Below, piece by piece: positions 1 to 59,289 of a DNA stretch of 59,289 bases; within the stretch, counting starts at the first letter, position 1, and each line of letters begins with the position of its first letter. The DNA is taken from IMG/VR virus record IMGVR_UViG_3300045120_000279, positions 1-59,289 of that record; one strand, given 5' to 3'. The translations under genes and the position numbers were made by a program. Origin of the DNA: a virus (Duplodnaviria; Caudoviricetes). Below the pieces are notes generated by a model. It saw only the letters and a list, made by a program, of their open reading frames with translations, did not search any database and had not been told where the DNA came from.

Positions 1-23
1 GCGCTCCTCAAGTTTTCCAGCGG
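1..23. repeat. Terminal direct repeat (circular assembly overlap), left copy
   Basis: GCGCTCCTCAAGTTTTCCAGCGG at 1-23 is identical to 59267-59289. Confidence 0.97.
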
Positions 24-747
24 CTGCTACTACGACAACCGCATGCTCCAGACCTCCCTGCCGGTGTCCACCGACCAGGGCATTGTGAGCCATGCGCTGA
101 TCCCCATGGACTTCGTGCCCATCAGCTCGTTCAACTCGCAGAAGAATCCCAACTGGGAAGGGATGTATGAGGGCCTGGATTTCTTCCAGATCAACACTGG
201 TGACTTCGGTGGCCGGGAACGGTGCTTCCCCACGATCCGGTCCCGGCTGGACCAGGGCATCGAGCTGTGGGAATACATTGCCGGCACCAAGTTCGACTAC
301 GGCCTCAATGGTGAGGCCAGGATCACCTTCGCCATGGAGTTCCCAGCTTTCACCTGGGGCAACGAGCTGGAATTAAAACGCCTCCTGTCGGCTGAAATCT
401 GGGTGGACCGGCTGGTGGGCGAAGTGCTCTTCACCCTCGAATACCGTCCGGACGGTTCGCCATGCTGGTTGCAATGGCACTCGTGGAAGCGGTGCTCCAC
501 GCAGAACACCCAGGAGTCCGTGCAGGCACCAATCGGTTATCCAATCGTGCCCTGTCGGGAGTCCTACTTCTCCACCATGACAGTCCCTCGGCCGCCGCAG
601 AACGTGTGCACCACCACAGCGCGGCCGGCTGACATCGCTTACCAGTTTCAACCTCGTCTGGTCGTGACGGGGTTCTGTCGCATCCGTGGGCTCTACCTGC
701 ACGCCGCCAAGGTGGAACGCAAGCTCTACGCAAATATCCAGTGCTGA
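1..747 (+). CDS. C-terminal part of tail nozzle/stabilisation protein (tail tubular B-like), continuing from 58199
   Basis: Frame 1 is open from base 1 (ALLKFSSGCYYDNRMLQ...) and in frame with the ORF starting at 58199 across the overlap. Joined length is about 604 aa; beta-rich; lies before the adaptor and ejection genes. Confidence 0.7.
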   Translation, partial: ALLKFSSGCYYDNRMLQTSLPVSTDQGIVSHALIPMDFVPISSFNSQKNPNWEGMYEGLDFFQINTGDFGGRERCFPTIRSRLDQGIELWEYIAGTKFDYGLNGEARITFAMEFPAFTWGNELELKRLLSAEIWVDRLVGEVLFTLEYRPDGSPCWLQWHSWKRCSTQNTQESVQAPIGYPIVPCRESYFSTMTVPRPPQNVCTTTARPADIAYQFQPRLVVTGFCRIRGLYLHAAKVERKLYANIQC

Positions 748-748
748 T

Positions 749-2260
749 ATGCCAATCGCCTGTCCCATTCCTTGCATCATCTGCACGCCGGGCGCACCGG
801 GTAGCCGGGGTCTCAGCCCGGTGGATGACAACCCGTTTCTGAACCTGTCGTCGGAAGCGCCGGACGTGAACGTGTTCATTGGCCGACGCTACACCCCGTT
901 CGTTCCGCCGCTGGGCAAGTTCTTCTACGCGGTCAGCTGCGTGGGTTACTGCTTCTCGTCCACGTCCCAGGCGGATGCAGACCTGTGTGCCGGGCGCCAG
1001 AACGCGCTGTGCAACTCAGTCAACTGGCCGCAGGCTCCGATCATCCCGCAGGACCCCAACATGCCGGTCGTGCGTCCGCCCAGCAACGTGTTCCCCAACC
1101 AGCGCCAGGTCGCCACCTTCACCTGTGCCAATGGTTCCGTGTTCACCTATGAGGTTGGGGCAGGTTCGTTCTTCGCGTCGTCCACCGCTCAGGCCAACGC
1201 CTTCGCGCTATCGTATGCACGCAACCACGCAAACCAGGCAGCCATCTGCCTCACAGCGTTGTCACCCACACGAATCTGCTTCAAGCAGGACTCCACCTGC
1301 ACCCTTACCGCCACCAACTTTGTGGGTGAGCTTGTCTTTGGAGTGGTGGGCGGATTCCTGCCTGACGGCATGACGCTGGAGCAGGATGGCACGTTCGCCG
1401 AGATCACTGGCACTCCAGTGGCCGGTGGCACATTCACCTTCACCATTGCAGTCACCGACTCCGTGGGCGGCTACGCCGAGCAGGCTTATTCCCTGGAAGT
1501 GTTTGGCATCACCAACGACACGGCGCTGGCCGCCGCCACCGTGGGCACGCCCTACTCGCAGGCGCTCAACCTGGACGGCACTCCCGACGGCGTGTTCGAC
1601 TACACAATCTCTGCTGGCGCGCTGCCTTCCGGTCTGACGCTCAACGCTACCAGCGGAATCATCTCTGGCACTCCTACGCTGGCCACCAGCGCATCGTTCA
1701 CGGTGAAGGTGTCCGACGCCAGCATCTCATGCTCGCGCGACTTCACTATGGCGGTGGCTGGTGGTGGCTTCGATTGCATGGGCAATCCCAGTGACATCCA
1801 GAACATGGTCTGGACCCAACAACCTCTTGATGTGTTTGGTAACACGATGGAGATGCCACCATGCGGCATTTTTACGGCAGCGGCCGGGACTGGGACATTT
1901 TTCGTGGAGTCAAACCTAACTACCTGCTTATTCGGTTCTATCGACATCAAATCCGTCATCTGCAATCCTGGTGCTGCCTACAACATGACGATTACTGTTC
2001 CGTGGGATGATGCAGGGCTGGTGGACGGTGGATTCGCACACCTCATTCAAGTTCAGTTATACTTCAACGGGGTGGGGGTGGCAACGGACGTAAAAGATTT
2101 GGTGACTGGTCCATTTACTCCGTTCGTTGTGACCGCTTTGCTTCCAGCCAATGCCGTCACCATCGTTGATATTAAGATACCCTTGCTGGCATTCCCCACT
2201 CCGTCGGTAAGCGCCTTCAGCTTGGGCAACTTCACCATCACGCCGCTGACGCACCCATAA
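749..2260 (+). CDS. Tail/virion protein with two putative Ig (He_PIG-like) domains and DUF5977-like N-terminal repeats
   Basis: ATG at 749 follows the previous stop. Motifs LPDGMTL..ITGTPVAGGTFTFTIAVTDS and GALPSGLTLNATSGIISGTPT; STSQADAD and SSTAQANAFA repeats. Confidence 0.7.
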   Translation: MPIACPIPCIICTPGAPGSRGLSPVDDNPFLNLSSEAPDVNVFIGRRYTPFVPPLGKFFYAVSCVGYCFSSTSQADADLCAGRQNALCNSVNWPQAPIIPQDPNMPVVRPPSNVFPNQRQVATFTCANGSVFTYEVGAGSFFASSTAQANAFALSYARNHANQAAICLTALSPTRICFKQDSTCTLTATNFVGELVFGVVGGFLPDGMTLEQDGTFAEITGTPVAGGTFTFTIAVTDSVGGYAEQAYSLEVFGITNDTALAAATVGTPYSQALNLDGTPDGVFDYTISAGALPSGLTLNATSGIISGTPTLATSASFTVKVSDASISCSRDFTMAVAGGGFDCMGNPSDIQNMVWTQQPLDVFGNTMEMPPCGIFTAAAGTGTFFVESNLTTCLFGSIDIKSVICNPGAAYNMTITVPWDDAGLVDGGFAHLIQVQLYFNGVGVATDVKDLVTGPFTPFVVTALLPANAVTIVDIKIPLLAFPTPSVSAFSLGNFTITPLTHP

Positions 2261-2262
2261 TT

Positions 2263-3333
2263 ATGCAACGCCTCACACTACAAGCCCTGATGGAGAGCCG
2301 CCTCCCTTCACTGCTCGGCCTCTGCCAGGCCGACTACCCGCAGATCGCCAACTATGTGAACTCGGCCCAGGAGCGATTGCTCATGGCGGTGGAGGCCCGG
2401 GACGAGGGATGGTGGGGCACGTGGGCGGAGATCGCCTTCAACGTGAGCCGCTGCTCGCCATACATCACCCTGCCACGGGAGGTCGCGCGCATCGAGGCGC
2501 TGAACATCTGCAACGTGCCGGTGTTCGTGCAGAACCAGTTCTTTGAATACCTGCGGTTCGGCAACGGCCGACTGCCCAAGCAGTTCAACCAGGGCAACGG
2601 CTGGTTCGGGTGTGCGACCCAGGCGTTCAGCCGCAACAACGCGGTCACGTCCATCAACATGACCAACTCGCCGCAGTATCTGACGGCCTACGCCTCCAAC
2701 CCGCTGGACAACGACGGCACCAAGCGCATCCTGTTCCAGGGTCTGGACGCCAGTGGCAACCAGATTTACACGCTCGACGTGGAGCAGAACGTGCGCGGTG
2801 CGTTCTCGATCTTGCAGTCACCGTCCGTTACCTCGTTGCAGACCTTCAGTGAAATCCAAGGCATCCAGAAGGACGTGACGTTCGGCGAGGTCCGCATCTA
2901 CCAGCACGACCCTACGACCGGTGATGAAATCCTGCTGCTGACCATGCAGCCCAGCGAGACGACCGCCAGCTACCGGCGCTACTACTTCGACTCGCTGCCG
3001 TGGAGTTGCTGCGGCTGCCCGACGGTCCCCGGAATTCCGGACACCATCCAGGTGACGGCGATTGCCAAGCTGGAGCTGATCCCCGTGAAGACGATGACCG
3101 ACTACACGCTCATTCAGAGCAAGGAGGCGATCATCTGCGAGTGCCAGGCCATCCGCATGTCGGAGATGGACGCCAACGCCGCCATGGCCAAGGACAACAA
3201 CTACCACAAGCAGGCCATCCGACTGCTCAACGGTGAGCTGGCGCATTACCTCGGGATTGACAACGCGGCGGTGACCTTCCGACCCTTCGGGAGCGCCCGG
3301 CTGCAACGACAGAAGATCGGTTCACTCATATAG
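2263..3333 (+). CDS. Putative head-tail adaptor / tail tubular protein A
   Basis: YVNSAQERLL...WWGTW...YITLPREV pattern typical of podoviral adaptors; position in the tail module. Confidence 0.55.
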   Translation: MQRLTLQALMESRLPSLLGLCQADYPQIANYVNSAQERLLMAVEARDEGWWGTWAEIAFNVSRCSPYITLPREVARIEALNICNVPVFVQNQFFEYLRFGNGRLPKQFNQGNGWFGCATQAFSRNNAVTSINMTNSPQYLTAYASNPLDNDGTKRILFQGLDASGNQIYTLDVEQNVRGAFSILQSPSVTSLQTFSEIQGIQKDVTFGEVRIYQHDPTTGDEILLLTMQPSETTASYRRYYFDSLPWSCCGCPTVPGIPDTIQVTAIAKLELIPVKTMTDYTLIQSKEAIICECQAIRMSEMDANAAMAKDNNYHKQAIRLLNGELAHYLGIDNAAVTFRPFGSARLQRQKIGSLI

Positions 3334-3336
3334 TCT

Positions 3337-4167
3337 ATGCCAAACCAACTCCAATACACGGACCTCGCCAACGAGGCGAACGACTTCATGACTGGTCAGG
3401 CGTTGAAGCCGTTCCAGGCCAACCTGCCGCAGTATGCGACCAACGTGGCCCAGCGTTCGCAGAACACGAACCAGATGCTCAAGGGCCAGCTGCCACAGGA
3501 CGTGATCAATCAGATTTCCCAGCAGGCAGCCGAGCGTGGTATTGCCACCGGCAGCCCCGGGTCCAACAACGCCAACGCAGCCTACCTGCGCGCGCTGGGT
3601 TTGAACTCGCTGGGGATGATGGGCCAGGGCAGCCAGGAGTTGAGCCGGTCCATTGCCGACACGCCCGTGCCCCAGCTGTGGAACCCGCTGTCCTTGCAGA
3701 TTCCGCAGACACTGGCGGCCCAGGAGCTGGCTCAGGCCCGAGCTGGTCAGGCGCAGCAGGGGCAGCGCAACGCGCCGCAGGGCGGCCCCATCACTCCACC
3801 ACTGGCTCTGGGTGGTGGGGGATTCAACAGCGGCAGCTTCACTGGCGGGGTGTGGAACGGTAACCCGGGCATGACCTCGGTGGGCGGACCAGCATGGGGT
3901 GGTATCACCCCGCAGGGTGGCTACAACGCAGCAGCCAATAACTGGATGGGAGGTGGCCAGATGCAACAGCCCAATTACGGTGGCACCCAGGACTTCGATC
4001 CGTTGTCTCACACCTTCGCTCAAGGCGGTCAATATGGCGGCAGTGTGGACTGGGCCAACCTGTATCAAGACCCCAACATGCCAGCCGGCTGGGCCGACCA
4101 GGACTGGGGTGGTCCGTTCAACCAGATTAACGCCAGTAATCCCGACAACGCATTCATGTTCGAGTAA
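3337..4167 (+). CDS. Putative internal virion (ejection) protein, Gly/Gln-rich
   Basis: QQAAERGI..GS motif and low-complexity G/Q content; first of three genes of increasing size after the tail genes. Confidence 0.55.
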   Translation: MPNQLQYTDLANEANDFMTGQALKPFQANLPQYATNVAQRSQNTNQMLKGQLPQDVINQISQQAAERGIATGSPGSNNANAAYLRALGLNSLGMMGQGSQELSRSIADTPVPQLWNPLSLQIPQTLAAQELAQARAGQAQQGQRNAPQGGPITPPLALGGGGFNSGSFTGGVWNGNPGMTSVGGPAWGGITPQGGYNAAANNWMGGGQMQQPNYGGTQDFDPLSHTFAQGGQYGGSVDWANLYQDPNMPAGWADQDWGGPFNQINASNPDNAFMFE

Positions 4168-4172
4168 CCGTT

Positions 4173-5156
4173 ATGATCATTCCAGACTTCAACGCTTACG
4201 CTCCCAAGCCAAACCTGGCGGAGTCTTACCTGGGTGGGGTGGCCGCTGCGCAGCGCGACCGGGCCCAGGACATGGAGGCGGCCCAGCACGCCCAGCAGCT
4301 CCAGCTCGCCCAGCAGAAGCTCCAGCAGGACGCCGTGCAGAACAACATGGAGTTCCAAGCACGGCAGCAACAGCTCCAGCAGCAGACCATGCTGCACGAG
4401 CAGCAGCTACGGATTCAGGAGCAATACAACCAGCAGCGCATCGGGATGGACCAGCTGCGCATTGAGCAGGCCGGCAAGACACTTCAGCTCAAGCAGCAGC
4501 AGGACGCCCGGTTGCTGTCTGACGAGGGCGAGTGGTCCAAGCGGGTGCAGGGTGGTGAAGACCCCAAGCAGGTGGCTCTCGAAATGGGACCGCGTGCTCA
4601 CCTGCCCAGCGGGGCTTACACCAGCCTGCTGCACAATCCTGACCAAGCCATGCCGCCGGCTGAGTTGATGGATGTGGGCAACGATCCGTCCGGCCGCTTC
4701 AAGACCATCCAGACTGGCCCGCACACCCGTCGGGTCATCGACACGTCTCGCTCCACCGGCGACCTGGCCGAGCGACGCTTCGAGTTCTCCAAGGAGCAGG
4801 CCGGTCGCAAGTCCATTGCGGACCAGATCAAATCCCTGGAGCGGGTCATGGCGGCCGATAAGGTGGGCATGTTCGCCCAGAGTAAGCTGGACCGTGGTGG
4901 TAAGCTGACCCCTGGCCAGCAGAAAGCGGCCGACCAATACAATGCCCGCACAGCGCAGATCGAGTCACTGCGCCAGCAGCTCAACCCAGCTGGTGGGAAG
5001 ACCGCCAGCGAGACGCCCCAGTTCCATGAGGGTCAGGTCATCACCCACAAAAAGACCGGTGACAAATACCGTGTCATAGGGGGTCGTCCTGTGTTAATGG
5101 ATTCCAGTCCGGAACAAGATCAGGAAACCTCGGGTGAGGACACCATGGGAGAATGA
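4173..5156 (+). CDS. Putative internal virion (ejection) protein, Gln-rich coiled coil
   Basis: Gln-rich helical N-half; position between ejection genes. Confidence 0.55.
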   Translation: MIIPDFNAYAPKPNLAESYLGGVAAAQRDRAQDMEAAQHAQQLQLAQQKLQQDAVQNNMEFQARQQQLQQQTMLHEQQLRIQEQYNQQRIGMDQLRIEQAGKTLQLKQQQDARLLSDEGEWSKRVQGGEDPKQVALEMGPRAHLPSGAYTSLLHNPDQAMPPAELMDVGNDPSGRFKTIQTGPHTRRVIDTSRSTGDLAERRFEFSKEQAGRKSIADQIKSLERVMAADKVGMFAQSKLDRGGKLTPGQQKAADQYNARTAQIESLRQQLNPAGGKTASETPQFHEGQVITHKKTGDKYRVIGGRPVLMDSSPEQDQETSGEDTMGE

Positions 5157-5157
5157 G

Positions 5158-8100
5158 ATGCCAACCGATTGGTCGGAATTTACCGCTGACGACAGTGCGG
5201 CCGCCGCAGGAGTGGACTGGTCGCAGTTCGAGGCCGACACGAACGCCGTGGCTAAAGCCCCTGCTCCAGCTCTACCTCGGAATTCCGAGGTAGCTCCACA
5301 GGACACCAGCAACTACTTCCTCAACCCGCCGCCGTCGCCCACCAGCCCAGAGCTGGAAGGCATCTACGCCAAGGCACGCAAGGACGCCCGACCGACCAAG
5401 GCCCAGCTGGCTGACCAGCAGGCGGAGATTGCCGCCCGTGGTGAGGTTGGCCTGACCGATTACCTGGCCAGCCCATTCACCGCTGCGGCTCGCATTGGCT
5501 GGAAGGCCACAGGCCGGGCACTGCAAGGTCTCGACGCGCTGGCCGCTTCAACTCCACCTGGGATTCTGAACGACATGGAGTTCGATCCCGAGTGGGATAA
5601 GAAGCGCGCTGCGATGACCCCTGAGCAGAAAAGGAAGGAGCTGGAGGCTGGTCCGCTCTTCCAGTTCGGCCAGGGCATGCACGACACGGCCGGCGAGTCC
5701 TTCGTCAACGTGGACCCAGAGGGTATCCCCACCAAGCTCGGTGAGGGCGCCGGTGGCTTCCTGCCTGCCGTGCTGACGGGTCCTCTGGCACCGGCGGTGT
5801 TCGGGTTGCAGACGGCCGGTGAGCAGCTGACCCAGGGATATGACGAGCTGATCAAGCAAGGGGCTGACCCTGGCACCGCAGCCGACACGGCCGCCAAGCG
5901 GGCGGTGCAGAACGGCACCATGCAGGGTCTCCTGTTCGAGTTCCTGCCCAAGCCGCTGAAGAGCATTGGTGACACCGCGCTGGACAAGCTGGCCTACGAA
6001 GGCACCAAACGGTGGCTGGCTGGCCGTGTGGCCAACACCGCCAAGGGTGCAGCGTTCGGCGCTGGCACTCAGGTCGCAGCCAACCTGAGCAATGAGCACC
6101 CGTGGTATGAGGGGATCGGGGAAGCCGCTGCGGGCATGGCGCTGATCGACGCCATCATGCCGCGCGGGATGACCAAGGCGGAGGTGAAGGAATACCGCCA
6201 GAACGCCCTGGACGCCGACATAACCAGGCAGCAGGTGGAGTTCAACATCACCCGTGAGGCTTTCCGAAAGCACCTGCGGGAGAAGGCGCAGCTCACTGAC
6301 GAGCACTTGGGCGAGTTGGACCGGCTGCAATACGCCGTGAAGAAAGGTGATACGCTGACCCCGGAGCAGGCCGACCGGCTCAAGGCGTTGGAGTTCCTGA
6401 CCGGAGCCGAGAAGAACGTCCTGCTGCCTGAGCAGAAGGCCATGGTGGATCAGGTGGCCAAGGAGCAGGGCATTGACTGGCGGGAGCAGACTGAGGAAGG
6501 GATGGGTCACGACCAATACACCGGGCGCGTGGCCTACTACGACACCAAGGCCGGCAAGGTGGTGATCAACCCGGCAGAGTTGTCGCTGGTCATGTCGGGC
6601 ATCAAGCCCGCCCGTCGCAAGGCCTACCTGGAGTCGCTGCTGGCGGAGGAAAACATCCACGGCATGGTCACCGACAAGCAGGCTGTGGACTTCGTGCGCA
6701 ACGCCACCCTGGCTGAGAAGGAGGCAGCTGTCCGCCGCTACACTGGCACCGCCAGCGGCCGAACACTGGAAGAGGGTAAGAAGATTTCTGAGGTTGAGCT
6801 GGGGCATGAAATGATCCGGGCCAAGATTCAGCAGTTGATGGGGATCAAGCCCACGGAGCTGGCCTCCTCGTCAGCCGGATTACACCGGGAGCTGACCGCT
6901 GGCCTGCTCAAGATTGAGAACATCATCCAGGCCGTGCGCGAGGTGGCGGCCCGTGAGAACAAAGACAAGCCGGTCAACTTGCAGAACGCCATCCTGGAGA
7001 CGGTGTGGCACAAGATCAACACCGTTAAGGAGCAGGCTGGGGTTGACCGGGAGAACCAGCCGTTCAGCGTGCGGCGCAGCGACGTGGAGGCCATGACGCC
7101 GGAGGAGCAATCGAAGCTGGGGCATAAGGCCGGCATCGAATACGGCATCACTCTTGGCAAGGACGACGTGCCCGCACTGGAGAAGAGCTACAACCAGGCC
7201 CAGGAAGAGATGGGCAAGATTTTCGAGGGTGGCTACGACCAGTCCAAGGAGAAGAAGTGGGCTGCTGCGTTTGGTCGCTCCAACTTCTACGGTGGTGCGC
7301 TGCAAGGGGCCACCAAGGGCGAGCACAAGGCCGCCGCTGGCAACTACGACCTCTACGTGAAGAGCCAGCAGCAGCCAGCGTCCGTGCGGCGCCCGGATTA
7401 CAGCAAGACCGAAGGAGACATTGAGGACCACCTGAAGACGGTAGAGCAGGGCATTCACTTCGTCAGCACGTTGATGGGTAAGCCCAAGGAGCTGCGTGAG
7501 GAGGCTGACAAACTTGAGTCGTTCATCATGGATCGAATCCATGATATTGATGAAAAGGAGGGCACAAATTACCACGAAGATGCTCCTCCGTCCGAATTCT
7601 CAGTAAAGATGCCCGACGAGCTGATGGACCTGAGTCCTGGAATCCACAATCTGGAGCAGGCTCTGGAGTGGGTGGGCAGGCTGCGCCACCGAGAAATTGT
7701 TAATAGAACAGATCAGCAAGGATTCAGCCCTGCCTCCCTCCGACGTGGCGAGAAGCTGAAGGACCGATTGCAACGGCAGGCTGCCGAGCTGCGCCTGCGC
7801 AAGCTGGAGGCCGAAGGCGTGCCCATCCCCGAGGAGCTGAAGAAGACCTTGGGTCTGCGTGAGCACGGCACGGTCGAGCAGCCAACGCCAGTGCCGCCAG
7901 AGGAGCGCACCAGCACCAACTTCCCCCGGTTGACCAGTAAGACCATGGAGGCGGAGGCAGAGGCCGAGATCAACCGGCCCACCAATGCCAAGGGCAAGCT
8001 CAAGATGGCTGAGGCCAAGTCTGAGATTGGTCGCAACAACCCAGCGCCCGGTGAGAAGGTCAGCCGCATGCGCGTGGAGGCCGAGCGGCCCAGCTTCGAC

Positions 8101-11100
8101 CGGTTCGCCAAGAAGATGCGGGACGTGACGGTGGACGTGAAGAAGGAGCAGCTCCAGGAAATCTGGGCTGACCGGGTGTGGGGTGAGCTGACCAAGGCGT
8201 CCCCCGAGCGGCTGGCTGAGCTGCGCAAGGCGTTGGGTCTGGAAGGCAAGTATGGCAGCCGGGCCATGGGTGAAGACCCGCTGGGCCGGCGGGACATCAC
8301 TGGGCCAGAGAAGGCGCCAGAGGTCACCAGCGAACAAGCCATGCGGCAGCGGGAGATTTTGCGGAAGCGGATTGCGAAGCTGGAGGAGGATGCGAAGCAG
8401 AAGCTGCGGGATGCGGACAACTACGAGGCGAACGTGACCGAGGAGTCGGCCAAGCCCCGGGAGGGTGAGCTGTTCGGTGCCACCGACCAGGGCCAGGCGC
8501 TGCGGCAGCAGGCGTTCGAGCTGCGCTACAAGGCGACTGTCATGCGTCGGAGCCTGGAGGCAGCCGGCGACGAGTCGCGCACCCTGCGGCGTAAGGCGGA
8601 CGTGCGGCCCATGACGCATGTGCCCATGGGCGAGGTGCTCAAGGAGGCCAGCGGTGAGGCGAAGAAGCGGCTGACCGAGTTGCAAAGCCAGCTCAAGTCC
8701 ATGGAGGACGCCGGAGTTCCGAGCGACGACAAGGATGTCATCCGGGTTGAGAACGAGATCGAAGATTTACAGCAGAAGGTCCGAGGTGAGTCCGGCGTGC
8801 TCAACCGTCCGAACCGTCCGGCGGAGCGCGCCGGCATGGCCGGCGTGTCTCAGGCGGCCTACCGCCAGAAGGTCATCCGCGCCATTGCCCAGCAGCTGAT
8901 CGGGGAGTCCTACAAGCATGAGAACCGCCGGGCCAACATGGACCGCACGGAGATTTCCGTTGATGACGTGGACTTCACCAACAAGAAGACCCAGGTGGGC
9001 TCGTATTACGAGATCACCCCCGGTGACCTGGAGATCAAGCGCGACGCTCACGGCAACGTGCCCGACATCACACCGCCACTCCTGGCCAAGATTTTGCGGG
9101 ACCAGGCGCGCGGCAAGAACACCGACCCCGAGAGCGCCAGCCGCCGGGTGTTGGTTGTTGTGGGGCCGGACAACAAGGTGCACCTGCTCTCCGTCTACAA
9201 CGACGCCGGTCGCACCATGGTGACCGACCCGGAAGTCCGGGGTTCTCACCGTCCCTACCGGGAGCTGACCTCCGGGTTTATCAAGAAGTATCACCCAGTG
9301 TCCACCCTGCTGCTCAAGGACCCAGTCAAAGGTCTGCGACAGGAGTTGACTGGCATGGCTGAGTTCCGAGACCGCATTGGCCAGGAGGCCAAGGAGCGAT
9401 CCGAGGTGGGTGACAACCTGCTAGAGGGTCTGCACCCGGAGCAGCACGACGTGGAGGGCACGGCAGGTCTGGAAGGGAACATGGGCCTGTTCCAGGGACC
9501 CAAGGCGGGCAACATGGACCTGGAGCAGCGCAACCCTGCCTTGCACTCCAAGGCGCCACTGAGCCGGCTGGAGGCGTTCATGGTCTCCAAGTATGAGTCC
9601 ACCCGGGAGGTGCGCGACGCCATTGAGGACCTGCAACTGAACTTGAAGGAGGGCCGGAAGCTCAGTCCGCGCGGCGTGGTTCTAGTCAACGCCTTCCGCA
9701 AGATTTCAGAACGGATTGAGGCCGGCCGTAAGATGAACCCGGAGATCAGCAGCGACCCGGAGCTGAGCCAGCAGCAGACCATTGACCGCGTGGCCAACCG
9801 GCTGATGTGGTTCAACCAGTCGCCCACTCCAGTCAAAGCCATGCTCCGGGAGTTCGGCTCCCAGCTGCCTGAATCTCTACCTCGGAATTCCGAGGTAGGA
9901 CGGGAGATTCAAACTCCCCCCAAATACAGCCCAAACCTGCACCGCGCGTTTCGCCGTGGGTCAGACAAGCCCATGCTGCCACGGGTGCCTATCAAGCCAC
10001 CCACCCGTCAGGACGTGTTCGCCGGGCCGTTCCAGCGCAAGGCTGCGCCGTCGGGTGAGCTGGGGGCTGACCGGCCTTACATCCCAGAGGGCATGAAGGC
10101 TGAAGCTCCCGGTGAGCGGGAGGCCGGCATCAAGGAGGAGCGCGGCTACCAGCTGGAGGAGATGCGAGACAGGGCGCTGCGCAACGTCATTCGCACCATG
10201 CGCAAGCGGGGCAAGGTGGTCCCGGTGGATGTGGCGCTCAAGAACATTGGTGACATGACCCCGTCGGACATTGCCGAGATGAAGCTGCGCGGACCAATGT
10301 CCACGCGCCGCGTCGAGATTCCCACTGATCTGACTTGGATTGGTAAAGCGGAGAACCTGAGCGATATGTTCCGCAGGTTTCAAAGGGCGGCCTCCATGGC
10401 GCTGGAGAACAAGGATAAGGGTCAGAGCTTGAAGATGGCCAAGCAGGCCCTTGACTGGTTTGAAATATACCACGAGCAAATGCGCCAAGGGCTGCGTGAT
10501 GAAGAGTTCACCACCAAGATTCCCGGTCCTGACAGCCAAGCGGAGAGTGAGTTTCAGGACAAGGTGAGGCAGGCGATCCCGCTGGCCGAGCAGGCCAAGA
10601 AGGTTTTGGCTGACTGGATTAAGCGGGAAGAGGGCGAACAGTCCTTCCCCGCCTCCGTCCGCCGTGACTACGTCCACGACCTCACTGGCGCTCAGGAGAA
10701 GAAGGTGCCGTTCACGCCGACATCCAACTACTGGATGGATCGGGATGGGAATGTTTACAAGGTGCTAGACCACGAGGATGGGGCCTACAAGATCATTCAG
10801 TCGTCCGACAACAAGTCCACCACCAAGGGATTCTCCGACACCAGCGAGCTGATTCATAAGCGTGGATTCGCCCGCATTGCGCTGGACCGGGACAGAAACT
10901 ATGGCGTGTTTGTGCAAGCCAACGACATCACCCCGTCGCAGCGCAAGGCACTCAAACGAATCAGTGAGGACCACAACATTGGGGTCACCTGGGATCAATG
11001 GCCAGGAGGCAAGCAGGAGCTGTTCAAGCCGTGGAGCCCGTCGTCGGTGCGGCGGGAAAAAATCAAACGGTATTGGGACCCGGATGTCGAAAACCGTGGA

Positions 11101-14034
11101 GAGGGTCGAACAGTTCAGGAGTTGCCGGACTATATCCACAAGGAAGATTGGGACAAGGTCCGCAAGGTGCTGGACGGAATGGGTCGCCGATCAGAGGTTA
11201 TGGGTCCAGTCAGGAATGATGGGGATGCCATGATGCGATTGCAGAGCATGGCCACGGAGCCCGAAAAAGAATGGGACTGGGTGCCAACGCACTACATCGC
11301 CAAAGGTCCAGATTCCGCAATGATGGGCGAGCATTACGGGATCACAACTTCCGAGAAAAATGCCATCAAGGATTTCTTTCGCAAGGCCGCCGGGACTCCG
11401 TTTGGACGAAGGGAGATATTGGACTGGTCGGTGAAGAATGTGTCCGATCCAACCTATCGGCAGCAGCTCAGCGAGCTGCGCAATGATCTCTACCCAACTG
11501 AATCAAAGACCGCCCGATTCCCCATGGAGCAGGGCGAGCTGCCATTCTCCCTGCGCCGCTCCATCCCCAAGAACGCTGGCAAGTTTGTGACCGACGCCAT
11601 CAAGGGTGGCGCGTCCTGGTATGACGAGTGGATGGTGGACCGGATGGAACGCCTGGGTGGCGACAAGGCGGCCGAGGCGGGCAGCGCCATGCGCGGCATC
11701 ATCGACCGGGCCAAGGAAGTTTACGGTGAGCTGACGCCCACGTTGGACCCGGCCAAGACGTTGGCTGCTGGGTCGGAGATGATCGAGAACTCCCGCACGT
11801 TCAAGAAGCTGGGCAAGACGATCAGCGGCATTGTGGGCCAGATTCCCAGCCTCACCCAGCTGCGCGCGGTGCACTGGGCCAACAAGCTCACCGAGACGCC
11901 ACGCTACAAGTGGACGGCCGTCAGCAACGTGGTCGGCATGTTCGAGGGTGGCGCCACCGTGCCACCGTTTGCACAGCGCCTGGCAGACGCGGCCAAGGCG
12001 GCAAACCTGGACATTGGCAAGGCGCTGGAGTCGGTCAGCCACTTCTTCAAGGCGACCGGAAAGTTCCAGCGTAACTTCACCGCTGCCGCCTACGACATTG
12101 TGCGCAACGGTCGTGGGCTGGAGTGGCGGCGCTGGACCAAGGGGCTGGCGCTTGAGAACGGCATGCCCGTGGATGAAGTGCGCCAGATTTTCCGGGACAT
12201 GAAGGAGGAGCTGGACAAGCCCGGCATCGACATTGGCCACCTGGAGAAGATGAACCAGGACTTCAACCGGAAGCTGCCCAAGGTGGTGACCCACCTGAAG
12301 GTGAACGGGATGTGGGAGCCGCTCGTCCACGCCGACCTGTTCAACTACCTGGAGAACACGGCGCAGCGCGCAGCCCATCTGAAGGCTTTCCGGGAAACTT
12401 TTCCCAATACTCCCGCAGGACGGTTGAAGCTGGAAGAGATGCGTAAGTCGGTCAGCACCGAGATGGGTGCCAGCGGTCAGGCGTCGTTCGATGCGCTGAT
12501 CAAGACCATGCAGGGCATCCCGACCGACCAATACACGCCGGGATTCCCGGGGCAGGCTGCACGCACGATCAACAACACTGTGGGCAACCTGCTCGCCAAG
12601 ATGGCACTGACCGGACAGATTTTCGTGCAGCCGGGTGAGAACCTGGCGGGCAGCACGCCGGTGTTCCTGGGCTACAAGAATTACATCCGGGGCATGGCTC
12701 GGATTGCCGAGCTGTATCCCGAGCTGGAGAAGATGGGCGCGGTCAACCGGGCGATGCACGACTTCTCCGTCAACCAGAACTCTCCCATTCGCTCAGCATT
12801 CCGAGCGGCCGGCAACGTGGTGTCCAAGGCGTCCATGCAGCAGGCGTTGAACGAGCTGCAAGAGGCGTCCGCCGCTGCCACCGCCCACGTGGTGGCCGAG
12901 CGCATCTCCACGAACAATCTGACCAAGTGGGAGAAGCGCATGCTGCCGCAGACCTTCAAGGCCATGGGCTTCAACCCGGAAGAGATCGCTGGCATCATGC
13001 AGGGTGACGAGGCATTGCTCGGCCAGTTCGTGCGCAAGGCGGCGGCTTTCCTGACCTCCGGTAACCGAGCCATCTCCGAGGGCAGCAAGATCGGGGCGAA
13101 CCGGCTGGTCAACTCCATCTTCCGGTTCCAGTCCTACCCGATGATGAAGATCAACCAGCTGCGCAAGGTCACCGGCAACATGGCTGAGGCGTGGACCAGC
13201 GGCAACGCGCAGCAGAAGCGGGCGTCCACCGAAATGTTTGCCCGGTTCATGCTGGGCAACACCATGCAGGGTGCGGCTACGGTCGCCATCACATCGCTGT
13301 TCTTCGGTGGGGCCACCGGTCTGGGCATCACCTTGAAGGAGGCGGCCGACCAGAAATTCAAATTTCTGGTGGAGAGTTTCATGGCCACCGCCACCGGCCC
13401 ACTCTACCTGGCCATGCGCGGCATGAAGGACAAGGGCACGCCGGGTGTGACCGACTCCCTATTGCGGATGATCTTCCCCTACTCGGCCACGACCGAGCTG
13501 ATGGACATGACGCAGAGCAAGGGGCGTTACCGGGACCAGGACGTGACCGAACGCATTGGCACGTTCATTGGCGCGCGGACGCCGGGCACGCGGGCGTTGG
13601 CACAGGGGCTGGCGTTGTTTGGACTGTCGCGTGACGACAAGAAGCTGGACACCGCCATGACGGCGTTGTTCCGGTGGAAGCGGGACAAGTTTGGGTTTGA
13701 TGAAAGCCGGCAGTATTTGAAGGACGACCCGTCGAAGGAATTCAAAATCCAGATGCGCAAGGCGGTCATGGCCATGCGGCGTGGTGATGTGGATGCGTTC
13801 CAGGACGCCTACATGGCAGCGGCAGGGGAGAAGGCTGACTTGGGGAAGAAGGGAGGAGTCTCGTTCAGCGCCCGCAAGGTGATGCGGACCGCCACCGGCG
13901 AGCCACTGGACGAGGACCAGAAGGAAGAGTTGCGTCAGCGCATTGGCGATGACGCGGTGGACCGGCTGGAGTATTACGACCTGATGTTGGATGCCGCCGG
14001 CACTGGCACCATGGTCCCAGGTTACGACCAATGA
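5158..14034 (+). CDS. Giant internal virion / polyvalent-type protein (~2,958 aa)
   Basis: Single 8.9-kb ORF, probable ATG at 5158 (MPTDWSEF). Ala/Gly-rich N-terminus, degenerate zincin-like segment, seven PxSxRR motifs, C-terminal FRFQSYP-type region typical of large ejection proteins. Confidence 0.75.
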   Translation: MPTDWSEFTADDSAAAAGVDWSQFEADTNAVAKAPAPALPRNSEVAPQDTSNYFLNPPPSPTSPELEGIYAKARKDARPTKAQLADQQAEIAARGEVGLTDYLASPFTAAARIGWKATGRALQGLDALAASTPPGILNDMEFDPEWDKKRAAMTPEQKRKELEAGPLFQFGQGMHDTAGESFVNVDPEGIPTKLGEGAGGFLPAVLTGPLAPAVFGLQTAGEQLTQGYDELIKQGADPGTAADTAAKRAVQNGTMQGLLFEFLPKPLKSIGDTALDKLAYEGTKRWLAGRVANTAKGAAFGAGTQVAANLSNEHPWYEGIGEAAAGMALIDAIMPRGMTKAEVKEYRQNALDADITRQQVEFNITREAFRKHLREKAQLTDEHLGELDRLQYAVKKGDTLTPEQADRLKALEFLTGAEKNVLLPEQKAMVDQVAKEQGIDWREQTEEGMGHDQYTGRVAYYDTKAGKVVINPAELSLVMSGIKPARRKAYLESLLAEENIHGMVTDKQAVDFVRNATLAEKEAAVRRYTGTASGRTLEEGKKISEVELGHEMIRAKIQQLMGIKPTELASSSAGLHRELTAGLLKIENIIQAVREVAARENKDKPVNLQNAILETVWHKINTVKEQAGVDRENQPFSVRRSDVEAMTPEEQSKLGHKAGIEYGITLGKDDVPALEKSYNQAQEEMGKIFEGGYDQSKEKKWAAAFGRSNFYGGALQGATKGEHKAAAGNYDLYVKSQQQPASVRRPDYSKTEGDIEDHLKTVEQGIHFVSTLMGKPKELREEADKLESFIMDRIHDIDEKEGTNYHEDAPPSEFSVKMPDELMDLSPGIHNLEQALEWVGRLRHREIVNRTDQQGFSPASLRRGEKLKDRLQRQAAELRLRKLEAEGVPIPEELKKTLGLREHGTVEQPTPVPPEERTSTNFPRLTSKTMEAEAEAEINRPTNAKGKLKMAEAKSEIGRNNPAPGEKVSRMRVEAERPSFDRFAKKMRDVTVDVKKEQLQEIWADRVWGELTKASPERLAELRKALGLEGKYGSRAMGEDPLGRRDITGPEKAPEVTSEQAMRQREILRKRIAKLEEDAKQKLRDADNYEANVTEESAKPREGELFGATDQGQALRQQAFELRYKATVMRRSLEAAGDESRTLRRKADVRPMTHVPMGEVLKEASGEAKKRLTELQSQLKSMEDAGVPSDDKDVIRVENEIEDLQQKVRGESGVLNRPNRPAERAGMAGVSQAAYRQKVIRAIAQQLIGESYKHENRRANMDRTEISVDDVDFTNKKTQVGSYYEITPGDLEIKRDAHGNVPDITPPLLAKILRDQARGKNTDPESASRRVLVVVGPDNKVHLLSVYNDAGRTMVTDPEVRGSHRPYRELTSGFIKKYHPVSTLLLKDPVKGLRQELTGMAEFRDRIGQEAKERSEVGDNLLEGLHPEQHDVEGTAGLEGNMGLFQGPKAGNMDLEQRNPALHSKAPLSRLEAFMVSKYESTREVRDAIEDLQLNLKEGRKLSPRGVVLVNAFRKISERIEAGRKMNPEISSDPELSQQQTIDRVANRLMWFNQSPTPVKAMLREFGSQLPESLPRNSEVGREIQTPPKYSPNLHRAFRRGSDKPMLPRVPIKPPTRQDVFAGPFQRKAAPSGELGADRPYIPEGMKAEAPGEREAGIKEERGYQLEEMRDRALRNVIRTMRKRGKVVPVDVALKNIGDMTPSDIAEMKLRGPMSTRRVEIPTDLTWIGKAENLSDMFRRFQRAASMALENKDKGQSLKMAKQALDWFEIYHEQMRQGLRDEEFTTKIPGPDSQAESEFQDKVRQAIPLAEQAKKVLADWIKREEGEQSFPASVRRDYVHDLTGAQEKKVPFTPTSNYWMDRDGNVYKVLDHEDGAYKIIQSSDNKSTTKGFSDTSELIHKRGFARIALDRDRNYGVFVQANDITPSQRKALKRISEDHNIGVTWDQWPGGKQELFKPWSPSSVRREKIKRYWDPDVENRGEGRTVQELPDYIHKEDWDKVRKVLDGMGRRSEVMGPVRNDGDAMMRLQSMATEPEKEWDWVPTHYIAKGPDSAMMGEHYGITTSEKNAIKDFFRKAAGTPFGRREILDWSVKNVSDPTYRQQLSELRNDLYPTESKTARFPMEQGELPFSLRRSIPKNAGKFVTDAIKGGASWYDEWMVDRMERLGGDKAAEAGSAMRGIIDRAKEVYGELTPTLDPAKTLAAGSEMIENSRTFKKLGKTISGIVGQIPSLTQLRAVHWANKLTETPRYKWTAVSNVVGMFEGGATVPPFAQRLADAAKAANLDIGKALESVSHFFKATGKFQRNFTAAAYDIVRNGRGLEWRRWTKGLALENGMPVDEVRQIFRDMKEELDKPGIDIGHLEKMNQDFNRKLPKVVTHLKVNGMWEPLVHADLFNYLENTAQRAAHLKAFRETFPNTPAGRLKLEEMRKSVSTEMGASGQASFDALIKTMQGIPTDQYTPGFPGQAARTINNTVGNLLAKMALTGQIFVQPGENLAGSTPVFLGYKNYIRGMARIAELYPELEKMGAVNRAMHDFSVNQNSPIRSAFRAAGNVVSKASMQQALNELQEASAAATAHVVAERISTNNLTKWEKRMLPQTFKAMGFNPEEIAGIMQGDEALLGQFVRKAAAFLTSGNRAISEGSKIGANRLVNSIFRFQSYPMMKINQLRKVTGNMAEAWTSGNAQQKRASTEMFARFMLGNTMQGAATVAITSLFFGGATGLGITLKEAADQKFKFLVESFMATATGPLYLAMRGMKDKGTPGVTDSLLRMIFPYSATTELMDMTQSKGRYRDQDVTERIGTFIGARTPGTRALAQGLALFGLSRDDKKLDTAMTALFRWKRDKFGFDESRQYLKDDPSKEFKIQMRKAVMAMRRGDVDAFQDAYMAAAGEKADLGKKGGVSFSARKVMRTATGEPLDEDQKEELRQRIGDDAVDRLEYYDLMLDAAGTGTMVPGYDQ
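5272..5293. repeat. 22-bp palindrome, exact copy, in frame (LPRNSEV) in giant protein
   Basis: CTACCTCGGAATTCCGAGGTAG read directly. Confidence 0.97.
9877..9898. repeat. 22-bp palindrome, exact copy, in frame (LPRNSEV) in giant protein
   Basis: CTACCTCGGAATTCCGAGGTAG read directly. Confidence 0.97.
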
Positions 14035-14037
14035 TTT

Positions 14038-14175
14038 ATGCCAAAAGCCTACATTAAAATGCGTGACGCCATGAAGAAAGAGTATGGCGCCAAACGTGGA
14101 ACTGTGATCGCCGCCAAGACCTGGAACAAAGCCCACAAGGGCACAGGTCAGACGGTGGGTCGTGGCCGCCGCTAG
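14038..14175 (+). CDS. Small basic protein (45 aa), not in the ORF track
   Basis: ATG 3 nt after the giant-gene stop: MPKAYIKMRDAMKKEYGAKRGTVIAAKTWNKAHKGTGQTVGRGRR*. Confidence 0.6.
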   Translation: MPKAYIKMRDAMKKEYGAKRGTVIAAKTWNKAHKGTGQTVGRGRR

Positions 14176-14372
14176 AGCCGGGGCATTGTATCGCCACCCA
14201 GTTCCGACAGCAGACGGCAGGCATCCTTGTGGGACGCCTGCGTCAGCTGCCAGAGGGTGAGCGCCGTGCCGCGTGTGACCGTCTCCTTTGCCATGGCCTC
14301 CATGAAGGCGCATGACTTTTTCTGGGAGGCAATGATCTCCTGGAACAGGCGCTGTCGTTCAGGTGCGGTCAT
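14172..14372 (-). CDS. Hypothetical protein
   Basis: Abuts the upstream minus-strand gene; last gene of the leftward arm. Confidence 0.5.
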   Translation of the reverse strand: MTAPERQRLFQEIIASQKKSCAFMEAMAKETVTRGTALTLWQLTQASHKDACRLLSELGGDTMPRL

Positions 14373-14552
14373 TCAATTCTCCTGATGCAACGCCAGCGAG
14401 CGGGGCTCCGCTGGGTTGGTGATCTCAATGATGTCATAGGCCCCGTTCTTCATCATGTTCAGCGCCTCTTCCGGGCTGAGCGGATGCTCCAACGTCAGGT
14501 GATTCCACAGCTTGAGCCGGGAGTCCACCGTGAGGTAGTGGTATTTTTTCAT
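14373..14552 (-). CDS. Hypothetical protein (MKKYHYLTVDS...)
   Basis: ATG at 14552 overlaps the stop of the RusA-like ORF (ATGA coupling). Confidence 0.55.
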   Translation of the reverse strand: MKKYHYLTVDSRLKLWNHLTLEHPLSPEEALNMMKNGAYDIIEITNPAEPRSLALHQEN

Positions 14553-14941
14553 GCGGTGGTGATGATGGTTATTTCCGTGCGCTCCTCTTTTTCCGTGTGA
14601 ACCTTTTCGGAGCAGACCCGTCCAGTGAGCACACACCATTTGTCGTCTGGGATGACCTCAGCTTGGACAAGTAGGTCCTGTATTGCCTTGATGTCGTATC
14701 CGTCATAATCGCAGGGGCGCGTGGAGTAGACGACAAATGTGATCTCAAAGCGTTTTGCAGTGCCATACCAGCACGGCGCTTCTCCCTCACCAATACCGAC
14801 CAGTGGACCCCTTTGAGTTGGTTGCGGGTGCACGGCACATACCCCGGCAGAACCAGGGTGAACTTTGGTCTCGTCTTCATGTTTTACTTGGTCTTCGATT
14901 CGTTTTCTGAGTTTGGGGTCGAGGGTGGATAACTTGATCAC
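14549..14941 (-). CDS. RusA-like Holliday junction resolvase (catalytic half; see frameshift finding)
   Basis: RPCDYDGYDIKAIQDLLVQAEVIPDD...ERTEITI resembles the RusA DxDN..K...D.L....DD pattern. Confidence 0.6.
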   Translation of the reverse strand: MIKLSTLDPKLRKRIEDQVKHEDETKVHPGSAGVCAVHPQPTQRGPLVGIGEGEAPCWYGTAKRFEITFVVYSTRPCDYDGYDIKAIQDLLVQAEVIPDDKWCVLTGRVCSEKVHTEKEERTEITIITTA

Positions 14942-15771
14942 GGCTTCCTCCAGATCAGTTGACTGGTCATGCTGTCGAAGTGTTGCTTGGTCCCACCCTT
15001 CTGCACGAACCCGCGCAGGTCCTTGGTGGGCAGGGTAAGGATGCAGCTCGGAATTCCGAGGTGCTCCGAAAGGCCGATGGCGCCTTGAATTCCCGGGTTG
15101 ACCACATGGCCGTTGACCTCCCGGTCGTTGTCCACGTCGGCCACGATGACCGCGCGACGCACGTGAGTATTCTTGATGTAATCCTGGAGCATGAAGATGC
15201 CCCCAGAGCAGTTGAACCGGCCAATGGGCAGCAGCCCGATGGATAGGCCGGCCGCACAGTCAGTCGGCCCCTCCACGATGACGATCTCCGACTTCTCGGG
15301 GATGCCACCCGGAATGAACAGGCCGTTGTGGCCTCCGGGATTGCACCACTTCTTGCCGTCCATGGCCCGCATACGGATGCCAATGAGGTGGCCCTTGCCG
15401 TCACGCATTGGGAAGCCCAGCACGTCGGCCCGGTGAGCCCGCACGCAGCCCAGCAACTGCAACGAGTCAGCCCTGACTCCGATTTGAGCGGCGGCGTGTT
15501 CCAGGTGCTGGAATGTGGTTCCAGACAGCCAGCGGTTGTAAATTTCCGAGCTGTTAAAAAGTGGCTCAGGTTTTTTACGCGCGGGCCGTGTGGGGATTTG
15601 ATAGCTGCCGTTCTTGGCGTGCAGGTAGCCGACGGTGCCGTCGGTGAATACTTTCTGGCGAGAGCTGGTAACCCGCATGCAGATGTCAATGTCGATGCCG
15701 CTGAGGCACCAGGTGTCCTTGCTGCATACCTTGCAGGGATGGGCCCGTCCCACCCGGGTGAACTTACTCAC
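14938..15771 (-). CDS. DNA primase-like protein (Zn finger + TOPRIM)
   Basis: PCKVCSKDTWC Zn finger; FPMRDGKGHLIGIRMR; IVIVEGPTDC and VIVADVD TOPRIM motifs; probable GTG start at 15771. Confidence 0.8.
   Translation of the reverse strand: MSKFTRVGRAHPCKVCSKDTWCLSGIDIDICMRVTSSRQKVFTDGTVGYLHAKNGSYQIPTRPARKKPEPLFNSSEIYNRWLSGTTFQHLEHAAAQIGVRADSLQLLGCVRAHRADVLGFPMRDGKGHLIGIRMRAMDGKKWCNPGGHNGLFIPGGIPEKSEIVIVEGPTDCAAGLSIGLLPIGRFNCSGGIFMLQDYIKNTHVRRAVIVADVDNDREVNGHVVNPGIQGAIGLSEHLGIPSCILTLPTKDLRGFVQKGGTKQHFDSMTSQLIWRKP
15043..15064. repeat. Palindrome variant inside primase gene
   Basis: GCAGCTCGGAATTCCGAGGTGC; 14-bp core intact; translated as HLGIPSC. Confidence 0.85.
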
Positions 15772-16051
15772 TCTTGGCCTCCTCCGGTGGTTGTAGGTTG
15801 AGCTGGAGCGTGCGCATCTCCGCCAAGATTTCCTTGAGGGTGGCCAGACGCCCTTCGCGCCAAGCCACCTCACGAGTGAGAATCTTAATGTCCTCCCGCA
15901 GACCCGATATGCGGTTGCCCTCCATGGTGTCACGCAGGCGGGTGCACAACAGGTCCTTGTTGACGATCTCCTGATTGGTCTGGACGATCTCGTTGAGGTA
16001 GCGGTCGATCAGCTCCACCACCTCCGCCTCGTCCTTGTAGAATCGCTTCAT
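15764..16051 (-). CDS. Hypothetical coiled-coil protein
   Basis: Overlapping start/stop with both neighbours. Confidence 0.6.
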   Translation of the reverse strand: MKRFYKDEAEVVELIDRYLNEIVQTNQEIVNKDLLCTRLRDTMEGNRISGLREDIKILTREVAWREGRLATLKEILAEMRTLQLNLQPPEEAKSE

Positions 16052-16275
16052 GGGAAAACAGTTGGGGGATAAGCTTTGGGGTTGGAAACCATCTTTTTGG
16101 CAAGACTGGCAATCTCGGAAGAATAGCTCGATGCAATGTCACTTCCGCCATTTCCATCAAGGCCATTTCGCTCGCAGAACTTGTCATATTCGTAGTCACT
16201 CCAAACTGACTCACTCAACACGTAATAACAGTATTGATGCGCCAGCATGATGTCTTTTGCTGTTGGTTTTTTCAT
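16048..16275 (-). CDS. Stand-alone NAD+-dependent ligase domain Ia-like protein (75 aa)
   Basis: AHQYCYYVLSESVWSDYEYD matches the LigA domain Ia H.Y.YY......SD.EYD motif; ATG at 16275. Confidence 0.65.
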   Translation of the reverse strand: MKKPTAKDIMLAHQYCYYVLSESVWSDYEYDKFCERNGLDGNGGSDIASSYSSEIASLAKKMVSNPKAYPPTVFP

Positions 16276-16279
16276 GGGT

Positions 16280-16672
16280 TCAAAACGGAACGTCGTCGTC
16301 TTTGGTGTCCGAGGCGTTGCCGTGGTCAACCGTAGGAGCTGCCGGCGGTCGGTCGTTGGTCCGGCGCTTGGTTGAGTCAGAGGCGTTGCCCAGGATGGCG
16401 GTCTCCACCTTGGCGTCCCGCTCCTCCTTGGTCTTGTCTTCGGCAATGAAGTGCGTCTGGTCGTCACGCCAGTCGCCGAACTGGGATGGCTTCTTGTCGA
16501 AGGCCACCAGGTCCAGGTAGTAGGGCGTGTGGCCATCCTTCTCCCTGCCCACGAAGATGCGGGCTTCCGTGATGTCGAGGAACGTGCCGAACTTGCCGTC
16601 GGGACGTTGCTTGGTGCCTTTGACTACTTTCACTCCGGTCATTTTTGCGAGGTCGATTTTAATTTTGATCAT
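16280..16672 (-). CDS. Single-stranded DNA-binding protein-like
   Basis: Acidic C-terminal tail DDDVPF; replication module context. Confidence 0.6.
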   Translation of the reverse strand: MIKIKIDLAKMTGVKVVKGTKQRPDGKFGTFLDITEARIFVGREKDGHTPYYLDLVAFDKKPSQFGDWRDDQTHFIAEDKTKEERDAKVETAILGNASDSTKRRTNDRPPAAPTVDHGNASDTKDDDVPF

Positions 16673-16679
16673 GGGTTTC

Positions 16680-18317
16680 CTATCGCTTCCATCCGTTGTT
16701 TGCGAGGGAGTTCAGGGCGTTGGAAGCCGCCTCGAAGCTCATGTTTGGGTCGTTGTAGCCGTAGCGTCTGAGAGTGGCAACCTGCTTGATGGTTGCCAGC
16801 TTTTTGTTCATGCGCTCGAACATGGCATTGAGCACCTGACGCGCGTGGGCGTAGGGCATCTGGTCTGGGTTCATGCCGGCCCGCAGGAGGACAGCCTTCT
16901 GCTTGTCGGATAGCTGCTTTCCCTGGTCCCAGCCACGCTCCTTGACGGGCGTGAGTTGGAGCAGGTCGAACGGGTCGATGGTCTTGGTGTTGAACCTGGC
17001 CTTGGCCACCACTCTGGCCTTGCGGGCCTCCTCGGCCAGTCGCCGGGCCTCGATCTCGTCCCTGATCTTCTGCTCCTCGGCGTCCAGGGCGTCCGTGATC
17101 CGCACCGCACCACCAGTCTCCTTGGCCTTGGCAATGGCCATCTCTACCGCCCGGTCACTGACCTTACCGCCCAGAATGTCGGCTGCGCTGATCAGTTTGT
17201 GCCTTCCAGAGTTCCCCACGAAGTCCACAATGAGGCAGGAGGGCTTGCCTGAGGCCGCTATGGCCGCTAGGCGGCCTTCTGGAGTCGGGATGCCATCAAC
17301 CAGTCCAGGAAGGGTCCTGGTCGCTCTACCGGCCATCTGAGCGTAGAGGGAACGGCTTTTGGTGGGCCTGGCCATGATGATAACCTCCACCCCAGGGTCG
17401 TCGAACCCCTCGGTCAGGACGCCGCAGTTCACAATGACCTGCACCTCTCCCCGCTGGAACGCAGCCAGCATGTCCCGCCGCTCGTCCTTGTTGGTCTTGC
17501 CGCATACCCAGTTGGCCATGCCCTGCCGGTGGCGGTTGAAGATGTTGCACAGCATCTCGGCCTGGGCCACGCCAGCGGTGAACACAATGGCCCGCCGCTT
17601 GCCCACAATGTCGATGGTGGCCGACGCCACGCCTTGTAGCTTGTCCTCGGCTTCCATGACCTTGGCCAGGTCGGCCTGGTTCAGATCACCAGCCGTGGTG
17701 CGCATGTCTCCGAAGTCCAGACCAGCAATGCTGACAAACTGCTGGTCAATGGGCACTAGCCAGCCGCCGTGAATGAGGTCCAGGATTTCAATGTCCATGG
17801 CCACCGTCTCGAATATCTGGCCAAGCGCCTCCTCGTCCGTGCGGTCGGGTGTGGCGGTGACGCCCAGAATCTTGATCTCGGGATTCCGAGCCTTGTAGTA
17901 GGCCATCACCCGTCGGTAGCTGTCGGCCGTGCTGTGATGGCACTCGTCGAAGATAAGGACTCCAAAGTCCTTGGGGTCGAACTGCCGCATGCGCTCGCCG
18001 GAGTTCTGGGTCTGCACCGTGGAGACAATGACCGGCATTTCACCGAGCAGGTCAGCCTCGGATCGGAAGTCGCCCATCTCCACGCCGCACTCCAGCCCGG
18101 TGACAGACTTGATCTTGTTACGCGCCTGCCAGATCAACTCCTCCCGGTGTGCTATGACCATGGCCCGTCTGGGCTGCATTGATTGAATGACCATGGCGAA
18201 CACCATGGTCTTGCCACCGCCGGTTGGAAGAACTGCAACCGTTGATGTTACACTTTTCCACTCCTCGATGATGTTGTCGTGCGTTTCGGTCTGGTAATCC
18301 CTGGGTTGGAATTTCAT
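16680..18317 (-). CDS. Superfamily 2 (DEAH/ResIII-like) DNA helicase
   Basis: PRDYQ, LPTGGGKT, DECHH, TAT, LTEGFDDP and QMAGRATR motifs. Confidence 0.93.
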   Translation of the reverse strand: MKFQPRDYQTETHDNIIEEWKSVTSTVAVLPTGGGKTMVFAMVIQSMQPRRAMVIAHREELIWQARNKIKSVTGLECGVEMGDFRSEADLLGEMPVIVSTVQTQNSGERMRQFDPKDFGVLIFDECHHSTADSYRRVMAYYKARNPEIKILGVTATPDRTDEEALGQIFETVAMDIEILDLIHGGWLVPIDQQFVSIAGLDFGDMRTTAGDLNQADLAKVMEAEDKLQGVASATIDIVGKRRAIVFTAGVAQAEMLCNIFNRHRQGMANWVCGKTNKDERRDMLAAFQRGEVQVIVNCGVLTEGFDDPGVEVIIMARPTKSRSLYAQMAGRATRTLPGLVDGIPTPEGRLAAIAASGKPSCLIVDFVGNSGRHKLISAADILGGKVSDRAVEMAIAKAKETGGAVRITDALDAEEQKIRDEIEARRLAEEARKARVVAKARFNTKTIDPFDLLQLTPVKERGWDQGKQLSDKQKAVLLRAGMNPDQMPYAHARQVLNAMFERMNKKLATIKQVATLRRYGYNDPNMSFEAASNALNSLANNGWKR

Positions 18318-19237
18318 TTCGCCTCCCTCATTTGCTTACTCTCCTTGGGAGCGCACGTGTCGTAACGGAACTTGCTGATCAGCCCCTTGCCGAAACAAAA
18401 ACGGCATCCGTTGGACTGGGTCTCCGGATGGCCGGCGCACACTGTGCAAACCGCATACGGAATGGCCAGCCGCATGTTGTGCCATGCCTTTTCCAGGTCG
18501 GCGAGCAGACCCGAGAAGTTGATCTCGGCATACAGAATGTCCTTGGCCTGCTGATGACCTTTGAACGCATTGATGATGGCACTCAGCTGCTTGGTCTCAC
18601 TGATGATCTCACCCTGTCGCTCCCAGAACTTCTGCACCTTCTTGGGGATGGGATAACCGAGAGCATCCTTGACGACCACCTCGGCTGGTGGTGCGGCTTT
18701 GACCTTGGGTTTTGGAGCTACCTCGGAATTCCGAGGTGCGGCGGCGGCGCGCTGTTTGCCGTCGGACGCCGTGCGGGTGACGGTCTTCACGACCTCCTTC
18801 TTTGCCTCCAGCTCCTTGCGGTATTTGGCGACCGTCTTGTCGTCCACGTCCGTCAGTTTGGCGAGCTGGACGTTGCTGAGTGTCGGCCACTCCTTCACGG
18901 CAGCCATGATGCACTGCACCTTGTCGTCCGGGCTGCGCGGTAGTCCGTGAACCGTATTGGCGAGCAGCGCGTATTGCAGGCAGTCGGTGTAGGTGCCCGT
19001 CTTCACCTCTGCCTCGATGGACTTGCGTCCGATCATGCGGGTGGCCTCGCAGCGGTGAGCACCGTCGCCCAGATACATGCGGCTCTCTTTGCTGTCCCAG
19101 AACAGAACGATGGGTGGCATCTTTTTCTTGGTCTGGTAAGCCTCGGCGTATTGAAGAACCGTATCCTTCTCAATGGTGTAGCGAACCTTCGGGCTCGCCT
19201 TGAAGTCGATGTCACTCAGGAAGATTTGTTTGGTCAT
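18314..19237 (-). CDS. ParB/Srx N-terminal domain protein with HTH and C-terminal Zn finger
   Basis: MPPIVLF..YLGDGAHRCEA (ParB GxHR-type box); ANTVHGLPRS; LSNVQLAKLTDVDDKTVAKYR HTH; CTVC..CRFCFGKG. Confidence 0.8.
   Translation of the reverse strand: MTKQIFLSDIDFKASPKVRYTIEKDTVLQYAEAYQTKKKMPPIVLFWDSKESRMYLGDGAHRCEATRMIGRKSIEAEVKTGTYTDCLQYALLANTVHGLPRSPDDKVQCIMAAVKEWPTLSNVQLAKLTDVDDKTVAKYRKELEAKKEVVKTVTRTASDGKQRAAAAPRNSEVAPKPKVKAAPPAEVVVKDALGYPIPKKVQKFWERQGEIISETKQLSAIINAFKGHQQAKDILYAEINFSGLLADLEKAWHNMRLAIPYAVCTVCAGHPETQSNGCRFCFGKGLISKFRYDTCAPKESKQMREAK
18718..18739. repeat. Palindrome, 20/22 match, in frame (APRNSEV) in ParB-HTH gene
   Basis: CTACCTCGGAATTCCGAGGTGC. Confidence 0.93.
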
Positions 19238-19354
19238 GGGGTTGGGTTTTGTGGGTTGTGAGTTCGTGACACCCACCCACGATCAGCATGATCAGGCCGA
19301 GTATCACTATGGTTGAGGCCACGAAATTGGCCGGGTCAATTTTTGGATCAGACT

Positions 19355-19561
19355 TCATGATGGGTTTCTCTCCAGTTCAGCCAGTAAGGCGTCGGCATAG
19401 TTGACCGCACACTCGGCCACCGATTGTTTAGACACTGGGATTTCTCCGTTGGCCACCATGGCCTCCATCATCATGGCCGCAAACAGCTCGCGCTTGGTGA
19501 GGCCGACAGCCCATCGCTCAGACGGGTAGGCTGCTAAATCTCCATTTTCTTTCGGACTCAT
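19355..19561 (-). CDS. Conserved small phage protein
   Basis: GLTKRELFAAMMM...AVNYADALLAEL motif common in phage hypothetical proteins. Confidence 0.7.
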   Translation of the reverse strand: MSPKENGDLAAYPSERWAVGLTKRELFAAMMMEAMVANGEIPVSKQSVAECAVNYADALLAELERNPS

Positions 19562-20652
19562 TTCACCACCTCCAGCGACCCGTCTTTGCGCTTGTCGTCG
19601 GTGATGCCGGCCAGCAGTTCATCCATCTTGGCCTTGAGCGCCTTGCCCTTGAGTTTGGTGGCTGCGCGCACCTGCGCCTCCAGCTCGCCCTTGGCAATGG
19701 TGACGGTCGCCATGAATTGAGCGGTCGTGCCGCCCGACGCCACGAACCGCGCGTGCAGCTCGTTGGGGTTGTTGACCGTCTTGGTCATGTCGCCCTCGCC
19801 GATCTTCCAGCCGGGCACTGCGTTTGGGTCCTCACGAATGAGGTCCTTGATCTTCTCCTTGCACTCGGACAGCCAACGCTCGGCCAGACCACGCCGCTCA
19901 CAGAACAGCGCGCGCTGCTCGGGCGTCCACAGGCTGACCGGGATGGCCAGAGTGGACATGGACGCCGGCACAGACACGTCCACCAGCTTGGAGTATTCGG
20001 GACAGGTGAACCGGGCCAGGCAGTATTTGCACTGCACTTCGCCAGCGGTGCGCGGTGCACCCGGTGCGTTCGACTTGAACACTCGATTAACCATCTCCGA
20101 CTGCGCCTGCTCGATGGAGATCAGGTCATACCGGCAGATGCCCGCGTCGTGCGTCACCAGCGGCTGCACGATGGACACGTCGATCTCCGTCACGCCATAG
20201 CTGCCAGCCGCCAGCGCACACTGGTCGCGCAGTTGCAGATTGCTCGGCGAGTCCTGCACTTCCCCGGGCAGCGTTTTGTATTCGATGATCAACGCCTTGG
20301 TGCCGTGAGTGACTACCAGGTCCGGCTTGGCGCTGTGGATGTGGCCTTCCTGTGACCTGAACCAGAGGCGCTCCTCCTTGATGCGTTTGACGTTCTCGGC
20401 GTCGGGGCCGAACGAGTCGATGATCAGACGCTCCCGCATTTCAACGCAGCTCTCATACACCGAGAGCTGGTCGCTGCGCAGGCCCTCCGGCGCGTCCTTG
20501 GCCAGGGCGTCGTGGATTTGCTGACCGAACAAGTTGTCGTCGGTCGTGGGCGAGGTCAGACCGCGCTGGGCCTGGTGTCGGCCCTGACAGAGTTCATCTG
20601 CCTGGGCATTGGAGGCGGACGTGCCGCCCATCACTTCTTCTTCGTGGGTCAT
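19558..20652 (-). CDS. PD-(D/E)XK exonuclease (DUF2800/Cas4-like), probable recombinase partner
   Basis: SAKPDLVV..IIEYKT, NLQL, QCKYCLARFTCP. Confidence 0.8.
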   Translation of the reverse strand: MTHEEEVMGGTSASNAQADELCQGRHQAQRGLTSPTTDDNLFGQQIHDALAKDAPEGLRSDQLSVYESCVEMRERLIIDSFGPDAENVKRIKEERLWFRSQEGHIHSAKPDLVVTHGTKALIIEYKTLPGEVQDSPSNLQLRDQCALAAGSYGVTEIDVSIVQPLVTHDAGICRYDLISIEQAQSEMVNRVFKSNAPGAPRTAGEVQCKYCLARFTCPEYSKLVDVSVPASMSTLAIPVSLWTPEQRALFCERRGLAERWLSECKEKIKDLIREDPNAVPGWKIGEGDMTKTVNNPNELHARFVASGGTTAQFMATVTIAKGELEAQVRAATKLKGKALKAKMDELLAGITDDKRKDGSLEVVK

Positions 20653-20656
20653 AGGT

Positions 20657-20872
20657 TTATAGTTTGGTTACTGCGATGCGGAATTTGAGGTTTTCGTTTT
20701 TTACCATTTGTGTCTTGAGGTTTTCCTCCAGGTTGCTCCTCAGGTTATACTCCGCCTCAGAGACGGCGTTCCTGATTTCATCCTCGGCTTCTCTCATTAA
20801 AAAACGCCTCGCTGGGGCGCTGATCTTCGGGTCGATGTAGATGTCTACGTGAATCTGGTCCAGTTGAATCAT
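20657..20872 (-). CDS. Hypothetical protein
   Basis: Tightly packed minus-strand ORF. Confidence 0.55.
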   Translation of the reverse strand: MIQLDQIHVDIYIDPKISAPARRFLMREAEDEIRNAVSEAEYNLRSNLEENLKTQMVKNENLKFRIAVTKL

Positions 20873-21165
20873 GATGCCTCCTTGCTGGCCAGCTTGACAC
20901 GGAGTTTGGTTATTTCCTTATTGAGTCTGGTCACCAGCCTGTCGTTCTCGTTGGCTTGATCTCCGATAAGCTGGTTGGCAGCTCGGTTGGCCTTGGATAG
21001 CTCCTTTACCACCTTCTCCAGACGCTCGATTTCATCCGCTAGAGACGCTCTCACATAGGCAGTCTCTCGCTCTAGTTGTCCTATTTGTTCTCGTGTGAAA
21101 CCCCTGGTGCTGTCATCACCAGACGTGAATTGCCACAGCTTTAATCCCTGGTGCCACTTGCTCAT
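20869..21165 (-). CDS. Hypothetical coiled-coil protein
   Basis: ATGA overlaps with neighbours. Confidence 0.6.
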   Translation of the reverse strand: MSKWHQGLKLWQFTSGDDSTRGFTREQIGQLERETAYVRASLADEIERLEKVVKELSKANRAANQLIGDQANENDRLVTRLNKEITKLRVKLASKEAS

Positions 21166-21389
21166 TCGTTTTCCTCCAGCGCCCGCTTGGCGATGAAGTG
21201 TGAGTGGGTGCGGTTGCCCCGGTAGTCCTCGTCCCGGATTTGCTCCAGCGAACGACGCAGGGATCGGATGATGCGAACGTAGTTGGCTATCTCCTTTTCG
21301 TAGTCATATCCGGATTGGATTTGGTTGGGTCTGACAGCTGGGTCCACGTAGCCATCTGACTTGTGTGGGTATTCACCTGAGCAGCTCAT
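21162..21389 (-). CDS. Hypothetical protein
   Basis: ATGA overlaps with neighbours. Confidence 0.55.
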   Translation of the reverse strand: MSCSGEYPHKSDGYVDPAVRPNQIQSGYDYEKEIANYVRIIRSLRRSLEQIRDEDYRGNRTHSHFIAKRALEENE

Positions 21390-22324
21390 ACCTCACTCTC
21401 CTTCTTGAGGTCGGCCACCACGTCGTCCCACCGCTTGACGATCTCCGCCATAGTCTTGGGGAACTTGGTGTTCGTGCGCTCGATGCTGTCGCCCATGTCG
21501 GCCAAACCCAGTCCAGCCATGTAGTTGATCAGGGTGGACTCGGTGATGTCTTCCCGCAGGCAGAGCAGCCGGATTTTCTCCGTGTTCTCGTCGCTGGTCT
21601 CGGTCACGATCTCGGCGTCCGAGGGCAGTGGCGGTTCTACCTCGGAATTCCGAGGTAGGTCTGGGACGGGCTCATTCCCGAAGATGGGCTTCGAGATCGC
21701 CTTGCGCTCCGTGTGCGCTGTGTCCATCTCCTCCTTGAGGTAGAAGCCACCCAACATGGTCGGGAAGGCCGTCCGCATGGCGTCGGCCTCGGCACACTTG
21801 CAGATCATCCCCGCCGGGTCGTCCGTCCAGATTTTTGTGTTCTTCTTGAACCGGGAGAGCCGGACCTTTTTGTAGATGGGGATGGACCTGTTTTTGAAAT
21901 AGACGGCGGCCCAGCCACCCAGCAGCCGGTCGGTGTCTCGGGTATAGTCGCCCTCGACTTCAATCTCCGCGCCGTCCCGAATGACCACCACTCCGGACTT
22001 CATGCCGTCGAAGTCCGGGTTGACCTGGGCGCGCTTGAGGAACGCCTGGTGCGCGGTGATCAGTGAGAACTTGGGACCGTCCTGCGTGTCGTAGCCTAGC
22101 ATGAAGGCGTCGCCCTCGAACGGGTTGAGCCGGCGTGCCTGCGCCATCATCAGGAATTTCATGCACTCGTTGTCGCTGGGCAGCGCGCCGCTCTTGGTTG
22201 GTTGCGCGACCAGGTTCTTAACGATGCTGATGCTGAGTTTGATGGAGTCTTTCCCGCCGAACGGGACGAACTCCATCATCTTGGTTTCTTTTGTGGTGCT
22301 TACTGCGTTTGTGGGTTCACTCAT
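21386..22324 (-). CDS. bet: RecT/Red-beta-like single-strand annealing protein
   Basis: LNPFEGDAFMLGY, GGWAAVYFKNR, W..DPAGMICKCAEADAMRTAFP. Confidence 0.88.
   Translation of the reverse strand: MSEPTNAVSTTKETKMMEFVPFGGKDSIKLSISIVKNLVAQPTKSGALPSDNECMKFLMMAQARRLNPFEGDAFMLGYDTQDGPKFSLITAHQAFLKRAQVNPDFDGMKSGVVVIRDGAEIEVEGDYTRDTDRLLGGWAAVYFKNRSIPIYKKVRLSRFKKNTKIWTDDPAGMICKCAEADAMRTAFPTMLGGFYLKEEMDTAHTERKAISKPIFGNEPVPDLPRNSEVEPPLPSDAEIVTETSDENTEKIRLLCLREDITESTLINYMAGLGLADMGDSIERTNTKFPKTMAEIVKRWDDVVADLKKESEV
21637..21658. repeat. 22-bp palindrome, exact copy, in frame (LPRNSEV) in recombinase linker
   Basis: CTACCTCGGAATTCCGAGGTAG read directly. Confidence 0.97.
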
Positions 22325-22339
22325 ATAGTTTTTGATGCT

Positions 22340-22396
22340 AAAAAATGACGGTCTGTCTCGTGTCAGCTATTTTAGCTAAACGAGTCCAGACCGTCA
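22340..22396 (-). terminator. Long hairpin plus U-tract ending the ubiquitin-like operon
   Basis: TGACGGTCTG (22346-55) pairs with CAGACCGTCA (22387-96); A-run at 22340-45 gives a U-tract on the minus strand. Confidence 0.65.
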
Positions 22397-22410
22397 CGCT
22401 TTTTCTGTAA

Positions 22411-23739
22411 TTAACCTCCCAACCCGTGCCCTTGACCGTATCCCGGATACCTGACCTCACCGTTGGGAATGGGATGGCCCTCGTAGTCCATCCGCTCCTC
22501 CTCGTCCGTCTCGGTGGGCAGACCAACCTCACTGGGCGCACCACCGGCTTTCTCCTGCTTCAGCGCCCGCTTCAGCTCCCGGTTGAGTTCTTGCTGGTGA
22601 ATCTTGGCGACCATGTCCGAGTAGGCCGACACACTCATGTCGTGTTTGAACATGAGGTCCATCATGACCAGCTCCTCGTCCTCCAGCGTCATCAGCATCT
22701 CGGCTATTTTGATGAACATATCCGACGTGAAGGCCAGGAGCTTGGGATCGTTTTTGGGAGTGCCCCTCGACTCCTTGATCAGTTCCTTTATGTCGGCCTC
22801 ACAGCGGTCCTTGTCCCACTTGGTGACGGTGACGCATCGGTCCAGGTAAGTGCGCTGGGCCACAACGTATCCACTCGAAAAGTGGCCCATTGGCTGGACG
22901 GTCGGCCGAGGTGGTGCGTCGATGATGTAGTTCTCCTTCCACACTTCGGGGAAGGTTGTCTCTGGTGCTGGTGGCGTGCACATCTCGAAGGCCGCCAACC
23001 GGGCGTCCACGTCATCTGGCATCATGGACCGCATGTGCTCGGGGATGGTGGCCTTGACAGCCGTCACATCCCAGAATGTGTCCAGCTTGATGGACGACAG
23101 GTGGAAGCGGGACTGGTAGACGCGGGCATGAATGTCGTAGTGATTGCTGCCCACCTTACCAATGGTGATGTGAATGCCGTCCTGTCCGACCTCGTTGGCC
23201 GTGTCGGTGCTGGACTGGAACGCACTGCCTGAGCAGTGGTGATGGATGGTGCAGTAATACAGCCACTCGTCACCGAACTGCGCGCGCTGGATGGCCGTCT
23301 GTGGGTGCTCGTCCAGCTCCCGCGTGGTCATGCCCGTGCGACCGCGCTGCGGGAACGCCCACGCCTTCCACTCCCGAGTGGTGGCGTTGACGTAGACGCG
23401 CACCTGCGCCTCGCTGTGGTGCTCCGCCTGCGTCCACTCGAAGAACGCCATGACCTCGTCCCACCACTGGCGGTTGGGCACGTTCATCTTGGGACCCTCC
23501 CACTCATACTTGGCGGTCGTCTCGGTTACCGTGTGCTCGAATATGCAGGTCATCAGACCGGTGGCCTGCTTCACTTGTTTGATTTTGCTCATTGTATTTG
23601 TGTTACTGGTTTGACTGACTGGGGTTTCAATTTTCCGTTCGACGAGTGGCAGTTGCTGCGGGTAGGTCTGGGGAACTTGCCCCATGCCTCGTGCCCCGCC
23701 GTCACTCACCAATGATTTGCGATGCTTCTTCCGGCCCAT
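22411..23739 (-). CDS. JAB/MPN+ metallo-isopeptidase (prokaryotic JAB); start may be 23592
   Basis: SEAQV (catalytic Glu), WAFPQ, TIHHHCSGSAFQSSTD (HxH..S..D), DGIHITIG. Confidence 0.85.
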   Translation of the reverse strand: MGRKKHRKSLVSDGGARGMGQVPQTYPQQLPLVERKIETPVSQTSNTNTMSKIKQVKQATGLMTCIFEHTVTETTAKYEWEGPKMNVPNRQWWDEVMAFFEWTQAEHHSEAQVRVYVNATTREWKAWAFPQRGRTGMTTRELDEHPQTAIQRAQFGDEWLYYCTIHHHCSGSAFQSSTDTANEVGQDGIHITIGKVGSNHYDIHARVYQSRFHLSSIKLDTFWDVTAVKATIPEHMRSMMPDDVDARLAAFEMCTPPAPETTFPEVWKENYIIDAPPRPTVQPMGHFSSGYVVAQRTYLDRCVTVTKWDKDRCEADIKELIKESRGTPKNDPKLLAFTSDMFIKIAEMLMTLEDEELVMMDLMFKHDMSVSAYSDMVAKIHQQELNRELKRALKQEKAGGAPSEVGLPTETDEEERMDYEGHPIPNGEVRYPGYGQGHGLGG

Positions 23740-25024
23740 AGTTATTCCTGATGTAGGTTGTTAATTGACGTTTCAGTTCTTCCTGATTTATTTGGACAGT
23801 CGGGTCCTCGTTGTTTTCCGAATCGTGGTTCCCATACGTGTGCTCCCCAACCTGCTGCATCTCCACGTTGCCGAGGGCGTTGTCGTCCACGATGTCATTG
23901 ACATAATTCATCATGGCTTCGAGGGTGTCGTGATTGGTCACGATACTAGACACCTCGTTGCGTGAGAAGTGATGGCTGTATACCCCACGCCGGTTGACGC
24001 GGTAGGTGCATGTGCCCACATCCACGTCCGTCACCGTCACCGGTATGGCGAATATGTTTGGGTTGGCAGCTTGGGCCCGCTCGGCTGCCGTAGCGGCCGG
24101 CCCGCGCACCACGTTTCCATCCCGACCGTAGACTCGGGCTTGTGCTCCCGAGAAGCGTGGCGGATGGAACCCGAACTCCACCCAGTCCTTCAGCTGATCG
24201 AACGTGATCAACTCCTCAGGCGGCAGCCGCCCAAAGATGGCCATGAGATGACCACGCACGATCTCGTTCTGCGGGGCCACCTTCATGAGCTGCACCAACG
24301 TGGCGTTGATGCACACCTCCAACTGCATCTTGCGCTGTGGTGGTTCATTGGCCAGCACTCCCGCATCCAGCAGTGCGAATGACCAGGAATCGCTCACGTT
24401 GCCAGCCGTGCGGTCGGCGATGATCTCATGTCCCGTCCACAGCTTGGCTCGGACGATCTGGTTCGTGGTGTTGTTGTGCGCATCCAGGTAATAATCCTGG
24501 TTGTGGTTCAGGTTGACCACGCCCGTGCGATCCCGGATACCCGACCGACGGGAGTCCAGAAACTGGCGCATGGTCATGAGGTCAGTTACCACTCGGAATT
24601 CCGAGTTGGTCAACTTGAACGCCGGTTTTTCTTCCTTGGCTTTTTTGGCTTTCATGGCTTCTTCATTGTTGTCCGGGTCGCCCGGCATTATTGGTGTTCC
24701 GTCCAGTCGAACGCCGACCGCTTTGGCCGGAATCGGTGGACCGTCGGGTGTCTCGGAGGGTAGTGTGCCCCACGTAGAGGGCACTGGCGGTTCCCACATA
24801 GAGAGCACTGGCGGTTCCCACACCAAGTTCCCTGGCGGGTGTATCTCCTGCTCCACTGGCGTGACTGTCAGTGGCTGTATCACCACCGCGTCGTAAGGAC
24901 CCGTTGGATCGCTTTCTGGGACTGTTTGTTGTGCCCGTAGTAGTGCAGCCTCGAATTCGTCGAGCTGCTGATTGATTTCCATGGCCTGCCGCTCGGTGGC
25001 GCCTGGCTCGTGTTGTTCTGGCAT
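23702..25024 (-). CDS. Hypothetical 440-aa protein inside the ubiquitin-like operon
   Basis: Long ORF between E1 and JAB; Pro-rich N-terminus with WEPPV duplication. Confidence 0.7.
   Translation of the reverse strand: MPEQHEPGATERQAMEINQQLDEFEAALLRAQQTVPESDPTGPYDAVVIQPLTVTPVEQEIHPPGNLVWEPPVLSMWEPPVPSTWGTLPSETPDGPPIPAKAVGVRLDGTPIMPGDPDNNEEAMKAKKAKEEKPAFKLTNSEFRVVTDLMTMRQFLDSRRSGIRDRTGVVNLNHNQDYYLDAHNNTTNQIVRAKLWTGHEIIADRTAGNVSDSWSFALLDAGVLANEPPQRKMQLEVCINATLVQLMKVAPQNEIVRGHLMAIFGRLPPEELITFDQLKDWVEFGFHPPRFSGAQARVYGRDGNVVRGPAATAAERAQAANPNIFAIPVTVTDVDVGTCTYRVNRRGVYSHHFSRNEVSSIVTNHDTLEAMMNYVNDIVDDNALGNVEMQQVGEHTYGNHDSENNEDPTVQINQEELKRQLTTYIRNNYGPEEASQIIGE
24588..24609. repeat. Palindrome variant inside 440-aa gene
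   Basis: ACCACTCGGAATTCCGAGTTGG; 16-bp symmetric core ACTCGGAATTCCGAGT; translated as TNSEFRV. Confidence 0.85.
24769..24822. repeat. In-frame 24-bp tandem duplication
   Basis: GCACTGGCGGTTCCCACA at 24781 and 24805; encodes WEPPVLSMWEPPVPSTW. Confidence 0.8.
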
Positions 25025-25032
25025 AATTTTCC

Positions 25033-25692
25033 TTAGAGTTCACCGGTTTTGAACGTCTCCTGACGTGTTAGATTTTGAACCAATTTGTGCGGGAGGAATT
25101 TCTCGTCCTCCTGCGTGAGTTTGATGGCCTCCATTCCCCACACGACGTAGAGATGGGCAGCCAGGGCGGCGGCCATGAAGTTGGCCGTGACAAGCTGCAC
25201 GTTGGCGGTCTGCGCCTCACCCGTGCAACCGATGGACCGGGCGCGCGGGTCGTTGCGCCGGTCGTTGAGCATTTCCGGATACATGACCCGAGGGTCAAGC
25301 CGGGTGGTTTTCCAGTAAGGCAGGTAGACGTAAGCCTCGCTGGAATGAACCTCGTTGGCCGCAAAGATCACGCGGCAGTCGGTCATGTCGGAAGCCCGCA
25401 GCGCGGCTATGCGCCCAGGGTTGTTATCCACCACGCACATCAGCCAGTCCTGTGCGGAGTGCGCAATCAGCGTCTCCGAATACCAGGTCGGGATGTGGTG
25501 GCAGTTGTATTTCTCGGCCAGGGCGAACGCCTTGTTCTGGCCGATTTCTTTTTCTGTGAACAGCTGACGGTTGAGGTTTTTCTTCTCCAACTTGTCGCCA
25601 TCCACCAGCGTGACGTTGTCCTTGCCTGCGAGCAGGCACATGGTCGGGGCCAGCCAACTGCCGACGCCGCCAACTCCAATGATGTAGATCAT
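25033..25692 (-). CDS. ThiF/E1-like ubiquitin-activating enzyme
   Basis: IIGVGGVGS, LVDGDKLEKKNLNRQLF, IGQNKA, CVVDN, candidate catalytic Cys in SIGCTG, QLVTANFMAA. Confidence 0.92.
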   Translation of the reverse strand: MIYIIGVGGVGSWLAPTMCLLAGKDNVTLVDGDKLEKKNLNRQLFTEKEIGQNKAFALAEKYNCHHIPTWYSETLIAHSAQDWLMCVVDNNPGRIAALRASDMTDCRVIFAANEVHSSEAYVYLPYWKTTRLDPRVMYPEMLNDRRNDPRARSIGCTGEAQTANVQLVTANFMAAALAAHLYVVWGMEAIKLTQEDEKFLPHKLVQNLTRQETFKTGEL

Positions 25693-25696
25693 ACAA

Positions 25697-26125
25697 TTAA
25701 CCTCCTTGTTCGTCGTCTTCGTGCTCCTCGTCCTGATCATCCTCCTCGTCAGTGCCGAGTGGGCTTTGCTTCACGTCCATCGAGAAGACCAGGTCCACCA
25801 GCTTTTTGTTGACGGGATTGCGTTGCATCTTGGCTTGCAGGTTGGCCTTGGCGATCTCCAGTGTTTTCCAGAAAGCCTTTCGGTCTTTGGTGGGCACCAG
25901 CAAATCGAACAGTGCGTTGTCATACGCCATCCACGACGCCAGGATGTAATCCGGAATGCGATAGCCACGCCCCATGCTGTAGTCACCCAGCGTTGGGCGG
26001 GTTGAATCCGTGTTTAGGAACGTGAGGAACAGCTCAAAGCTTTCAAGTGGCGCACCATTTTTGGTGTGGCCAAAGTGGATAGCCTGGAACAGCTCCGGTC
26101 TCTTGTTGGGTTTTTTATTGCTCAT
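25697..26125 (-). CDS. Hypothetical protein with acidic tail, between E2 and E1
   Basis: ORF tightly packed in the operon; ends DEEDDQDEEHEDDEQGG. Confidence 0.7.
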   Translation of the reverse strand: MSNKKPNKRPELFQAIHFGHTKNGAPLESFELFLTFLNTDSTRPTLGDYSMGRGYRIPDYILASWMAYDNALFDLLVPTKDRKAFWKTLEIAKANLQAKMQRNPVNKKLVDLVFSMDVKQSPLGTDEEDDQDEEHEDDEQGG

Positions 26126-26126
26126 T

Positions 26127-26855
26127 TTAAGGGCGGATGTTTTGGGTGATGAAGTCCACTCCTATTTTCTTACAGCTGGCCTCCCAGTCACCGACCGGCG
26201 GCTGCTGAATGAATCCTTTGTCCTTGGCGATGAACCGGAACAGATTGCGCGTGGCCTTCCGTATCGAGTCGCCTTGGCTGGTATACAGGTCCTTCTGCCA
26301 GATGCTGCGCTGGAACTGCTGCCACACTCGCTGCGCACCATGAATCATGCTGGCGTTGACCTGACTGTCCGAGTTAGTCCCGGGACACAGCTTGCAATCC
26401 TCGTAGAGGTTGCTGAGGGGGAGGCGCCAGCACCTACCCTGCGGATCGAAGGCGGTGAGGAACTGACAGGTCTCCTGGTTCGCATCCCCGAGCACCACTG
26501 ACAAGATGACGCGCATGGTCGTGGGTGGCACCCAGATCATGGGCATGGTGGGTCCTTCCGAGTCGAAGGCAGGATACAATACTTCACCGTCCAACAGGTA
26601 GACGGTCGTGAGGGGAATGCTGTTTAGCGGCATGTTGACCACCCGATTGCCGGGTGCCAGGGTGATGTTGGCCATGCCGGGCAGACCAGCAACGCCGGTG
26701 AGGTGAGCCATGCTGATGGCATTGGTGGCGACCCGGGGCACGTTCTTGCTCATGGCCGTCATGAACTGATCAGTCAGCTCCACGGCGCGCACGACTTGCT
26801 CCACTTGATGCAGGCCGCCTCCTGAGTCGATTGTGTAAAAAGTTTCAGATTTCAT
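26127..26855 (-). CDS. Prokaryotic E2-like (UBC-fold) conjugating enzyme
   Basis: WRLPLSNLYEDCKLCPG resembles the prokaryotic E2 P..N.y.dg.lC.G active-site motif; lies between Ubl and E1. Confidence 0.7.
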   Translation of the reverse strand: MKSETFYTIDSGGGLHQVEQVVRAVELTDQFMTAMSKNVPRVATNAISMAHLTGVAGLPGMANITLAPGNRVVNMPLNSIPLTTVYLLDGEVLYPAFDSEGPTMPMIWVPPTTMRVILSVVLGDANQETCQFLTAFDPQGRCWRLPLSNLYEDCKLCPGTNSDSQVNASMIHGAQRVWQQFQRSIWQKDLYTSQGDSIRKATRNLFRFIAKDKGFIQQPPVGDWEASCKKIGVDFITQNIRP

Positions 26856-26867
26856 TTTTAAGACAAT

Positions 26868-26904
26868 AAAAAGGGGCCGGCCAGGATTGCTCCCAGCCGG
26901 CCCC
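26868..26904 (-). terminator. Intrinsic terminator between Ubl and E2 genes
   Basis: Minus strand GGGGCCGGC-N14-GCCGGCCCC followed by TTTTT. Confidence 0.8.
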
Positions 26905-26918
26905 GTGTTGACTACCGT

Positions 26919-27182
26919 TTAGCTCTTACGGAAGAGCCCCTTGATGAACTGCACGAACCGTGCAGCCTTCGTGTTGGCCTTGGTCTCGATGAGCACCGTC
27001 ACGCCGTCCGTGAGGACCGACGAGTTGCCCTGCTCCACGCCGTTGACGAGCGCGCGGACATTGTCACCGAAGCCCAGCTGGGCCTTGACCGACGCCGAGC
27101 CCAGCACGGTGCTGACCGTGGGCGGGTTGTCGTAGGTCTTGGTGATTTCTTCGGAACCGTATTTGACTTTGATGATCGTCAT
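26919..27182 (-). CDS. Ubiquitin-like (beta-grasp) protein with C-terminal extension
   Basis: IKVKYG...TVSTVL...RALVNGVEQ..SVLTDGVTVLIE is a ThiS/MoaD/Ub-type pattern; first gene of the E2-E1-JAB operon. Confidence 0.8.
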   Translation of the reverse strand: MTIIKVKYGSEEITKTYDNPPTVSTVLGSASVKAQLGFGDNVRALVNGVEQGNSSVLTDGVTVLIETKANTKAARFVQFIKGLFRKS

Positions 27183-27220
27183 ACTTTTATTTGGTTACTG
27201 AGTTTGCGTTTGGTTGTGGT

Positions 27221-27652
27221 TTAGCCCAGGACCTGTTCAGCGGTGACCACGTCGGCCACCAGTGCGCTGACCTCCTCCCGCAGCTTGCTGATGCGTTCAT
27301 TGCAGCCCTTGATGGCGGCGTTGAGCCCGTCGATCTCGCTGAGGTGGCACTTGGACTTTTCTTCCACGTTCTTGGTCGTGGCGTCATTGCGATCCTTGAT
27401 CGCCTTGAGCACCGCAACCTCGAACTGGTTCGGCGTGACCGAGGCCGGGCGGCCGAGCACCTGGTCAGCAGTGAGGATGTCACCGACGATCTTGGCGACC
27501 TTCTCCTGATGCACCCGGATGGCTTCCTGGTAGTCCTTGATCTTGGCCTGCTCAGCCAGGATGTAGGTGATCTTGGCGCTGGCCTTGTCCACCACGACCG
27601 CCTGTTTGTCCTTGTTCAGCTGAGCCAAGGCATTCTGTGTTACTTCGTTCAT
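27221..27652 (-). CDS. Hypothetical coiled-coil protein with internal repeat
   Basis: ATG at 27652; DILTADQVLG and DVVTAEQVLG repeat. Confidence 0.7.
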   Translation of the reverse strand: MNEVTQNALAQLNKDKQAVVVDKASAKITYILAEQAKIKDYQEAIRVHQEKVAKIVGDILTADQVLGRPASVTPNQFEVAVLKAIKDRNDATTKNVEEKSKCHLSEIDGLNAAIKGCNERISKLREEVSALVADVVTAEQVLG

Positions 27653-27804
27653 TTTGTTGTTTTCCCCCGGATAACGGCCCGAGAGTCGCCGCGTCCCTGT
27701 CGGATGCTCCTGTTGGAGCGGTTTTAGTTCAGCGCACGGACGCGCGCTGTTCGCCGGCTGTCTGGCCGACTGCTCCCCGCACAGACATGCGGAGAGAAAA
27801 TGGC

Positions 27805-27826
27805 CTACCTCGGAATTCCGAGGTAG
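27805..27826. repeat. 22-bp palindrome, exact copy, intergenic (symmetry extends 27803-27828)
   Basis: GCCTACCTCGGAATTCCGAGGTAGGC. Confidence 0.97.
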
Positions 27827-27883
27827 GCAGCCCATGAGGCACCATTTGGGCGGTGGTTGTCAACCATTTTAAGCTCATTGAGC

Positions 27884-28093
27884 TTATTGTGGATCAGGGT
27901 CCTGCCAGGCGTAGACCGTATAGTTGGTTTCGAGTGCCACCTCGAACTTGATGTCCTTTTTGCACGCTGGGCATGCGATCTTTTCCTCCCCCGGCACTGG
28001 ATCGTCCTGCTCCCACTCAACCTTCAGACGGGCATTGCAATGTGGGCAGATTATGTCATGACTATGCTCTGCCTCTACGAGTTCTGGATTCAT
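27884..28093 (-). CDS. Small Zn-ribbon protein
   Basis: CPHC...CPAC. Confidence 0.7.
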   Translation of the reverse strand: MNPELVEAEHSHDIICPHCNARLKVEWEQDDPVPGEEKIACPACKKDIKFEVALETNYTVYAWQDPDPQ

Positions 28094-28272
28094 TTTTCCT
28101 TTCTGGGCAGCAGTTTGAACTGCCACTTGAGCTTCTGGTAGGGCTTGCCGAGCGTGGTGAGCCCGTCAGCCCGGCGCTTGTCCCGGCGCTTTTGCTGCAT
28201 GAACAGCCGACGCTCATGCCGTGCTTTCTCAATGGCCTCCCACGCAGCGAGGCGGGCTTTGACGGAGTTCAC
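28090..28272 (-). CDS. Small basic hypothetical protein
   Basis: Overlapping start/stop with neighbours. Confidence 0.5.
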   Translation of the reverse strand: MNSVKARLAAWEAIEKARHERRLFMQQKRRDKRRADGLTTLGKPYQKLKWQFKLLPRKEK

Positions 28273-28565
28273 TTCTCAAACCCCCTGACTGGCATTTTGA
28301 GTTTGATGATGCGCAGCTTGAGCAGCCTCCGAATAGTCTCTGCGTCGGTGGTCAACTCTGCCATGTGCTGATGCGCCAGGTAGCTGGTGCCGTTGCGGTA
28401 GTCCGCGCGCTTGATGCGGGCCTTGTTTAGACGGTAGGTAACCTGACACGGACTCAGACCGGTTTCCCGGACAATGAGCTTCGTGGAGAAGCCCATGCCG
28501 GCGAGCATGGCACAGCGCAGCTCGTCACTGCGGGTCCAGGTGACCCGGATGGGTTTAGTGTTCAC
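28269..28565 (-). CDS. HTH DNA-binding protein
   Basis: MGFSTKLIVRETGLSPCQVTYRL HTH-like pattern. Confidence 0.6.
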   Translation of the reverse strand: MNTKPIRVTWTRSDELRCAMLAGMGFSTKLIVRETGLSPCQVTYRLNKARIKRADYRNGTSYLAHQHMAELTTDAETIRRLLKLRIIKLKMPVRGFEK

Positions 28566-28972
28566 TGTCCCCTCCCCATTTTGATGGCTTCGTTGATGAT
28601 GTTCAGGTTGCAGCCGCAGCTTGGGCAGAACCTGGCGTGATGGGTGTCTGCGGAGTGCGTCAACGCCTTGGCCCGCCGCTGGTAAACCCGCTTGGGTTTC
28701 GGGTTGAGCCCGATGTTGTCCCAGAGCGGTGGTTTGATGTGGCGCTCCTTGAGGTCACGCTCCAACTGATCCAGTCCGGCCTGGTTGATTTTGGGAGCCT
28801 TGGCCTTCTCCCGTTGCTGCACCCATTTGCTGGGTTTGTAGTGCTCGGGGTGGTTGGCCTTCATGTGGTTGGCCAGGCAGGCATTGAGCCGGCCAGCACC
28901 GAGGTTGTCGCCGGCTTTGTAGTGCACGGTAAACTTCTTGTCACAGTGCAGGCAGGTAGCGGTTGATTTCAC
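28562..28972 (-). CDS. Zn-finger protein
   Basis: CLHC...HMKANH (C2H2-like) and FCPSCGC. Confidence 0.65.
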   Translation of the reverse strand: MKSTATCLHCDKKFTVHYKAGDNLGAGRLNACLANHMKANHPEHYKPSKWVQQREKAKAPKINQAGLDQLERDLKERHIKPPLWDNIGLNPKPKRVYQRRAKALTHSADTHHARFCPSCGCNLNIINEAIKMGRGQ

Positions 28973-29154
28973 TGAGCCACCTGCACTTTCGCGTCGATCT
29001 CAATGACAATGTTGCTCGGACTGAGCACAATGCCATTGTGATCCGGCTTGATGGGTATGACGACCCGCCGACGGTTGGGGCTGGGCTTATCCAGACCCTT
29101 ATCCCTGCGCCAGCGTGCCACATTTGCGGCGACTTGTTTGGGGGTGAGGCTCAT
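28969..29154 (-). CDS. Hypothetical protein
   Basis: Coupled ORF in the early operon. Confidence 0.5.
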   Translation of the reverse strand: MSLTPKQVAANVARWRRDKGLDKPSPNRRRVVIPIKPDHNGIVLSPSNIVIEIDAKVQVAQ

Positions 29155-29330
29155 TGTGCCCCTCCCTTCACTGCGTAGGTCACAGCGAGCTTGTGGCCCC
29201 TGCCGAAGCTGGCCGCCACAATCTGGACCTGTCCGGCCGGTCGGGGCACGAACTCGTTAATGTTGATCCAATACCGAGTGATCCGGCCACCGAAGGCAGC
29301 CAGCGGATTGGTTTTTGCTTTTCTAGGCAT
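29151..29330 (-). CDS. Hypothetical protein
   Basis: ATG at 29330 (MPRKAKTN). Confidence 0.5.
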   Translation of the reverse strand: MPRKAKTNPLAAFGGRITRYWININEFVPRPAGQVQIVAASFGRGHKLAVTYAVKGGAQ

Positions 29331-29404
29331 TTTGTTGTTGTTGTTTTCGATGACCACCATGGCCAGCGAACTCAACCCCAGTTGCCTGGGGTTGAGTTCA
29401 TTGG

Positions 29405-29992
29405 TCAAGGACTGTCCTTGAGTGTGTATTGGTAGTGGCCTTCCACGAGTTCCGTGGTAATGACATGACCGTATCTACGCAAGTTGCGGCAGATGGCATT
29501 CATTTTGACCGTTGGATTGTCCGACTCCCGAATGGCCGCTCGCAATTCCGAGGTCTTGACAGCCTTCCCCTTGTGCTCAACCAGGACTTTGAGCACGAGA
29601 GCATTGATGGGATTTAGTTTCAGTTTCTCTCTCACCAGATTCGCCACCTTTTTAATGCTCCAATCACTGCGCCCGCGTATGATTTTTTTCAGGCGTCCTT
29701 GGGAGGTGTGAGTCCACACCCAGGCATTCAGGCCATCGACCGCCCCTCGGCGGATCAGTGTGGCAGTGTCCAGGTCTGGAATGTCCTCCACCGATTTCTC
29801 GCGTTTCTTGGCGTCGTTTTCCCGGCGGATGATGTTGATGGAGGCCAGCAGTTCGGGCCTTACTTTTTGGTAAAGCAGCTCCAGCAATTCCTCACGGGTG
29901 TATTCGTCTCGCTGCTCGAAGGCGGCCAGCAGGACCTGACTAACTACCGAAGATGACTCGCATCTTTTCCGTGATCCGCTTGAAACGATCAT
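29405..29992 (-). CDS. Hypothetical, possibly winged-helix DNA-binding protein (start uncertain)
   Basis: VLKVLVEHKGKAVKTSELRAAI...VKMNAICRNLRR resembles an OmpR-type wHTH. Confidence 0.5.
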   Translation of the reverse strand: MIVSSGSRKRCESSSVVSQVLLAAFEQRDEYTREELLELLYQKVRPELLASINIIRRENDAKKREKSVEDIPDLDTATLIRRGAVDGLNAWVWTHTSQGRLKKIIRGRSDWSIKKVANLVREKLKLNPINALVLKVLVEHKGKAVKTSELRAAIRESDNPTVKMNAICRNLRRYGHVITTELVEGHYQYTLKDSP

Positions 29993-30893
29993 AGATTTCC
30001 TTTTTATCCGATGGTTCAGTGATCTGCATCTGTTTGGCAGAGCTGCGCCCGGTCAGCAACCGCTCCAGGCCCGTAATGTATTGCAGCAGGTTCCTGCGCA
30101 CCGGACGCACCACCGTTCCTTTTTGTGGCCGGTCCTCAACCTTGAGCGAGTGCTCGTAGGCGGCCAGCACGGCAATCTGTGCGGACTCCGTGGTGGAGTT
30201 GCGAACTTCCCGCAGTATTTCCACCACCGTGTCGCCATTGGTGTTGTGCTGGGCGAATACGGACCCCGCCGCGCGCATGACGTTCTCGTTCTTCAACCCG
30301 GCCAGGGCAGCCAGGATGCCCTTGGGCATCTTGGTCACATTGACCCGAGCCTCGGTCATGAGCTTGCGAGCGTGGGCAATGGCCATCTGCCGGGACAGTG
30401 TGCCCTTTGGTAGTGAGAACATGGCCTCGGCCGCTTCACGGCCGACCGAATAGGCGCGCATGGCATAGAGCGCGTGTTCGACCAGCTCGTCCTTCTTGAT
30501 GCCCTTGCCGTGCTGGTTGTTCAACATGCGTGGCAACAGGTCACTGACCATCTCGTCCTCGATCTGCACCTGGTAAACCCTGATCTTCTCTTGTTGATCA
30601 ATGATTTCAGCATAGCCGGCCAGCCGGTGATTGCCGCTGATGGGCACCAGTCGCCACTTGCCATCTCTTTTCTGGCGGTTGAGCACGACCATGGGGAATG
30701 TGTCACCCCGCTCCATCGCCAGCGCGTAGTTCATGACTGTTTCCTGATCCAGCGCCTGCGAAATGCGGGCGTGGTTTTTAAGACCGGACTCCCGGTCAAT
30801 GTCGCCAAAGGGCACCTCGATCACGTCGAAGTCGATCTTTTGGCGGTGCAGTATGGCCTCAACCACACTGTCTCTATTGGTTATTACTTTCAT
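29940..30893 (-). CDS. Second ParB/Srx N-terminal domain protein (alternative start 30983)
   Basis: NHARISQALDQETVMNYALAMERGDTFPMVVL..ISGNHRLAG..LNNQHG. Confidence 0.75.
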   Translation of the reverse strand: MKVITNRDSVVEAILHRQKIDFDVIEVPFGDIDRESGLKNHARISQALDQETVMNYALAMERGDTFPMVVLNRQKRDGKWRLVPISGNHRLAGYAEIIDQQEKIRVYQVQIEDEMVSDLLPRMLNNQHGKGIKKDELVEHALYAMRAYSVGREAAEAMFSLPKGTLSRQMAIAHARKLMTEARVNVTKMPKGILAALAGLKNENVMRAAGSVFAQHNTNGDTVVEILREVRNSTTESAQIAVLAAYEHSLKVEDRPQKGTVVRPVRRNLLQYITGLERLLTGRSSAKQMQITEPSDKKEIYDRFKRITEKMRVIFGS

Positions 30894-30946
30894 TTTGGGT
30901 CTTTCTTGGGTTACTCCCCGGTCTTCATGACCGGGGAAATTAAGTT

Positions 30947-30968
30947 CTACCTCGGAATTCCGAGGTAG
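30947..30968. repeat. 22-bp palindrome, exact copy, at the 5' end of the second ParB-like gene
   Basis: CTACCTCGGAATTCCGAGGTAG; adjacent hairpin TCCCCGGTC/GACCGGGGA at 30915-30937. Confidence 0.97.
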
Positions 30969-30979
30969 GATTTGGGAGG

Positions 30980-31225
30980 TCACGTTCGCCGGTCGGCGGC
31001 TTCAATGATTTTGTTGATCTCGGCAGCGGTCAGTCGTCTGGTGCAGTCGTGATCCTTGTTGGTGAGACAGATGATACTCGGTCCAGCGCCACTGTTTTCT
31101 TCCAGTGGTCCGACCCTTCCTGTGTCCGGGTTGATGCGGCAGTATTCCGGGTTGCCGTCGTATTGCACGATCAGGTTGTCGGAGCAGATGGCGCACGTGA
31201 ACTTCGGCTTGGGCTTGTTGTGCAT
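30980..31225 (-). CDS. Small Cys/His (Zn-binding) protein
   Basis: CAIC...CLTNKDH. Confidence 0.55.
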   Translation of the reverse strand: MHNKPKPKFTCAICSDNLIVQYDGNPEYCRINPDTGRVGPLEENSGAGPSIICLTNKDHDCTRRLTAAEINKIIEAADRRT

Positions 31226-31226
31226 T

Positions 31227-31424
31227 TTATTCCTTTTGTTTGTGTTTGGTCATTGAACGGATTCTTTTGCGCAGCCCCTCCAGCTCCATGGCCTCCTTGC
31301 GGCTCACTGGGCATCTGTGCTGGTGGGCCACGGTGAACTGGCGGTTGGCGCGCTCGGCCAGTGCGAGGCACAGGTGGTTCAGCTCATGTTGCGTGAAGAA
31401 CTCATGGAGGTGCTGGCGGGTCAT
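31227..31424 (-). CDS. Hypothetical protein
   Basis: ATG at 31424 coupled to the upstream stop. Confidence 0.5.
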   Translation of the reverse strand: MTRQHLHEFFTQHELNHLCLALAERANRQFTVAHQHRCPVSRKEAMELEGLRKRIRSMTKHKQKE

Positions 31425-31930
31425 TTGGTCTCCTTGGGCACTGCCTTTCCGCACCACGGGCAGTAGTTGATGGGTGGGAACTCAGAGCCCATCAGGTATC
31501 CAATCAGTTCCGAGTGATAGATCAGACGGCCATAGCCTTCGCCGTCCGTGCCGCGCTCCTGTGCCTTTTTGAACTCAGCGCAGTTGCAGCGGTCAACGAC
31601 CTCCACTTCCTGGTCCTTGGGCAGCAAGGAGCGCAGGAACTCCAGCTGCTTGAGCGCGGCAGCTTTGAACTCCGGGCTGTCGAGGCCGTATTCAGACTCA
31701 GCCGTGTAGGCGTCATCGTAGGGTGTGCCTTTGCAGCCAGTTTCTCCGGTGCACTCATGGACCGGACAGCCAATGCAGAGCTTGTGGCCGCGTGTTGTGT
31801 CGTTGTTGAACAGGCTGCACAGGTCGCACCAGTTGCGACCGACCTGCTCATTTGGTTCGAGCTTACCACTGGCGAGTCGATCCCAGTGGGCGATGGATTT
31901 GCACAGGGCTACTAATGTTTCAACTTTCAT
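31421..31930 (-). CDS. Cys-rich (Zn-binding) hypothetical protein
   Basis: CDLC, CIGCP, CNC, INYCPWCGK. Confidence 0.65.
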   Translation of the reverse strand: MKVETLVALCKSIAHWDRLASGKLEPNEQVGRNWCDLCSLFNNDTTRGHKLCIGCPVHECTGETGCKGTPYDDAYTAESEYGLDSPEFKAAALKQLEFLRSLLPKDQEVEVVDRCNCAEFKKAQERGTDGEGYGRLIYHSELIGYLMGSEFPPINYCPWCGKAVPKETK

Positions 31931-32204
31931 TGGGTTTGATGGGTTTTTTGTAGTTGGGATGGTCGGCTGACACCTTGGCGTGGAAGGCCAGCGCATGGTC
32001 CAGCAGGTGGTTGGCGCAGTCCACGGGTGTGGCTTCTTGCTTACCGTCGAGCACTGAGATCGTGTGGTGGATGGCGCAGGCCACGCCGATCATGGTGTCG
32101 GTGGCGCTGCTGGGCAGGATGTAATACTTCTGCATGAGCAGCATCACGTCCACGACCAGCGCGTTGAAGTCTTCAACCGGCAGGCTGTAGATTTTATCTT
32201 TCAT
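31920..32204 (-). CDS. Hypothetical protein
   Basis: ATG at 32204 with AGAGGAGG RBS. Confidence 0.6.
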   Translation of the reverse strand: MKDKIYSLPVEDFNALVVDVMLLMQKYYILPSSATDTMIGVACAIHHTISVLDGKQEATPVDCANHLLDHALAFHAKVSADHPNYKKPIKPNES

Positions 32205-32482
32205 TTGCCCTCCTCTGGTTGTTTGAATCGCTTGACGAACTGGTTGCCCAGCTCCGAGTCCACGGGGCACTGTATCTTGCTGGCGTGTTCGTGATTCAGG
32301 GAGCAGATCATGTCCACACCGCCGGCCACGATGTTGAAGATGAGTCGAATGTTCCGCTGCGAGTCCTCACTGAACTGATCAATGGTGGCCGCAATGTTGT
32401 TGTCGATTACGATCTCCATGCCGGTGCCGTGCTCCGGGTGGCTGGCGGGCAGCATCATGATCTCGATTTTGAGTGGTTTCAT
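32201..32482 (-). CDS. Hypothetical protein
   Basis: ATG at 32482; coupled ORF. Confidence 0.55.
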   Translation of the reverse strand: MKPLKIEIMMLPASHPEHGTGMEIVIDNNIAATIDQFSEDSQRNIRLIFNIVAGGVDMICSLNHEHASKIQCPVDSELGNQFVKRFKQPEEGK

Positions 32483-32808
32483 ACGATTGGTTGCAGTTGC
32501 AGGACGTTGACGGTTCGGGCTTCGATTTTGTGGAGGGTTGCCAAAGCATCGCTCCACAGGTGGTTACCAACCTGATCAGCGAAGTCGATGCCCAGTTCGT
32601 ATAGCTCGTAATCCTTGGGCCGGCCGTTCATGTATCGAGGCACAGCCTTGCAGAGCTGGCCACAGGCACAGGTCGGCCAGTCGGAAGCCATCAGAACCAG
32701 TGCTTTGTGACAGTCAGCGGCTGCCTCTGGTTCTTTCTGGCATTGCTCAAGGGCAGCCATCCAGTCGAACCGATCATCGGGCAGCATCATCATTTGGTGA
32801 ATGGTCAT
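32479..32808 (-). CDS. Hypothetical protein
   Basis: WPTCACGQ...RPKD..L..LG..F motif; coupled ORF. Confidence 0.6.
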   Translation of the reverse strand: MTIHQMMMLPDDRFDWMAALEQCQKEPEAAADCHKALVLMASDWPTCACGQLCKAVPRYMNGRPKDYELYELGIDFADQVGNHLWSDALATLHKIEARTVNVLQLQPIV

Positions 32809-33158
32809 GACACATCCTTTCCATCAGCGATCCCGGTCACGAATACCCGCAGCGGTGCGGTGGCGAAGTAGCCGAGCCCACGCTCCTTGGTGACCGTCTT
32901 AATCAGCCGAATGTTGCCCAGCTGATTTGGGTGATTGCCCTTGGGAATGGACGTGAAGAGCCTGCTTAAGGCGAGGTGGGCAATGCGCTCCTCGTAGGAT
33001 TGCAGCCGGTTGGGCTGGTGCTCGTCGGTGGGCACGGTGGCATACTTGCGATTGTAGTCGCACTTGGGGCAGTCCGGGTAGGCGTCTTTGGAGTAGGTGT
33101 GGCCGCACTTGGGGCAATCCACGATTGCGGTCAACACTGGTTCGTTTTTGTTGCTCAT
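32805..33158 (-). CDS. Zn-ribbon hypothetical protein
   Basis: CPKC...CPKC. Confidence 0.6.
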   Translation of the reverse strand: MSNKNEPVLTAIVDCPKCGHTYSKDAYPDCPKCDYNRKYATVPTDEHQPNRLQSYEERIAHLALSRLFTSIPKGNHPNQLGNIRLIKTVTKERGLGYFATAPLRVFVTGIADGKDVS

Positions 33159-33198
33159 TTTGTTTGTTATTTGATGTTTCCTGCCCTTTGTGGGCAAG

Positions 33199-33239
33199 GC
33201 TGCAATGCAGCTGTCAGCCATCGGTGAGGATGGCTGAGG
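33199..33239. promoter_or_regulatory. GCTGCAATGCAGC motif plus adjacent hairpin, copy 1
   Basis: Motif at 33199-33211; TCAGCCATC/GATGGCTGA stem. Confidence 0.5.
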
Positions 33240-33248
33240 GCTGGACTG

Positions 33249-33488
33249 TCAGGGGAACTTCCTTTCGTGTTCGGTGAACATTTTCTCCAACCGCTTGCGG
33301 TAGGCGATCATGGACTGGCGCATGTAATTAACGCGGTCCAGTTCAGTGTGCACGCCCATGTGCGGGTTGGGGTTTGGTGATTCGATGATGGACCACAGCA
33401 GCCGAATCAGGCTGTCGTTCATCTCGTTTCTGGTCTTGAACATGGCATCCAGTTCTGCCTGCTCCTGCGGTGATTTACAGACTGTCAT
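33249..33488 (-). CDS. Hypothetical early protein
   Basis: ATG at 33488 with AAAGGA RBS. Confidence 0.6.
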   Translation of the reverse strand: MTVCKSPQEQAELDAMFKTRNEMNDSLIRLLWSIIESPNPNPHMGVHTELDRVNYMRQSMIAYRKRLEKMFTEHERKFP

Positions 33489-33502
33489 TGGTTGTCCTTT
33501 CT

Positions 33503-33551
33503 GCTGCAATGCAGCCTTGAATCCCCGAGGTCTGTCACCCCTCGGGGACTC
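33503..33551. promoter_or_regulatory. GCTGCAATGCAGC motif plus adjacent hairpin, copy 2
   Basis: Motif at 33503-33515; TCCCCGAGG/CCTCGGGGA stem. Confidence 0.5.
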
Positions 33552-33566
33552 CATGGCTACCTTGTA

Positions 33567-34322
33567 TTACTCCGCGTGGCCATCGTTGTCGGACGGCTGG
33601 TTCACGACCTCACCATTGCCCTGAGCTTCCTTGGCCACCCGTGCGGCTTCCTCGTCAGCGAGTTCCTTCGCTGCTTTCTCGTCCGCAATGGCCTTTTCGG
33701 CCTTGGCCTTTTCGTCAGCGACCGTGCGGGCCTTGGCGGCCTTCATGGCCTTGACCTGTTCGACCGTCAACCCGAGCGAGTTGGCAATCGTTTCGTCGGA
33801 CGGCTCGGCGGTCAACGTCACCTTGATCGGCTCAACTTTGACAAAGCTGAGCGTGATCTTGTTGCCCTTGCCGCTCATCGTGACCTTGTCCCCGGTCCAG
33901 TTGGCATCACCAGCGATCCGGGTCGCCAGCTGGCACTGCTGATCCTTGACCTCGTCACGCCGCATCCGGATGAACGCATCCAACTGCGCACCCTTGAGAC
34001 CACCGGACACAACGGCCATGTCTTTCTTGCCGAGCATACCGACCGTCACCGCACCCGACTTGTTGACGGACCGCTTGGTGGACTGGCCAATCACTTGGCC
34101 CTCCAACTTGAACCCGACGTTCGTGTCGAACCGTGCCAGCGCAGTGGCTTCCTTCGCCGCTTGCTCTGCCAGCATTTTCTCCACCAGCGCGGCCTTCTCG
34201 GCATCGGTCGGAATGGCCAGTTGCATCACTGCTTGGCCGCCCGCATCCGTTGCCCCGTCCACCGGCAGACCCGTCAGGTTGACCGTCTCTACCGCCACCG
34301 TGTTTTCTTGTTGTGTCTTCAT
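33567..34322 (-). CDS. Hypothetical early protein, Ala/Lys/Glu-rich C-terminus
   Basis: 251-aa ORF with GGAG RBS; first gene of the leftward arm. Confidence 0.75.
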   Translation of the reverse strand: MKTQQENTVAVETVNLTGLPVDGATDAGGQAVMQLAIPTDAEKAALVEKMLAEQAAKEATALARFDTNVGFKLEGQVIGQSTKRSVNKSGAVTVGMLGKKDMAVVSGGLKGAQLDAFIRMRRDEVKDQQCQLATRIAGDANWTGDKVTMSGKGNKITLSFVKVEPIKVTLTAEPSDETIANSLGLTVEQVKAMKAAKARTVADEKAKAEKAIADEKAAKELADEEAARVAKEAQGNGEVVNQPSDNDGHAE

Positions 34323-34518
34323 CTGTTGTTACTCCGTAGCTACTGCGTTTGCGTTAGTGCTTTACGGGCTTTGCTTAGACCGTCAGCGCCGACCCATCAG
34401 GCGGGCACTGGCCGCATTAAGGAACTTGTCCGGAGTAATGGACACACCGTCACCAATACCAAGGCGTGATGCCACACGTTGTAACCCTCTGGTCGGCCAC
34501 ACTTGACAGACCAGCTCA

Positions 34519-34770
34519 TTGCCCACTACCGTGCCCACCATGAAGTATGGCGAGGCATATCGGGGCGCACTGAAACTACAGAGACTTATCATGGCTGAAG
34601 CTCCGGAGGCAGGGGCGAAGGAGTTAGCCATGATTGGCAAGACCTACGCCTCGTTGGAGATTCTAAAGCTCCGTCTCCGGATGAAGCCCGCACCCAAGCC
34701 GGTGGACACCACCAAGCTCCAGCAGGGCAGGGGACGCCCAGCAGTCCAGCCTTCATTCACCGAGAGTTAG
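34519..34770 (+). CDS. Small protein, candidate terminase small subunit
   Basis: Lone plus-strand gene beside a non-coding G/C-run and A-run region; function inferred from position only. Confidence 0.3.
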   Translation: MPTTVPTMKYGEAYRGALKLQRLIMAEAPEAGAKELAMIGKTYASLEILKLRLRMKPAPKPVDTTKLQQGRGRPAVQPSFTES

Positions 34771-35383
34771 TCCCCATTTGAGCAGCAGCTCAGGGTGACT
34801 CACGCGCACCCGTGTTTTCTTCACCGTCTTACGCTTAACCACCGGGCGGACCTCGGTGATCAGCAGTTCGAGTTGTTCACACATACGTTAGGAACGGGCG
34901 GCCAGCCGTGTTGCGGTCAGCACTCACCCTCACCCATACCAGAACGTGATGCCGGCCAAGGAATCTCTTCGGCAGACCCGCCCCCGCCGACCCCACCCCC
35001 GAGGGGGCGCGCGAAACGCCGGGGTCTTGTCATGGTGAGCCCAGCCATGGTGTGTGGTTTCTCTATAAGAACCGGAAAAAATCTGGAAAAATTCCCGTCC
35101 CCTGACCGGTTACCAGAGCTGCTCGGGTGTCCGGGGTCTGGCGGTGTCTTCGGTGAGCGTTCGCGCCGAGCGGAGACCAGCGAGTCACAATCCGAGGAGG
35201 GACGAGCGGGTGAGGCAGCACTGTTCTTCGCCGATGATTGAGCCTGGATTATTTCAGGGCAGACTCGTCCCTATATGGTGGGGGCATCTGTCCGAAGTGC
35301 GTTCGGTCCAGACGAGCGAGGGTGACTCTTTATACGGCTGGCCGGCACCTTGCGGTGGCCATCGGCAACCCTGCTCTGCTTTC

Positions 35384-35752
35384 CTATCCCACGACGGTCA
35401 GTTCCGTTTCCATACTCGGGACGGTTTCGCACGTTGACGAAGCCGGGTTGGTTACCGGGGCATTCGAGTGGCTAGTCAGCTTCCCTACCGCTGACGGGGT
35501 ATCCAGGGAGATCGTGCCGGGAATTGTTTGTAGACATGGCTTATCTCCAAGGACGGAACGAACTGGGGGCGCAGGCGCTGGAGTTGGAGCACTGACGGGA
35601 CGGGAAATTCTTAAATAGACCAGCGTGCCGGCGCTCTGCGCCTGGCGGATGATCTCAACTACCTTGCGGTTGTGCACGAGCACCCCGACCTTGCCGCTTG
35701 GCCGCATCGGGCTCATCGGGAACATGAACTTCTCCACGTCGATGACCCTCAC
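35384..35752 (-). CDS. Hypothetical protein
   Basis: Coupled to the upstream minus-strand ORF; low-complexity C-terminus. Confidence 0.4.
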   Translation of the reverse strand: MRVIDVEKFMFPMSPMRPSGKVGVLVHNRKVVEIIRQAQSAGTLVYLRISRPVSAPTPAPAPPVRSVLGDKPCLQTIPGTISLDTPSAVGKLTSHSNAPVTNPASSTCETVPSMETELTVVG

Positions 35753-35940
35753 ACCCCTGCCCTCCGCGTGAAGTGCTCTTCGTAGAACCGGGACCAGGCC
35801 ACCTCCAGCTCGGCCTTGCGCTGGTCAGCCAGCACCCGGATGTTGTGCACGATCCCCGTCCCATGGCAGAACAGGCAGTGGAGCGAGCCGAACTGGGCAT
35901 CGACTCCGGCGCCATGGCAATGGGGGCAGGGTTGGTTCAT
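35749..35940 (-). CDS. Small DnaJ-type Zn-finger protein
   Basis: CPHCHGAG...CLFCHGTG. Confidence 0.7.
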   Translation of the reverse strand: MNQPCPHCHGAGVDAQFGSLHCLFCHGTGIVHNIRVLADQRKAELEVAWSRFYEEHFTRRAGV

Positions 35941-36170
35941 ACTCCGGGGGCAATCTTGTAAAAGGCGTCCAGGGTTTGTTCGATTCCCTCCAGACGGCCA
36001 GCAATGGCGGAGGCGCCTTCCTCCAGGTCGCTTAACGGAAGGCCCTCAATGGAGCCGGTTACCCGGCTCAACTCGTCGGTTACCTCCTCCAGCTGGAGGC
36101 GGACCCCGTTGATCGACCCATCCAGCTTGGACAGGGCTTCGATCAGGCGTTGGAATTGGTCTTCGTTCAT
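35937..36170 (-). CDS. Hypothetical coiled-coil protein
   Basis: 77-aa heptad-rich ORF; palindrome begins 10 bp upstream of its start. Confidence 0.6.
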   Translation of the reverse strand: MNEDQFQRLIEALSKLDGSINGVRLQLEEVTDELSRVTGSIEGLPLSDLEEGASAIAGRLEGIEQTLDAFYKIAPGV

Positions 36171-36179
36171 AGTGAAATC

Positions 36180-36201
36180 CTACCTCGGAATTCCGAGGTA
36201 G
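36180..36201. repeat. 22-bp palindrome, exact copy, intergenic
   Basis: TCCTACCTCGGAATTCCGAGGTAGGA. Confidence 0.97.
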
Positions 36202-36203
36202 GA

Positions 36204-36450
36204 AATTGAGGGCCAGCCAGCACAACAAGCGGGAGACGAAACCCGGCGCCGGAGCAAGCGGCAGCAAAGCCGGCTGACCCAAAGGAGTTGCCTCCCCGCA
36301 CACGGTTCACGGTGTGGACGGGGAGGGCTTTTGTGAACCCGAAAGAGAAGGCCCGTGTCAAAATGCTTAGCAGGCTTTTTTTGACAGCTTTCCAGGGAAG
36401 GTAGCTGTCGGACACGGGCCAAATTGAATACTGGCTGCTAAGCATCACGG
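36204..36450. ncRNA. Candidate structured RNA with two tandem pseudoknots
   Basis: Crossing complementary segments 36291-36303/36312-36326 with 36304-36310/36333-36339, and 36350-36359/36411-36420 with 36363-36373/36435-36445. Confidence 0.5.
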
Positions 36451-36492
36451 GAGTGTTTTCTCACTGACCAGACGTTTGGTCAACAACTATTT

Positions 36493-37242
36493 TCACGGGC
36501 ACGAATCTTTCCTGCCAATCGACGACAAGCCGTCGGTGGCATTCGAGCTGCCCAGCCGCTGTAATGACGAGGTTTTCCCCGCATTGCCACGGTTCATAAG
36601 TGGGGACGAATTTTCTTTGGTCCCCACGACTTCCAGGACACCAACGGCTCCAGCCGAGCCCACCACCATCAGCGGGTCGGACGACTCGGACAGCCCCACG
36701 GTCGGCCGGGGGTTGCACACCACCACGAACGGCGGGACTGGCGGCGGAGGTTGGGCCCCACCTGTAATCGTCGGGGTTCCGAACGACTCCTGGCTGGCGA
36801 TCCCCGAAGGCCCAATGATCTGGGTTGTAACCAGGACTGGTGTGCCGAACGCCTCCTCGCTCGGAATTCCGGTCACCTGGATCACCACCGCCCCGCTGCT
36901 GATGTTCGGGGTGCCAAACGCCTCCGCTGAGGGGATGCCCGTCGGGGAAACTGTAACCGTGCCCCGGATGATCGTCGGGGTGCCAAACGCCTCGGCCGAC
37001 GGAATCCCCGTCACGACCAGGGTGACCGCACCCTTGACTATCGTCGGTGTCCCAAACGCCTCCGCACTGGCAATTCCCGTGGGTGAAATCGTGACCGCGC
37101 CCGCTACGATGGTCGGAGTTCCGAACGCCTCGGCCGAGGCAATTCCAGAGGGAGCGATGGTCTGCGCTGTGCTGTTCGGATCGTGCAGGATTACGTCGTT
37201 CGGATTTGACGCTCCGGGCCACAGGATGACGTTGAGGGCCAT
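36493..37242 (-). CDS. Virion structural protein with six ~19-aa repeats
   Basis: (I/V).PxGI(A/P)SxE(A/S)FGTPxI repeated six times. Confidence 0.75.
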   Translation of the reverse strand: MALNVILWPGASNPNDVILHDPNSTAQTIAPSGIASAEAFGTPTIVAGAVTISPTGIASAEAFGTPTIVKGAVTLVVTGIPSAEAFGTPTIIRGTVTVSPTGIPSAEAFGTPNISSGAVVIQVTGIPSEEAFGTPVLVTTQIIGPSGIASQESFGTPTITGGAQPPPPVPPFVVVCNPRPTVGLSESSDPLMVVGSAGAVGVLEVVGTKENSSPLMNRGNAGKTSSLQRLGSSNATDGLSSIGRKDSCP

Positions 37243-37245
37243 GAT

Positions 37246-37614
37246 TCATGCGGAGGCTGACAGACCGTTGATGGTGGTGCCGACCGGAGTGCCCGTGCTG
37301 TCCACGGCCCGGATGAAAAACGGATATGCGCCCGGGGCCACGAAGCTGAACAAGCCGGCCGCATCGCTGGTGGTGCGCGCGATCCACTGGTTGGTCACGC
37401 TGTTGAACAGGTCCACCGTGCAAAACGGGATGAACACCAGCGACGAGTTGACCGTCGTGCCTGACACGTTCCCATTGGGCCGGCCCAGCTCCACCGCATG
37501 GATGGGACGCGAGGAGTTCTCAGTGCCGCCATCGGAGTTGCGCTGGGGCGCGGCATACCGCCGACCCGGCACTGCCAGAATCCCCACCCCGAAGCTTTGC
37601 TGCTGCGTCGGCAT
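37246..37614 (-). CDS. Small beta-sandwich structural protein
   Basis: VSGTT...CTVDLF...ARTTSDAAGLFSF pattern (prealbumin/SdrD-like). Confidence 0.6.
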   Translation of the reverse strand: MPTQQQSFGVGILAVPGRRYAAPQRNSDGGTENSSRPIHAVELGRPNGNVSGTTVNSSLVFIPFCTVDLFNSVTNQWIARTTSDAAGLFSFVAPGAYPFFIRAVDSTGTPVGTTINGLSASA

Positions 37615-37617
37615 GGT

Positions 37618-38184
37618 CTAGTTCAGCGCGGAAACCAGATAGGTATGAACGGTCAGCGAGCCAGTGTTCACGGTCTGGGTGAAGAACACGTCCAGCGCCG
37701 CCGCCACTGTGTTATCACAGCCGGCCCCGACTGCCGGGGTGCCGGTCGGCACATACAGCGAGCCGTTGCCGCCCACGGTTGGCAGGGGTGATCCGACCAC
37801 CGCCTCGGACTGGAAGATGGACTGGCAGGGGAAGAACGTCGTCGCCGTGCCGCTGCCCACCGCCCGGCAGACCAGGATCAAGTCCAATGACCACGGCACT
37901 GTGGTTTTGGCCACAATGTTCAGATTCTGGGCCAGCGTATCAAACACGATGGTAGTGCCCGCGCTGCCCATGCAGACATCGAAGCGGAAGGTTCCTGGCG
38001 TGGTCACCACACAGCTGATGCGCCCGGACAGCTGGAATCGGATGGCGCGTCCGATGTAAAAATAGTTGTTCGGCAGCACGATTCGGTTGGCGGTCGGGAT
38101 GCACGACGCGCGCGCGGCGGCCGTCAACGTCGGGCCGTCCGAGGAGGCGCACGTCAGGACTTCATACCAGGTTTGTTGACTCAT
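37618..38184 (-). CDS. Putative virion protein, paralog 1 of 3
   Basis: ASCIP..LPNNYFYIGRAIRF..SGRISCVVTTPGT. Confidence 0.75.
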   Translation of the reverse strand: MSQQTWYEVLTCASSDGPTLTAAARASCIPTANRIVLPNNYFYIGRAIRFQLSGRISCVVTTPGTFRFDVCMGSAGTTIVFDTLAQNLNIVAKTTVPWSLDLILVCRAVGSGTATTFFPCQSIFQSEAVVGSPLPTVGGNGSLYVPTGTPAVGAGCDNTVAAALDVFFTQTVNTGSLTVHTYLVSALN

Positions 38185-38196
38185 AATTTTGTTTGG

Positions 38197-38760
38197 TTAA
38201 TTCAGACTTTCGAGAACATACATGTGGCACGTCAATGAGCCAGTGCCAACTGTTTGGGTGAACCACAGGTCCATCTGATTGGCAGCGGTGTTGTCACAGC
38301 CCGTGCCCACCACGGGGGTTCCGACCGGAGCCAGCAGACTGCCGTTGCCGCCGACCGTGGTGAGTGGAGCGCCCACGATGGCCTCGGACTGGAGGGTGGC
38401 CACTCCCATGAAATTGGTCGAGGTGCCGGAGCCAGCCGCGCGGCAGGTGATGATGGCCTGAAGCAGCCACGGCACGTTGGTCTTGGCGACGATATTCAGG
38501 TTGAGCGCACCCGTGTCGAAAATGCTGATGGCGGCCGTGGGCCCGCTGCGAATCTGAAACTTGGCTGTGCCCGGTGTGGTGACCGCGCAGCTGATGCGGC
38601 CCATGGCGGTGATCCGGAAGGTGCGACCCACGGTGAAATAATAGCTGGGCAGCGTGATCACATTGACCGGCGGGATGCAGGAGGCAGCGGTTCCGGTGGT
38701 GTTGGCGGTGCCGTCCACAATCGAGGCCGTCAGGCATTCAGTCCAGGTTTGCAGGCTCAT
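38197..38760 (-). CDS. Putative virion protein, paralog 2 of 3
   Basis: ASCIP..LPSYYFTVGRTFRI..MGRISCAVTTPGT; clearly homologous to 37618-38184. Confidence 0.75.
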   Translation of the reverse strand: MSLQTWTECLTASIVDGTANTTGTAASCIPPVNVITLPSYYFTVGRTFRITAMGRISCAVTTPGTAKFQIRSGPTAAISIFDTGALNLNIVAKTNVPWLLQAIITCRAAGSGTSTNFMGVATLQSEAIVGAPLTTVGGNGSLLAPVGTPVVGTGCDNTAANQMDLWFTQTVGTGSLTCHMYVLESLN

Positions 38761-38761
38761 A

Positions 38762-39328
38762 TCAGTTCAAGGCTTCCACGATCATCATGGTGGTCTTCAT
38801 GTAGGTCTGTCCACCGCTGGTTGCCCAATACCACAGCGCCTGGCTGGCCTCGGCGATATTGAACCCCGAACCCACTGCTGGTGCGGTAGCCGGACGGAGC
38901 TGCTGGATGGTGCCGCCCGCTGTGGGGTCCACCGACCCTATGGTGGTCTGGGAGATGAAATTCCCAATGGCCATCAGGGTTGTGGCGGTGCCAATTCCCA
39001 CCGCGCGGACTGTGAAAATGCCAGTGAACAGGAACGGCGACTGGGGCACTACGCTGGCCAGGAGTGTAATGTTTCCGGTCATGTAGACGTTGACCGTGCC
39101 AGCGGTCCCGAAATCCAGGAAGAACTGATGGGTTTGAGCCACCCCATTGGGGCTGGCCATCATGCCGGCTATGGTGATGCGGATGGTCCGGCCCAGCGTG
39201 AAGAAGTGCGTCGGGAACACATACTTGGTGTTCGCCTCATTAAAAATGAGCTGGGTCGTGTTATCGAAAGTCAGACCGTCGGCGATCTGGGGGACGGAGC
39301 TAAGCTCGTTGTAGGCGATGCGGCTCAC
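38762..39328 (-). CDS. Putative virion protein, paralog 3 of 3 (diverged)
   Basis: FPTHFFTLGRTIRITIAG, TVRAVGIGTATT, PAVGSG, ends EALN; GTG at 39328 overlaps the upstream stop and gives 188 aa. Confidence 0.7.
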   Translation of the reverse strand: MSRIAYNELSSVPQIADGLTFDNTTQLIFNEANTKYVFPTHFFTLGRTIRITIAGMMASPNGVAQTHQFFLDFGTAGTVNVYMTGNITLLASVVPQSPFLFTGIFTVRAVGIGTATTLMAIGNFISQTTIGSVDPTAGGTIQQLRPATAPAVGSGFNIAEASQALWYWATSGGQTYMKTTMMIVEALN

Positions 39329-39744
39329 TAGAGCTTGAAAATTTTGTTCGCGCCAGCATCCCACTGAACGGTGATGTCGCCGCCGTTGGGGGTGACGGGC
39401 AGGTTGGTCGCTACATTGATGGCGAAGATCAGCGGGGACGTTCCAGCCACGCCGGTGTCCTTGTAGCCGATGACGTAGTCGCAGGCCGCACCCGCCGCCA
39501 CCGCCGTGAAGGTCACGTCATCCGCGTCAGCTACGCCGGCCGCCACGGTCTTGGTGGTCAGGTTCGCGCTGGTCGCCACCAGGGTGCCACCACCTCCAGT
39601 GACGTTCGATAGGAACTGATCGGTGACCAGGTTGGGCACGTAGCCACGCACTAGGACCACCTTGATGTTGTCGGTGTCCCAGTCGATGGAGGGGTTCTGG
39701 GAAAGGAAAGACTGACGGGCGAGATCGTAGAGGGCATTTGCCAT
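39328..39744 (-). CDS. Minor tail / fibre-associated protein
   Basis: MANALY...IDWDTDNIKVVLV...DADDVTF...LPVTPNGGDITVQWD..ANKIFKL, a widespread phage tail-protein pattern. Confidence 0.75.
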   Translation of the reverse strand: MANALYDLARQSFLSQNPSIDWDTDNIKVVLVRGYVPNLVTDQFLSNVTGGGGTLVATSANLTTKTVAAGVADADDVTFTAVAAGAACDYVIGYKDTGVAGTSPLIFAINVATNLPVTPNGGDITVQWDAGANKIFKL

Positions 39745-39787
39745 AGCCCTACGTTTAATCCCACGGCGTGGCAGTTACAACACGAAA

Positions 39788-40189
39788 CTACACTGCCACC
39801 TTGGGTGGCATGGGGATCACGCCGTCCATCGGCCGCCACAGGTGCAGCACGTTGTCGTGGATGTTCACGTAGTCGGAATCGGGCGGGTGCAGCTGCATGA
39901 CGCACTCGGTCTTCTCCCAGAACAGCTCCTTCACCGCGCACATCTCCTGCCAGGTGGGAATGCGCTCGGCCAGCTTGCCGTGGTATTTCTTGATGCCAAT
40001 GCGCACGCTCACGTGCTCCCACTCCATCTCGCCAGGGTAGGATTCGTTGGCCAGCACAATGGCGTAGGTCTGGTCCTCCCTGGACAGGGGGATTACGAAG
40101 AAGCCGGTCATGCGCGCGTCGTCCTCGGTCTTGTAGACTGGATGCGTGCGGTTGCGGAATTCCTTCAGGTGGTCAGCGTTGGTTCTCAT
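39788..40189 (-). CDS. Conserved phage protein (WEHVSV...PTWxEMC type)
   Basis: WEHVSV, PTWQEMCAVKELFW, QLHPP..DYVNIH..VLHLWRP. Confidence 0.75.
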   Translation of the reverse strand: MRTNADHLKEFRNRTHPVYKTEDDARMTGFFVIPLSREDQTYAIVLANESYPGEMEWEHVSVRIGIKKYHGKLAERIPTWQEMCAVKELFWEKTECVMQLHPPDSDYVNIHDNVLHLWRPMDGVIPMPPKVAV

Positions 40190-40437
40190 GTTATGCGGTG
40201 ACGGCGGGCGAACAGGGCGGCGGCCACGTAGGTCTGCACGCCAATGGTCTTTTTCAATTTGGCCCAGTGGTATTCCACGGTTTTGTGACTGATGCCCAGG
40301 TGGGCGCCAATTTCCTTGATGGTCATGTCGCTGGCGATGCCGACCAGCACCTGACGATGGCGCTTATTCAGATCAGACGATTTCCACCTCCGGAAGGGGG
40401 AAGATGAATTGGGCCTGGGTGTCTCTTTCACGTTCAA
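40186..40437 (-). CDS. LuxR/GerE-type HTH regulator (start uncertain)
   Basis: LNKRHRQVL..IASDMTIKEIGAHLGISHKTVEYH. Confidence 0.8.
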   Translation of the reverse strand: MNVKETPRPNSSSPFRRWKSSDLNKRHRQVLVGIASDMTIKEIGAHLGISHKTVEYHWAKLKKTIGVQTYVAAALFARRHRIT

Positions 40438-41614
40438 GGAATTCCTTTCTAAAGTGCCACGGGAGCACCAGGTAGTAGTCGGGTTTGCGCGCGCGAGACT
40501 CTTCCTCGCTGACGATCTGGATGTTTGTGCCCAGCGTCATGGCCTGGGTCTTCATGGGGTTGCGGTCGGCCGCGCAGTCGATCAGCCGGCTGTCGATGCC
40601 GCAGAACTGGAGCAGCGTGTTGCCCTTGGTGGACGCGCCATAGAGGTGGATGGACTTGCCCAGCTTCTTGATCGAGCGTAGCAGCGTCATCAGCTTGTCA
40701 CGGTGGTTCTCGATTCGGCTCTGGAATGAGGCGTAGGGCTTGTCGGTGTCCAGCTCCAGGTCGAATTCATACTCCCGCAGGAACTTCAACTGGGCGGTCC
40801 ACTCGGGTGGGGACTTGAGTGCCATGGCGGCGTGCTTCACGAAGCAGCGGATGCTGCCACCATTGCTGGTGTTCAGCTCGGCCCGGAAAATCTCCAGCCC
40901 GGCCAGCTTCATGATCTTCTCCAGGACCGTCAGCGAGTAATACTCGATGTGTTCGTGGCAGATGGTGTCGTAGGAGTTGTTGGCCAGCATGGTCGGCATG
41001 TAGGCCATCTCCACGATCCAGACGCCTGGGATTTGCAGGTGGCGCTTGATCGCCCGGCAGAAGGCCACCGGGTCCTCCAGGTCGTAGAACATGGCGATGG
41101 AGGTGATGATGCTGAATTTCTGGTCTTCCAGCTGGATGGACGGGAAGAGGTCATTGATCACCTTGATGTCCCCGGTGTTGGATTTCTGGGGCACGTTCGA
41201 GGGGTCGATGCCCACCCGGTGGTAGAGCATGGGGGAAAAGAAATTGAGCAGCGTCAGGTCGTTGCAGCCGATGTCCAAAACCGACGTGGCTGCCGCGCCC
41301 GTGAAAAACTCACCAGCCTCCTCGGCAATCCCCTTGAGGTGATCGCGCATCGTCTGGTTCGTGCCCGAGACATACCAGTAGTTGGAGTAGAGGATGGACG
41401 GTGGCACCGTGTGCTTCATCTGGAGGAGGCCGCACGCATTCTCGTCCCGGCTGGGATCGCAGCGCACAATCTGGCAGGGGATGCGCCGGTTGGGTGGCAT
41501 CTCCATGCCCAGTTTCACGAAGGAGCCTTGGAGATGTTGCAGGCCCAGGTCGATGACGGGCGTGAGGGCTTTGGAGCCGCAGACGCGGCAGGTTTGGCGG
41601 TGGGTCAGGTGCAT
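40373..41614 (-). CDS. NDP-hexose C-methyltransferase (TylCIII/NovU-like)
   Basis: CRVCGS Zn site, VLDIGCND, SIAMFYDLEDP, YDTICHEH, YGASTKGNTLLQ, PDYYLVLPWHF. Confidence 0.9.
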   Translation of the reverse strand: MHLTHRQTCRVCGSKALTPVIDLGLQHLQGSFVKLGMEMPPNRRIPCQIVRCDPSRDENACGLLQMKHTVPPSILYSNYWYVSGTNQTMRDHLKGIAEEAGEFFTGAAATSVLDIGCNDLTLLNFFSPMLYHRVGIDPSNVPQKSNTGDIKVINDLFPSIQLEDQKFSIITSIAMFYDLEDPVAFCRAIKRHLQIPGVWIVEMAYMPTMLANNSYDTICHEHIEYYSLTVLEKIMKLAGLEIFRAELNTSNGGSIRCFVKHAAMALKSPPEWTAQLKFLREYEFDLELDTDKPYASFQSRIENHRDKLMTLLRSIKKLGKSIHLYGASTKGNTLLQFCGIDSRLIDCAADRNPMKTQAMTLGTNIQIVSEEESRARKPDYYLVLPWHFRKEFLERERDTQAQFIFPLPEVEIV

Positions 41615-41629
41615 ATTGGTTAAAATTCC

Positions 41630-41651
41630 CTACCTCGGAATTCCGAGGTAG
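41630..41651. repeat. 22-bp palindrome, exact copy, intergenic, 16 bp upstream of the C-methyltransferase start
   Basis: CCCTACCTCGGAATTCCGAGGTAGGG. Confidence 0.97.
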
Positions 41652-41663
41652 GGTTTTGGGCGG

Positions 41664-41750
41664 TCAACAACCGCCGCATTTGGATTTGCTTCCGGAGCCT
41701 TTGACCATCTTTTTGTTGGCTCCCTTTTTGTTCTTGGGCACTTTAATCAC
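41664..41750 (-). CDS. 28-aa Lys-rich peptide ending CGGC
   Basis: GTG preceded by AGAAAGGGT; MIKVPKNKKGANKKMVKGSGSKSKCGGC*. Confidence 0.4.
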   Translation of the reverse strand: MIKVPKNKKGANKKMVKGSGSKSKCGGC

Positions 41751-41758
41751 CACCCTTT

Positions 41759-42073
41759 CTAGGATGGTTCCACTCTTGGCAGAACCATCAAAATCTGGTC
41801 GGCCGTGATGATCATGTCACCGTTCGGGAGGTTGACGTCCTCCACGCCCTTGGTGTAGCTGTGACACCACACGCGGTCACCGTATTGAGCTTCAATGGGG
41901 ATGACAATGCCCTTCTTGTTTCGCTTGCCTGGGCCGGTCACCATGACCCAGTAGAGCTTCGCGCCGCCCACGTTGTTGTCGTCCTTGAGGGACTGCGGCA
42001 GTTCGATCAGGCCGATCTGTTCACGAGGTATGGGCCGCACGATCAGGCGGTCACCGAGGAGTCGGATGTTCAA
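41759..42073 (-). CDS. groES: Co-chaperonin GroES/Cpn10-like
   Basis: IRLLGDRLIVRP..GLIELP...VTGPGK..KG...I....GDRV...IL. Confidence 0.85.
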   Translation of the reverse strand: MNIRLLGDRLIVRPIPREQIGLIELPQSLKDDNNVGGAKLYWVMVTGPGKRNKKGIVIPIEAQYGDRVWCHSYTKGVEDVNLPNGDMIITADQILMVLPRVEPS

Positions 42074-42426
42074 AATTGTTTTCCTTCTTCGAGGACGCGG
42101 GCCTCATGAGTGTGGTCTTCTCGTTTTGCGTTGTAGGCCATCTTGGCATCGAAGACTTCCTGAACGTCCCACTCACCATGAAAGCCGGCGAGGTAATCCA
42201 GGATGCGGATAAGGCAGTCCACCTGCTCAACCACCGCCATGGGATACTGCGGCAGTTTGTCGTCCATCAGATTTTTACGTTCCCCTTCCATGCACTCGCT
42301 CAACTCGGAGTGTTCCAGGGCGATCAGTTCACCCTTGTTGCGCTGTATTGGCTGTTTGGTGTGCGGGTCCTGCCACCACTTTATCATGGCTGAGTGGACC
42401 TGTTTGGATAATTCGGTGAGGTTCAT
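42070..42426 (-). CDS. MazG-like nucleotide pyrophosphohydrolase
   Basis: IALEHSELSECMEGERK...VEQVDCLIRILD...KMAYNAKR. Confidence 0.8.
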   Translation of the reverse strand: MNLTELSKQVHSAMIKWWQDPHTKQPIQRNKGELIALEHSELSECMEGERKNLMDDKLPQYPMAVVEQVDCLIRILDYLAGFHGEWDVQEVFDAKMAYNAKREDHTHEARVLEEGKQF

Positions 42427-42596
42427 TCTTTGGTCCAATAGGTTTGGGTGGAGTTGGGCAGCGCCTTTTGGACATAGCCCTTCTCATACGGTATGGAGTT
42501 GTAGCGGTAGATCAAGGTGGCCACCACAACCAGCAGCGCGCAGGCGCACGCCACCTGGATGGTGAAGGCAGTCTGGTGATCGAGTTCGATTTTCAT
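42423..42596 (-). CDS. Small membrane protein
   Basis: One hydrophobic helix VACACALLVVVATLIY. Confidence 0.55.
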   Translation of the reverse strand: MKIELDHQTAFTIQVACACALLVVVATLIYRYNSIPYEKGYVQKALPNSTQTYWTKE

Positions 42597-42784
42597 ACGG
42601 TTTGGGGTTGGTAGGTTTTGAGAAACTGGATGCACTTGAGCGCGTCGGCGTCGGCAATGTCCACCAGGAACACGCAGTGGTTGGAGATCAGCCCAGCGTC
42701 GTCAAAGAGGTTGATGGCGCCTTTGACCGACAGGTTCTTGGTGTTCACGATTGCGTCGTGCAAGCGCCACAGGGTAGGGGTCAT
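42593..42784 (-). CDS. Hypothetical protein
   Basis: Coupled ORF. Confidence 0.55.
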   Translation of the reverse strand: MTPTLWRLHDAIVNTKNLSVKGAINLFDDAGLISNHCVFLVDIADADALKCIQFLKTYQPQTV

Positions 42785-42803
42785 TTCGGTTTGGTGCGTT
42801 CGG

Positions 42804-43034
42804 TCACAGCAGCGCCTTCTCGTAACGCTTCACCAGGTCGGGCGTCCAGTTGCGGATGCCTCGTTCGAGGTGGTGGATGTGCGTGATGGTGTAGGACATG
42901 GCGCGGGCGATCTGGGCGAGCGTCTTGTCGGCGGCGAGTCGTCGCTTACGCAGGGCGGCCCCGACTTCATAGTTGTCCAACTCTTTGCCGGAGCCGTCGC
43001 AGCAGTGGCACTTCCGCTTCTTCAAATCAGCCAT
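42804..43034 (-). CDS. XRE-family HTH regulator with N-terminal CxCCxG
   Basis: LRKRRLAADKTLAQIARAMSYTITHIHHLERG; sits at the divergence point of the two transcription arms. Confidence 0.8.
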   Translation of the reverse strand: MADLKKRKCHCCDGSGKELDNYEVGAALRKRRLAADKTLAQIARAMSYTITHIHHLERGIRNWTPDLVKRYEKALL

Positions 43035-43110
43035 GCCTCCATTTACCCACTTGAGCTAAACGGCGCAATAACTATTTGCAAAAACTTTCACGGGTGCTAC
43101 AAAGGGGCCC

Positions 43111-43833
43111 ATGGGATACCGATTAAAGAGCCGTCAGACTCAAATTCCGAACGGCTATAAATTCATTCAGCCGGAAACAGGCTGGCAGGCCCCGCGCTTC
43201 GCCAGCTTTGCCGTAATCGTCCAGAACCTCATAGCGCACCGCAAGTCTCGTCCGGACCTGGTCGCCCAGCACGGGTGGGCCATCGACATCGACAACGTGG
43301 GCAATGAGCTGGAGCAGTTCAACGTCCGCCTCTGCCTGCAACATGGCTGGACGGATTACCTCGACGGTCTCATGGGAGGCGAGGGTGCCATCCCAAAATC
43401 GAAGCCCCCCAGCCAGTCGGAAATCGCGCAGGTAAGTGCTGCGGGGGCCAAGGCGGTTAAAATCTGGTCGGGCGTGCGCACCCTCAACGACTGGATCGAC
43501 TCAGGCGAACCACCCGTCCCGCAGGACCAGTCCACCGCGCGAGCCCTGAAGTGCTCCACCTGCAAGAGCAACACCAAGGGCGACTTCACGAGCTGGTTCA
43601 CCAAGCCGGCGGCCGGCGCCATCAAGCGGCAGATCGAGCAGTTGCAGGAGCGGAAGCTCTCCACGCCGCACGACCTGCTGATCAACGTCTGCGAGGTCTG
43701 CCTGTGCCCGCTCAAGCTCAAGGTCCACACGCCCCTGCCGTTCATCAAGACGCACATGAGCGAGACGGTGCTGCGCGACTTGCAGGCGGTGCCGACCGGC
43801 TGCTGGGTGGTTGACGAGCTGGCGGCCAAATGA
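43111..43833 (+). CDS. Hypothetical Cys-motif protein, first gene of the late arm
   Basis: RALKCSTC...CEVCLCPLKLKVH...CWV. Confidence 0.7.
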   Translation: MGYRLKSRQTQIPNGYKFIQPETGWQAPRFASFAVIVQNLIAHRKSRPDLVAQHGWAIDIDNVGNELEQFNVRLCLQHGWTDYLDGLMGGEGAIPKSKPPSQSEIAQVSAAGAKAVKIWSGVRTLNDWIDSGEPPVPQDQSTARALKCSTCKSNTKGDFTSWFTKPAAGAIKRQIEQLQERKLSTPHDLLINVCEVCLCPLKLKVHTPLPFIKTHMSETVLRDLQAVPTGCWVVDELAAK

Positions 43834-44471
43834 AGGTCGCTGTAATTTACGTTTACCCGGACCTGAAGGCTGACGTTTACCCGGGGCTGGCCCGGCGTTT
43901 CGTGGACAGCTACATGCAGTTCCCGCCTGGTGAGGTGGACCATGAGCTGCATGTCGTGGTGAACCTGGGGGTGCCGCACCTGGTGCCGAATTACCAGCGG
44001 GTGTTCAATCCACTGCGCCCGGCGTTCATGATGCACGACAACCGGGGGCAGGACATCGGTGCGTTTCAGCGGGCGTCGGAGAAGATTCCCGCCGACCTCA
44101 TGGTGTTCCTGGGCTCGCCCATCCACTTCCGGCAGGCTGGCTGGCTGGACCGCATTGTCCGGGTCTACGAGGAGAACGGCCCCGCGCTCTACGGGCCGTG
44201 GGCCTTTCACCAGCCACGCGCGCACATCCGCACCACGGCCTTCTGGTGTCCGCCGCAGCTGCTCAACTCCTACCCTTACCTGGTGACCAACGGCAGTCGC
44301 TACGAGTTCGAGCACGGGCAGAACAACATTCTGGCCCACGTCGCCAGCATGGGACTTTACAATTACATGGTCACTTGGGATGGTTGCTTCGCAATCGACC
44401 AGTGGCATCATGTTGAGAACGACAAGTGTCTGATGCTCGACCAATTCTGTGACCGGATAGGCTACAAATGA
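43830..44471 (+). CDS. Glycosyltransferase-like (GT-A)
   Basis: DNRGQDIGAFQ, MVFLGS, HIRTTAF, RYEFEHG. Confidence 0.65.
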   Translation: MKVAVIYVYPDLKADVYPGLARRFVDSYMQFPPGEVDHELHVVVNLGVPHLVPNYQRVFNPLRPAFMMHDNRGQDIGAFQRASEKIPADLMVFLGSPIHFRQAGWLDRIVRVYEENGPALYGPWAFHQPRAHIRTTAFWCPPQLLNSYPYLVTNGSRYEFEHGQNNILAHVASMGLYNYMVTWDGCFAIDQWHHVENDKCLMLDQFCDRIGYK

Positions 44472-44680
44472 AGATCATTTCGCATATAGTTCCCGATGAC
44501 GAGACCTACGCCACGGTCCAGTTCAAGGGCGGGGAGAACGACGGTGCTGTCTTTCAGATGGTTCAGGTGCTTTTTGAGAACGGCGAGTTCGGCCACGCCT
44601 ACATCTGCAACTGCAAGGAGGGCTACTTCCGAAACGTGTTTGTGCCTTGGGATTCCAAGTTACCGATAGTCCCCAAATGA
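44468..44680 (+). CDS. Hypothetical protein
   Basis: ATGA-coupled on both sides. Confidence 0.5.
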   Translation: MKIISHIVPDDETYATVQFKGGENDGAVFQMVQVLFENGEFGHAYICNCKEGYFRNVFVPWDSKLPIVPK

Positions 44681-45342
44681 AACCCCTGGCCGTCTTCTAT
44701 CACACCTGCCTGACCTTCCACGGTCAGCACGGGATCAACATCCTCATGGAGCAGATGAAGGCTCTCCGGAATTCCGGGGTCCTTGCCGTGGCGGACACGT
44801 TCATGGTCGGGGTCAATGGCACGCTGGGCGACGAGATCGCCATCGCCGGCATGATCCCCGAGGCGGAGACGTTCCTCAACGCACCGGAGACCTTCCCGTC
44901 GGGCGAGGTGCCCACGCTCATGAAGATGCGCGACTGGCTGGTGGATCACCCCGACCACCACGTGCTCTACCATCACATGAAGGGCCTGAGCTATCCGCCG
45001 GGCACCGGCCTGCACGACCAGATGTCCAACTGGCGGTGGTGCATGCAAACGCACTGTGTTGACCGGTGGAAGGAGTGTGTGGGATACCTGGAGCAAGGCT
45101 ATGAAGCTGCTGGGGTTCACTATCACACTCCCGAGACTTATCCAGGTCCGGGTCACGTTCCGTTTTTTGCGGGTAACTTCTGGTGGGCGCGTGGCGACTT
45201 CCTCCGCACGCTCCCTCGGCTGGAGCCGGAGAAGCACCTGGCAGGCGGTCGCTACGAAGCGGAGGCGTGGCTGGGCCGTGGCACGCGGTGGCCGAAGGCG
45301 ATGGACATGAAGGGGTGTAGCGTATGGCAGTGCAATCATTGA
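44677..45342 (+). CDS. Glycosyltransferase-like
   Basis: EVPTL, VLYHHMKG, FAGNFWWA, RYEAEAWLG motifs typical of viral glycosylation clusters. Confidence 0.65.
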   Translation: MKPLAVFYHTCLTFHGQHGINILMEQMKALRNSGVLAVADTFMVGVNGTLGDEIAIAGMIPEAETFLNAPETFPSGEVPTLMKMRDWLVDHPDHHVLYHHMKGLSYPPGTGLHDQMSNWRWCMQTHCVDRWKECVGYLEQGYEAAGVHYHTPETYPGPGHVPFFAGNFWWARGDFLRTLPRLEPEKHLAGGRYEAEAWLGRGTRWPKAMDMKGCSVWQCNH

Positions 45343-45505
45343 ACAAGCCAGATCGAATCTGGAAAGCTCTGAAAAGGCTATCTCCGCGCTATTCTGGGCC
45401 AGTCAGTGTGAGCCATCCGTTCGGAGCTTTCTGCTCAAGGACCACTTCTCGGCAACGTCGTAGATGGAAGCGGTGGAATCGGATTTGGTATGGACTTCAC
45501 GGCCA

Positions 45506-46090
45506 ATGAACAACTACAACGTCATCACACCGTATTCCCGCTGGGGGAACTTCCGCGCGCTGCGGGACATGCTGGCACCGCAGAACGTGAAGTGGTGGCT
45601 GATGATCGACGACGACATGCCGATGATGGCATTCAGCCAGTCCTGGATAAAAGCCATCCACGGCCGGCCCCCACCGCCCCGATTCTTCATCGGCCACTGG
45701 ATGCTCAACCTGTTCCTGGACCACCAGGACATCAAAGATGACGAATACTACATCCTCCTCACGGACGACGATTACTACGCGCCTGACTTTTTCGCCCAGC
45801 TTCAACGCTACACGGCCGACGTGGTTATGGTATCAATGCGCCGGGCTGGGGATTTGTTGGTGGCTGACCCGACCAATATGCGCATCGCCCACGTCGGGCT
45901 GGAGCAAATGGTCATCAAGGGCCACCTGCTCAAGCAGTATCGCGCCAACGGTTTTTATGAGGCGGATGGGGACTTGATCACCCGCATCTGGGCGGCGCAC
46001 TCGGCCAAGTTCGCCTTCGCTCCCGAGATCAAATGCTACTTTAACTTTCTGCCGCCCTACGGGAACGGGCGCTACGATCAATGGGGATAA
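45506..46090 (+). CDS. GT2-like glycosyltransferase
   Basis: VITPYSR, ILLTDDDYY (DxD), YEADG. Confidence 0.7.
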   Translation: MNNYNVITPYSRWGNFRALRDMLAPQNVKWWLMIDDDMPMMAFSQSWIKAIHGRPPPPRFFIGHWMLNLFLDHQDIKDDEYYILLTDDDYYAPDFFAQLQRYTADVVMVSMRRAGDLLVADPTNMRIAHVGLEQMVIKGHLLKQYRANGFYEADGDLITRIWAAHSAKFAFAPEIKCYFNFLPPYGNGRYDQWG

Positions 46091-46091
46091 C

Positions 46092-46655
46092 ATGACAAGC
46101 ACCGCTCAAGCTGGACAGGACACCTATGCTTACATTCTATCGGGCAAAATCTCGCAGGGAGGATTTGTGGACCTGGGCTGTAACCACGCCACGTTTCATT
46201 CCAACTCTGCGGCGCTGGAGTTCATCGGGTGGGTGGGAGTGCTTTGTGATGTTGCCCCGACCTGCGAAGGCCGTCGCAGTCCGTTCATCGTGTGCGACGC
46301 TACCAAACCCAATGCCGCTCTGGTTCAGGCATACGCCACTCTACCGCCAGTGCTGGGATACCTTTCTGTGGACTGTGATGACGCCACTCTGGGCGCGCTG
46401 CAAGCGTTTCCGCACGACAAGGTCGTCTGCCAATCCATCACCATCGAGCACGACCGTTACCACCGGGGTGACGGCCTCCGAAATGAAATACGCAAGTTCC
46501 TCTTCGAGCGGGGCTATGATCTTGTCTGCGCCGATGTCATTGCCGACGGCTACGGTGAGTTCGAGGATTGGTGGGCCCACCCCAAGTGGACCTCCAAAGG
46601 AATGAGGGACGCCTTGCGCTGCCAGAGTCGGCGCGGATTGGACATCGTCAAATGA
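46092..46655 (+). CDS. FkbM-like SAM-dependent methyltransferase
   Basis: AQAGQD, FVDLGC, SNSAALE..GWVG, YLSVDCD, ITIEHD, FEDWW. Confidence 0.75.
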   Translation: MTSTAQAGQDTYAYILSGKISQGGFVDLGCNHATFHSNSAALEFIGWVGVLCDVAPTCEGRRSPFIVCDATKPNAALVQAYATLPPVLGYLSVDCDDATLGALQAFPHDKVVCQSITIEHDRYHRGDGLRNEIRKFLFERGYDLVCADVIADGYGEFEDWWAHPKWTSKGMRDALRCQSRRGLDIVK

Positions 46656-47587
46656 CCCGAGTGCTTTTCATCAACCCGGTGCAGCCGCGCTGCGGTGTCC
46701 ACCAATACGGGCTGCGCCTGTTCGACATCATGAAGATGTCCAAGGAGCTGGAGTGCACCTACCAGGTCTGCCCGGCCGAGATTGAGATTGGCTCGCTCTA
46801 TTTCTACGACGTGGTGATCTACAACGTGCACCCTGGCATCAGCAACGCCATGCACAACGCGCCGTTCCCGTGCAGCGTGAAACAAATCGCCATCTACCAC
46901 GACGGCCCCATGAACGGCCCGTTCGACCGCTGGTTGCTGTCTGACTCGTCGGCCCCGGGCTACGGCAACCTGACTACCATTGGCCGGCCGCTGCCCGAGT
47001 GGGATGTGCTGCCTCACGGGGACCTGAGCGGCCCCGTCAAGATTGGCCTGTCTGGACTGGTGGGAGCCTGGGCTGCTGACATGGTCAGGTTTGTGGCTGC
47101 GAACATGCCACTGGCGCTGATCCGCCTGCACCTGGCGCCATCCGACCACTGTGACCCAAGCGGTGCCCTGGCCCGCGCGGTTGGGCAGGCTTGTCTCAAC
47201 CTCGGAAATCCGAGGTTGGTCGAGGTGGACTACGAATTCAAACCGCAGGCCGAGGTGCTGGAGTGGCTTTCCGCCAACGACCTGAACTGCTTTATCCGCA
47301 GCACTGGCAGTGGTCCCATGGGGGTTTCCTCAGCCTTGGACATGGCTCTGGCCGTGGGACGGCCCATCGCCGTGAACAACAACCCCATGTTCCGGCATAT
47401 CACCCGGGTGAGCCCGGAGATCATGGTGGAGAACACGCCGCTGCGGGAGATCATCGCCATGGGACCCAATCCGCTGATACCCCATTGGCGTCGCAATTCC
47501 CGCCGTGCGGTCATGGAGGAACTGGAGAACGTCATCCACTCCGTGATTGACTCGGAAAAAGCAATCATTGAAAACCGGGGTCAATAG
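46652..47587 (+). CDS. GT-B-like glycosyltransferase
   Basis: VLFIN...CGVHQYG; GVSSALDMALAVGRPIAVN..MF. Confidence 0.65.
   Translation: MTRVLFINPVQPRCGVHQYGLRLFDIMKMSKELECTYQVCPAEIEIGSLYFYDVVIYNVHPGISNAMHNAPFPCSVKQIAIYHDGPMNGPFDRWLLSDSSAPGYGNLTTIGRPLPEWDVLPHGDLSGPVKIGLSGLVGAWAADMVRFVAANMPLALIRLHLAPSDHCDPSGALARAVGQACLNLGNPRLVEVDYEFKPQAEVLEWLSANDLNCFIRSTGSGPMGVSSALDMALAVGRPIAVNNNPMFRHITRVSPEIMVENTPLREIIAMGPNPLIPHWRRNSRRAVMEELENVIHSVIDSEKAIIENRGQ
47197..47218. repeat. Palindrome variant with symmetric substitutions in GT-B gene
   Basis: CAACCTCGGAAATCCGAGGTTG; translated as NLGNPRL. Confidence 0.88.
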
Positions 47588-47602
47588 TCGTATCAACACC
47601 CA

Positions 47603-50032
47603 ATGAAGTTCAAAGACCCGGCCCAGGTGGACAGCATCTGCTGGCAAATGCGTCAATCGGACTACCCTCGGGGCAAGAACCGCGCGCTGATCAATAACCT
47701 CTTCAACGGCGTGCCGCCCTATTCGGAAGACGAGGCCCTGGCCAACAACATCAGCGTAAACGTCAACGACCTTTCCTCCACCCGCGTTGGTCACGAGTCC
47801 CGCACCCAGTTCTACCAAGCCTTTCAGAAACCCGGAAATTTCTTCACCTGCCGCACGGACACCGGCGCTACGCACAAGCGGTCTGTTTATGGCACCATCG
47901 TGACCAAGGAGGTCAACCGGATCATGAAGCGGTCGCTTCCTTACATGGAGACGATGCGCTCCAAGTTTGCGATGGACGTGCTGCATGGCATTTCCCCGGC
48001 CGGCTTCCGTGACTCCAAACGCTGGCGCCCGGACGCGCTGGCCATCGAGGACGTGTTCGTGCCCGCCAAGACGCTCCTCTCCATGGAGAACCTGCCCTTC
48101 TTCGCCATCCGCAAGACCTTCACTGCTCCCGAACTGATCAAGCTCACCAACAAGGCTGTGGCTGATCCGGGCTGGAACATGCCCATGGTGCGCGACTGCA
48201 TCAAGTGGATCGACAAGGAGTCCATGGCCCTGATGGGCGCGAACTGGCCCGACGTGTGGTCGCCGGAAAAGGTGAACGAGCGCGTCAAGGGCGACGGCGG
48301 GTTTTACATTGGTGATGCGGTAGCCACCATCAGCGCATTCGACTTTTACTTCTGGTCGGACGAGGGCGGCAAGGAAGGCTGGCGGAGGCGCATGATCCTT
48401 GACTACTGGGATTCACCGGCGGCCGGTGGCGCGGAACTGACCGCCAAGACCGACGACTTCTTCTCCGGCTCCAAGGGACGTTTCCTCTACAACCCGGGCG
48501 AGCGCGTGTTCGCCACTGAGATCGCGCAGATCATCAACTGGCAGTTCGCTGACCTGTCGGCCGTGGCGCCGTTCCAGTATCACTCAGTTCGGTCACTGGG
48601 CTTCCTGCTCTACGCCGTCTGTCACCTGCAAAACCGGATGCGCTGCAAGTTCAGCGAGTCGGTCTTCGAGCAGATGCTCGTCTACTTTCGGATCAAGTCG
48701 GGTGACGACGCCCAGCGCGCGCTCAAGGTGGACCTGATCAACCGTGGGTTCATCGACGACACCATCGACTTCGTGCCGGCCAACATGCGCTACCAGATCA
48801 ACGCGCAGCTGGTCGAGCTGGGGCTCCAGGAGAACAAGAACATCATCTCGCAGAACTCCGCCTCCTACACGGCGGACAACGGCTCCACGCGAGGCAACGT
48901 CGAGAAGACCAAGTTCGAGGTGATGGCCGAGACCACCGCCATGACCAGCCTCGTCTCCGCCGGGTTGCAGCAGGCTTACGCTTACCAGCTGCCGGAATAC
49001 CGGGAGAGCTTCCGCCGGTTCACCATCAGGGGCTCACCTGACCCGGAGGTCCGTCAGTTCCAATCCAACTGCATTCGCCAGGGCGTGCCGCAGAACATTC
49101 TCTACAACCCGGAGTGTTGGGACCTGGAGCCCGAGCGCACCATGGGGGCCGGCAACAAGACCATGGAGATGGCCATTGCGCAGCAGCTCATGCAGGCTCG
49201 TAATCTTTACGACCCGGAAGCTCAGCGCCTTATTCTGCGCGACTTCACCCTGGCGGTGACGGAAGACCCCGCGCGAGCCCAGTCTTACGTGCCCGACAGT
49301 GTTGCCAAGATCACCGACTCCGTCCACGACGCGCAGCTGGCGGCCGGGACCCTGATGCAGGGCCTGCCGGTGGATGTGAAGTCCGGGATGAACCATGTGG
49401 AATACGTGGACACCCTGCTCCACTCGCTGGTCACGCTGGTGCAGCAGCCGGTGCCGCCGACGCCCGAGCGGATCAATGGTCTGAACATGATCGCCAACAA
49501 CATTGCTGGCCACCTCCAGATCATCGCGCAGAACCCGGAGGAGAAGCAGCGGGTCACGCAGTATCAGCAGCAGCTCTCCAAGGTCATGAACGCCGTGAAG
49601 GCCATGACGCAGAAGATGCAGGAGGCCCAGAAGGCCCAGGGCGGCGGTCAGGACCCCGAGACCCAGGGCAAGGTGCAGTCCATGCTCATTCAAGCCAAGG
49701 CCAAGGCGGAGTCCGGCGCCACCGCTCACGCGCAGAAAACGGCGCAGCGGCAGATTCAGTTCGAGATGGAGGAGAAGCGCAAGCAGGAGGCCTTCGACAT
49801 CGAGAAGCGGCGCGGCATGCTGGAGGCCGGTCACGAGTTCGGCAAGTCGCACATCGAGCATCAGCACGACCTGGCTCTTCGGAATTCCGAGGCCCAGGCC
49901 GAGCTGGAACACCAGAAGGCGCTGGACGAGCAGGCGCTGGAGTCGCAGAAGAAGGCCGACGAGCAGAAGATCATCACCGCCAAGAAGGCCGCTGCCGCCA
50001 AGCCCAAACCCGCTGCCAAGAAAAAGAAGTGA
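47603..50032 (+). CDS. Portal protein
   Basis: 809 aa with EKTKFEV motif and long Gln/Lys coiled-coil C-terminus; precedes scaffold and capsid genes. Confidence 0.7.
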   Translation: MKFKDPAQVDSICWQMRQSDYPRGKNRALINNLFNGVPPYSEDEALANNISVNVNDLSSTRVGHESRTQFYQAFQKPGNFFTCRTDTGATHKRSVYGTIVTKEVNRIMKRSLPYMETMRSKFAMDVLHGISPAGFRDSKRWRPDALAIEDVFVPAKTLLSMENLPFFAIRKTFTAPELIKLTNKAVADPGWNMPMVRDCIKWIDKESMALMGANWPDVWSPEKVNERVKGDGGFYIGDAVATISAFDFYFWSDEGGKEGWRRRMILDYWDSPAAGGAELTAKTDDFFSGSKGRFLYNPGERVFATEIAQIINWQFADLSAVAPFQYHSVRSLGFLLYAVCHLQNRMRCKFSESVFEQMLVYFRIKSGDDAQRALKVDLINRGFIDDTIDFVPANMRYQINAQLVELGLQENKNIISQNSASYTADNGSTRGNVEKTKFEVMAETTAMTSLVSAGLQQAYAYQLPEYRESFRRFTIRGSPDPEVRQFQSNCIRQGVPQNILYNPECWDLEPERTMGAGNKTMEMAIAQQLMQARNLYDPEAQRLILRDFTLAVTEDPARAQSYVPDSVAKITDSVHDAQLAAGTLMQGLPVDVKSGMNHVEYVDTLLHSLVTLVQQPVPPTPERINGLNMIANNIAGHLQIIAQNPEEKQRVTQYQQQLSKVMNAVKAMTQKMQEAQKAQGGGQDPETQGKVQSMLIQAKAKAESGATAHAQKTAQRQIQFEMEEKRKQEAFDIEKRRGMLEAGHEFGKSHIEHQHDLALRNSEAQAELEHQKALDEQALESQKKADEQKIITAKKAAAAKPKPAAKKKK

Positions 50033-50069
50033 CAACCGGATTCCGAGGCTGTAAGCATGTTCAGCAAAT

Positions 50070-50372
50070 ATGGCTGATAAACCATCGGCAGTTGTAAACC
50101 CGACACCTCGGCAGAAGTTCCAAACCATTCCGAGCACCGTCAGTGCGCACCGGGAGCTGATGCAGAACCCGCAGCTCAACTTCTCCATCGACATGGCCTT
50201 GATGGAGATGCAACGGCGGCAGGCCAACGTGGCGGACAAGGACGTGACCGGAGCGGCCACGAACCATTTCAAGATTCAAGGCGCCCTGGAGTTCGTAGAA
50301 ATCCTTCGCCACCTCGGCGAGACCGCCACCCTCCCACCACGGCAAACCCAAACCCAACAACTCAAATACTGA
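50070..50372 (+). CDS. Small portal-adjacent protein
   Basis: IQGALEFVEILRHLGE helix; typical position between portal and scaffold. Confidence 0.6.
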   Translation: MADKPSAVVNPTPRQKFQTIPSTVSAHRELMQNPQLNFSIDMALMEMQRRQANVADKDVTGAATNHFKIQGALEFVEILRHLGETATLPPRQTQTQQLKY

Positions 50373-50373
50373 T

Positions 50374-51789
50374 ATGGCCGACGTAGTCTTAGCTCCCGCA
50401 CCCAACATTGTTAATCAGCCGACCGGAACTCCACGCGGCACGCTGCCGCCCTCCGGTGGTGAGATTAAGCTGTCATCCATGATGGGCCGCGCGGCAGCCG
50501 CGCCGGCTCCTACCGCCACGCCGCCGGCCCCGGCGACCGCTGTCCGTCCGCCGGTGACCACACCGCCTGTGCAGGTCCATGACGACGGCAAGAAGTCCTC
50601 GGAGAAAATGTTCGAGCGCCTACGCGCTACAGGAAAAGACACCAATGACCGCACCGCACCAAAACCGCAGACCGCCAAGGCCCCCGACGCATTACCACCA
50701 GCAACAGCAGTGGCTCCGGCAGAGGAGGGCGATGAACTTACCGCCACTGCTCCTGCCGCCGTTCTTCCCGGATCAGAAGGGGCCGCCAAACCCGGTGAAG
50801 CCGTCACACCTCCCGAGGTAGCTGGTGAAAAGAAAAAGGGTGTAAACCCGTGGCATAAGATCAAGGAGCACGAGGCCACCCTCAAGCAGCGGGATGCCGA
50901 GCTGGCCGACCTGCGCCAGCGCGTGCAGGACCCAGAGGCCCACAAAAAGGAATTTGAACGGCTGTCCAAGATCGAGAAGCGCAACCAGGAGCTGGAGGAG
51001 CAGATCAAGTTCGTGGACTACTCCAAGAGTGCCGAGTTCACCGAGAAATACCAGAAGCCCTACGAGGAGTCATGGAAGCGCGCCATGGCCGAGCTGGGTG
51101 ACCTGACCATCGACGACGGCGCGGGCAGGGAGCGCCCCATGAATGTGAATGACCTCATGGAGTTGGTGAACATGCCCATCAAGGATGCCAAGGAGTCCGC
51201 CGAGCTTCTGTTCGGTGGCATGGCGCCGGAGGTCATGGCCTACCGCAAGGAGATCAAGGGGCTGTTCGAGCAGCAGAAGAAGGCGTTGGATGATGCCAAG
51301 AAATCCGGCGTTGAGATGTCCGCCAAGCAGACGGCTGAGCAGGCCCGGCACATGGAAGAGATGAATCAGATGTCCATGCGGGAGTGGGAGAGCTACAACA
51401 AGTCCATCCTGGAAAACCCGCAGACCGGCCACTATTTCAAGCCCGTGGAGGGCGACGAGGACCTAAACACCCGACTCAACAAGGGCTGGGCGTTCGTGGA
51501 CGAGACCGCCAAGATGAACCTGAGCGACCCGAAGCTCACGCGGGAGCAGCGCGCGGAGGCTATCCGCCGGCATGCGTCCGTGCGGGCCCGCGCGGCGGCC
51601 TTCGGGGCCATGCGACTGCGCGACGAGCGGCACGTCGCCCGCATCAAGGAGTTGGAGGCCAAGCTGGGCCAGTATGAGGAGACCGTGCCCGACTTTACCG
51701 GCCGGGGAGCCGCTGCACCTCCGTCCATGGTCACTGGAAATGGCGGCATGGGCGGGCTCATGAGCCGGCTCAACAAGCGCGCCAAATAG
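50374..51789 (+). CDS. Capsid scaffolding protein
   Basis: Pro/Ala-rich N-terminus and charged coiled coils; directly before the major capsid gene. Confidence 0.65.
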   Translation: MADVVLAPAPNIVNQPTGTPRGTLPPSGGEIKLSSMMGRAAAAPAPTATPPAPATAVRPPVTTPPVQVHDDGKKSSEKMFERLRATGKDTNDRTAPKPQTAKAPDALPPATAVAPAEEGDELTATAPAAVLPGSEGAAKPGEAVTPPEVAGEKKKGVNPWHKIKEHEATLKQRDAELADLRQRVQDPEAHKKEFERLSKIEKRNQELEEQIKFVDYSKSAEFTEKYQKPYEESWKRAMAELGDLTIDDGAGRERPMNVNDLMELVNMPIKDAKESAELLFGGMAPEVMAYRKEIKGLFEQQKKALDDAKKSGVEMSAKQTAEQARHMEEMNQMSMREWESYNKSILENPQTGHYFKPVEGDEDLNTRLNKGWAFVDETAKMNLSDPKLTREQRAEAIRRHASVRARAAAFGAMRLRDERHVARIKELEAKLGQYEETVPDFTGRGAAAPPSMVTGNGGMGGLMSRLNKRAK

Positions 51790-51811
51790 CTACCTCGGAA
51801 TTCCGAGGTAG
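51790..51811. repeat. 22-bp palindrome, exact copy, immediately after the scaffold stop codon
   Basis: CTACCTCGGAATTCCGAGGTAG read directly. Confidence 0.97.
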
Positions 51812-51821
51812 GAATTCATTG

Positions 51822-52025
51822 TTTGACAGATAGGCCAGCGGTGGTCTATCTGTCTTTCCGTTGACACCCGTCAACGTGGACAGTTGGGAGTCTAGTTCCA
51901 ACCAGCCGACCGCTGCTTAGGTCGCCCGGCGGGCTATAAGCGCCAAATCCAGAGTCCGAACGCCTGCGCATTGGCGCATAGCGACGACGGCCTCGAACCG
52001 AAAACAATTTCCGTAATACAAAAAT
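51822..52025 (+). promoter_or_regulatory. Structured leader / promoter region of the major capsid gene
   Basis: Hairpins 51825-51854 and 51859-51876, each overlapping a TTGACA. Confidence 0.45.
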
Positions 52026-53486
52026 ATGAGTTGCCCTGCTGGCCAAATCATCCAAGCCTGCGATTTTCCGCAGTTCCTTGTCGATGAAACGCCGCGTTTC
52101 GACGAGCTGATCATGGAGGACATTCGTCCGACAGACGGCTGGATTCTGAATGTCGGCACTGGGACGACCCCCATGGGGACGCCCGTTGAAATCACCCAGG
52201 ACCGCTTCCGCTCTGTGTGGCCCAACACCACCAAGGTCTGGAACCGCGTTCAAGGGAACGGACCTGGTTGCGATGGCAACTATTGTGATCCGACCGACAA
52301 CAAAATCGGTTGGGGTGCTGATCGGCTGACTTACTATGCCGAACAACAGGTCTGGTCCACGCCCCTGATCTGCTACGACCAGGACATGCACGTGACCCAG
52401 GCCGAGCAGCATCTGGCCCAGATCATCAGCGAAATCCTCCGCCCGGCCACCATTGCGGTGTCCAGCAACTTCCTGCGCAAGCGGGCTCTGTTGTGGGCCA
52501 AGTATCGCCACATGGCCAACGCGCTCCTCTCCAACTTCAGCTTCCAGTGGCAGACCGCTGGCACACTGAACGACGAGGAAATCTACTTCGACACCTCCGC
52601 CGCGCCCACGCAGCTGTTCCATCTGGTCCCCCAGATGTTGCAGAACAACTTCTCCAAGTCCATGCGTGAGGGCTATGCCGGGAAGAACCCGTTCAAGGAA
52701 ACCAGTCCGTTCATCGAGCTGGTGACCGACATGGACACCATCTGGTTCCTCGACAAACTCGGCGGTCAGCTTGGCAGTGGTGGCGGGTCCACGCCCAACA
52801 CCGCTTCCAACTGGCGGTTCACGGAGTGGTCCGCCGCCAATGCTTATTGGCGCTATGGCTACTCGGGCCAGATCGGGAACTACATGGCCCGCATGGACGA
52901 GATGGGTCTGCGGTTCAACTACGTCACCGACCTCGGCGCGGGTGCGCACGGCGGCAACGGGAACCGGTATCGCTACCAGATCGTGCTCCCCTACACCAAC
53001 GGTCCCACGACCGGTGCAGGTGGTGCGTCGGGCATCGGTTCCAACGTCAATCCGTATTTCGACACGGCCCAGTTTGCGATCAGCTTCCAGTGGCACAAAA
53101 AGGCCATGGAACTCTTGGTCCCGGATGCGGCGCCGCTCAATCCGGAGATGCCGTTCAGCCACCGGGACTTCGGCGGCAAGTGGCAGTTCCAGATGAACAA
53201 CCTCGGCGCGGATGCGTCGGGCGCGGTCATCAACAACGCCTGGGGCAACAAGGGTCGCTTTGCGGCGTGGTTCAAGTATTACGTCCGGCCGCTGCACTAC
53301 GAGTTCGCTCGTGTGTATTTCCACAAGCGTGAACAGTTCTGCATCCCGCAGATCGACGTGTGCTCCGCCTCCCCGGGTTACCCGGCGCAGAGCTACAACA
53401 GCGCCAATGCGGTTTGCCCGGCTGGTTCGGGCACGTATGGCACTGGCGTTCCGACTGGCAGCCAGGACGGCCCGATCACGGGCTAG
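52026..53486 (+). CDS. Major capsid protein
   Basis: 486 aa, follows the scaffold gene, strong codon bias, followed by a terminator. Confidence 0.75.
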   Translation: MSCPAGQIIQACDFPQFLVDETPRFDELIMEDIRPTDGWILNVGTGTTPMGTPVEITQDRFRSVWPNTTKVWNRVQGNGPGCDGNYCDPTDNKIGWGADRLTYYAEQQVWSTPLICYDQDMHVTQAEQHLAQIISEILRPATIAVSSNFLRKRALLWAKYRHMANALLSNFSFQWQTAGTLNDEEIYFDTSAAPTQLFHLVPQMLQNNFSKSMREGYAGKNPFKETSPFIELVTDMDTIWFLDKLGGQLGSGGGSTPNTASNWRFTEWSAANAYWRYGYSGQIGNYMARMDEMGLRFNYVTDLGAGAHGGNGNRYRYQIVLPYTNGPTTGAGGASGIGSNVNPYFDTAQFAISFQWHKKAMELLVPDAAPLNPEMPFSHRDFGGKWQFQMNNLGADASGAVINNAWGNKGRFAAWFKYYVRPLHYEFARVYFHKREQFCIPQIDVCSASPGYPAQSYNSANAVCPAGSGTYGTGVPTGSQDGPITG

Positions 53487-53512
53487 GCAGTTTGGTGTGG
53501 GTTACTGGGTTC

Positions 53513-53547
53513 ATCCGCCCCGGTCTAAATGGCCGGGGCGGATTTTC
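53513..53547 (+). terminator. Intrinsic terminator after the major capsid gene
   Basis: ATCCGCCCCGGTC-TAAAT-GGCCGGGGCGGAT followed by TTT. Confidence 0.75.
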
Positions 53548-53561
53548 CGGAGAACAAACGT

Positions 53562-53831
53562 ATGCCAGACTATTTCAGCGACAATCACGGCGACAACGAC
53601 GGAGACGAGTCGGTCCCCGCAGTTGCAGGGACGGAAGCGCCCGAGGGTGCTCCGAACGACGACCAGCCCGCCAGTCAGGTGGCGCTGTTACCCATGGATT
53701 TCTTCGGAGGCAAGGACCTCCAACCCGGTCACACCTGCAAGGTGAAGATCGAGAAGGTCCTCGACGACCAGGTTCAGGTGAGCTATGTCGGCGAGGAAGG
53801 TGGCGGTGGCAGTTACGACATGATGGAATAA
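53562..53831 (+). CDS. Small acidic protein
   Basis: ATG at 53562 with GGAG RBS. Confidence 0.65.
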   Translation: MPDYFSDNHGDNDGDESVPAVAGTEAPEGAPNDDQPASQVALLPMDFFGGKDLQPGHTCKVKIEKVLDDQVQVSYVGEEGGGGSYDMME

Positions 53832-53834
53832 AAT

Positions 53835-54716
53835 ATGGCCGCAATTCCTACCAACACTCTGCTGGGAGAGGTTCAGTGCTACGCCTGCTTTGGCGGCAGC
53901 ATCCCCCAGCTTTTGGAACTGGCGCTTCTGCGCCGCAAACTTCTGGCCATCACGCCTACCGCCGATGTCAGCGCGGGCGCGCTGTTGGAATACTCGAAGT
54001 GCTACGCCTGCTATGGCGCGAGCATCATGCAGCTTTTGAAGCTGGCCCTGCTGGACCAGATTGCCAATCCCACTTCAGCGGGGCTCGTTGAATCTGGACT
54101 GGCGTTGATCAGTCAGGCCGGTTCTTCAGCCACAGTGATCACACCCACGTTTCAGCCGACGGCTAATGCGCTGGTGCTGGCCTTTGTCAGCAACGGCGCG
54201 GTGGGTGGCGTGGCGGTGACTTCCATCGCCGGCAACGGCTTGACCTGGGTGAAGGTGAACAACACCACGGGTGGCGGGACCGGCGCGGCCAACATGGAAG
54301 TCTGGCGCGCCATGGGGGCAGCTCCGACCTCTGGCGCTGCCACGGTGACCTTCGCTGGAGCGGTGACCAATGCAATCGTGAGGGTGGTCCAAGTCACCGG
54401 CGCGGACACCTCAGGCACCAACGGCAGCGGCGCCATCGTGCAGTCGGGTGTGGCCAACAGCGTGGGCGCCACCAATCCAACCGTGAACCTGGCGGCCCTC
54501 AGCGCGACCGGCCGCAACGGTGTGTTCGGCGCGGTCAACAGCAACGTCAGCGGCAGCGTCCCGGAAGCGGGCTGGTCCAAGGACTTCGACACCAGCATTG
54601 CCACCTCCATTTCGGTGATGGTTTACCAGCTGCGCAGCACGGATAACACGGTGGTCATCACGCAGGCGTCGGCGCAATACGCCATGGTCGCCTTTGAAGT
54701 GAAAGCGAGTGCATAA
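53835..54716 (+). CDS. Putative virion decoration/fibre protein with two N-terminal CYxC(F/Y)G repeats
   Basis: CYACFGGS..LLELALL and CYACYGAS..LLKLALL, then a Thr/Ala/Gly-rich beta domain. Confidence 0.7.
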   Translation: MAAIPTNTLLGEVQCYACFGGSIPQLLELALLRRKLLAITPTADVSAGALLEYSKCYACYGASIMQLLKLALLDQIANPTSAGLVESGLALISQAGSSATVITPTFQPTANALVLAFVSNGAVGGVAVTSIAGNGLTWVKVNNTTGGGTGAANMEVWRAMGAAPTSGAATVTFAGAVTNAIVRVVQVTGADTSGTNGSGAIVQSGVANSVGATNPTVNLAALSATGRNGVFGAVNSNVSGSVPEAGWSKDFDTSIATSISVMVYQLRSTDNTVVITQASAQYAMVAFEVKASA

Positions 54717-54832
54717 TGGCCACCGCTACCAATACTCTGCTGGACTACGCCAAGTGCTACCTGTGCTACGGCACGAGCCTGGACGAGGCGCTGGTGCTGG
54801 CCATGTGGGACATCTATGTGCAGACACCATGA
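54716..54832 (+). CDS. 38-aa peptide consisting of one CYxCYG repeat
   Basis: MATATNTLLDYAKCYLCYGTSLDEALVLAMWDIYVQTP*; TAATG and ATGA coupling on both sides. Confidence 0.7.
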   Translation: MATATNTLLDYAKCYLCYGTSLDEALVLAMWDIYVQTP

Positions 54833-55167
54833 AGAAACTTGCCGTCAGTTTTCTAGTGCTTTTGGTCTTGATCACCAGCAAGGCCGCCGATGTTAAGCTG
54901 GCCTGGGACGTTCCCGTGGCGACGCCGGCGATCACTAATTTTGCGGTTTACACTTCGACGCAGCTGATCACAAATGCGGCCACGGTGCTGCGGACCAACA
55001 TGGTGACGGGGACGAATTCCATCACCATTTCAAATCTCACCTGGAACACGTCATTCAGCTTCGTGGCGGTGAGCCGGGAAGGGACGAACGAGAGCGATTT
55101 CAGCAACCTGGTGCTTTACACAACACCGAAGCTGCCGGCCCCAACCAATTTGCGAATCGGTCCGTGA
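54829..55167 (+). CDS. Secreted fibronectin type III-like protein
   Basis: Signal peptide MKKLAVSFLVLLVL; VKLAWD...ISNL..FVAVS..NESDFSN...PAPTNLRI. Confidence 0.75.
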   Translation: MKKLAVSFLVLLVLITSKAADVKLAWDVPVATPAITNFAVYTSTQLITNAATVLRTNMVTGTNSITISNLTWNTSFSFVAVSREGTNESDFSNLVLYTTPKLPAPTNLRIGP

Positions 55168-55475
55168 AACTATGGCTGCCACTCCTGGCGCTGCTGGGTG
55201 TGGGTGGCGCTCAGATCGACACCATGCCGCACAGGACGGCAGCCCGCTCGTTGGTGGTGACACCGGTGCCGATGGCGTGGAAGGTGTCCTGGGATTATTC
55301 GGATACAATTCCGGTGGAGTTTGAGGTATGGTCGAGCGTAGATTTGAAGGTGTGGGAACTGGACCGGGTGACCACCAACCGGGAGGCGGTGTTCCTCGCC
55401 CGCCCACAGCAGTTTTTCAAGGTTCGTGCTCGCGCAGACGACAGCTATTCGGATTGGGCAACAGTAAAACAATGA
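55164..55475 (+). CDS. Secreted small protein
   Basis: Signal peptide; FEVWSSVDLKVW...QFFKVRA motif. Confidence 0.65.
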   Translation: MKLWLPLLALLGVGGAQIDTMPHRTAARSLVVTPVPMAWKVSWDYSDTIPVEFEVWSSVDLKVWELDRVTTNREAVFLARPQQFFKVRARADDSYSDWATVKQ

Positions 55476-55528
55476 TGTGGGCAGAACACCCCATAGATCA
55501 GCCTGTGCAACCAGAGGAGATTGCTATT

Positions 55529-55765
55529 ATGAGCGAATCTCACGAGAACTCGGGACTAACGAAGGGTATGAAGACAATCTTGCTCGGGGTGGTTGGCACC
55601 GTCACCTCCCTCACACTCAAGGAGTGGAGTGACTTGGCCTCGGCCCTGGCAGGCATTGGCACTTTCCTGTTCATGATGTTCAAGTGCACTGACTGGCTGA
55701 TAGCGAAAATCATTGCCAAACGTGCCCGGAAACGGAAGACTCGAAGCAAATCCTATGAAGATTAA
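55529..55765 (+). CDS. Holin-like membrane protein
   Basis: Two hydrophobic segments and a basic C-terminus; ATG at 55529 with GAGGAG RBS. Confidence 0.5.
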   Translation: MSESHENSGLTKGMKTILLGVVGTVTSLTLKEWSDLASALAGIGTFLFMMFKCTDWLIAKIIAKRARKRKTRSKSYED

Positions 55766-56171
55766 ATACATCCTCCCTGTCGTAGTCCTGGCTTTGATCC
55801 TGGGCTGCACCACCGCCAAGGTCACGCCCGCCAACCCTGCGACCGGCACGCCGGCCACCACCAACTACATTGTGGACCCGCGCCTCACCACCGTTCTCGA
55901 CACCGGCCACGCTGTGGTCGGGGCTACTTCTGCGATCAACCCCTACGCCGGTCTTCTTGACCTGGGATTGGGAGCCGTGGCGGCTGTAGCCACCTGGTTC
56001 GCCAAGCGCAAGAACGACCAGGCCAAAGGGAGCGCGCTGCTGACCAAGACGGTCATCCAGGGCGTGGAGGCGTCTGGCAGTGCTGAGGCTAAGGCTGCCA
56101 TTGAGAAGCACGCCACGCTGGTGGGAGTCCAGGGTGCGCTGAGCGATCTGGTTTACAACGTCACGAAATAA
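55755..56171 (+). CDS. Lipoprotein (possible spanin-like lysis protein)
   Basis: Lipobox-type MKIKYILPVVVLALILGC plus an internal hydrophobic helix. Confidence 0.6.
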   Translation: MKIKYILPVVVLALILGCTTAKVTPANPATGTPATTNYIVDPRLTTVLDTGHAVVGATSAINPYAGLLDLGLGAVAAVATWFAKRKNDQAKGSALLTKTVIQGVEASGSAEAKAAIEKHATLVGVQGALSDLVYNVTK

Positions 56172-56173
56172 TC

Positions 56174-56195
56174 CTACCTCGGAATTCCGAGGTAG
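56174..56195. repeat. 22-bp palindrome, exact copy, filling the gap between convergent genes
   Basis: TCCTACCTCGGAATTCCGAGGTAGGA between stops at 56171 and 56199. Confidence 0.97.
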
Positions 56196-56198
56196 GAA

Positions 56199-58157
56199 TC
56201 AGGCCTGGTAGTTTAACAGCCCGGAGACCGCAAGTTTCCGGGCTCTTTCTTTGATGTCCTTGCGCCAGTCCGGGCCGTTGGGCTTGGACTTGGGCGCCAG
56301 GGTGGATAGCCGGGTGATGACGAACCCACGGATGCGCGCGCCCGCCATCCCGATAGCAATAGCGTCTGCCAGGTCAGGGCTGCGGCCGGTCTTGATCTTC
56401 ATGTCCTCCTTGGACTCCACCTCAATCCGGTTGCCGGAAATCAACTTCCACTCGCGCTGGCTGAACTCGGTGCACGCCTCCTCGGTCATGCCACGGAACT
56501 GGCCGGCTTCAATGGCCATGCGGACGCTGAACCACATCTCGGTGATCAGCTTGGAGTAGTAGTCCCGGCAGCTCTTCTGAATCTCGGCCGACACCATGGA
56601 CTCGGAGGGCTTGCCACCGCAGTCGATGGAGTTGGTGCGCACGTCCCACAGCCGGGCGAACGCCTGCACCAGGGAGGTGCGCATGCCGGCGTCGTAGAAG
56701 AAATTCTCGGCCATGATGTTCCGGTTGGCGCACTGCTTCATCACGAACTTGGCGATCTGGTCTTCGGGAGGCTCGGCGTTGATGTCCGAGAGCAGCGGGA
56801 TGGTCACCAGGTCGATCAGGGCGATGATGTTCCGGCCCTTGGACATTTGGGGGTTGTGGGAGATCATGGTCGTGGTAAGCACGTCCTCGTTCATGGGCTC
56901 GATCTCAGCGCCCCATTGCAGCTCACCAAACACACAGCGGTCGCCACCCACTCCACGGTAGGCGGCGTCCAGGAAGCCAATGCTCGTGCGCCGGCTGTCC
57001 CGAAAGTTTGGCTCCTCGAACGCGCCATGCTTGAGACAGGACTGACGGGTGATGACGCGGCGGCTGCCCTGACCTCGGGGCATCTTCGCCTCGTTCATCA
57101 TGGTGTAGTGCCAGTCGTCCTTGCCCCAGATGGCGGCGTCGTCCTCCATCTGCTGGCGTGTGATCAGGAACGGGAACGGAGGGGACTCACCAAGTCCCAC
57201 CTTCATGTTGGGGGAGTCTGATCCTGGCAGCTGGATGCAGATGCCCCGTGGGAACTTGGTGGCCCAAGTCTTGGTGCCCGGCTCCTGGTCGGCACCACCT
57301 TCCCAGCCGCCCAACTCCTGGGATGGCTCGCACAGAAAACCGTGGGCGTTGGTTGTCTCATTCGGATTTCCGAGGCCGACGAGCTTGAAGTCTTGACACT
57401 TACTGAGGTTGGATGCTGAATCAAGAAAAGCGCGGGGCATCAGATTGCACTCGTCGGCGAGTAAACGGACACGCTTATTATGGATACCAATCAAGGGACC
57501 GAGGCCGACGAACTGGCTGCCTTTCTTGCACGCGACAGCAATGATCCCATTCTTGAAGTCGCGCCCGTCGCCCGCTTCCTCTTTGGGGTTGAGGGTCAGC
57601 ATCTGCTTACCTTCAATGAGAAAACCGGGCAGCCAATTATTGTCCTGCTTGGCCGCACGGTGATACTTTTTGATCATTCCCCAGATGCGCAGCTCAAGAC
57701 TCTTCAGGTCAGTGGAGCTGACCAGGACGGTGGTGCAATCACTGTGGGCATACCAGTCGGTCAGGACGTTCCCGCCGAAGCTGTCGGACTTTCCTGATCC
57801 GGCGCAGCCCATGGCCCCGATGTAGACGTAGTTGAGATAGACCTCCAGGCACTTCTCCGCCCAGTGGTTTTTGAACGGACCCTTCTCCCAGATTTTGGTG
57901 GGCCAGGCGATCTCCTGGAAGCGACGGTAGTGGTAGAACAGCCCATTGCCAGCCTCTTCCCCGTCCTGTTTCTTCCATTTTCCACCGTGCCGGATCATGT
58001 CCAGCTCCATGGCCATGGGGTTCTTCGAGTGCTGCCACCACAGGTTATATTTCTTGAATCGGCCCGATGACTTGATGTAGGTCGGCTTGATGTAGGGAAC
58101 CGCCGGAGTGGGCTCGGGAGTTTGAGGGGCGTCTTCCGGGGTGGGGTCGTCTGTCAT
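56199..58157 (-). CDS. terL: Terminase large subunit
   Basis: Walker A GCAGSGKS, Walker B LLADE, GLGNP, nuclease FLDAAY..GGDRC and GRSPDLADA; probable ATG at 58157. Confidence 0.9.
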   Translation of the reverse strand: MTDDPTPEDAPQTPEPTPAVPYIKPTYIKSSGRFKKYNLWWQHSKNPMAMELDMIRHGGKWKKQDGEEAGNGLFYHYRRFQEIAWPTKIWEKGPFKNHWAEKCLEVYLNYVYIGAMGCAGSGKSDSFGGNVLTDWYAHSDCTTVLVSSTDLKSLELRIWGMIKKYHRAAKQDNNWLPGFLIEGKQMLTLNPKEEAGDGRDFKNGIIAVACKKGSQFVGLGPLIGIHNKRVRLLADECNLMPRAFLDSASNLSKCQDFKLVGLGNPNETTNAHGFLCEPSQELGGWEGGADQEPGTKTWATKFPRGICIQLPGSDSPNMKVGLGESPPFPFLITRQQMEDDAAIWGKDDWHYTMMNEAKMPRGQGSRRVITRQSCLKHGAFEEPNFRDSRRTSIGFLDAAYRGVGGDRCVFGELQWGAEIEPMNEDVLTTTMISHNPQMSKGRNIIALIDLVTIPLLSDINAEPPEDQIAKFVMKQCANRNIMAENFFYDAGMRTSLVQAFARLWDVRTNSIDCGGKPSESMVSAEIQKSCRDYYSKLITEMWFSVRMAIEAGQFRGMTEEACTEFSQREWKLISGNRIEVESKEDMKIKTGRSPDLADAIAIGMAGARIRGFVITRLSTLAPKSKPNGPDWRKDIKERARKLAVSGLLNYQA

Positions 58158-58162
58158 TTTTA

Positions 58163-58182
58163 TTGAAACCAAGGTGTTTCAA
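58163..58182. promoter_or_regulatory. Inverted repeat in the 41-bp divergent gap between terL and the tail gene
   Basis: TTGAAAC-N6-GTTTCAA. Confidence 0.45.
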
Positions 58183-58198
58183 CTCCAATGTAGCGTCA

Positions 58199-59289
58199 AT
58201 GCCCGAATCGGACATCATCATCACGGATGGCTCGCTGGACTGGAGTGACGGCATTGATTCCCAGGCGGTGACCACCATCCAGTCGGCACGAAATCCAAAC
58301 GGGCTCAAACGCAGCCAACTCGCTTGGCTCGACAACGCCAGCCTGCGGGACGGCGGGATCACCTGCCGCGCGGGCTTCACCCGTATCTGCCGGGTGGCTG
58401 ACCGCTCCAAACTTTTTCAGGGCAAGTTCCTCTACTCCCCGCTCAACGACGCCGACCCCTATCAGATCATGTCCATCAGCGGCCACATCCTGAAGGTGGA
58501 TGTGAACACCGGCGTGGTCACCGACCTGACGCTGCAATTCCACAACACGCCACAGTTCAACCCGGACGGTCTGGACTTCATGGTGGAGTTCTGTCAGGCC
58601 GAGCAGTTCCTGGTCATCCAGGCGGGCGACGGCACGACGCTGCCGTTCATCTGGGATGGAAACTTCCTGCGCCGCAGCAAGGGCATCACCAATCCGGTGG
58701 TGGCTCCTGGAACTCCAGGTGTCAACGAAATCCCATCTGCCGGGGCGATGGACTATTTCATGGGCCGGCTGTGGTATGCGCAGGGTCGCAGCATCTCGGC
58801 CGGCGACATCGTGGGCGGAAACTCTGGAACACTCGCCTACGATTTCACCGACTCGGTGCTCAACGTGACGGAGAACCCACAGGTGCTCGGTGGTGACGGC
58901 TTCAAGATTCCTTCCAACGACGGCAACTTGATCCGGGGCGTGCGTCACTCGGCCAACATCGACGCCGCCCTGGGGCAGGGTCGTCTGTTCGTCGGCACCA
59001 GCCAGGCCATCTACGCGCTGAACGTCCCCGTGACCCGCACGGACTGGATTGCCGCCAACAACAACACGCAGCCCCTGATGACTGTGGTGCAGATCGCCAA
59101 CGGCTGGGTGAGTGGCCGGTCGATCACCACCGTCAATGGTGACCTGTTCTTCCAGTCGCTGGAGCCGGGCATCCGCTCGCTGTTGCAGGCCATTCGCTAC
59201 TTCAATCAGTGGGGCAACATTCAGATCAGCTCCAACGAGCAGCGCATCCTTCAGTTCAAAGACCGCGCGCTCCTCAAGTTTTCCAGCGG
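58199..59289 (+). CDS. N-terminal part of tail nozzle/stabilisation protein (continues at base 1)
   Basis: ATG at 58199 (MPESDIIITDGSLDWSDGIDS...), open to the window end; absent from the ORF track because it has no stop. Confidence 0.75.
   Translation, partial: MPESDIIITDGSLDWSDGIDSQAVTTIQSARNPNGLKRSQLAWLDNASLRDGGITCRAGFTRICRVADRSKLFQGKFLYSPLNDADPYQIMSISGHILKVDVNTGVVTDLTLQFHNTPQFNPDGLDFMVEFCQAEQFLVIQAGDGTTLPFIWDGNFLRRSKGITNPVVAPGTPGVNEIPSAGAMDYFMGRLWYAQGRSISAGDIVGGNSGTLAYDFTDSVLNVTENPQVLGGDGFKIPSNDGNLIRGVRHSANIDAALGQGRLFVGTSQAIYALNVPVTRTDWIAANNNTQPLMTVVQIANGWVSGRSITTVNGDLFFQSLEPGIRSLLQAIRYFNQWGNIQISSNEQRILQFKDRALLKFSS
59267..59289. repeat. Terminal direct repeat, right copy
   Basis: Identical to 1-23. 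Confidence 0.97.

Follow-up and report, generated by a model that had tools for sequence, protein, structure and literature searches.

Distribution of the palindrome

The window (the whole 59,289-nucleotide stretch analysed) belongs to an uncultured soil phage in which a 22-bp palindrome recurs 13 times at nearly even spacing, or about one site per ~4.5 kb (Table 1). The nine exact copies lie where the initial annotation had placed them, and 0 of 100 shuffled sequences contained any match; the four variants that it had listed (15043, 18718, 24588 and 47197) are also present. A neutral pattern, CTCGGANNTCCGAG, picked without regard to spacing, returned the identical set of 13 sites and the same gaps, including one of 8364 bp over the join, which is correct after the 23-bp terminal overlap is taken off to leave a circle of 59,266 bp. 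Run X1 is the probable source sample, and a Logan contig of 59,259 nt from it matched window positions 20001-40000 with zero differences.

For each of six site definitions, regularity on the 59,266-bp circle was compared with that of 200,000 random placements, and it was significant for all six: the nine exact copies (CV 0.413, P=0.007), 11 sites with ≤3 mismatches (P=2e-4), the 13 sites (CV 0.316, P=5e-5), 14 sites with ≤6 mismatches (P=3e-5), 16 sites fitting TCGGANNTCCGA (P=4e-4), and 18 sites matching a 16-mer with ≤3 mismatches (P=0.0016). The annotation's view that the spacing is near-even thus held up well against random placement. The smallest gap among the 13 sites is 2919 bp (P=1.5e-5), and the variants do close otherwise large gaps, which would measure 11,760, 6,168 and 10,160 bp without them. 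The 18 matches to the 16-mer, compared with 0.35 in shuffles, are far above chance, and the flanks of the copies have nothing in common.

Table 1. Palindrome sites and associated genes in the window
Feature	Position	Strand	Context
Exact 22-bp palindrome	5272..5293		Codons ~39-46 (LPRNSEV) of giant protein, Ala/Pro-rich linker
Exact copy	9877..9898		Within giant ORF, aa ~1582, LPRNSEV frame as at 5272
Primase-like gene	14938..15933	-	Belongs to helicase-primase module
Variant GCAGCTCGGAATTCCGAGGTGC	15043..15064		In primase-like gene; exact copy would give a TAG stop in the frame used
SF2-type DNA helicase	16680..18317	-	Start overlaps candidate binder gene's end by 4 nt
Candidate binder	18314..19276	-	ParB/Srx-fold N-domain, helix-turn-helix, disordered linker, four-cysteine C-domain
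Variant, 2 mismatches	18718..18739		ParB-like gene's linker codons APRNSEVA, aa 180-187, disordered in model
Exact copy	21637..21658		RecT-like gene, 8-11 codon insertion relative to G001 and G003; copy at matching position in metagenome contig L099
Co-occurring block	22411..27182	-	442-aa, 440-aa, ThiF/E1-like, 142-aa, weak E2-like and 87-aa ORFs
Variant ACCACTCGGAATTCCGAGTTGG	24588..24609		Within 440-aa ORF
ThiF/E1-like ORF	25033-25740		Within co-occurring block
Weak E2-like ORF	26127-26855		Within co-occurring block
Exact copy	27805..27826		Codons 4-10 of 204-aa ORF (ATG at 27835); equivalent place occupied in G003 orthologue and contig L098
Exact copy	30947..30968		Between minus-strand genes
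Exact copy	36180..36201		9 nt upstream of ATG 36170, end of ~300-nt non-coding stretch
Exact copy	41630..41651		15 nt upstream of ATG 41614 (413-aa ORF)
Variant CAACCTCGGAAATCCGAGGTTG	47197..47218		In 339-aa ORF; TAG forbidden in frame; opposite-arm change preserves dyad
Weak site, uncertain	49874..49895		16-mer with 1 mismatch, in 809-aa ORF
Exact copy	51790..51811		Directly 3' of TAG stop; 13 nt ahead of separate hairpin
Terminator-like hairpin, strong	51825-51854		Separate from the 51790 copy
Exact copy	56174..56195		Between convergent stop codons (152-aa ORF / terminase large subunit)
Weak site	57357..57378		Invariant L-G-N-P-N codons of terminase

Five of the 13 sites are intergenic (P=0.0025, in a genome ~92% coding by rough ORF calls), and eight lie inside coding sequence, several deep in long genes. 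Of the nine exact copies, four are at a start codon or 9-18 nt ahead of one, and two directly follow stop codons. The weaker sites of the initial annotation exist as matches, but their status is doubtful: that at 17873 consists of the codons of a conserved helicase motif, NPEIK, which is shared by the array-less relative G001. The weak site at 57357 is similarly doubtful, its codons specifying a G-N-P that is invariant in the terminase; here, synonymous codons track the motif type of each genome.

Arrays in related phages

The annotation had suggested that analogous arrays might be sought in related phages, and we found them in four genomes. All have the centre GGA-NN-TCC. The symmetric arms are genome-specific among the relatives: CTACCTC in the window's own genome (G000), CAGCCTC in G004, CCAGCTC in G003, CTATCGG in G005 and CTGGTCC in L005. 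The five GGA-type arrays represent one clade; the genomes compared are few in number and not phylogenetically independent. In five metagenome contigs all 22 bases are intact at a flank identity of only 69-76%; the chance of an intact 22-mer at 72% identity is 0.0007 per site. The array is thus old and under selection acting on the sequence itself. Across genomes only 40-76% identical, several positions are kept, namely those in the linkers of the ParB-like and RecT-like genes and at the 204-aa ORF's start, and contigs L095, L097 and L096 carry copies at positions without one in G000. By one shared 14-mer definition, spacing in the relatives is modestly regular (Fisher combined P=0.011), much more weakly so than in G000.

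Another relative, G014, carries a different palindrome, TGTCAACCGCGGTTGACA, in eight dispersed copies, one of them within its own binder-type gene, whose product has a different, non-ParB N-domain. The N-domain swap in this protein matches the motif swap and, because such a genome also has an array, arrays of this kind do not depend on a ParB-type sliding clamp.

A candidate palindrome-binding protein

The best candidate for the palindrome binder is the product of the gene at 18314-19276, a role that we regard as putative. This protein has a helix-turn-helix at ~aa 135-158 and an invariant DGxHR in the N-domain. The top Foldseek matches were Noc, ParB, PadC, KorB, Spo0J and sulfiredoxin (best E 4.5e-6), VIA-align gave Z of 10.2-10.7, and pNOB8 ParB-N aligns with residues 13-183, helix-turn-helix included. 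PF02195 was found in 7 of 23 homologues; the protein itself matched no Pfam family at E<=0.01. DGxHR stands where canonical ParB proteins have the CTP-binding motif GERRxR, and therefore ParB-type clamp chemistry is not to be assumed. A crude pattern search of the phage found no ParA-type Walker A motif.

Several associations tie this gene to the array. A site lies in its own linker codons in four of the five array genomes (in G004, which has the array, no own-gene site was found), and R-[N/K]-S occurs at that spot in 11 of 24 homologues. For more distant N-domain homologues, those of G017, G019 and G015, a GGA-N2/3-TCC dyad likewise lies within the encoding gene or next to it. In the complete relative G001, where no array was found, the C-domain is kept and exactly the N-domain is lost, the N-terminus being unrelated; by this comparison, loss of the N-domain matches loss of the array.

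The candidate gene lies directly upstream of the helicase-primase genes, in a conserved order of exonuclease, candidate binder, helicase and primase. It adjoins the helicase in 10 of 13 genomes (coordinates read by eye), and in 11 of 12 relatives the C-domain is accompanied by both helicase and primase; the exception, G005, is a contig that is 74% complete and yielded a helicase match and no primase match. The position of the gene and its constant C-domain point to a helicase-primase replication module at least as much as to partition, shielding or silencing.

The block at 22411..27182 is found in all array genomes and is missing from G001. In G011 and G012 no array was found, although both have the ThiF block and a homologue of the candidate binder over its full length, at 35-39% identity. 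The co-occurrence on a mobile element of ParB-fold, ThiF/E1-like and small proteins recalls PRTRC, the 'ParB-related, ThiF-related cassette' described for mobile elements (TIGRFAM/NCBIfam; PMC3318190). However, the matches are all far below NCBI cut-offs (PRTRC_ThiF, 36.9 bits vs 144.75; PRTRC_A, 17 bits vs 101.8), no other PRTRC model matched in the phage, and the ParB-like gene does not adjoin the block.

Proposed explanation and alternatives

We give an even chance to the explanation that the palindromes are cis-acting duplex-DNA sites, spread chromosome-wide, for a predicted dimer of the 18314-19276 protein. Each subunit would read one 10-bp half-site, CTACCTCGGA, on either side of a free 2-bp centre, and the reader would most likely be a dimer of the phage's own modular protein. 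With ~13 sites ~4.5 kb apart, placed in intergenic DNA where possible and otherwise in linker codons, the protein could be positioned along the entire chromosome. From there it might act through (i) a nucleotide-dependent ParB-type N-domain, and (ii) the C-domain that always accompanies the co-transcribed helicase-primase genes. Binding, dimer state, nucleotide use and function are thus predictions; the sequence pattern, the selection on it, its co-evolution and the gene associations are observed. If binding occurs, our tentative first choice is that the protein recruits the replication machinery onto DNA at many places; KorB- or Noc-like long-range regulation or organisation is also a reasonable possibility, an address for the co-occurring ThiF/E2-like module is unlikely, and other roles share the small remainder.

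The initial annotation had read the array as a protein-loading grid that organises, shields, segregates or globally regulates the phage chromosome. Even spacing, long-term selection and a ParB/Noc/KorB-fold helix-turn-helix protein that tracks the array and carries an own-gene site all agree with this. The DGxHR motif, the failure to find a ParA-type partner, the much less regular relatives and the non-ParB G014 array leave this reading partly supported, and the gene context fits a helicase-primase module at least equally.

The sites might instead be operators of another dimeric protein, a phage helix-turn-helix protein or a host factor, serving a global transcription programme, which we consider rather unlikely. 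Precedents are the stoperators of Cluster A mycobacteriophages and the conserved inverted repeats of other actinophages. The intergenic excess and the copies near start and stop codons are consistent with operators, and most small phage proteins lack a family assignment, leaving room for another binder. Conversely, the majority of sites are within genes, sigma-70-like promoter matches were at shuffle level in three of three scans with none coincident with a site, and the 22-mer was absent from prokaryotes (one genome each of 185,579 species), which makes a host regulon site unlikely. Regular spacing, the own-gene site of the ParB-like protein and the joint loss in G001 would also go unexplained. 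Microbacterium Cluster EG phages offer a parallel in their 18-bp inverted repeats, GATCAACCNNGGTTGATC, of which 8-10 copies stand 14-22 bp ahead of start codons, in short intergenic regions, and are kept while flanks diverge; those repeats are limited to the genome right end, and the sections of the report that describe them mention no in-gene copies, regular spacing or candidate binder (PMC7302621). Their half-site resembles the G014 palindrome, TGTCAACC..GGTTGACA.

An RNA or single-stranded DNA hairpin (a terminator, mRNA 3'-end stabiliser, processing or translation-control, priming or hairpin-promoter signal) is improbable. It would account for a stable RNA stem of 9-11 bp with an AAUU loop (about -21 kcal/mol, z -4.3 to -5.8), for the gene-boundary location of intergenic copies, and for the three of nine exact copies (27805, 30947 and 56174) that were picked up when the minus strand was scanned for terminators at lenient settings. 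In G000, five of six double changes leave the arms complementary (P=0.018), and both variants in the TAG-creating frame have the opposite arm altered to match; these compensated changes would favour a hairpin, but template-switch correction of near-palindromes could be their source. In the four relatives, by contrast, 13 of 34 double changes are complementary, where chance alone would give one third, and 202 changes affect one arm only (single-sided to compensated, 22:1 in G004, 59:6 in G003, 90:5 in G002 and 31:1 in G005). For the five genomes together, 18 compensated changes compare with 14.2 in shuffles (P=0.165). The half-sites therefore decay independently in the relatives, which a protein dimer on duplex DNA fits better than a hairpin. 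Also against the hairpin, pairing ends at 22 bp (the five flank positions each show complementarity at chance, 11-17/53), every genome has one fixed arm sequence beyond mere pairing, the centre is inconsistently oriented relative to the coding strand (17/26, P=0.17), most copies lack a U-tract, separate canonical terminators adjoin two copies, and an Rfam search of the element matched no family. The inner 6 bp hardly vary across genomes, so the covariation would be compatible with a short RNA stem. Taken together, the comparisons support a reading of the sites as paired half-sites that act sequence-specifically in duplex DNA and have long been under selection.

That the copies are selfish or mutational products without an organising role (a mini mobile palindrome, homing- or restriction-type nuclease targets, or recombination sites) is very improbable. 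In its favour, nine copies are identical, the RecT copy resembles an insertion, site positions move between relatives, and two run X1 Logan contigs, one per junction, fuse flanks of different copies (5272-left to 30947-right; 36180-left to 56174-right), but no shared flanks, target duplications or transposase were found, the three positions named above are kept, arms at conserved positions are uniform within and different between genomes and therefore changed in place rather than spread recently, random insertion would not be expected to give regular spacing, and an unprotected palindromic self-cleavage site would be lethal.

Comparison with known systems

The initiators lambda O and SPP1 G38P have an N-terminal site-specific DNA-binding domain and a helicase-tied C-terminal domain, are encoded directly upstream of the helicase, and have their origin inside their own gene, in the linker-coding part. 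The candidate binder shares this modular layout, position and own-gene linker site. Whereas those origins are confined to one or two loci, each a cluster of several adjacent repeats next to an AT-rich unwinding region, the window has single dispersed sites at ~4.5 kb; the 40-100 nt flanks are at genome average, with no AT-rich region beside the sites that reaches beyond 20 nt, which weakens an origin reading.

Noc of Bacillus, whose structure 7ol9 was the top Foldseek match, is likewise a paralogue with a ParB fold; it has no ParA partner and acts chromosome-wide through many dispersed palindromes. It differs as a bacterial chromosomal protein with a canonical CTP motif, a membrane-targeting helix and mechanism, and no helicase-primase link. 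The IncP plasmid RK2 has 12 OB sites in ~60 kb, for which, to our knowledge, regular spacing is not a reported feature. Its KorB (8qa9/8qa8; Foldseek E 2e-4, VIA Z 10.2) also combines a ParB fold and helix-turn-helix with a short palindrome dispersed over a replicon of similar size, some sites being far from promoters (PMC11790492). KorB is described as a plasmid CTPase clamp with a canonical motif and KorA/TrbA and ParA (IncC) partners (PMC11790492), whereas the phage protein has DGxHR and a four-cysteine C-domain, and no ParA-type gene was found with it.

The closest published analogue, from the Cluster O account, is the unexplained 17-bp dyad repeat of these mycobacteriophages, 5'-TGTTCGGNNNCCGAACA in Corndog, for which its authors predict a dimeric DNA-binding protein and a process other than transcription initiation (PMC4351075). 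As described there, dozens of invariant inverted repeats, with an A/T-rich central spacer that follows no orientation rule, occupy intergenic, 5'-proximal and in-gene positions across a ~70-kb genome with a gene for an orphan ParB-like protein and none for ParA (PMC4351075). The 34 Corndog sites are, however, irregularly spaced (CV 1.06, P=0.77) and concentrated in the right arm, so even spacing is not general to such arrays. The Corndog ParB-like protein, gp90, has a GxRR-type motif (read from sequence) and no repeat site within its gene; a comparison with the candidate binder detected no similarity (best E 2.9). The repeats differ in sequence and in spacer (N3 in Corndog, N2 in the window), and their half-sites are similar, TTCGG and CTCGG, respectively.

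Spacing of the palindromes in the window

The claim of nine exact copies of the 22-mer CTACCTCGGAATTCCGAGGTAG in the initial annotation held at every coordinate, and shuffled sequences gave zero matches. When the 16-base core was searched with up to three mismatches, 18 sites were found in the window, against 0.35 expected. The pattern CTCGGANNTCCGAG picks precisely the 13 sites that had been called strong (the nine exact copies and four variants), and all 13 gaps were reproduced. The near-even spacing also withstood the proposed comparison with random placement: in 200,000 random placements on the circle, the regularity of the 13 sites (CV 0.316) had a P of 5e-5, and their smallest gap, 2919 bp, a P of 1.5e-5. 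Spacing was regular for the nine exact copies alone (P=0.007) and under four further site definitions (P<=0.0016 each). As had been suggested, the variants fall where large gaps would otherwise exist, the four of them filling the three largest gaps between exact copies, and the copies have no shared flanks. The array is confirmed and is not an artefact. The weaker sites fared less well: the one at 17873 corresponds to a conserved helicase motif, found also in G001, a relative that has no array, and the one at 57357 to an invariant G-N-P of the terminase. We count neither of them as a proven site.

Placement relative to genes

Five of the 13 copies (30947, 36180, 41630, 51790, and 56174) are intergenic, an excess (P=0.0025) given that the genome is 92% coding by rough ORF calls; gene calls came from an ORF/GC3 heuristic, so the intergenic fraction, the orientation of centres, and the adjacency counts given below are approximate. 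Seven copies lie inside genes, and that at 27805 spans codons 4-10 of a 204-aa ORF. All four variants fall in coding DNA. The reported occurrence of in-frame copies in unrelated genes was borne out, those at 5272, 9877, 18718, 21637, and 27805 reading (L/A)PRNSEV, while the variants at 15043 and 47197 are in a frame that would place a TAG stop at the end of an exact copy. In-gene copies are located in linkers; the copy in the RecT-like gene is within an insertion of 8-11 codons relative to G001 and to a second relative, G003, and that in the ParB-like gene is within a segment (residues 180-198) predicted by the structure model to be disordered. At four copies (27805, 36180, 41630, and 56174) the palindrome is extended by two variable but complementary bases, a feature not seen in the relatives.

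Arrays in related phages

Terminase searches of IMG/VR returned 23 related loci, to which a terminase profile, run as a second scan, contributed one more; five long records were compared whole. Analogous arrays, which the initial annotation had proposed to look for, are present in four of these five, with a GGA-NN-TCC centre and symmetric arms specific to each genome (see table); a fifth arm type came from shorter contigs. GGA-type dyads number 5-13 per genome, compared with 0.1-0.2 in shuffles. The complete genome of G001, whose TerL is 75% identical, contains zero dispersed motifs by exact dyad count or approximate-repeat search. No array was found in G011 and G012 by three methods, nor was one detected in G008, which is 62% complete.

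The exact 22-mer also occurs in five metagenome contigs whose flanks are just 69-76% identical to the window. In two of these the 22-mer is where the window has it, in the RecT linker and at the start of the 204-aa ORF, and in three it lies elsewhere. The sites are thus old and are kept base for base within a sub-lineage; their positions are partly fixed, and their arms change together from one lineage to the next. The terminase invariant L-G-N-P-N is encoded by CTC GGA AAT CCG in the window genome (G000) and by TTG GGA AAT CCC in G005-type phages, so that these synonymous codons resemble the motif of each genome itself. Spacing is less regular in relatives than in G000: P was 0.015 for G002 and 0.025 for G004; in G003 the 14-mer was not significant and the 10-base core gave P=0.002; and in G005 regularity was not significant. 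Under a single 14-mer definition, the combined P for the relatives was 0.011.

Features of the window genome (G000) and palindromes of its relatives
Feature	Genome	Position	Strand	Description
ParB-like gene	G000	18314-19276	-	candidate binder
Helicase gene	G000	16680-18317	-	
Primase-like gene	G000	14938-15933	-	
ThiF block	G000	22411-27182	-	operon-like, five to six genes including 442-, 440-, 142-, and 87-aa proteins
ThiF/E1-like protein	G000	25033-25740	-	Pfam E 3.6e-16
Prok-E2_D-like protein	G000	26127-26855	-	weak match
Giant ORF	G000	5158-14034	+	about 2960-2966 aa; no Pfam family at E<=0.01; follows putative tail genes
GroES/Cpn10-like gene	G000	41759-42073	-	Pfam E 2.2e-4, just above cut-off
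251-aa protein	G000	33567-34322	-	weak Sigma70 region 3 match, E 0.0029, below cut-off
Array arms	G004			CAGCCTC..GAGGCTG
Array arms	G003			CCAGCTC..GAGCTGG
Array arms	G002			ACCTC..GAGGT, free centre
Array arms	G005			CTATCGG..CCGATAG
Array arms	L005 (contig)			CTGGTCC..GGAyCAG; fifth type, from shorter contigs
Dyad	G017 (provirus)			one, inside own gene
Dyads	G019 (provirus)			one inside own gene, one 2.3 kb away
21-bp palindrome AACTGAGGAAWTTCCTCAGTT	G015 (L076, L078)	44, 216, 282, 1541, 1610, 54410, 54582		seven copies around the ParB-N homologue gene 122-643
Palindrome TGTCAACCGCGGTTGACA	G014 (L073-L075)	3827, 7298, 13776, 23951, 24491, 28572, 41023, 50758		8 dispersed copies, <=2 mismatches

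Duplex site or hairpin

A palindrome may be read as two half-sites in duplex DNA or as the stem of a hairpin. We chose sites solely by distance to each genome's consensus and then asked whether arm changes were matched across the dyad. Single-sided changes dominate, with 22 in G004, 59 in G003, 90 in G002, and 31 in G005, against 1, 6, 5, and 1 compensated changes, respectively. In these four genomes 13 of 34 double changes are complementary, which is the chance expectation of one third, and over all five genomes 18 changes are compensated, against 14.2 in shuffles (P=0.165). Complementarity of the arms past 22 bp is at chance level, eliminating a longer palindrome, and for 17 of 26 asymmetric centres (AAAT/ATTT) the orientation agrees with the coding strand (P=0.17). 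The arms thus change as two independently read half-sites would, and not as a stem, except in G000. There, five of six double changes stay complementary (P=0.018), which is not so in the relatives; template-switch correction of near-palindromes could yield this excess without selection. The element may nevertheless have a short hairpin role, since the inner six pairs hardly vary across sites; its RNA is also predicted to fold well, at about -21 kcal/mol.

Several other explanations could be set aside. Of the nine exact copies, three pass a lenient scan for intrinsic terminators, but total counts are at shuffle level, and separate canonical, strong terminator hairpins adjoin the copies at 51790 and 56174. 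REP- or MITE-like mobile palindromes are contradicted by the unshared flanks and by the absence of the 22-mer from the prokaryote set (one genome for each of 185,579 species). Hairpin promoters of the N4 type, serving a virion RNA polymerase, do not fit, as a polymerase match is missing from the giant ORF and the sites also occur elsewhere than upstream of early genes; matches to sigma-70-like promoters were likewise at shuffle level in scans of the window. The stem is too short for RNase III sites, and the element is too long and too symmetric for Chi-like, DNA-uptake, or packaging signals.

A candidate binding protein

The ParB-like gene and the beginning of the helicase gene share 4 nt. An AlphaFold (AF2) model of its product, built from a 24-sequence alignment (mean pLDDT 86.3), consists of an N-domain (residues 16-130), a helix-turn-helix (135-158), a disordered linker (180-198), and a C-domain (200-320). 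In this predicted model, the N-domain has a ParB/sulfiredoxin fold according to two structure searches. The best PDB matches in Foldseek were Noc, ParB, PadC, KorB, Spo0J, and sulfiredoxin (E 4.5e-6 to 1e-3), and VIA-align, which is independent of Foldseek, returned PadC, pNOB8 ParB-N, sulfiredoxin, and KorB at Z 10.2-10.7. Model helices 135-142 and 146-158 form the helix-turn-helix directly after the N-domain; pNOB8 ParB-N aligns over residues 13-183, and the Noc and ParB alignments cover 140-168 columns. DGxHR takes the place of the canonical GERRxRA CTP motif; it is conserved without exception (24 of 24 homologues) and lines up with GERRWR in Noc. The C-domain, with four invariant cysteines, gave just generic helical-hairpin matches in VIA-align (Z about 7). 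By sequence, the protein matches PHROG 1033, 'ParB-like partition protein', at E 2.9e-9 and no Pfam family at E<=0.01, although Pfam ParBc (PF02195) is found in seven of 23 sequence homologues; one homologue, P0002, is 86% identical and is encoded on a 57.7-kb contig. A crude pattern search for a ParA-type partner found no deviant Walker A (KGGxxK[ST]) in any window ORF >100 aa.

Four lines of evidence connect the protein with the palindromes. First, the linker codons of the gene itself contain a site in G000, G002, G003, and G005, though not in G004; R-[N/K]-S occurs at the linker spot in 11 of 24 homologues, in nine of which E is next, and R-[N/K]-S-E is the peptide image of CGG-AA(T/A)-TCC-GAG. 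Second, in more distant N-domain homologues (G017, G019, and G015), GGA-N2/3-TCC dyads lie within the gene itself or next to it. The layout of the G015 cluster, in a phage of 39% GC, recalls that of a classical centromere or operator; some of its copies are possibly duplicates within a terminal repeat. Third, array-less G001 has kept the C-domain, joined to an unrelated N-terminus. Fourth, G014 joins the C-domain to a different N-domain and has a different palindrome, one copy of which is at codons 82-88 of its own gene. G016, a further relative, lacks an array; its only palindrome, of 20 bp, lies within its own gene.

The initial annotation read the array as a grid for protein loading that organises, shields, segregates, or globally regulates the phage chromosome. 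This reading is supported in part: the loading component now has a specific candidate protein that co-evolves with the sites; its binding, nucleotide chemistry, and biological role we infer.

The replication module, the ThiF block, and a possible role

The order exonuclease, ParB-like gene, helicase, primase is conserved. By coordinates, the ParB-like gene is beside the helicase gene in 10 of 13 genomes, and matches to the C-domain, helicase, and primase occur together in 11 of the 12 relatives with a C-domain; the twelfth, G005, a 74%-complete contig, has the helicase match and not the primase match. A predicted complex of helicase and C-domain (score 0.00, mark 0.32) is evidence neither way. 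This architecture resembles that of lambda O and SPP1 G38P, which are phage initiators. Unlike theirs, the window sites are single, with AT enrichment just 10-20 nt each side; they are >=2.9 kb apart and show no AT enrichment beyond 20 nt, which also speaks against an iteron-type origin.

The ThiF block weakly resembles the PRTRC cassette of mobile elements. Its PRTRC_ThiF match scored 36.9 bits against an NCBIfam cut-off of 144.75, and the 442-aa protein scored 17 bits for PRTRC_A against 101.8; the ParB-like protein and seven other scanned proteins had zero matches to PRTRC models. As all scores are far below the NCBI cut-offs, we do not assign the block to PRTRC. Orthologues of its 87-aa protein terminate in ...ANSK/ANTK, not GG. 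The block is kept in G002-G005, G011, G012, and G014 and is missing in G001, G013, G016, G018, and G020. Dispersed arrays are found in six of eight genomes with the block and in none of five without it (one-sided Fisher P=0.016, kinship ignored), and among the compared genomes they occur only where the adaptor, as we call the ParB-like protein and its domain-swapped counterparts, and the ThiF block are both present. G011 and G012 have a full-length ParB-like protein and the ThiF block, yet no array was found in them, which is the main result against a simple rule linking protein or block to array.

We consider it possible, but rather doubtful, that the palindromes serve as address tags in a loading grid spanning the chromosome, at which an adaptor recruits either the helicase-primase or ThiF/E2-like machinery. 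The adaptor would comprise a swappable DNA-reading N-domain (here of ParB fold) and a constant, zinc-ribbon-like C-domain, and would be set down every ~4.5 kb along the chromosome. Recruitment of helicase-primase at the sites could then give distributed, evenly spaced initiation of replication; alternatively, the recruited ThiF/E2-like (PRTRC-like) machinery might mark or modify the phage chromosome or proteins on it.

Comparison with known dispersed repeats

The most similar feature in the literature is the 17-bp dyad repeat TGTTCGGNNNCCGAACA of the Cluster O mycobacteriophages, 34 invariant copies of which lie inside and between genes of phage Corndog; its centre is A/T-rich and unoriented, Corndog carries an orphan ParB-like gene, and the authors predicted a dimeric binder acting outside transcription initiation (PMC4351075). 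Our own scan confirmed the 34 Corndog sites and found them irregularly spaced (CV 1.06, P=0.77), with none of the 34 in the ParB-like gene gp90, whose product has no detectable similarity to the window ParB-like protein (best E 2.9). Shared with Cluster O are the many invariant dyads genome-wide, in and out of genes, and the free A/T-rich centre; the motif is not the same, and the window has no homologous phage lineage there. In Microbacterium Cluster EG phages, 8-10 copies of an 18-bp palindrome, GATCAACCNNGGTTGATC, are associated with gene starts (PMC7302621); the half-site of the G014 palindrome resembles this repeat. On RK2, KorB is a ParB-fold protein that acts from dispersed palindromes over kilobases (PMC11790492), and the ParB-CTPase fold is widespread in phages, with CTP, ATP, or GTP binding, according to a survey in which a term search finds no mention of ThiF, PRTRC, or palindromes (PMC12704722). 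Our literature search for dispersed palindromes together with ParB in phage genomes found no paper, which does not disprove the existence of one.

The array thus belongs to an already known but unexplained kind of phage feature, as a variant of that kind. What distinguishes it from known phage repeats is that its spacing is regular, that linkers carry copies in frame, and that it is linked to a ParB-fold protein belonging to the replication module. Dispersed dyad repeats of the Cluster O and Microbacterium EG types have been described for a decade and, in the sections of those papers that treat them, binder or function is known for none (PMC4351075, PMC7302621). That question is made testable by the natural experiments in this phage family: a conserved centre is flanked by at least five kinds of arm, in one relative the array is gone along with the N-domain of just one protein, another swapped both domain and motif, and the coding sequence of the candidate gene itself contains a site. 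Should the ParB-fold protein bind, it would be a phage-borne, ParA-less, many-site addition to the ParB-fold switches, the fold might connect to replisome loading or to a ThiF/E2-like module, and the regular spacing would be a rare case, in a bacterial virus, of selection on cis-site positions chromosome-wide.

The genome and its gene content

The window, of 59,289 bases, is a complete IMG/VR record, and its first and last 23 bases are identical, which makes the genome a circle of 59,266 bp. A soil metagenome run, X1, contains one 59,259-nt Logan contig identical to the window over 20001-40000 and is probably the source sample. In the same run, one Logan contig joins the left flank of the copy at 5272 to the right side of that at 30947 (window 30946), and another connects the left side of 36180 with the right flank of 56174 (window 36204); with only 23-26 nt of shared sequence, these could be rare recombinants between copies or chimeras.

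Megablast of window 1-25000 against 50,697 phage records gave zero matches to cultured relatives. In tblastn, the best TerL match was 27% identical over 30% of its length, to Streptomyces phages, and the ParB-like protein had remote matches at most among the phage records. A host or prophage search of the prokaryote set yielded 52 pattern matches, none encoding a TerL relative, and the exact 22-mer was missing from a viral contig set that possibly does not hold the window's own record.

The window has no tRNA genes and no Rfam match at gathering score, and most of its proteins have no family in PHROG, Pfam, or NCBIfam searches. The few nameable genes are those for the helicase, the ParB-like protein, a PD-(D/E)XK exonuclease, a RecT-like protein, a weak primase match, and ThiF-like, GroES-like, and large terminase proteins. 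Parts of the giant ORF align at 32-53% identity with the relatives' ORFs of 2611-3443 aa. Upstream of the terminase, across the join, short minus-strand ORFs (30-290, 297-509, 59011-59193, and 58196-59287; region 58196-59289 and 24-509) all match the region of one 608-aa ORF in G002 and could represent a frameshifted gene or an ORF-calling error. The terminase match itself is 2913 nt long in two contigs of the G001 lineage (L007 and L008) and 2547 nt in G003 (L025), against ~1880 nt elsewhere; this excess of 650-1000 nt suggests, from match length, an insertion such as an intein or homing element.

Follow-up and report, generated by a model that had tools for sequence, protein, structure and literature searches.

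A dispersed palindrome array in a 59-kb phage genome and a ParB-fold protein as its candidate reader

The window analysed here, a stretch of 59,289 bp that is a complete phage genome, carries an evenly spaced array of one palindrome, and the best candidate for the protein that reads it is a ParB-fold protein. The 22-mer CTACCTCGGAATTCCGAGGTAG is present in nine exact copies, with none expected (100 shuffles), and its 14-nt core CTCGGAWWTCCGAG in 13 copies, again with none expected. The candidate reader, named ParB1, is encoded on the minus strand (18314..19237) and contains one of the sites within its own gene. We believe that the palindromes are most likely bound by ParB1, and we see about an even chance that the whole explanation holds, that is, that the bound sites mark places where a helicase-primase or recombination machinery is loaded.

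Exact copies of the 22-mer lie at 5272..5293 (5′ end of a 2966-aa ORF, codon 47 counting from the first possible start), 9877..9898 (within the same ORF, with the in-frame reading LPRNSEV), 21637..21658 (within the gene of a RecT-family annealing protein, codon 223), 27805..27826 (start of gene 27221-27835, in a 26-nt palindrome at 27803-27828), 30947..30968 (intergenic), 36180..36201 (26-nt palindrome between divergent genes), 41630..41651 (26-nt palindrome, intergenic), 51790..51811 (beginning immediately past the stop of gene 50374-51789) and 56174..56195 (26-nt palindrome between convergent genes, adjoining the terminase gene). Two further copies are inexact: the ParB1 in-gene site (18718..18739) has the exact core and two mismatches to the 22-mer, and a variant within a 339-aa ORF (47197..47218) has three mismatches, with the same change in both flanks and the centre AAAT. 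At 15047..15060, within a primase-like gene, and at 24592..24605, within a 440-aa ORF, the core is exact and the flanks have diverged. The intervals between the 13 core copies range from 2.9 to 5.6 kb with a CV of 0.32, an evenness equalled in 5 of 100,000 random placements (P about 5e-5). A reading made earlier from the sequence alone (hereafter the sequence-only reading) had placed the tightest spacing, about 3 kb, at 18.7-31 kb, and, with the core-only site at 24592 included, the spacings measured there are indeed 2919, 2951, 3217 and 3142 nt. Of the 13 sites, five fall between genes and a further two at gene starts, in a genome that is 9% non-coding (binomial P 0.0045 for at least five); six are intragenic, one of them 4.7 kb into a 9-kb ORF. 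Most sites appear to be away from recognisable promoters, and a sigma-70-type scan of 26-43 kb found five promoter-like matches vs 4.2 expected and none at the palindromes, although phage promoters may differ from this type.

The array is conserved in relatives. Allowing up to two mismatches, we counted 15 sites in G001 (57.9 kb) and nine in G002 (50.2 kb), and a reversed-pattern control gave none; the spacing in G001 is uneven (CV 0.87-0.95). Some positions are kept as well: in the RecT orthologue of G001 the site is displaced by no more than 12 codons, and the G001 orthologue of gene 27221-27835 has one at the equivalent place. ParB1 orthologues were found in both genomes. When the search was reversed with a 16-nt core pattern, 43 stretches on 36 viral contigs matched, and only three contigs (G002, G010 and G011) had at least two matches, all three encoding ParB1-family proteins. 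Altogether, ParB1 is present in all five array-bearing records. The sequence-only reading had proposed that two ParB-like genes, ParB1 and a second one termed here ParB2, read the array. The proposal holds up for ParB1 only: ParB2 is absent from four of the five records, with no orthologue in G001, G002, G010 or G011, so that related phages carrying the array without the gene, which the sequence-only reading had named as counter-evidence, do exist for ParB2, but among these records not for ParB1. Since these four relatives keep the array, ParB2 is not needed for it.

ParB2 (29940..30893, minus strand) is an orphan ParB of more canonical layout, with an N-domain, an HTH_ParB-like domain and a helical C-domain, and it is lineage-specific. 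Its ParB/Srx N-terminal fold, already recognised as ParB-N from the sequence, was confirmed by Foldseek (E 3e-6) and by the Spo0J profile (E 8e-7); profile A2 matched Spo0J/Noc/ParB chains over the N-domain and HTH at E about 1e-6. The match to phrog_1033 ('ParB-like partition protein') is weak (E 0.0035), and PF02195 (ParB_N) was matched by 5 of 50 ParB2 relatives, at E 1.5e-4 or weaker. The exact site at 30947-30968 had been placed either 54 bp upstream of the ATG or within the first codons; with the ATG at 30893, the upstream placement is the right one, 53 nt lying in between, and the site is intergenic. It seems quite improbable that ParB2 is the reader or a co-reader in this phage. In its favour are this neighbouring site, its more canonical character with Spo0J/Noc matches, and its conservation, being 93% identical in the nearest relative, with an 86%-identical ParB1 on an equally sized contig (57,677 bp). 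However, besides missing from the four array-bearing relatives, ParB2 has an HTH unlike the helix class that accompanies the CGGA-type half-site (see below), and its gene contains no internal palindrome with arms of at least 8 nt. We conclude that ParB2 is an orphan ParB acquired separately and merely downstream of one array site, by which it may be regulated, and that the array is not defined by it.

A different reading would take the palindromes as hairpins or cruciforms, serving as terminators or processing sites in RNA or as initiation signals in single-stranded DNA. Each site can fold into a stem of 9-13 bp with a loop of 4 nt, two array sites were flagged as terminator-like, the intergenic and gene-start placement given above would fit, and the inner part, although variable in one subgroup of relatives, stays self-complementary there. 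Nevertheless, we consider this reading very improbable. Terminator-like matches numbered 21 vs 18.9 in shuffles, the clear terminator of the region looks different, T-runs are weak, and the six intragenic sites, including the one deep within the 9-kb ORF, do not fit. Moreover, the centre of the array sites is A/T without exception, as expected of a bent duplex site, and where one arm has changed in G001 or G002, the opposite arm shows no compensating change. That is, the two halves of each site vary independently (P 0.24-0.62), which we take as support for the duplex reading. Most likely, the palindromes are protein-binding sites.

The called ParB1 protein has 307 aa (ATG at 19237) and is made up of a ParB/Srx N-domain, an HTH with the helix DDKTVA, a disordered linker, a helical hairpin and a 4-Cys zinc ribbon (CxxCxG...CxxCxGxG; alignment A1), confirming the ParB-N, HTH and Zn finger that had been noticed in this gene. 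Residues 35-166, i.e. the N-domain and HTH, match phrog_1033 (E 2.9e-9), the top Foldseek matches are Noc, ParB and KorB (E 2e-6 to 2e-4), and VIA Z is 11.8 for PadC and 11.4 for KorB. ParB_N (PF02195) gave no match for ParB1 or ParB2 at E up to 0.1; it is precomputed on 7 of 23 ParB1 homologues. As pointed out by the sequence-only reading, the boxes are of the GxHR rather than the GxRR kind in both proteins. Instead of GERR, ParB1 has GDGAHR, with A-N-x-x-H-G as box III, and ParB2 has SGNHR, with L-N-x-x-H-G. Both retain the box II Arg and the box III Asn and have lost both Glu positions, and thus do not show the canonical boxes GERRxRA and ENLQRE; according to the alignment, Ala stands in ParB1 at the Glu positions of GERR and ENLQRE. 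These Glu residues are the catalytic positions, the boxes serving nucleotide binding and hydrolysis. PHROGs searches of 60 proteins and Pfam searches of 71 turned up no ParA, integrase or DNA polymerase, in agreement with the earlier remark that no ParA is recognisable.

Could ParB1 act as an NTP-gated clamp of the KorB/Noc kind, loading at the palindromes, sliding or spreading for a few kb and coating the genome without ParA? We regard this as possible but rather doubtful, and equally doubtful are the uses that such a coat would have, namely silencing, shielding of the DNA from host nucleases, or its condensation into a replication compartment, with sites about 4.5 kb apart. The fold argues for a clamp, including the invariant G..HR and N..HG positions of the ParB1 N-domain; the even spacing fits a function of limited range, and the fusions to DNA methyltransferases described below fit a load-and-slide delivery device. 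The number of KorB operators on RK2, a 60-kb replicon, is also comparable with that of the array. Against this stand the Ala residues at both Glu positions and the lack of a recognisable canonical ParB C-terminal dimerisation domain in ParB1. Furthermore, most relatives have a lone site, so that spreading over the genome is not called for, and the genes conserved alongside ParB1 encode a helicase and a primase rather than regulators. According to one study, ParB folds can bind CTP, ATP or GTP, are often orphan and phage-borne, and have a nucleotide specificity predicted by neither sequence nor AlphaFold3; an LG-R/K-GL-like ParA-binding motif, as given there, is not visible in the N-terminus of ParB1 or ParB2 (PMC12704722).

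A link between ParB1 and the palindrome lies in the gene itself. The in-gene site covers codons 167-173 (A-P-R-N-S-E-V), directly after the HTH, where the disordered linker begins (pLDDT <50 at residues 167-181), just downstream of the HTH-coding region as had been noted. A perfect palindrome is found directly 3′ of the HTH codons in 36 of the 46 ParB1-family genes, with arms of at least 9 nt in 32, and it occurs in all three frames, encoding differing peptides. Palindrome density in the family is 0.74 per kb within the genes vs 0.14 per kb outside. As a rule there is one in-gene palindrome per gene, and in distant relatives it is the only copy; G004 to G009 have a single copy each, the in-gene one; the G002 ParB1 gene has no in-gene site at up to two mismatches. 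The family (phrog_1033 type), which combines the ParB/Srx N-domain and HTH with varied C-terminal parts, matched phrog_1033 in all 25 relatives scanned, five of them (L016, L019, L022, L023 and L110) weakly or not as top family. The original state is likely to be a lone site within the protein's own gene, beside a helicase gene, and the clade of this phage has multiplied it into a genome-wide lattice of 9-19 copies. In the literature covered, which leaves out most subscription journals, neither such an in-gene site nor a ParB-fold initiator was found described.

Furthermore, the recognition helix of the HTH predicts the half-site, as judged from sequence comparison. A CGGA-type half-site is present in all 13 genes with a [S/D]DKT[V/I] helix and in none of the 23 other genes. 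The partial correlation between helix and site, controlled for the N-domain, is 0.47, a value reached in 0 of 5000 permutations, and N-domain distance itself does not correlate with the site (r = 0.00). Because only about 20-100 nt separate the in-gene palindrome from the helix codons, the two could travel together by recombination, and the covariation may in part be linkage. In addition, L048 and L054 have identical helices and outer arms and different, still palindromic inner parts, a divergence that the helix reading leaves unexplained. If the rule is correct, it predicts binding sites for hundreds of uncultured ParB-like proteins. The same data bear on whether the sites could instead be read by a host factor or by an Xre-type HTH protein of 76 aa (42804..43034, minus strand), with the ParB1 copy being an ordinary member of the array. 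Palindromes of this size are typical targets of small Xre dimers, and the protein is kept in G001 (44% identity) and G002 (39%), which makes it an alternative candidate. However, neither the palindrome at the same place in 36 of 46 ParB1-family genes of unrelated phages nor the prediction of the half-site by the ParB1 helix class would be explained, and we consider such a reader improbable.

The gene context of ParB1 points to replication or recombination over gene silencing. The start of a minus-strand SF2 DNA helicase gene (16680..18317; phrog_16) overlaps the ParB1 stop codon by 4 nt, and the conserved module also includes, all on the minus strand, the primase-like gene (14938..15933; weak PHROG matches), a PD-(D/E)XK exonuclease (19558..20652) and the RecT-family annealing protein (21386..22324), in the order exonuclease, annealing protein, ParB1, helicase, primase. 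Among 15 loci of the family, the phrog_16 helicase is within two genes downstream in nine and a primase comes next in six, and exonuclease and annealing protein are frequently upstream. The homologue of G003 joins the same N-terminal module to a C-terminus resembling phrog_678 ('replication initiation O-like', E 1.6e-10), has two copies of the site in its linker codons and is followed by a DnaC-like loader gene (E 1.4e-22); ParB1 itself gave no O-like match. This fusion and loader, together with the helicase-primase module, lead us to favour ParB1 as a binder of origins or loading sites rather than a silencing coat. In the proposed mechanism, a ParB1 dimer would, most likely, bind the duplex palindrome with the core CTCGGAWWTCCGAG through its HTH, cooperate with the helicase whose gene overlaps its stop codon, and mark loading places for the helicase-primase or recombination machinery, much as lambda O does at the ori in gene O. 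The lattice would then be an evenly spaced set of loading or origin sites, and the N-domain may contribute an NTP-dependent step. Thirteen origins per 59 kb would be unusual, which counts against the origin reading. Between -80 and +20 nt at the in-gene site, AT content is raised only slightly, by +4 to +10 points, and a lone perfect palindrome in such a setting does not correspond to the classical origin of iterons plus an AT-rich tract. Moreover, the same module is fused to a DNA methyltransferase in some homologues (L014/G005), showing that it is not tied to replication.

Several known systems resemble parts of this arrangement. Like the ParB/Spo0J-parS and Noc-NBS systems, ParB1 combines a ParB fold and HTH with palindromic sites, which for Noc are multiple and dispersed, and the spo0J gene of B. 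subtilis contains a copy of parS; the phage differs in having neither ParA nor the ParA-binding motif, and in its non-canonical boxes, other C-domain and phage replication module. The ParB-fold activators of phage thymine dioxygenases are likewise orphan phage homologues acting without ParA, but, as far as the accessible text describes them, they are without a DNA-binding domain and are paired with a 5mYOX enzyme (PMC13229309), and the scan of 71 proteins revealed no dioxygenase. KorB of RK2 is also a ParB-fold HTH protein, with about a dozen palindromes (OB) around a replicon of about 60 kb and no requirement for ParA at most of them; it has canonical CTP-binding boxes, however, and acts at promoters together with KorA or TrbA, according to the portions available (PMC11790492, PMC13584720). 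With its 13 core sites the phage has a similar multitude of operator palindromes on the replicon, but ParB1 is unlike KorB in its GxHR and N..HG boxes, its zinc-ribbon C-domain, its sites mostly off recognisable promoters, the site within its own gene, and its helicase and primase neighbours.

The location of the in-gene site recalls lambda, where the origin is inside gene O, and SPP1, where G38P/oriL has a similar origin-in-initiator-gene layout. As in gene O, the site is in linker codons between a DNA-binding N-part and a C-part, and a helicase or helicase-loader gene adjoins, overlapping by 4 nt in the case of ParB1; the G003 relative even has the O-like C-terminus followed by a DnaC-like loader. 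On the other hand, lambda has four iterons and an AT-rich tract where each ParB1 gene has one palindrome, an O N-domain instead of the ParB/Srx fold, and DnaB with its loader instead of an SF2 helicase; only the G003 homologue has the O-like C-terminus, and in the present phage 13 copies of the site are spread over the genome.

A parallel to the array is found in the Cluster O mycobacteriophages (Corndog), which do not appear temperate and in which one palindrome, a 17-bp dyad in more than 30 copies, is likewise dispersed in and between genes; in the available portion of the 2015 description, a dimeric binder was predicted, the function of the repeats was left open and no link to gp90 was drawn (PMC4351075). 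We found that Corndog gp90 is of the same module type as ParB1 (phrog_1033, E 4.5e-16, residues 8-154) and counted 24 copies of the dyad repeat in 24.8 kb, with none inside the gp90 gene. The Cluster O repeats differ in spacer length and are denser, with about one per kb in the right arm. As a tentative generalisation, ParB1-type proteins, with their ParB/Srx nucleotide-switch fold, could form a class of phage replication organisers that has so far gone unrecognised, each with an origin in the linker codons of its own gene. In several lineages this origin or loading site would have multiplied independently into an evenly spaced lattice, and the phages would replicate from at least a dozen defined sites, or load helicase there for recombination-dependent replication; the Cluster O dyad repeats would be an instance of this. 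Should the replication reading be true, ParB1 would represent a new type of initiator and extend the ParB fold to a new role. In the portion of the literature available (PMC4351075), dispersed palindrome arrays of seemingly non-temperate phages have had no assigned reader or function since the 2015 Cluster O description, and in the present case ParB1 is a named candidate reader.

The 22-nt palindrome CTACCTCGGAATTCCGAGGTAG is present in the window as nine exact copies plus two with 2-3 mismatches, and none was found in 100 shuffles. Its inner 14 nt (the core, CTCGGAWWTCCGAG) are found 13 times, a count that rises to 18 when up to one mismatch is allowed. The gaps among these 13 sites, which together make up the array, are 2.9-5.6 kb, with 8.4 kb across the record ends, and their evenness (coefficient of variation 0.32) was equalled in only 5 of 100,000 random placements. 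Intergenic DNA holds five of the 13 sites, gene starts have two more, and the remaining six lie within genes; given 9% non-coding DNA, the binomial probability of five or more intergenic sites is 0.0045. Within genes, the exact 22-mers are always in one frame, translated LPRNSEV, and the sequence itself dictates that another of the three frames hits a stop codon. No match to the exact 22-mer was obtained in viral contigs. Avoidance of EcoRI sites was considered and rejected, since GAATTC is over-abundant (26 versus 8.7 expected) and 13 of its occurrences fall outside the 13 exact-core sites. In the terminase gene, three phages share a degenerate core at one and the same codon (57361-57374 in the window, 52930 and 31532 in the related virus records G001 and G002, respectively), and this copy may be kept by the protein sequence instead of as a site. 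Another metagenome has contigs of a related phage that are collinear with window positions 17385-30970 and 31366-36180; one of them stops at the palindrome at 30947-30968 and a joint in another falls at 36180, as expected if that phage has this repeat at the same places.

Both ParB-like genes of the window, ParB1 (18314-19237) and ParB2 (29940-30893), are on the minus strand, and everything that the sequence-only reading had stated about the two was borne out. That is, ParB1 combines a ParB/Srx N-domain with an HTH and a 4-Cys ribbon and has a site just past the HTH at codons 167-173, exactly where the predicted structure turns disordered; ParB2 has an exact site upstream, 53 nt from its ATG; and both carry GxHR instead of GERR. 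The same reading had taken both genes as candidate readers, i.e. as encoding proteins that bind the array. This holds for ParB1, the likely reader, but not for ParB2, an accessory gene absent from four array-bearing relatives. Two complete relatives were compared in full with the window: G001, of 57.9 kb, with a ParB1 at 47-49% identity, and G002, of 50.2 kb, with one at 38-39%. The core is found within 2 mismatches at 15 sites in G001 and 9 sites in G002, against 0 for a reversed-pattern control, and it is constant between genomes while the flanks of the sites differ. A tblastn search with 73 window proteins identified ParB1 orthologues in both genomes, at the same position adjoining the helicase gene, and a ParB2 orthologue in neither; a ParB2-family profile matched only the ParB1 orthologues there. 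In the reverse test, a 16-nt core pattern was searched against all viral contigs and matched 43 stretches, which lie on 36 contigs. Two or more matches fall on only three of these (G002 and the related records G010 and G011) and a single match on each of the other 33. All three multi-match contigs encode a ParB1-family protein and none encodes ParB2. A need for ParB2 is thus contradicted by G001, G002, G010 and G011, which have the array without it, and ParB2 must therefore be dispensable for the array.

ParB2 is nevertheless a sound ParB homologue. Over the N-domain and HTH, its profile hits structures of Spo0J, Noc and ParB with E about 1e-6, its predicted structure (pLDDT 94) matches Noc, ParB and KorB, and its relatives number 1151 representatives. 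Only the nearest relative has this gene as well (93% identity, on a contig of 57,677 bp), and an 86%-identical ParB1 sits on a contig of matching length (57,677 bp); the ParB2 region is also covered by a contig from another metagenome. A search for viral loci of ParB2 relatives with the smaller alignment as query found none, and a word-index search returned two proteins. The idea that ParB2 partners a dioxygenase was dropped, as no such enzyme was seen among 71 window proteins compared with Pfam. The interval from the array site to the ParB2 start codon contains a GC-rich palindrome with 9-nt arms (30915-30937) that is unique in the genome. Homologues of ParB1 numbered 23 in a large protein collection, several of them on 56-58 kb contigs. 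With ParB1 and its homologue from metagenome locus L077 as tblastn queries, only three uncultured phage records were hit (29-41% identity); an Atlas search with the ParB1 C-domain gave only viral clusters without names, and single-protein locus searches with ParB1 and ParB2 found nothing.

In the alignment of ParB1 homologues, an R-N/K-S-E motif is conserved within an otherwise variable linker and represents the site in translation. Of 512 relatives reported in a scan of metagenomes, 80 loci were retained; 46 family genes were aligned, including the near-duplicates L066/L067, L104/L114 and L048/L054. A perfect palindrome is found just past the HTH codons in 36 of the 46 genes, with arms of 9-13 nt in 32 of these. 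The in-gene palindromes occupy all three frames and encode unrelated peptides, so the palindrome is a feature of the DNA and not of the protein. Moreover, palindromes with arms of at least 9 nt are five times denser within family genes (0.74 per kb) than in 381 kb of flanking sequence (0.14 per kb). The palindrome sequence varies by lineage and in more distant relatives is unique in the record: exactly one copy, in the gene, is present in G004, G005 (54 kb, complete), G006 (40-kb provirus), G007 (83 kb), G008 and G009 (67-kb provirus). Arrays are found in the clade of the window, that is, in the window itself, G001, G002, G011 and locus L039, for which a one-letter core variant was counted within 19.6 kb. 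Beyond this clade, G003 has five copies (two in the gene) and L104/L114 three (one in the gene). The array-bearing lineages form three separate branches of a quick tree, and well-supported branches force at least two changes. The history was likely one of a single home site within the gene that then multiplied in several lineages.

Whether ParB1 reads the site was addressed by comparing, in 36 genes, ten residues of the second HTH helix with the seven inner nucleotides of the palindrome arm. A CGGA-type half-site accompanies the [S/D]DKT[V/I] helix in 13 of 13 genes and occurs in none of the 23 others, and two more helix classes recur, each with its own half-site, in separate clades. Among 35 non-redundant genes, half-site distance correlated with helix distance (r = 0.46), whereas N-domain distance was not predictive (r = 0.00). 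For the same genes, the partial correlation between helix and half-site, with the N-domain controlled for, was 0.47, matched in 0 of 5000 permutations, a covariation to be read with physical linkage in mind, since the helix codons lie tens of bases from the palindrome and recombination can carry both. ParB1 is probably the reader of the array. The near-identical proteins of L048 and L054 have the same helix, and their palindromes share the outer arms and differ in the inner parts, each of which is self-complementary, a difference for which the helix does not account; L060 (2267-2312) has two palindromes of this kind, 25 nt apart. These loci suggest selection or a mechanism preserving palindromy as such.

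The palindromes could act as duplex DNA or as hairpins, e.g. terminators. We favour putative duplex sites bound by a dimer, because the halves are independent, the centre is A/T, terminator matches are at shuffle level and the clear terminator is unlike the sites. In the sites of G001 and G002, the two halves vary independently of each other, complementarity within a site being no greater than that of re-paired halves (P 0.24-0.62), and the two central bases are A or T in every copy. Terminator-like matches in the 26-43 kb region show no excess (21 versus 18.9 in shuffles), and the single clear terminator there does not resemble the sites. Where genes 29151-29408 and 29405-29992 meet there is a perfect palindrome with 14-nt arms and a 4-nt loop (29368-29399). 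It is not related to the array and could serve as a regulatory hairpin or a terminator.

At 59,289 bp, the window spans an entire virus record; it has terminal repeats and is about 60% GC and about 91% coding. Megablast of its 18-31 kb region against GenBank phages gave no match, and most of its genes lack known families. ParB1 belongs to a minus-strand replication/recombination block consisting of a primase-like gene (14938-15933), an SF2 helicase (16680-18317), ParB1, a PD-(D/E)XK exonuclease (19558-20652) and RecT (21386-22324). The other recognisable genes encode a ThiF-like protein, a C-methyltransferase and the terminase; searches of 60 window proteins against PHROGs and 71 against Pfam revealed no ParA, integrase or DNA polymerase. 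A 2966-aa ORF (5134-14034, plus strand) carries two exact sites and has no match in PHROGs, Pfam or NCBIfam; its orthologues in G001 (2629 aa) and G002 (3443 aa) align well in the C-terminal third only. The ThiF-like E1 protein (25033-25740, minus strand), kept in G001 and G002, matches the PRTRC ThiF model weakly and under the cut-off (E 2.4e-9), and a 442-aa protein (22411-23739, minus strand) very weakly matches PRTRC protein A (E 0.0033); together with ParB1 these genes recall the plasmid 'ParB-related, ThiF-related cassette'. A 63-aa protein (35749-35940, minus strand) has a DnaJ-type CxxCxGxG zinc motif, like in kind to the C-terminal ribbon of ParB1, and a 69-nt unit is repeated in three tandem copies (36887-37146; 71-73% identical over 122 nt) in ORF 36476-37621.

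The gene context of ParB1 argues for replication or recombination. Its stop codon and the start of the helicase gene overlap by 4 nt. Among 15 loci of relatives (26-51% identity), nine have a phrog_16 helicase no more than two genes downstream, six of them with a primase next, and the upstream genes often encode an exonuclease and an annealing protein of RecT or Sak4 type. In G003, the N-domain and HTH are fused to a C-terminus matching phrog_678 'replication initiation O-like' (E 1.6e-10), with two palindrome copies in the linker codons that separate the two parts, and a gene for a DnaC-like helicase loader (E 1.4e-22) comes next; this is the layout of lambda O/ori. PHROGs and Pfam scans recognised no other initiator candidate in the window. 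The array would then be a loading or origin platform, which we infer to be the most likely function; for the whole statement, that ParB1 reads the array and has a helicase, origin or loading role, the chances appear evenly balanced. Against a strict origin stand the single palindrome in place of several iterons, the mild AT excess beside in-gene palindromes, the DNA methyltransferase fusions among homologues, and the fact that thirteen origins in 59 kb would be odd. L014 (G005; 4495-7197) has the ParB-N and HTH module, in-gene palindrome included, in fusion with a DNA methyltransferase, and in L104 (10704-11390) and L065 (7677-8924) a DNA methyltransferase gene comes directly after such a module. 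The main rival is the clamp-and-spread model of the sequence-only reading, a ParA-less coat, here moved to ParB1. The conserved ParB1 N-domain, with invariant G..HR and N..HG positions, and the even spacing of the sites, which fits a limited-range function, speak for it, and various NTPs are bound by ParB folds according to the consulted sections of a survey (PMC12704722). A spreading coat nonetheless seems rather improbable, and the loading or origin platform, with which it is not mutually exclusive, is preferred.

No description of a ParB-fold initiator or an in-gene palindrome was found in the literature searched, and neither in-gene sites nor arrays are mentioned in the consulted sections of the 2025 ParB-fold survey (PMC12704722) or of a paper from 2026 on ParB proteins that activate phage dioxygenases (PMC13229309). 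Of the phenomena already described, the 17-bp dyad repeat of Cluster O mycobacteriophages comes nearest, with more than 30 copies; in the sections consulted, its function was unknown to the authors, who set the ParB-like gp90 aside (PMC4351075). In our searches gp90 bears the same module type as ParB1 (phrog_1033, E 4.5e-16), and no copy of the 17-bp repeat lies inside it. The nearest working analogues are KorB and its operators on RK2 for the array, and lambda O with ori for the in-gene site. The window system is a variation on these known kinds, i.e. ParB/KorB site systems and origin-in-initiator-gene layouts, to which it adds the distinction between two ParB-like genes, the in-gene home site, the helix-to-site rule and the helicase-primase context.
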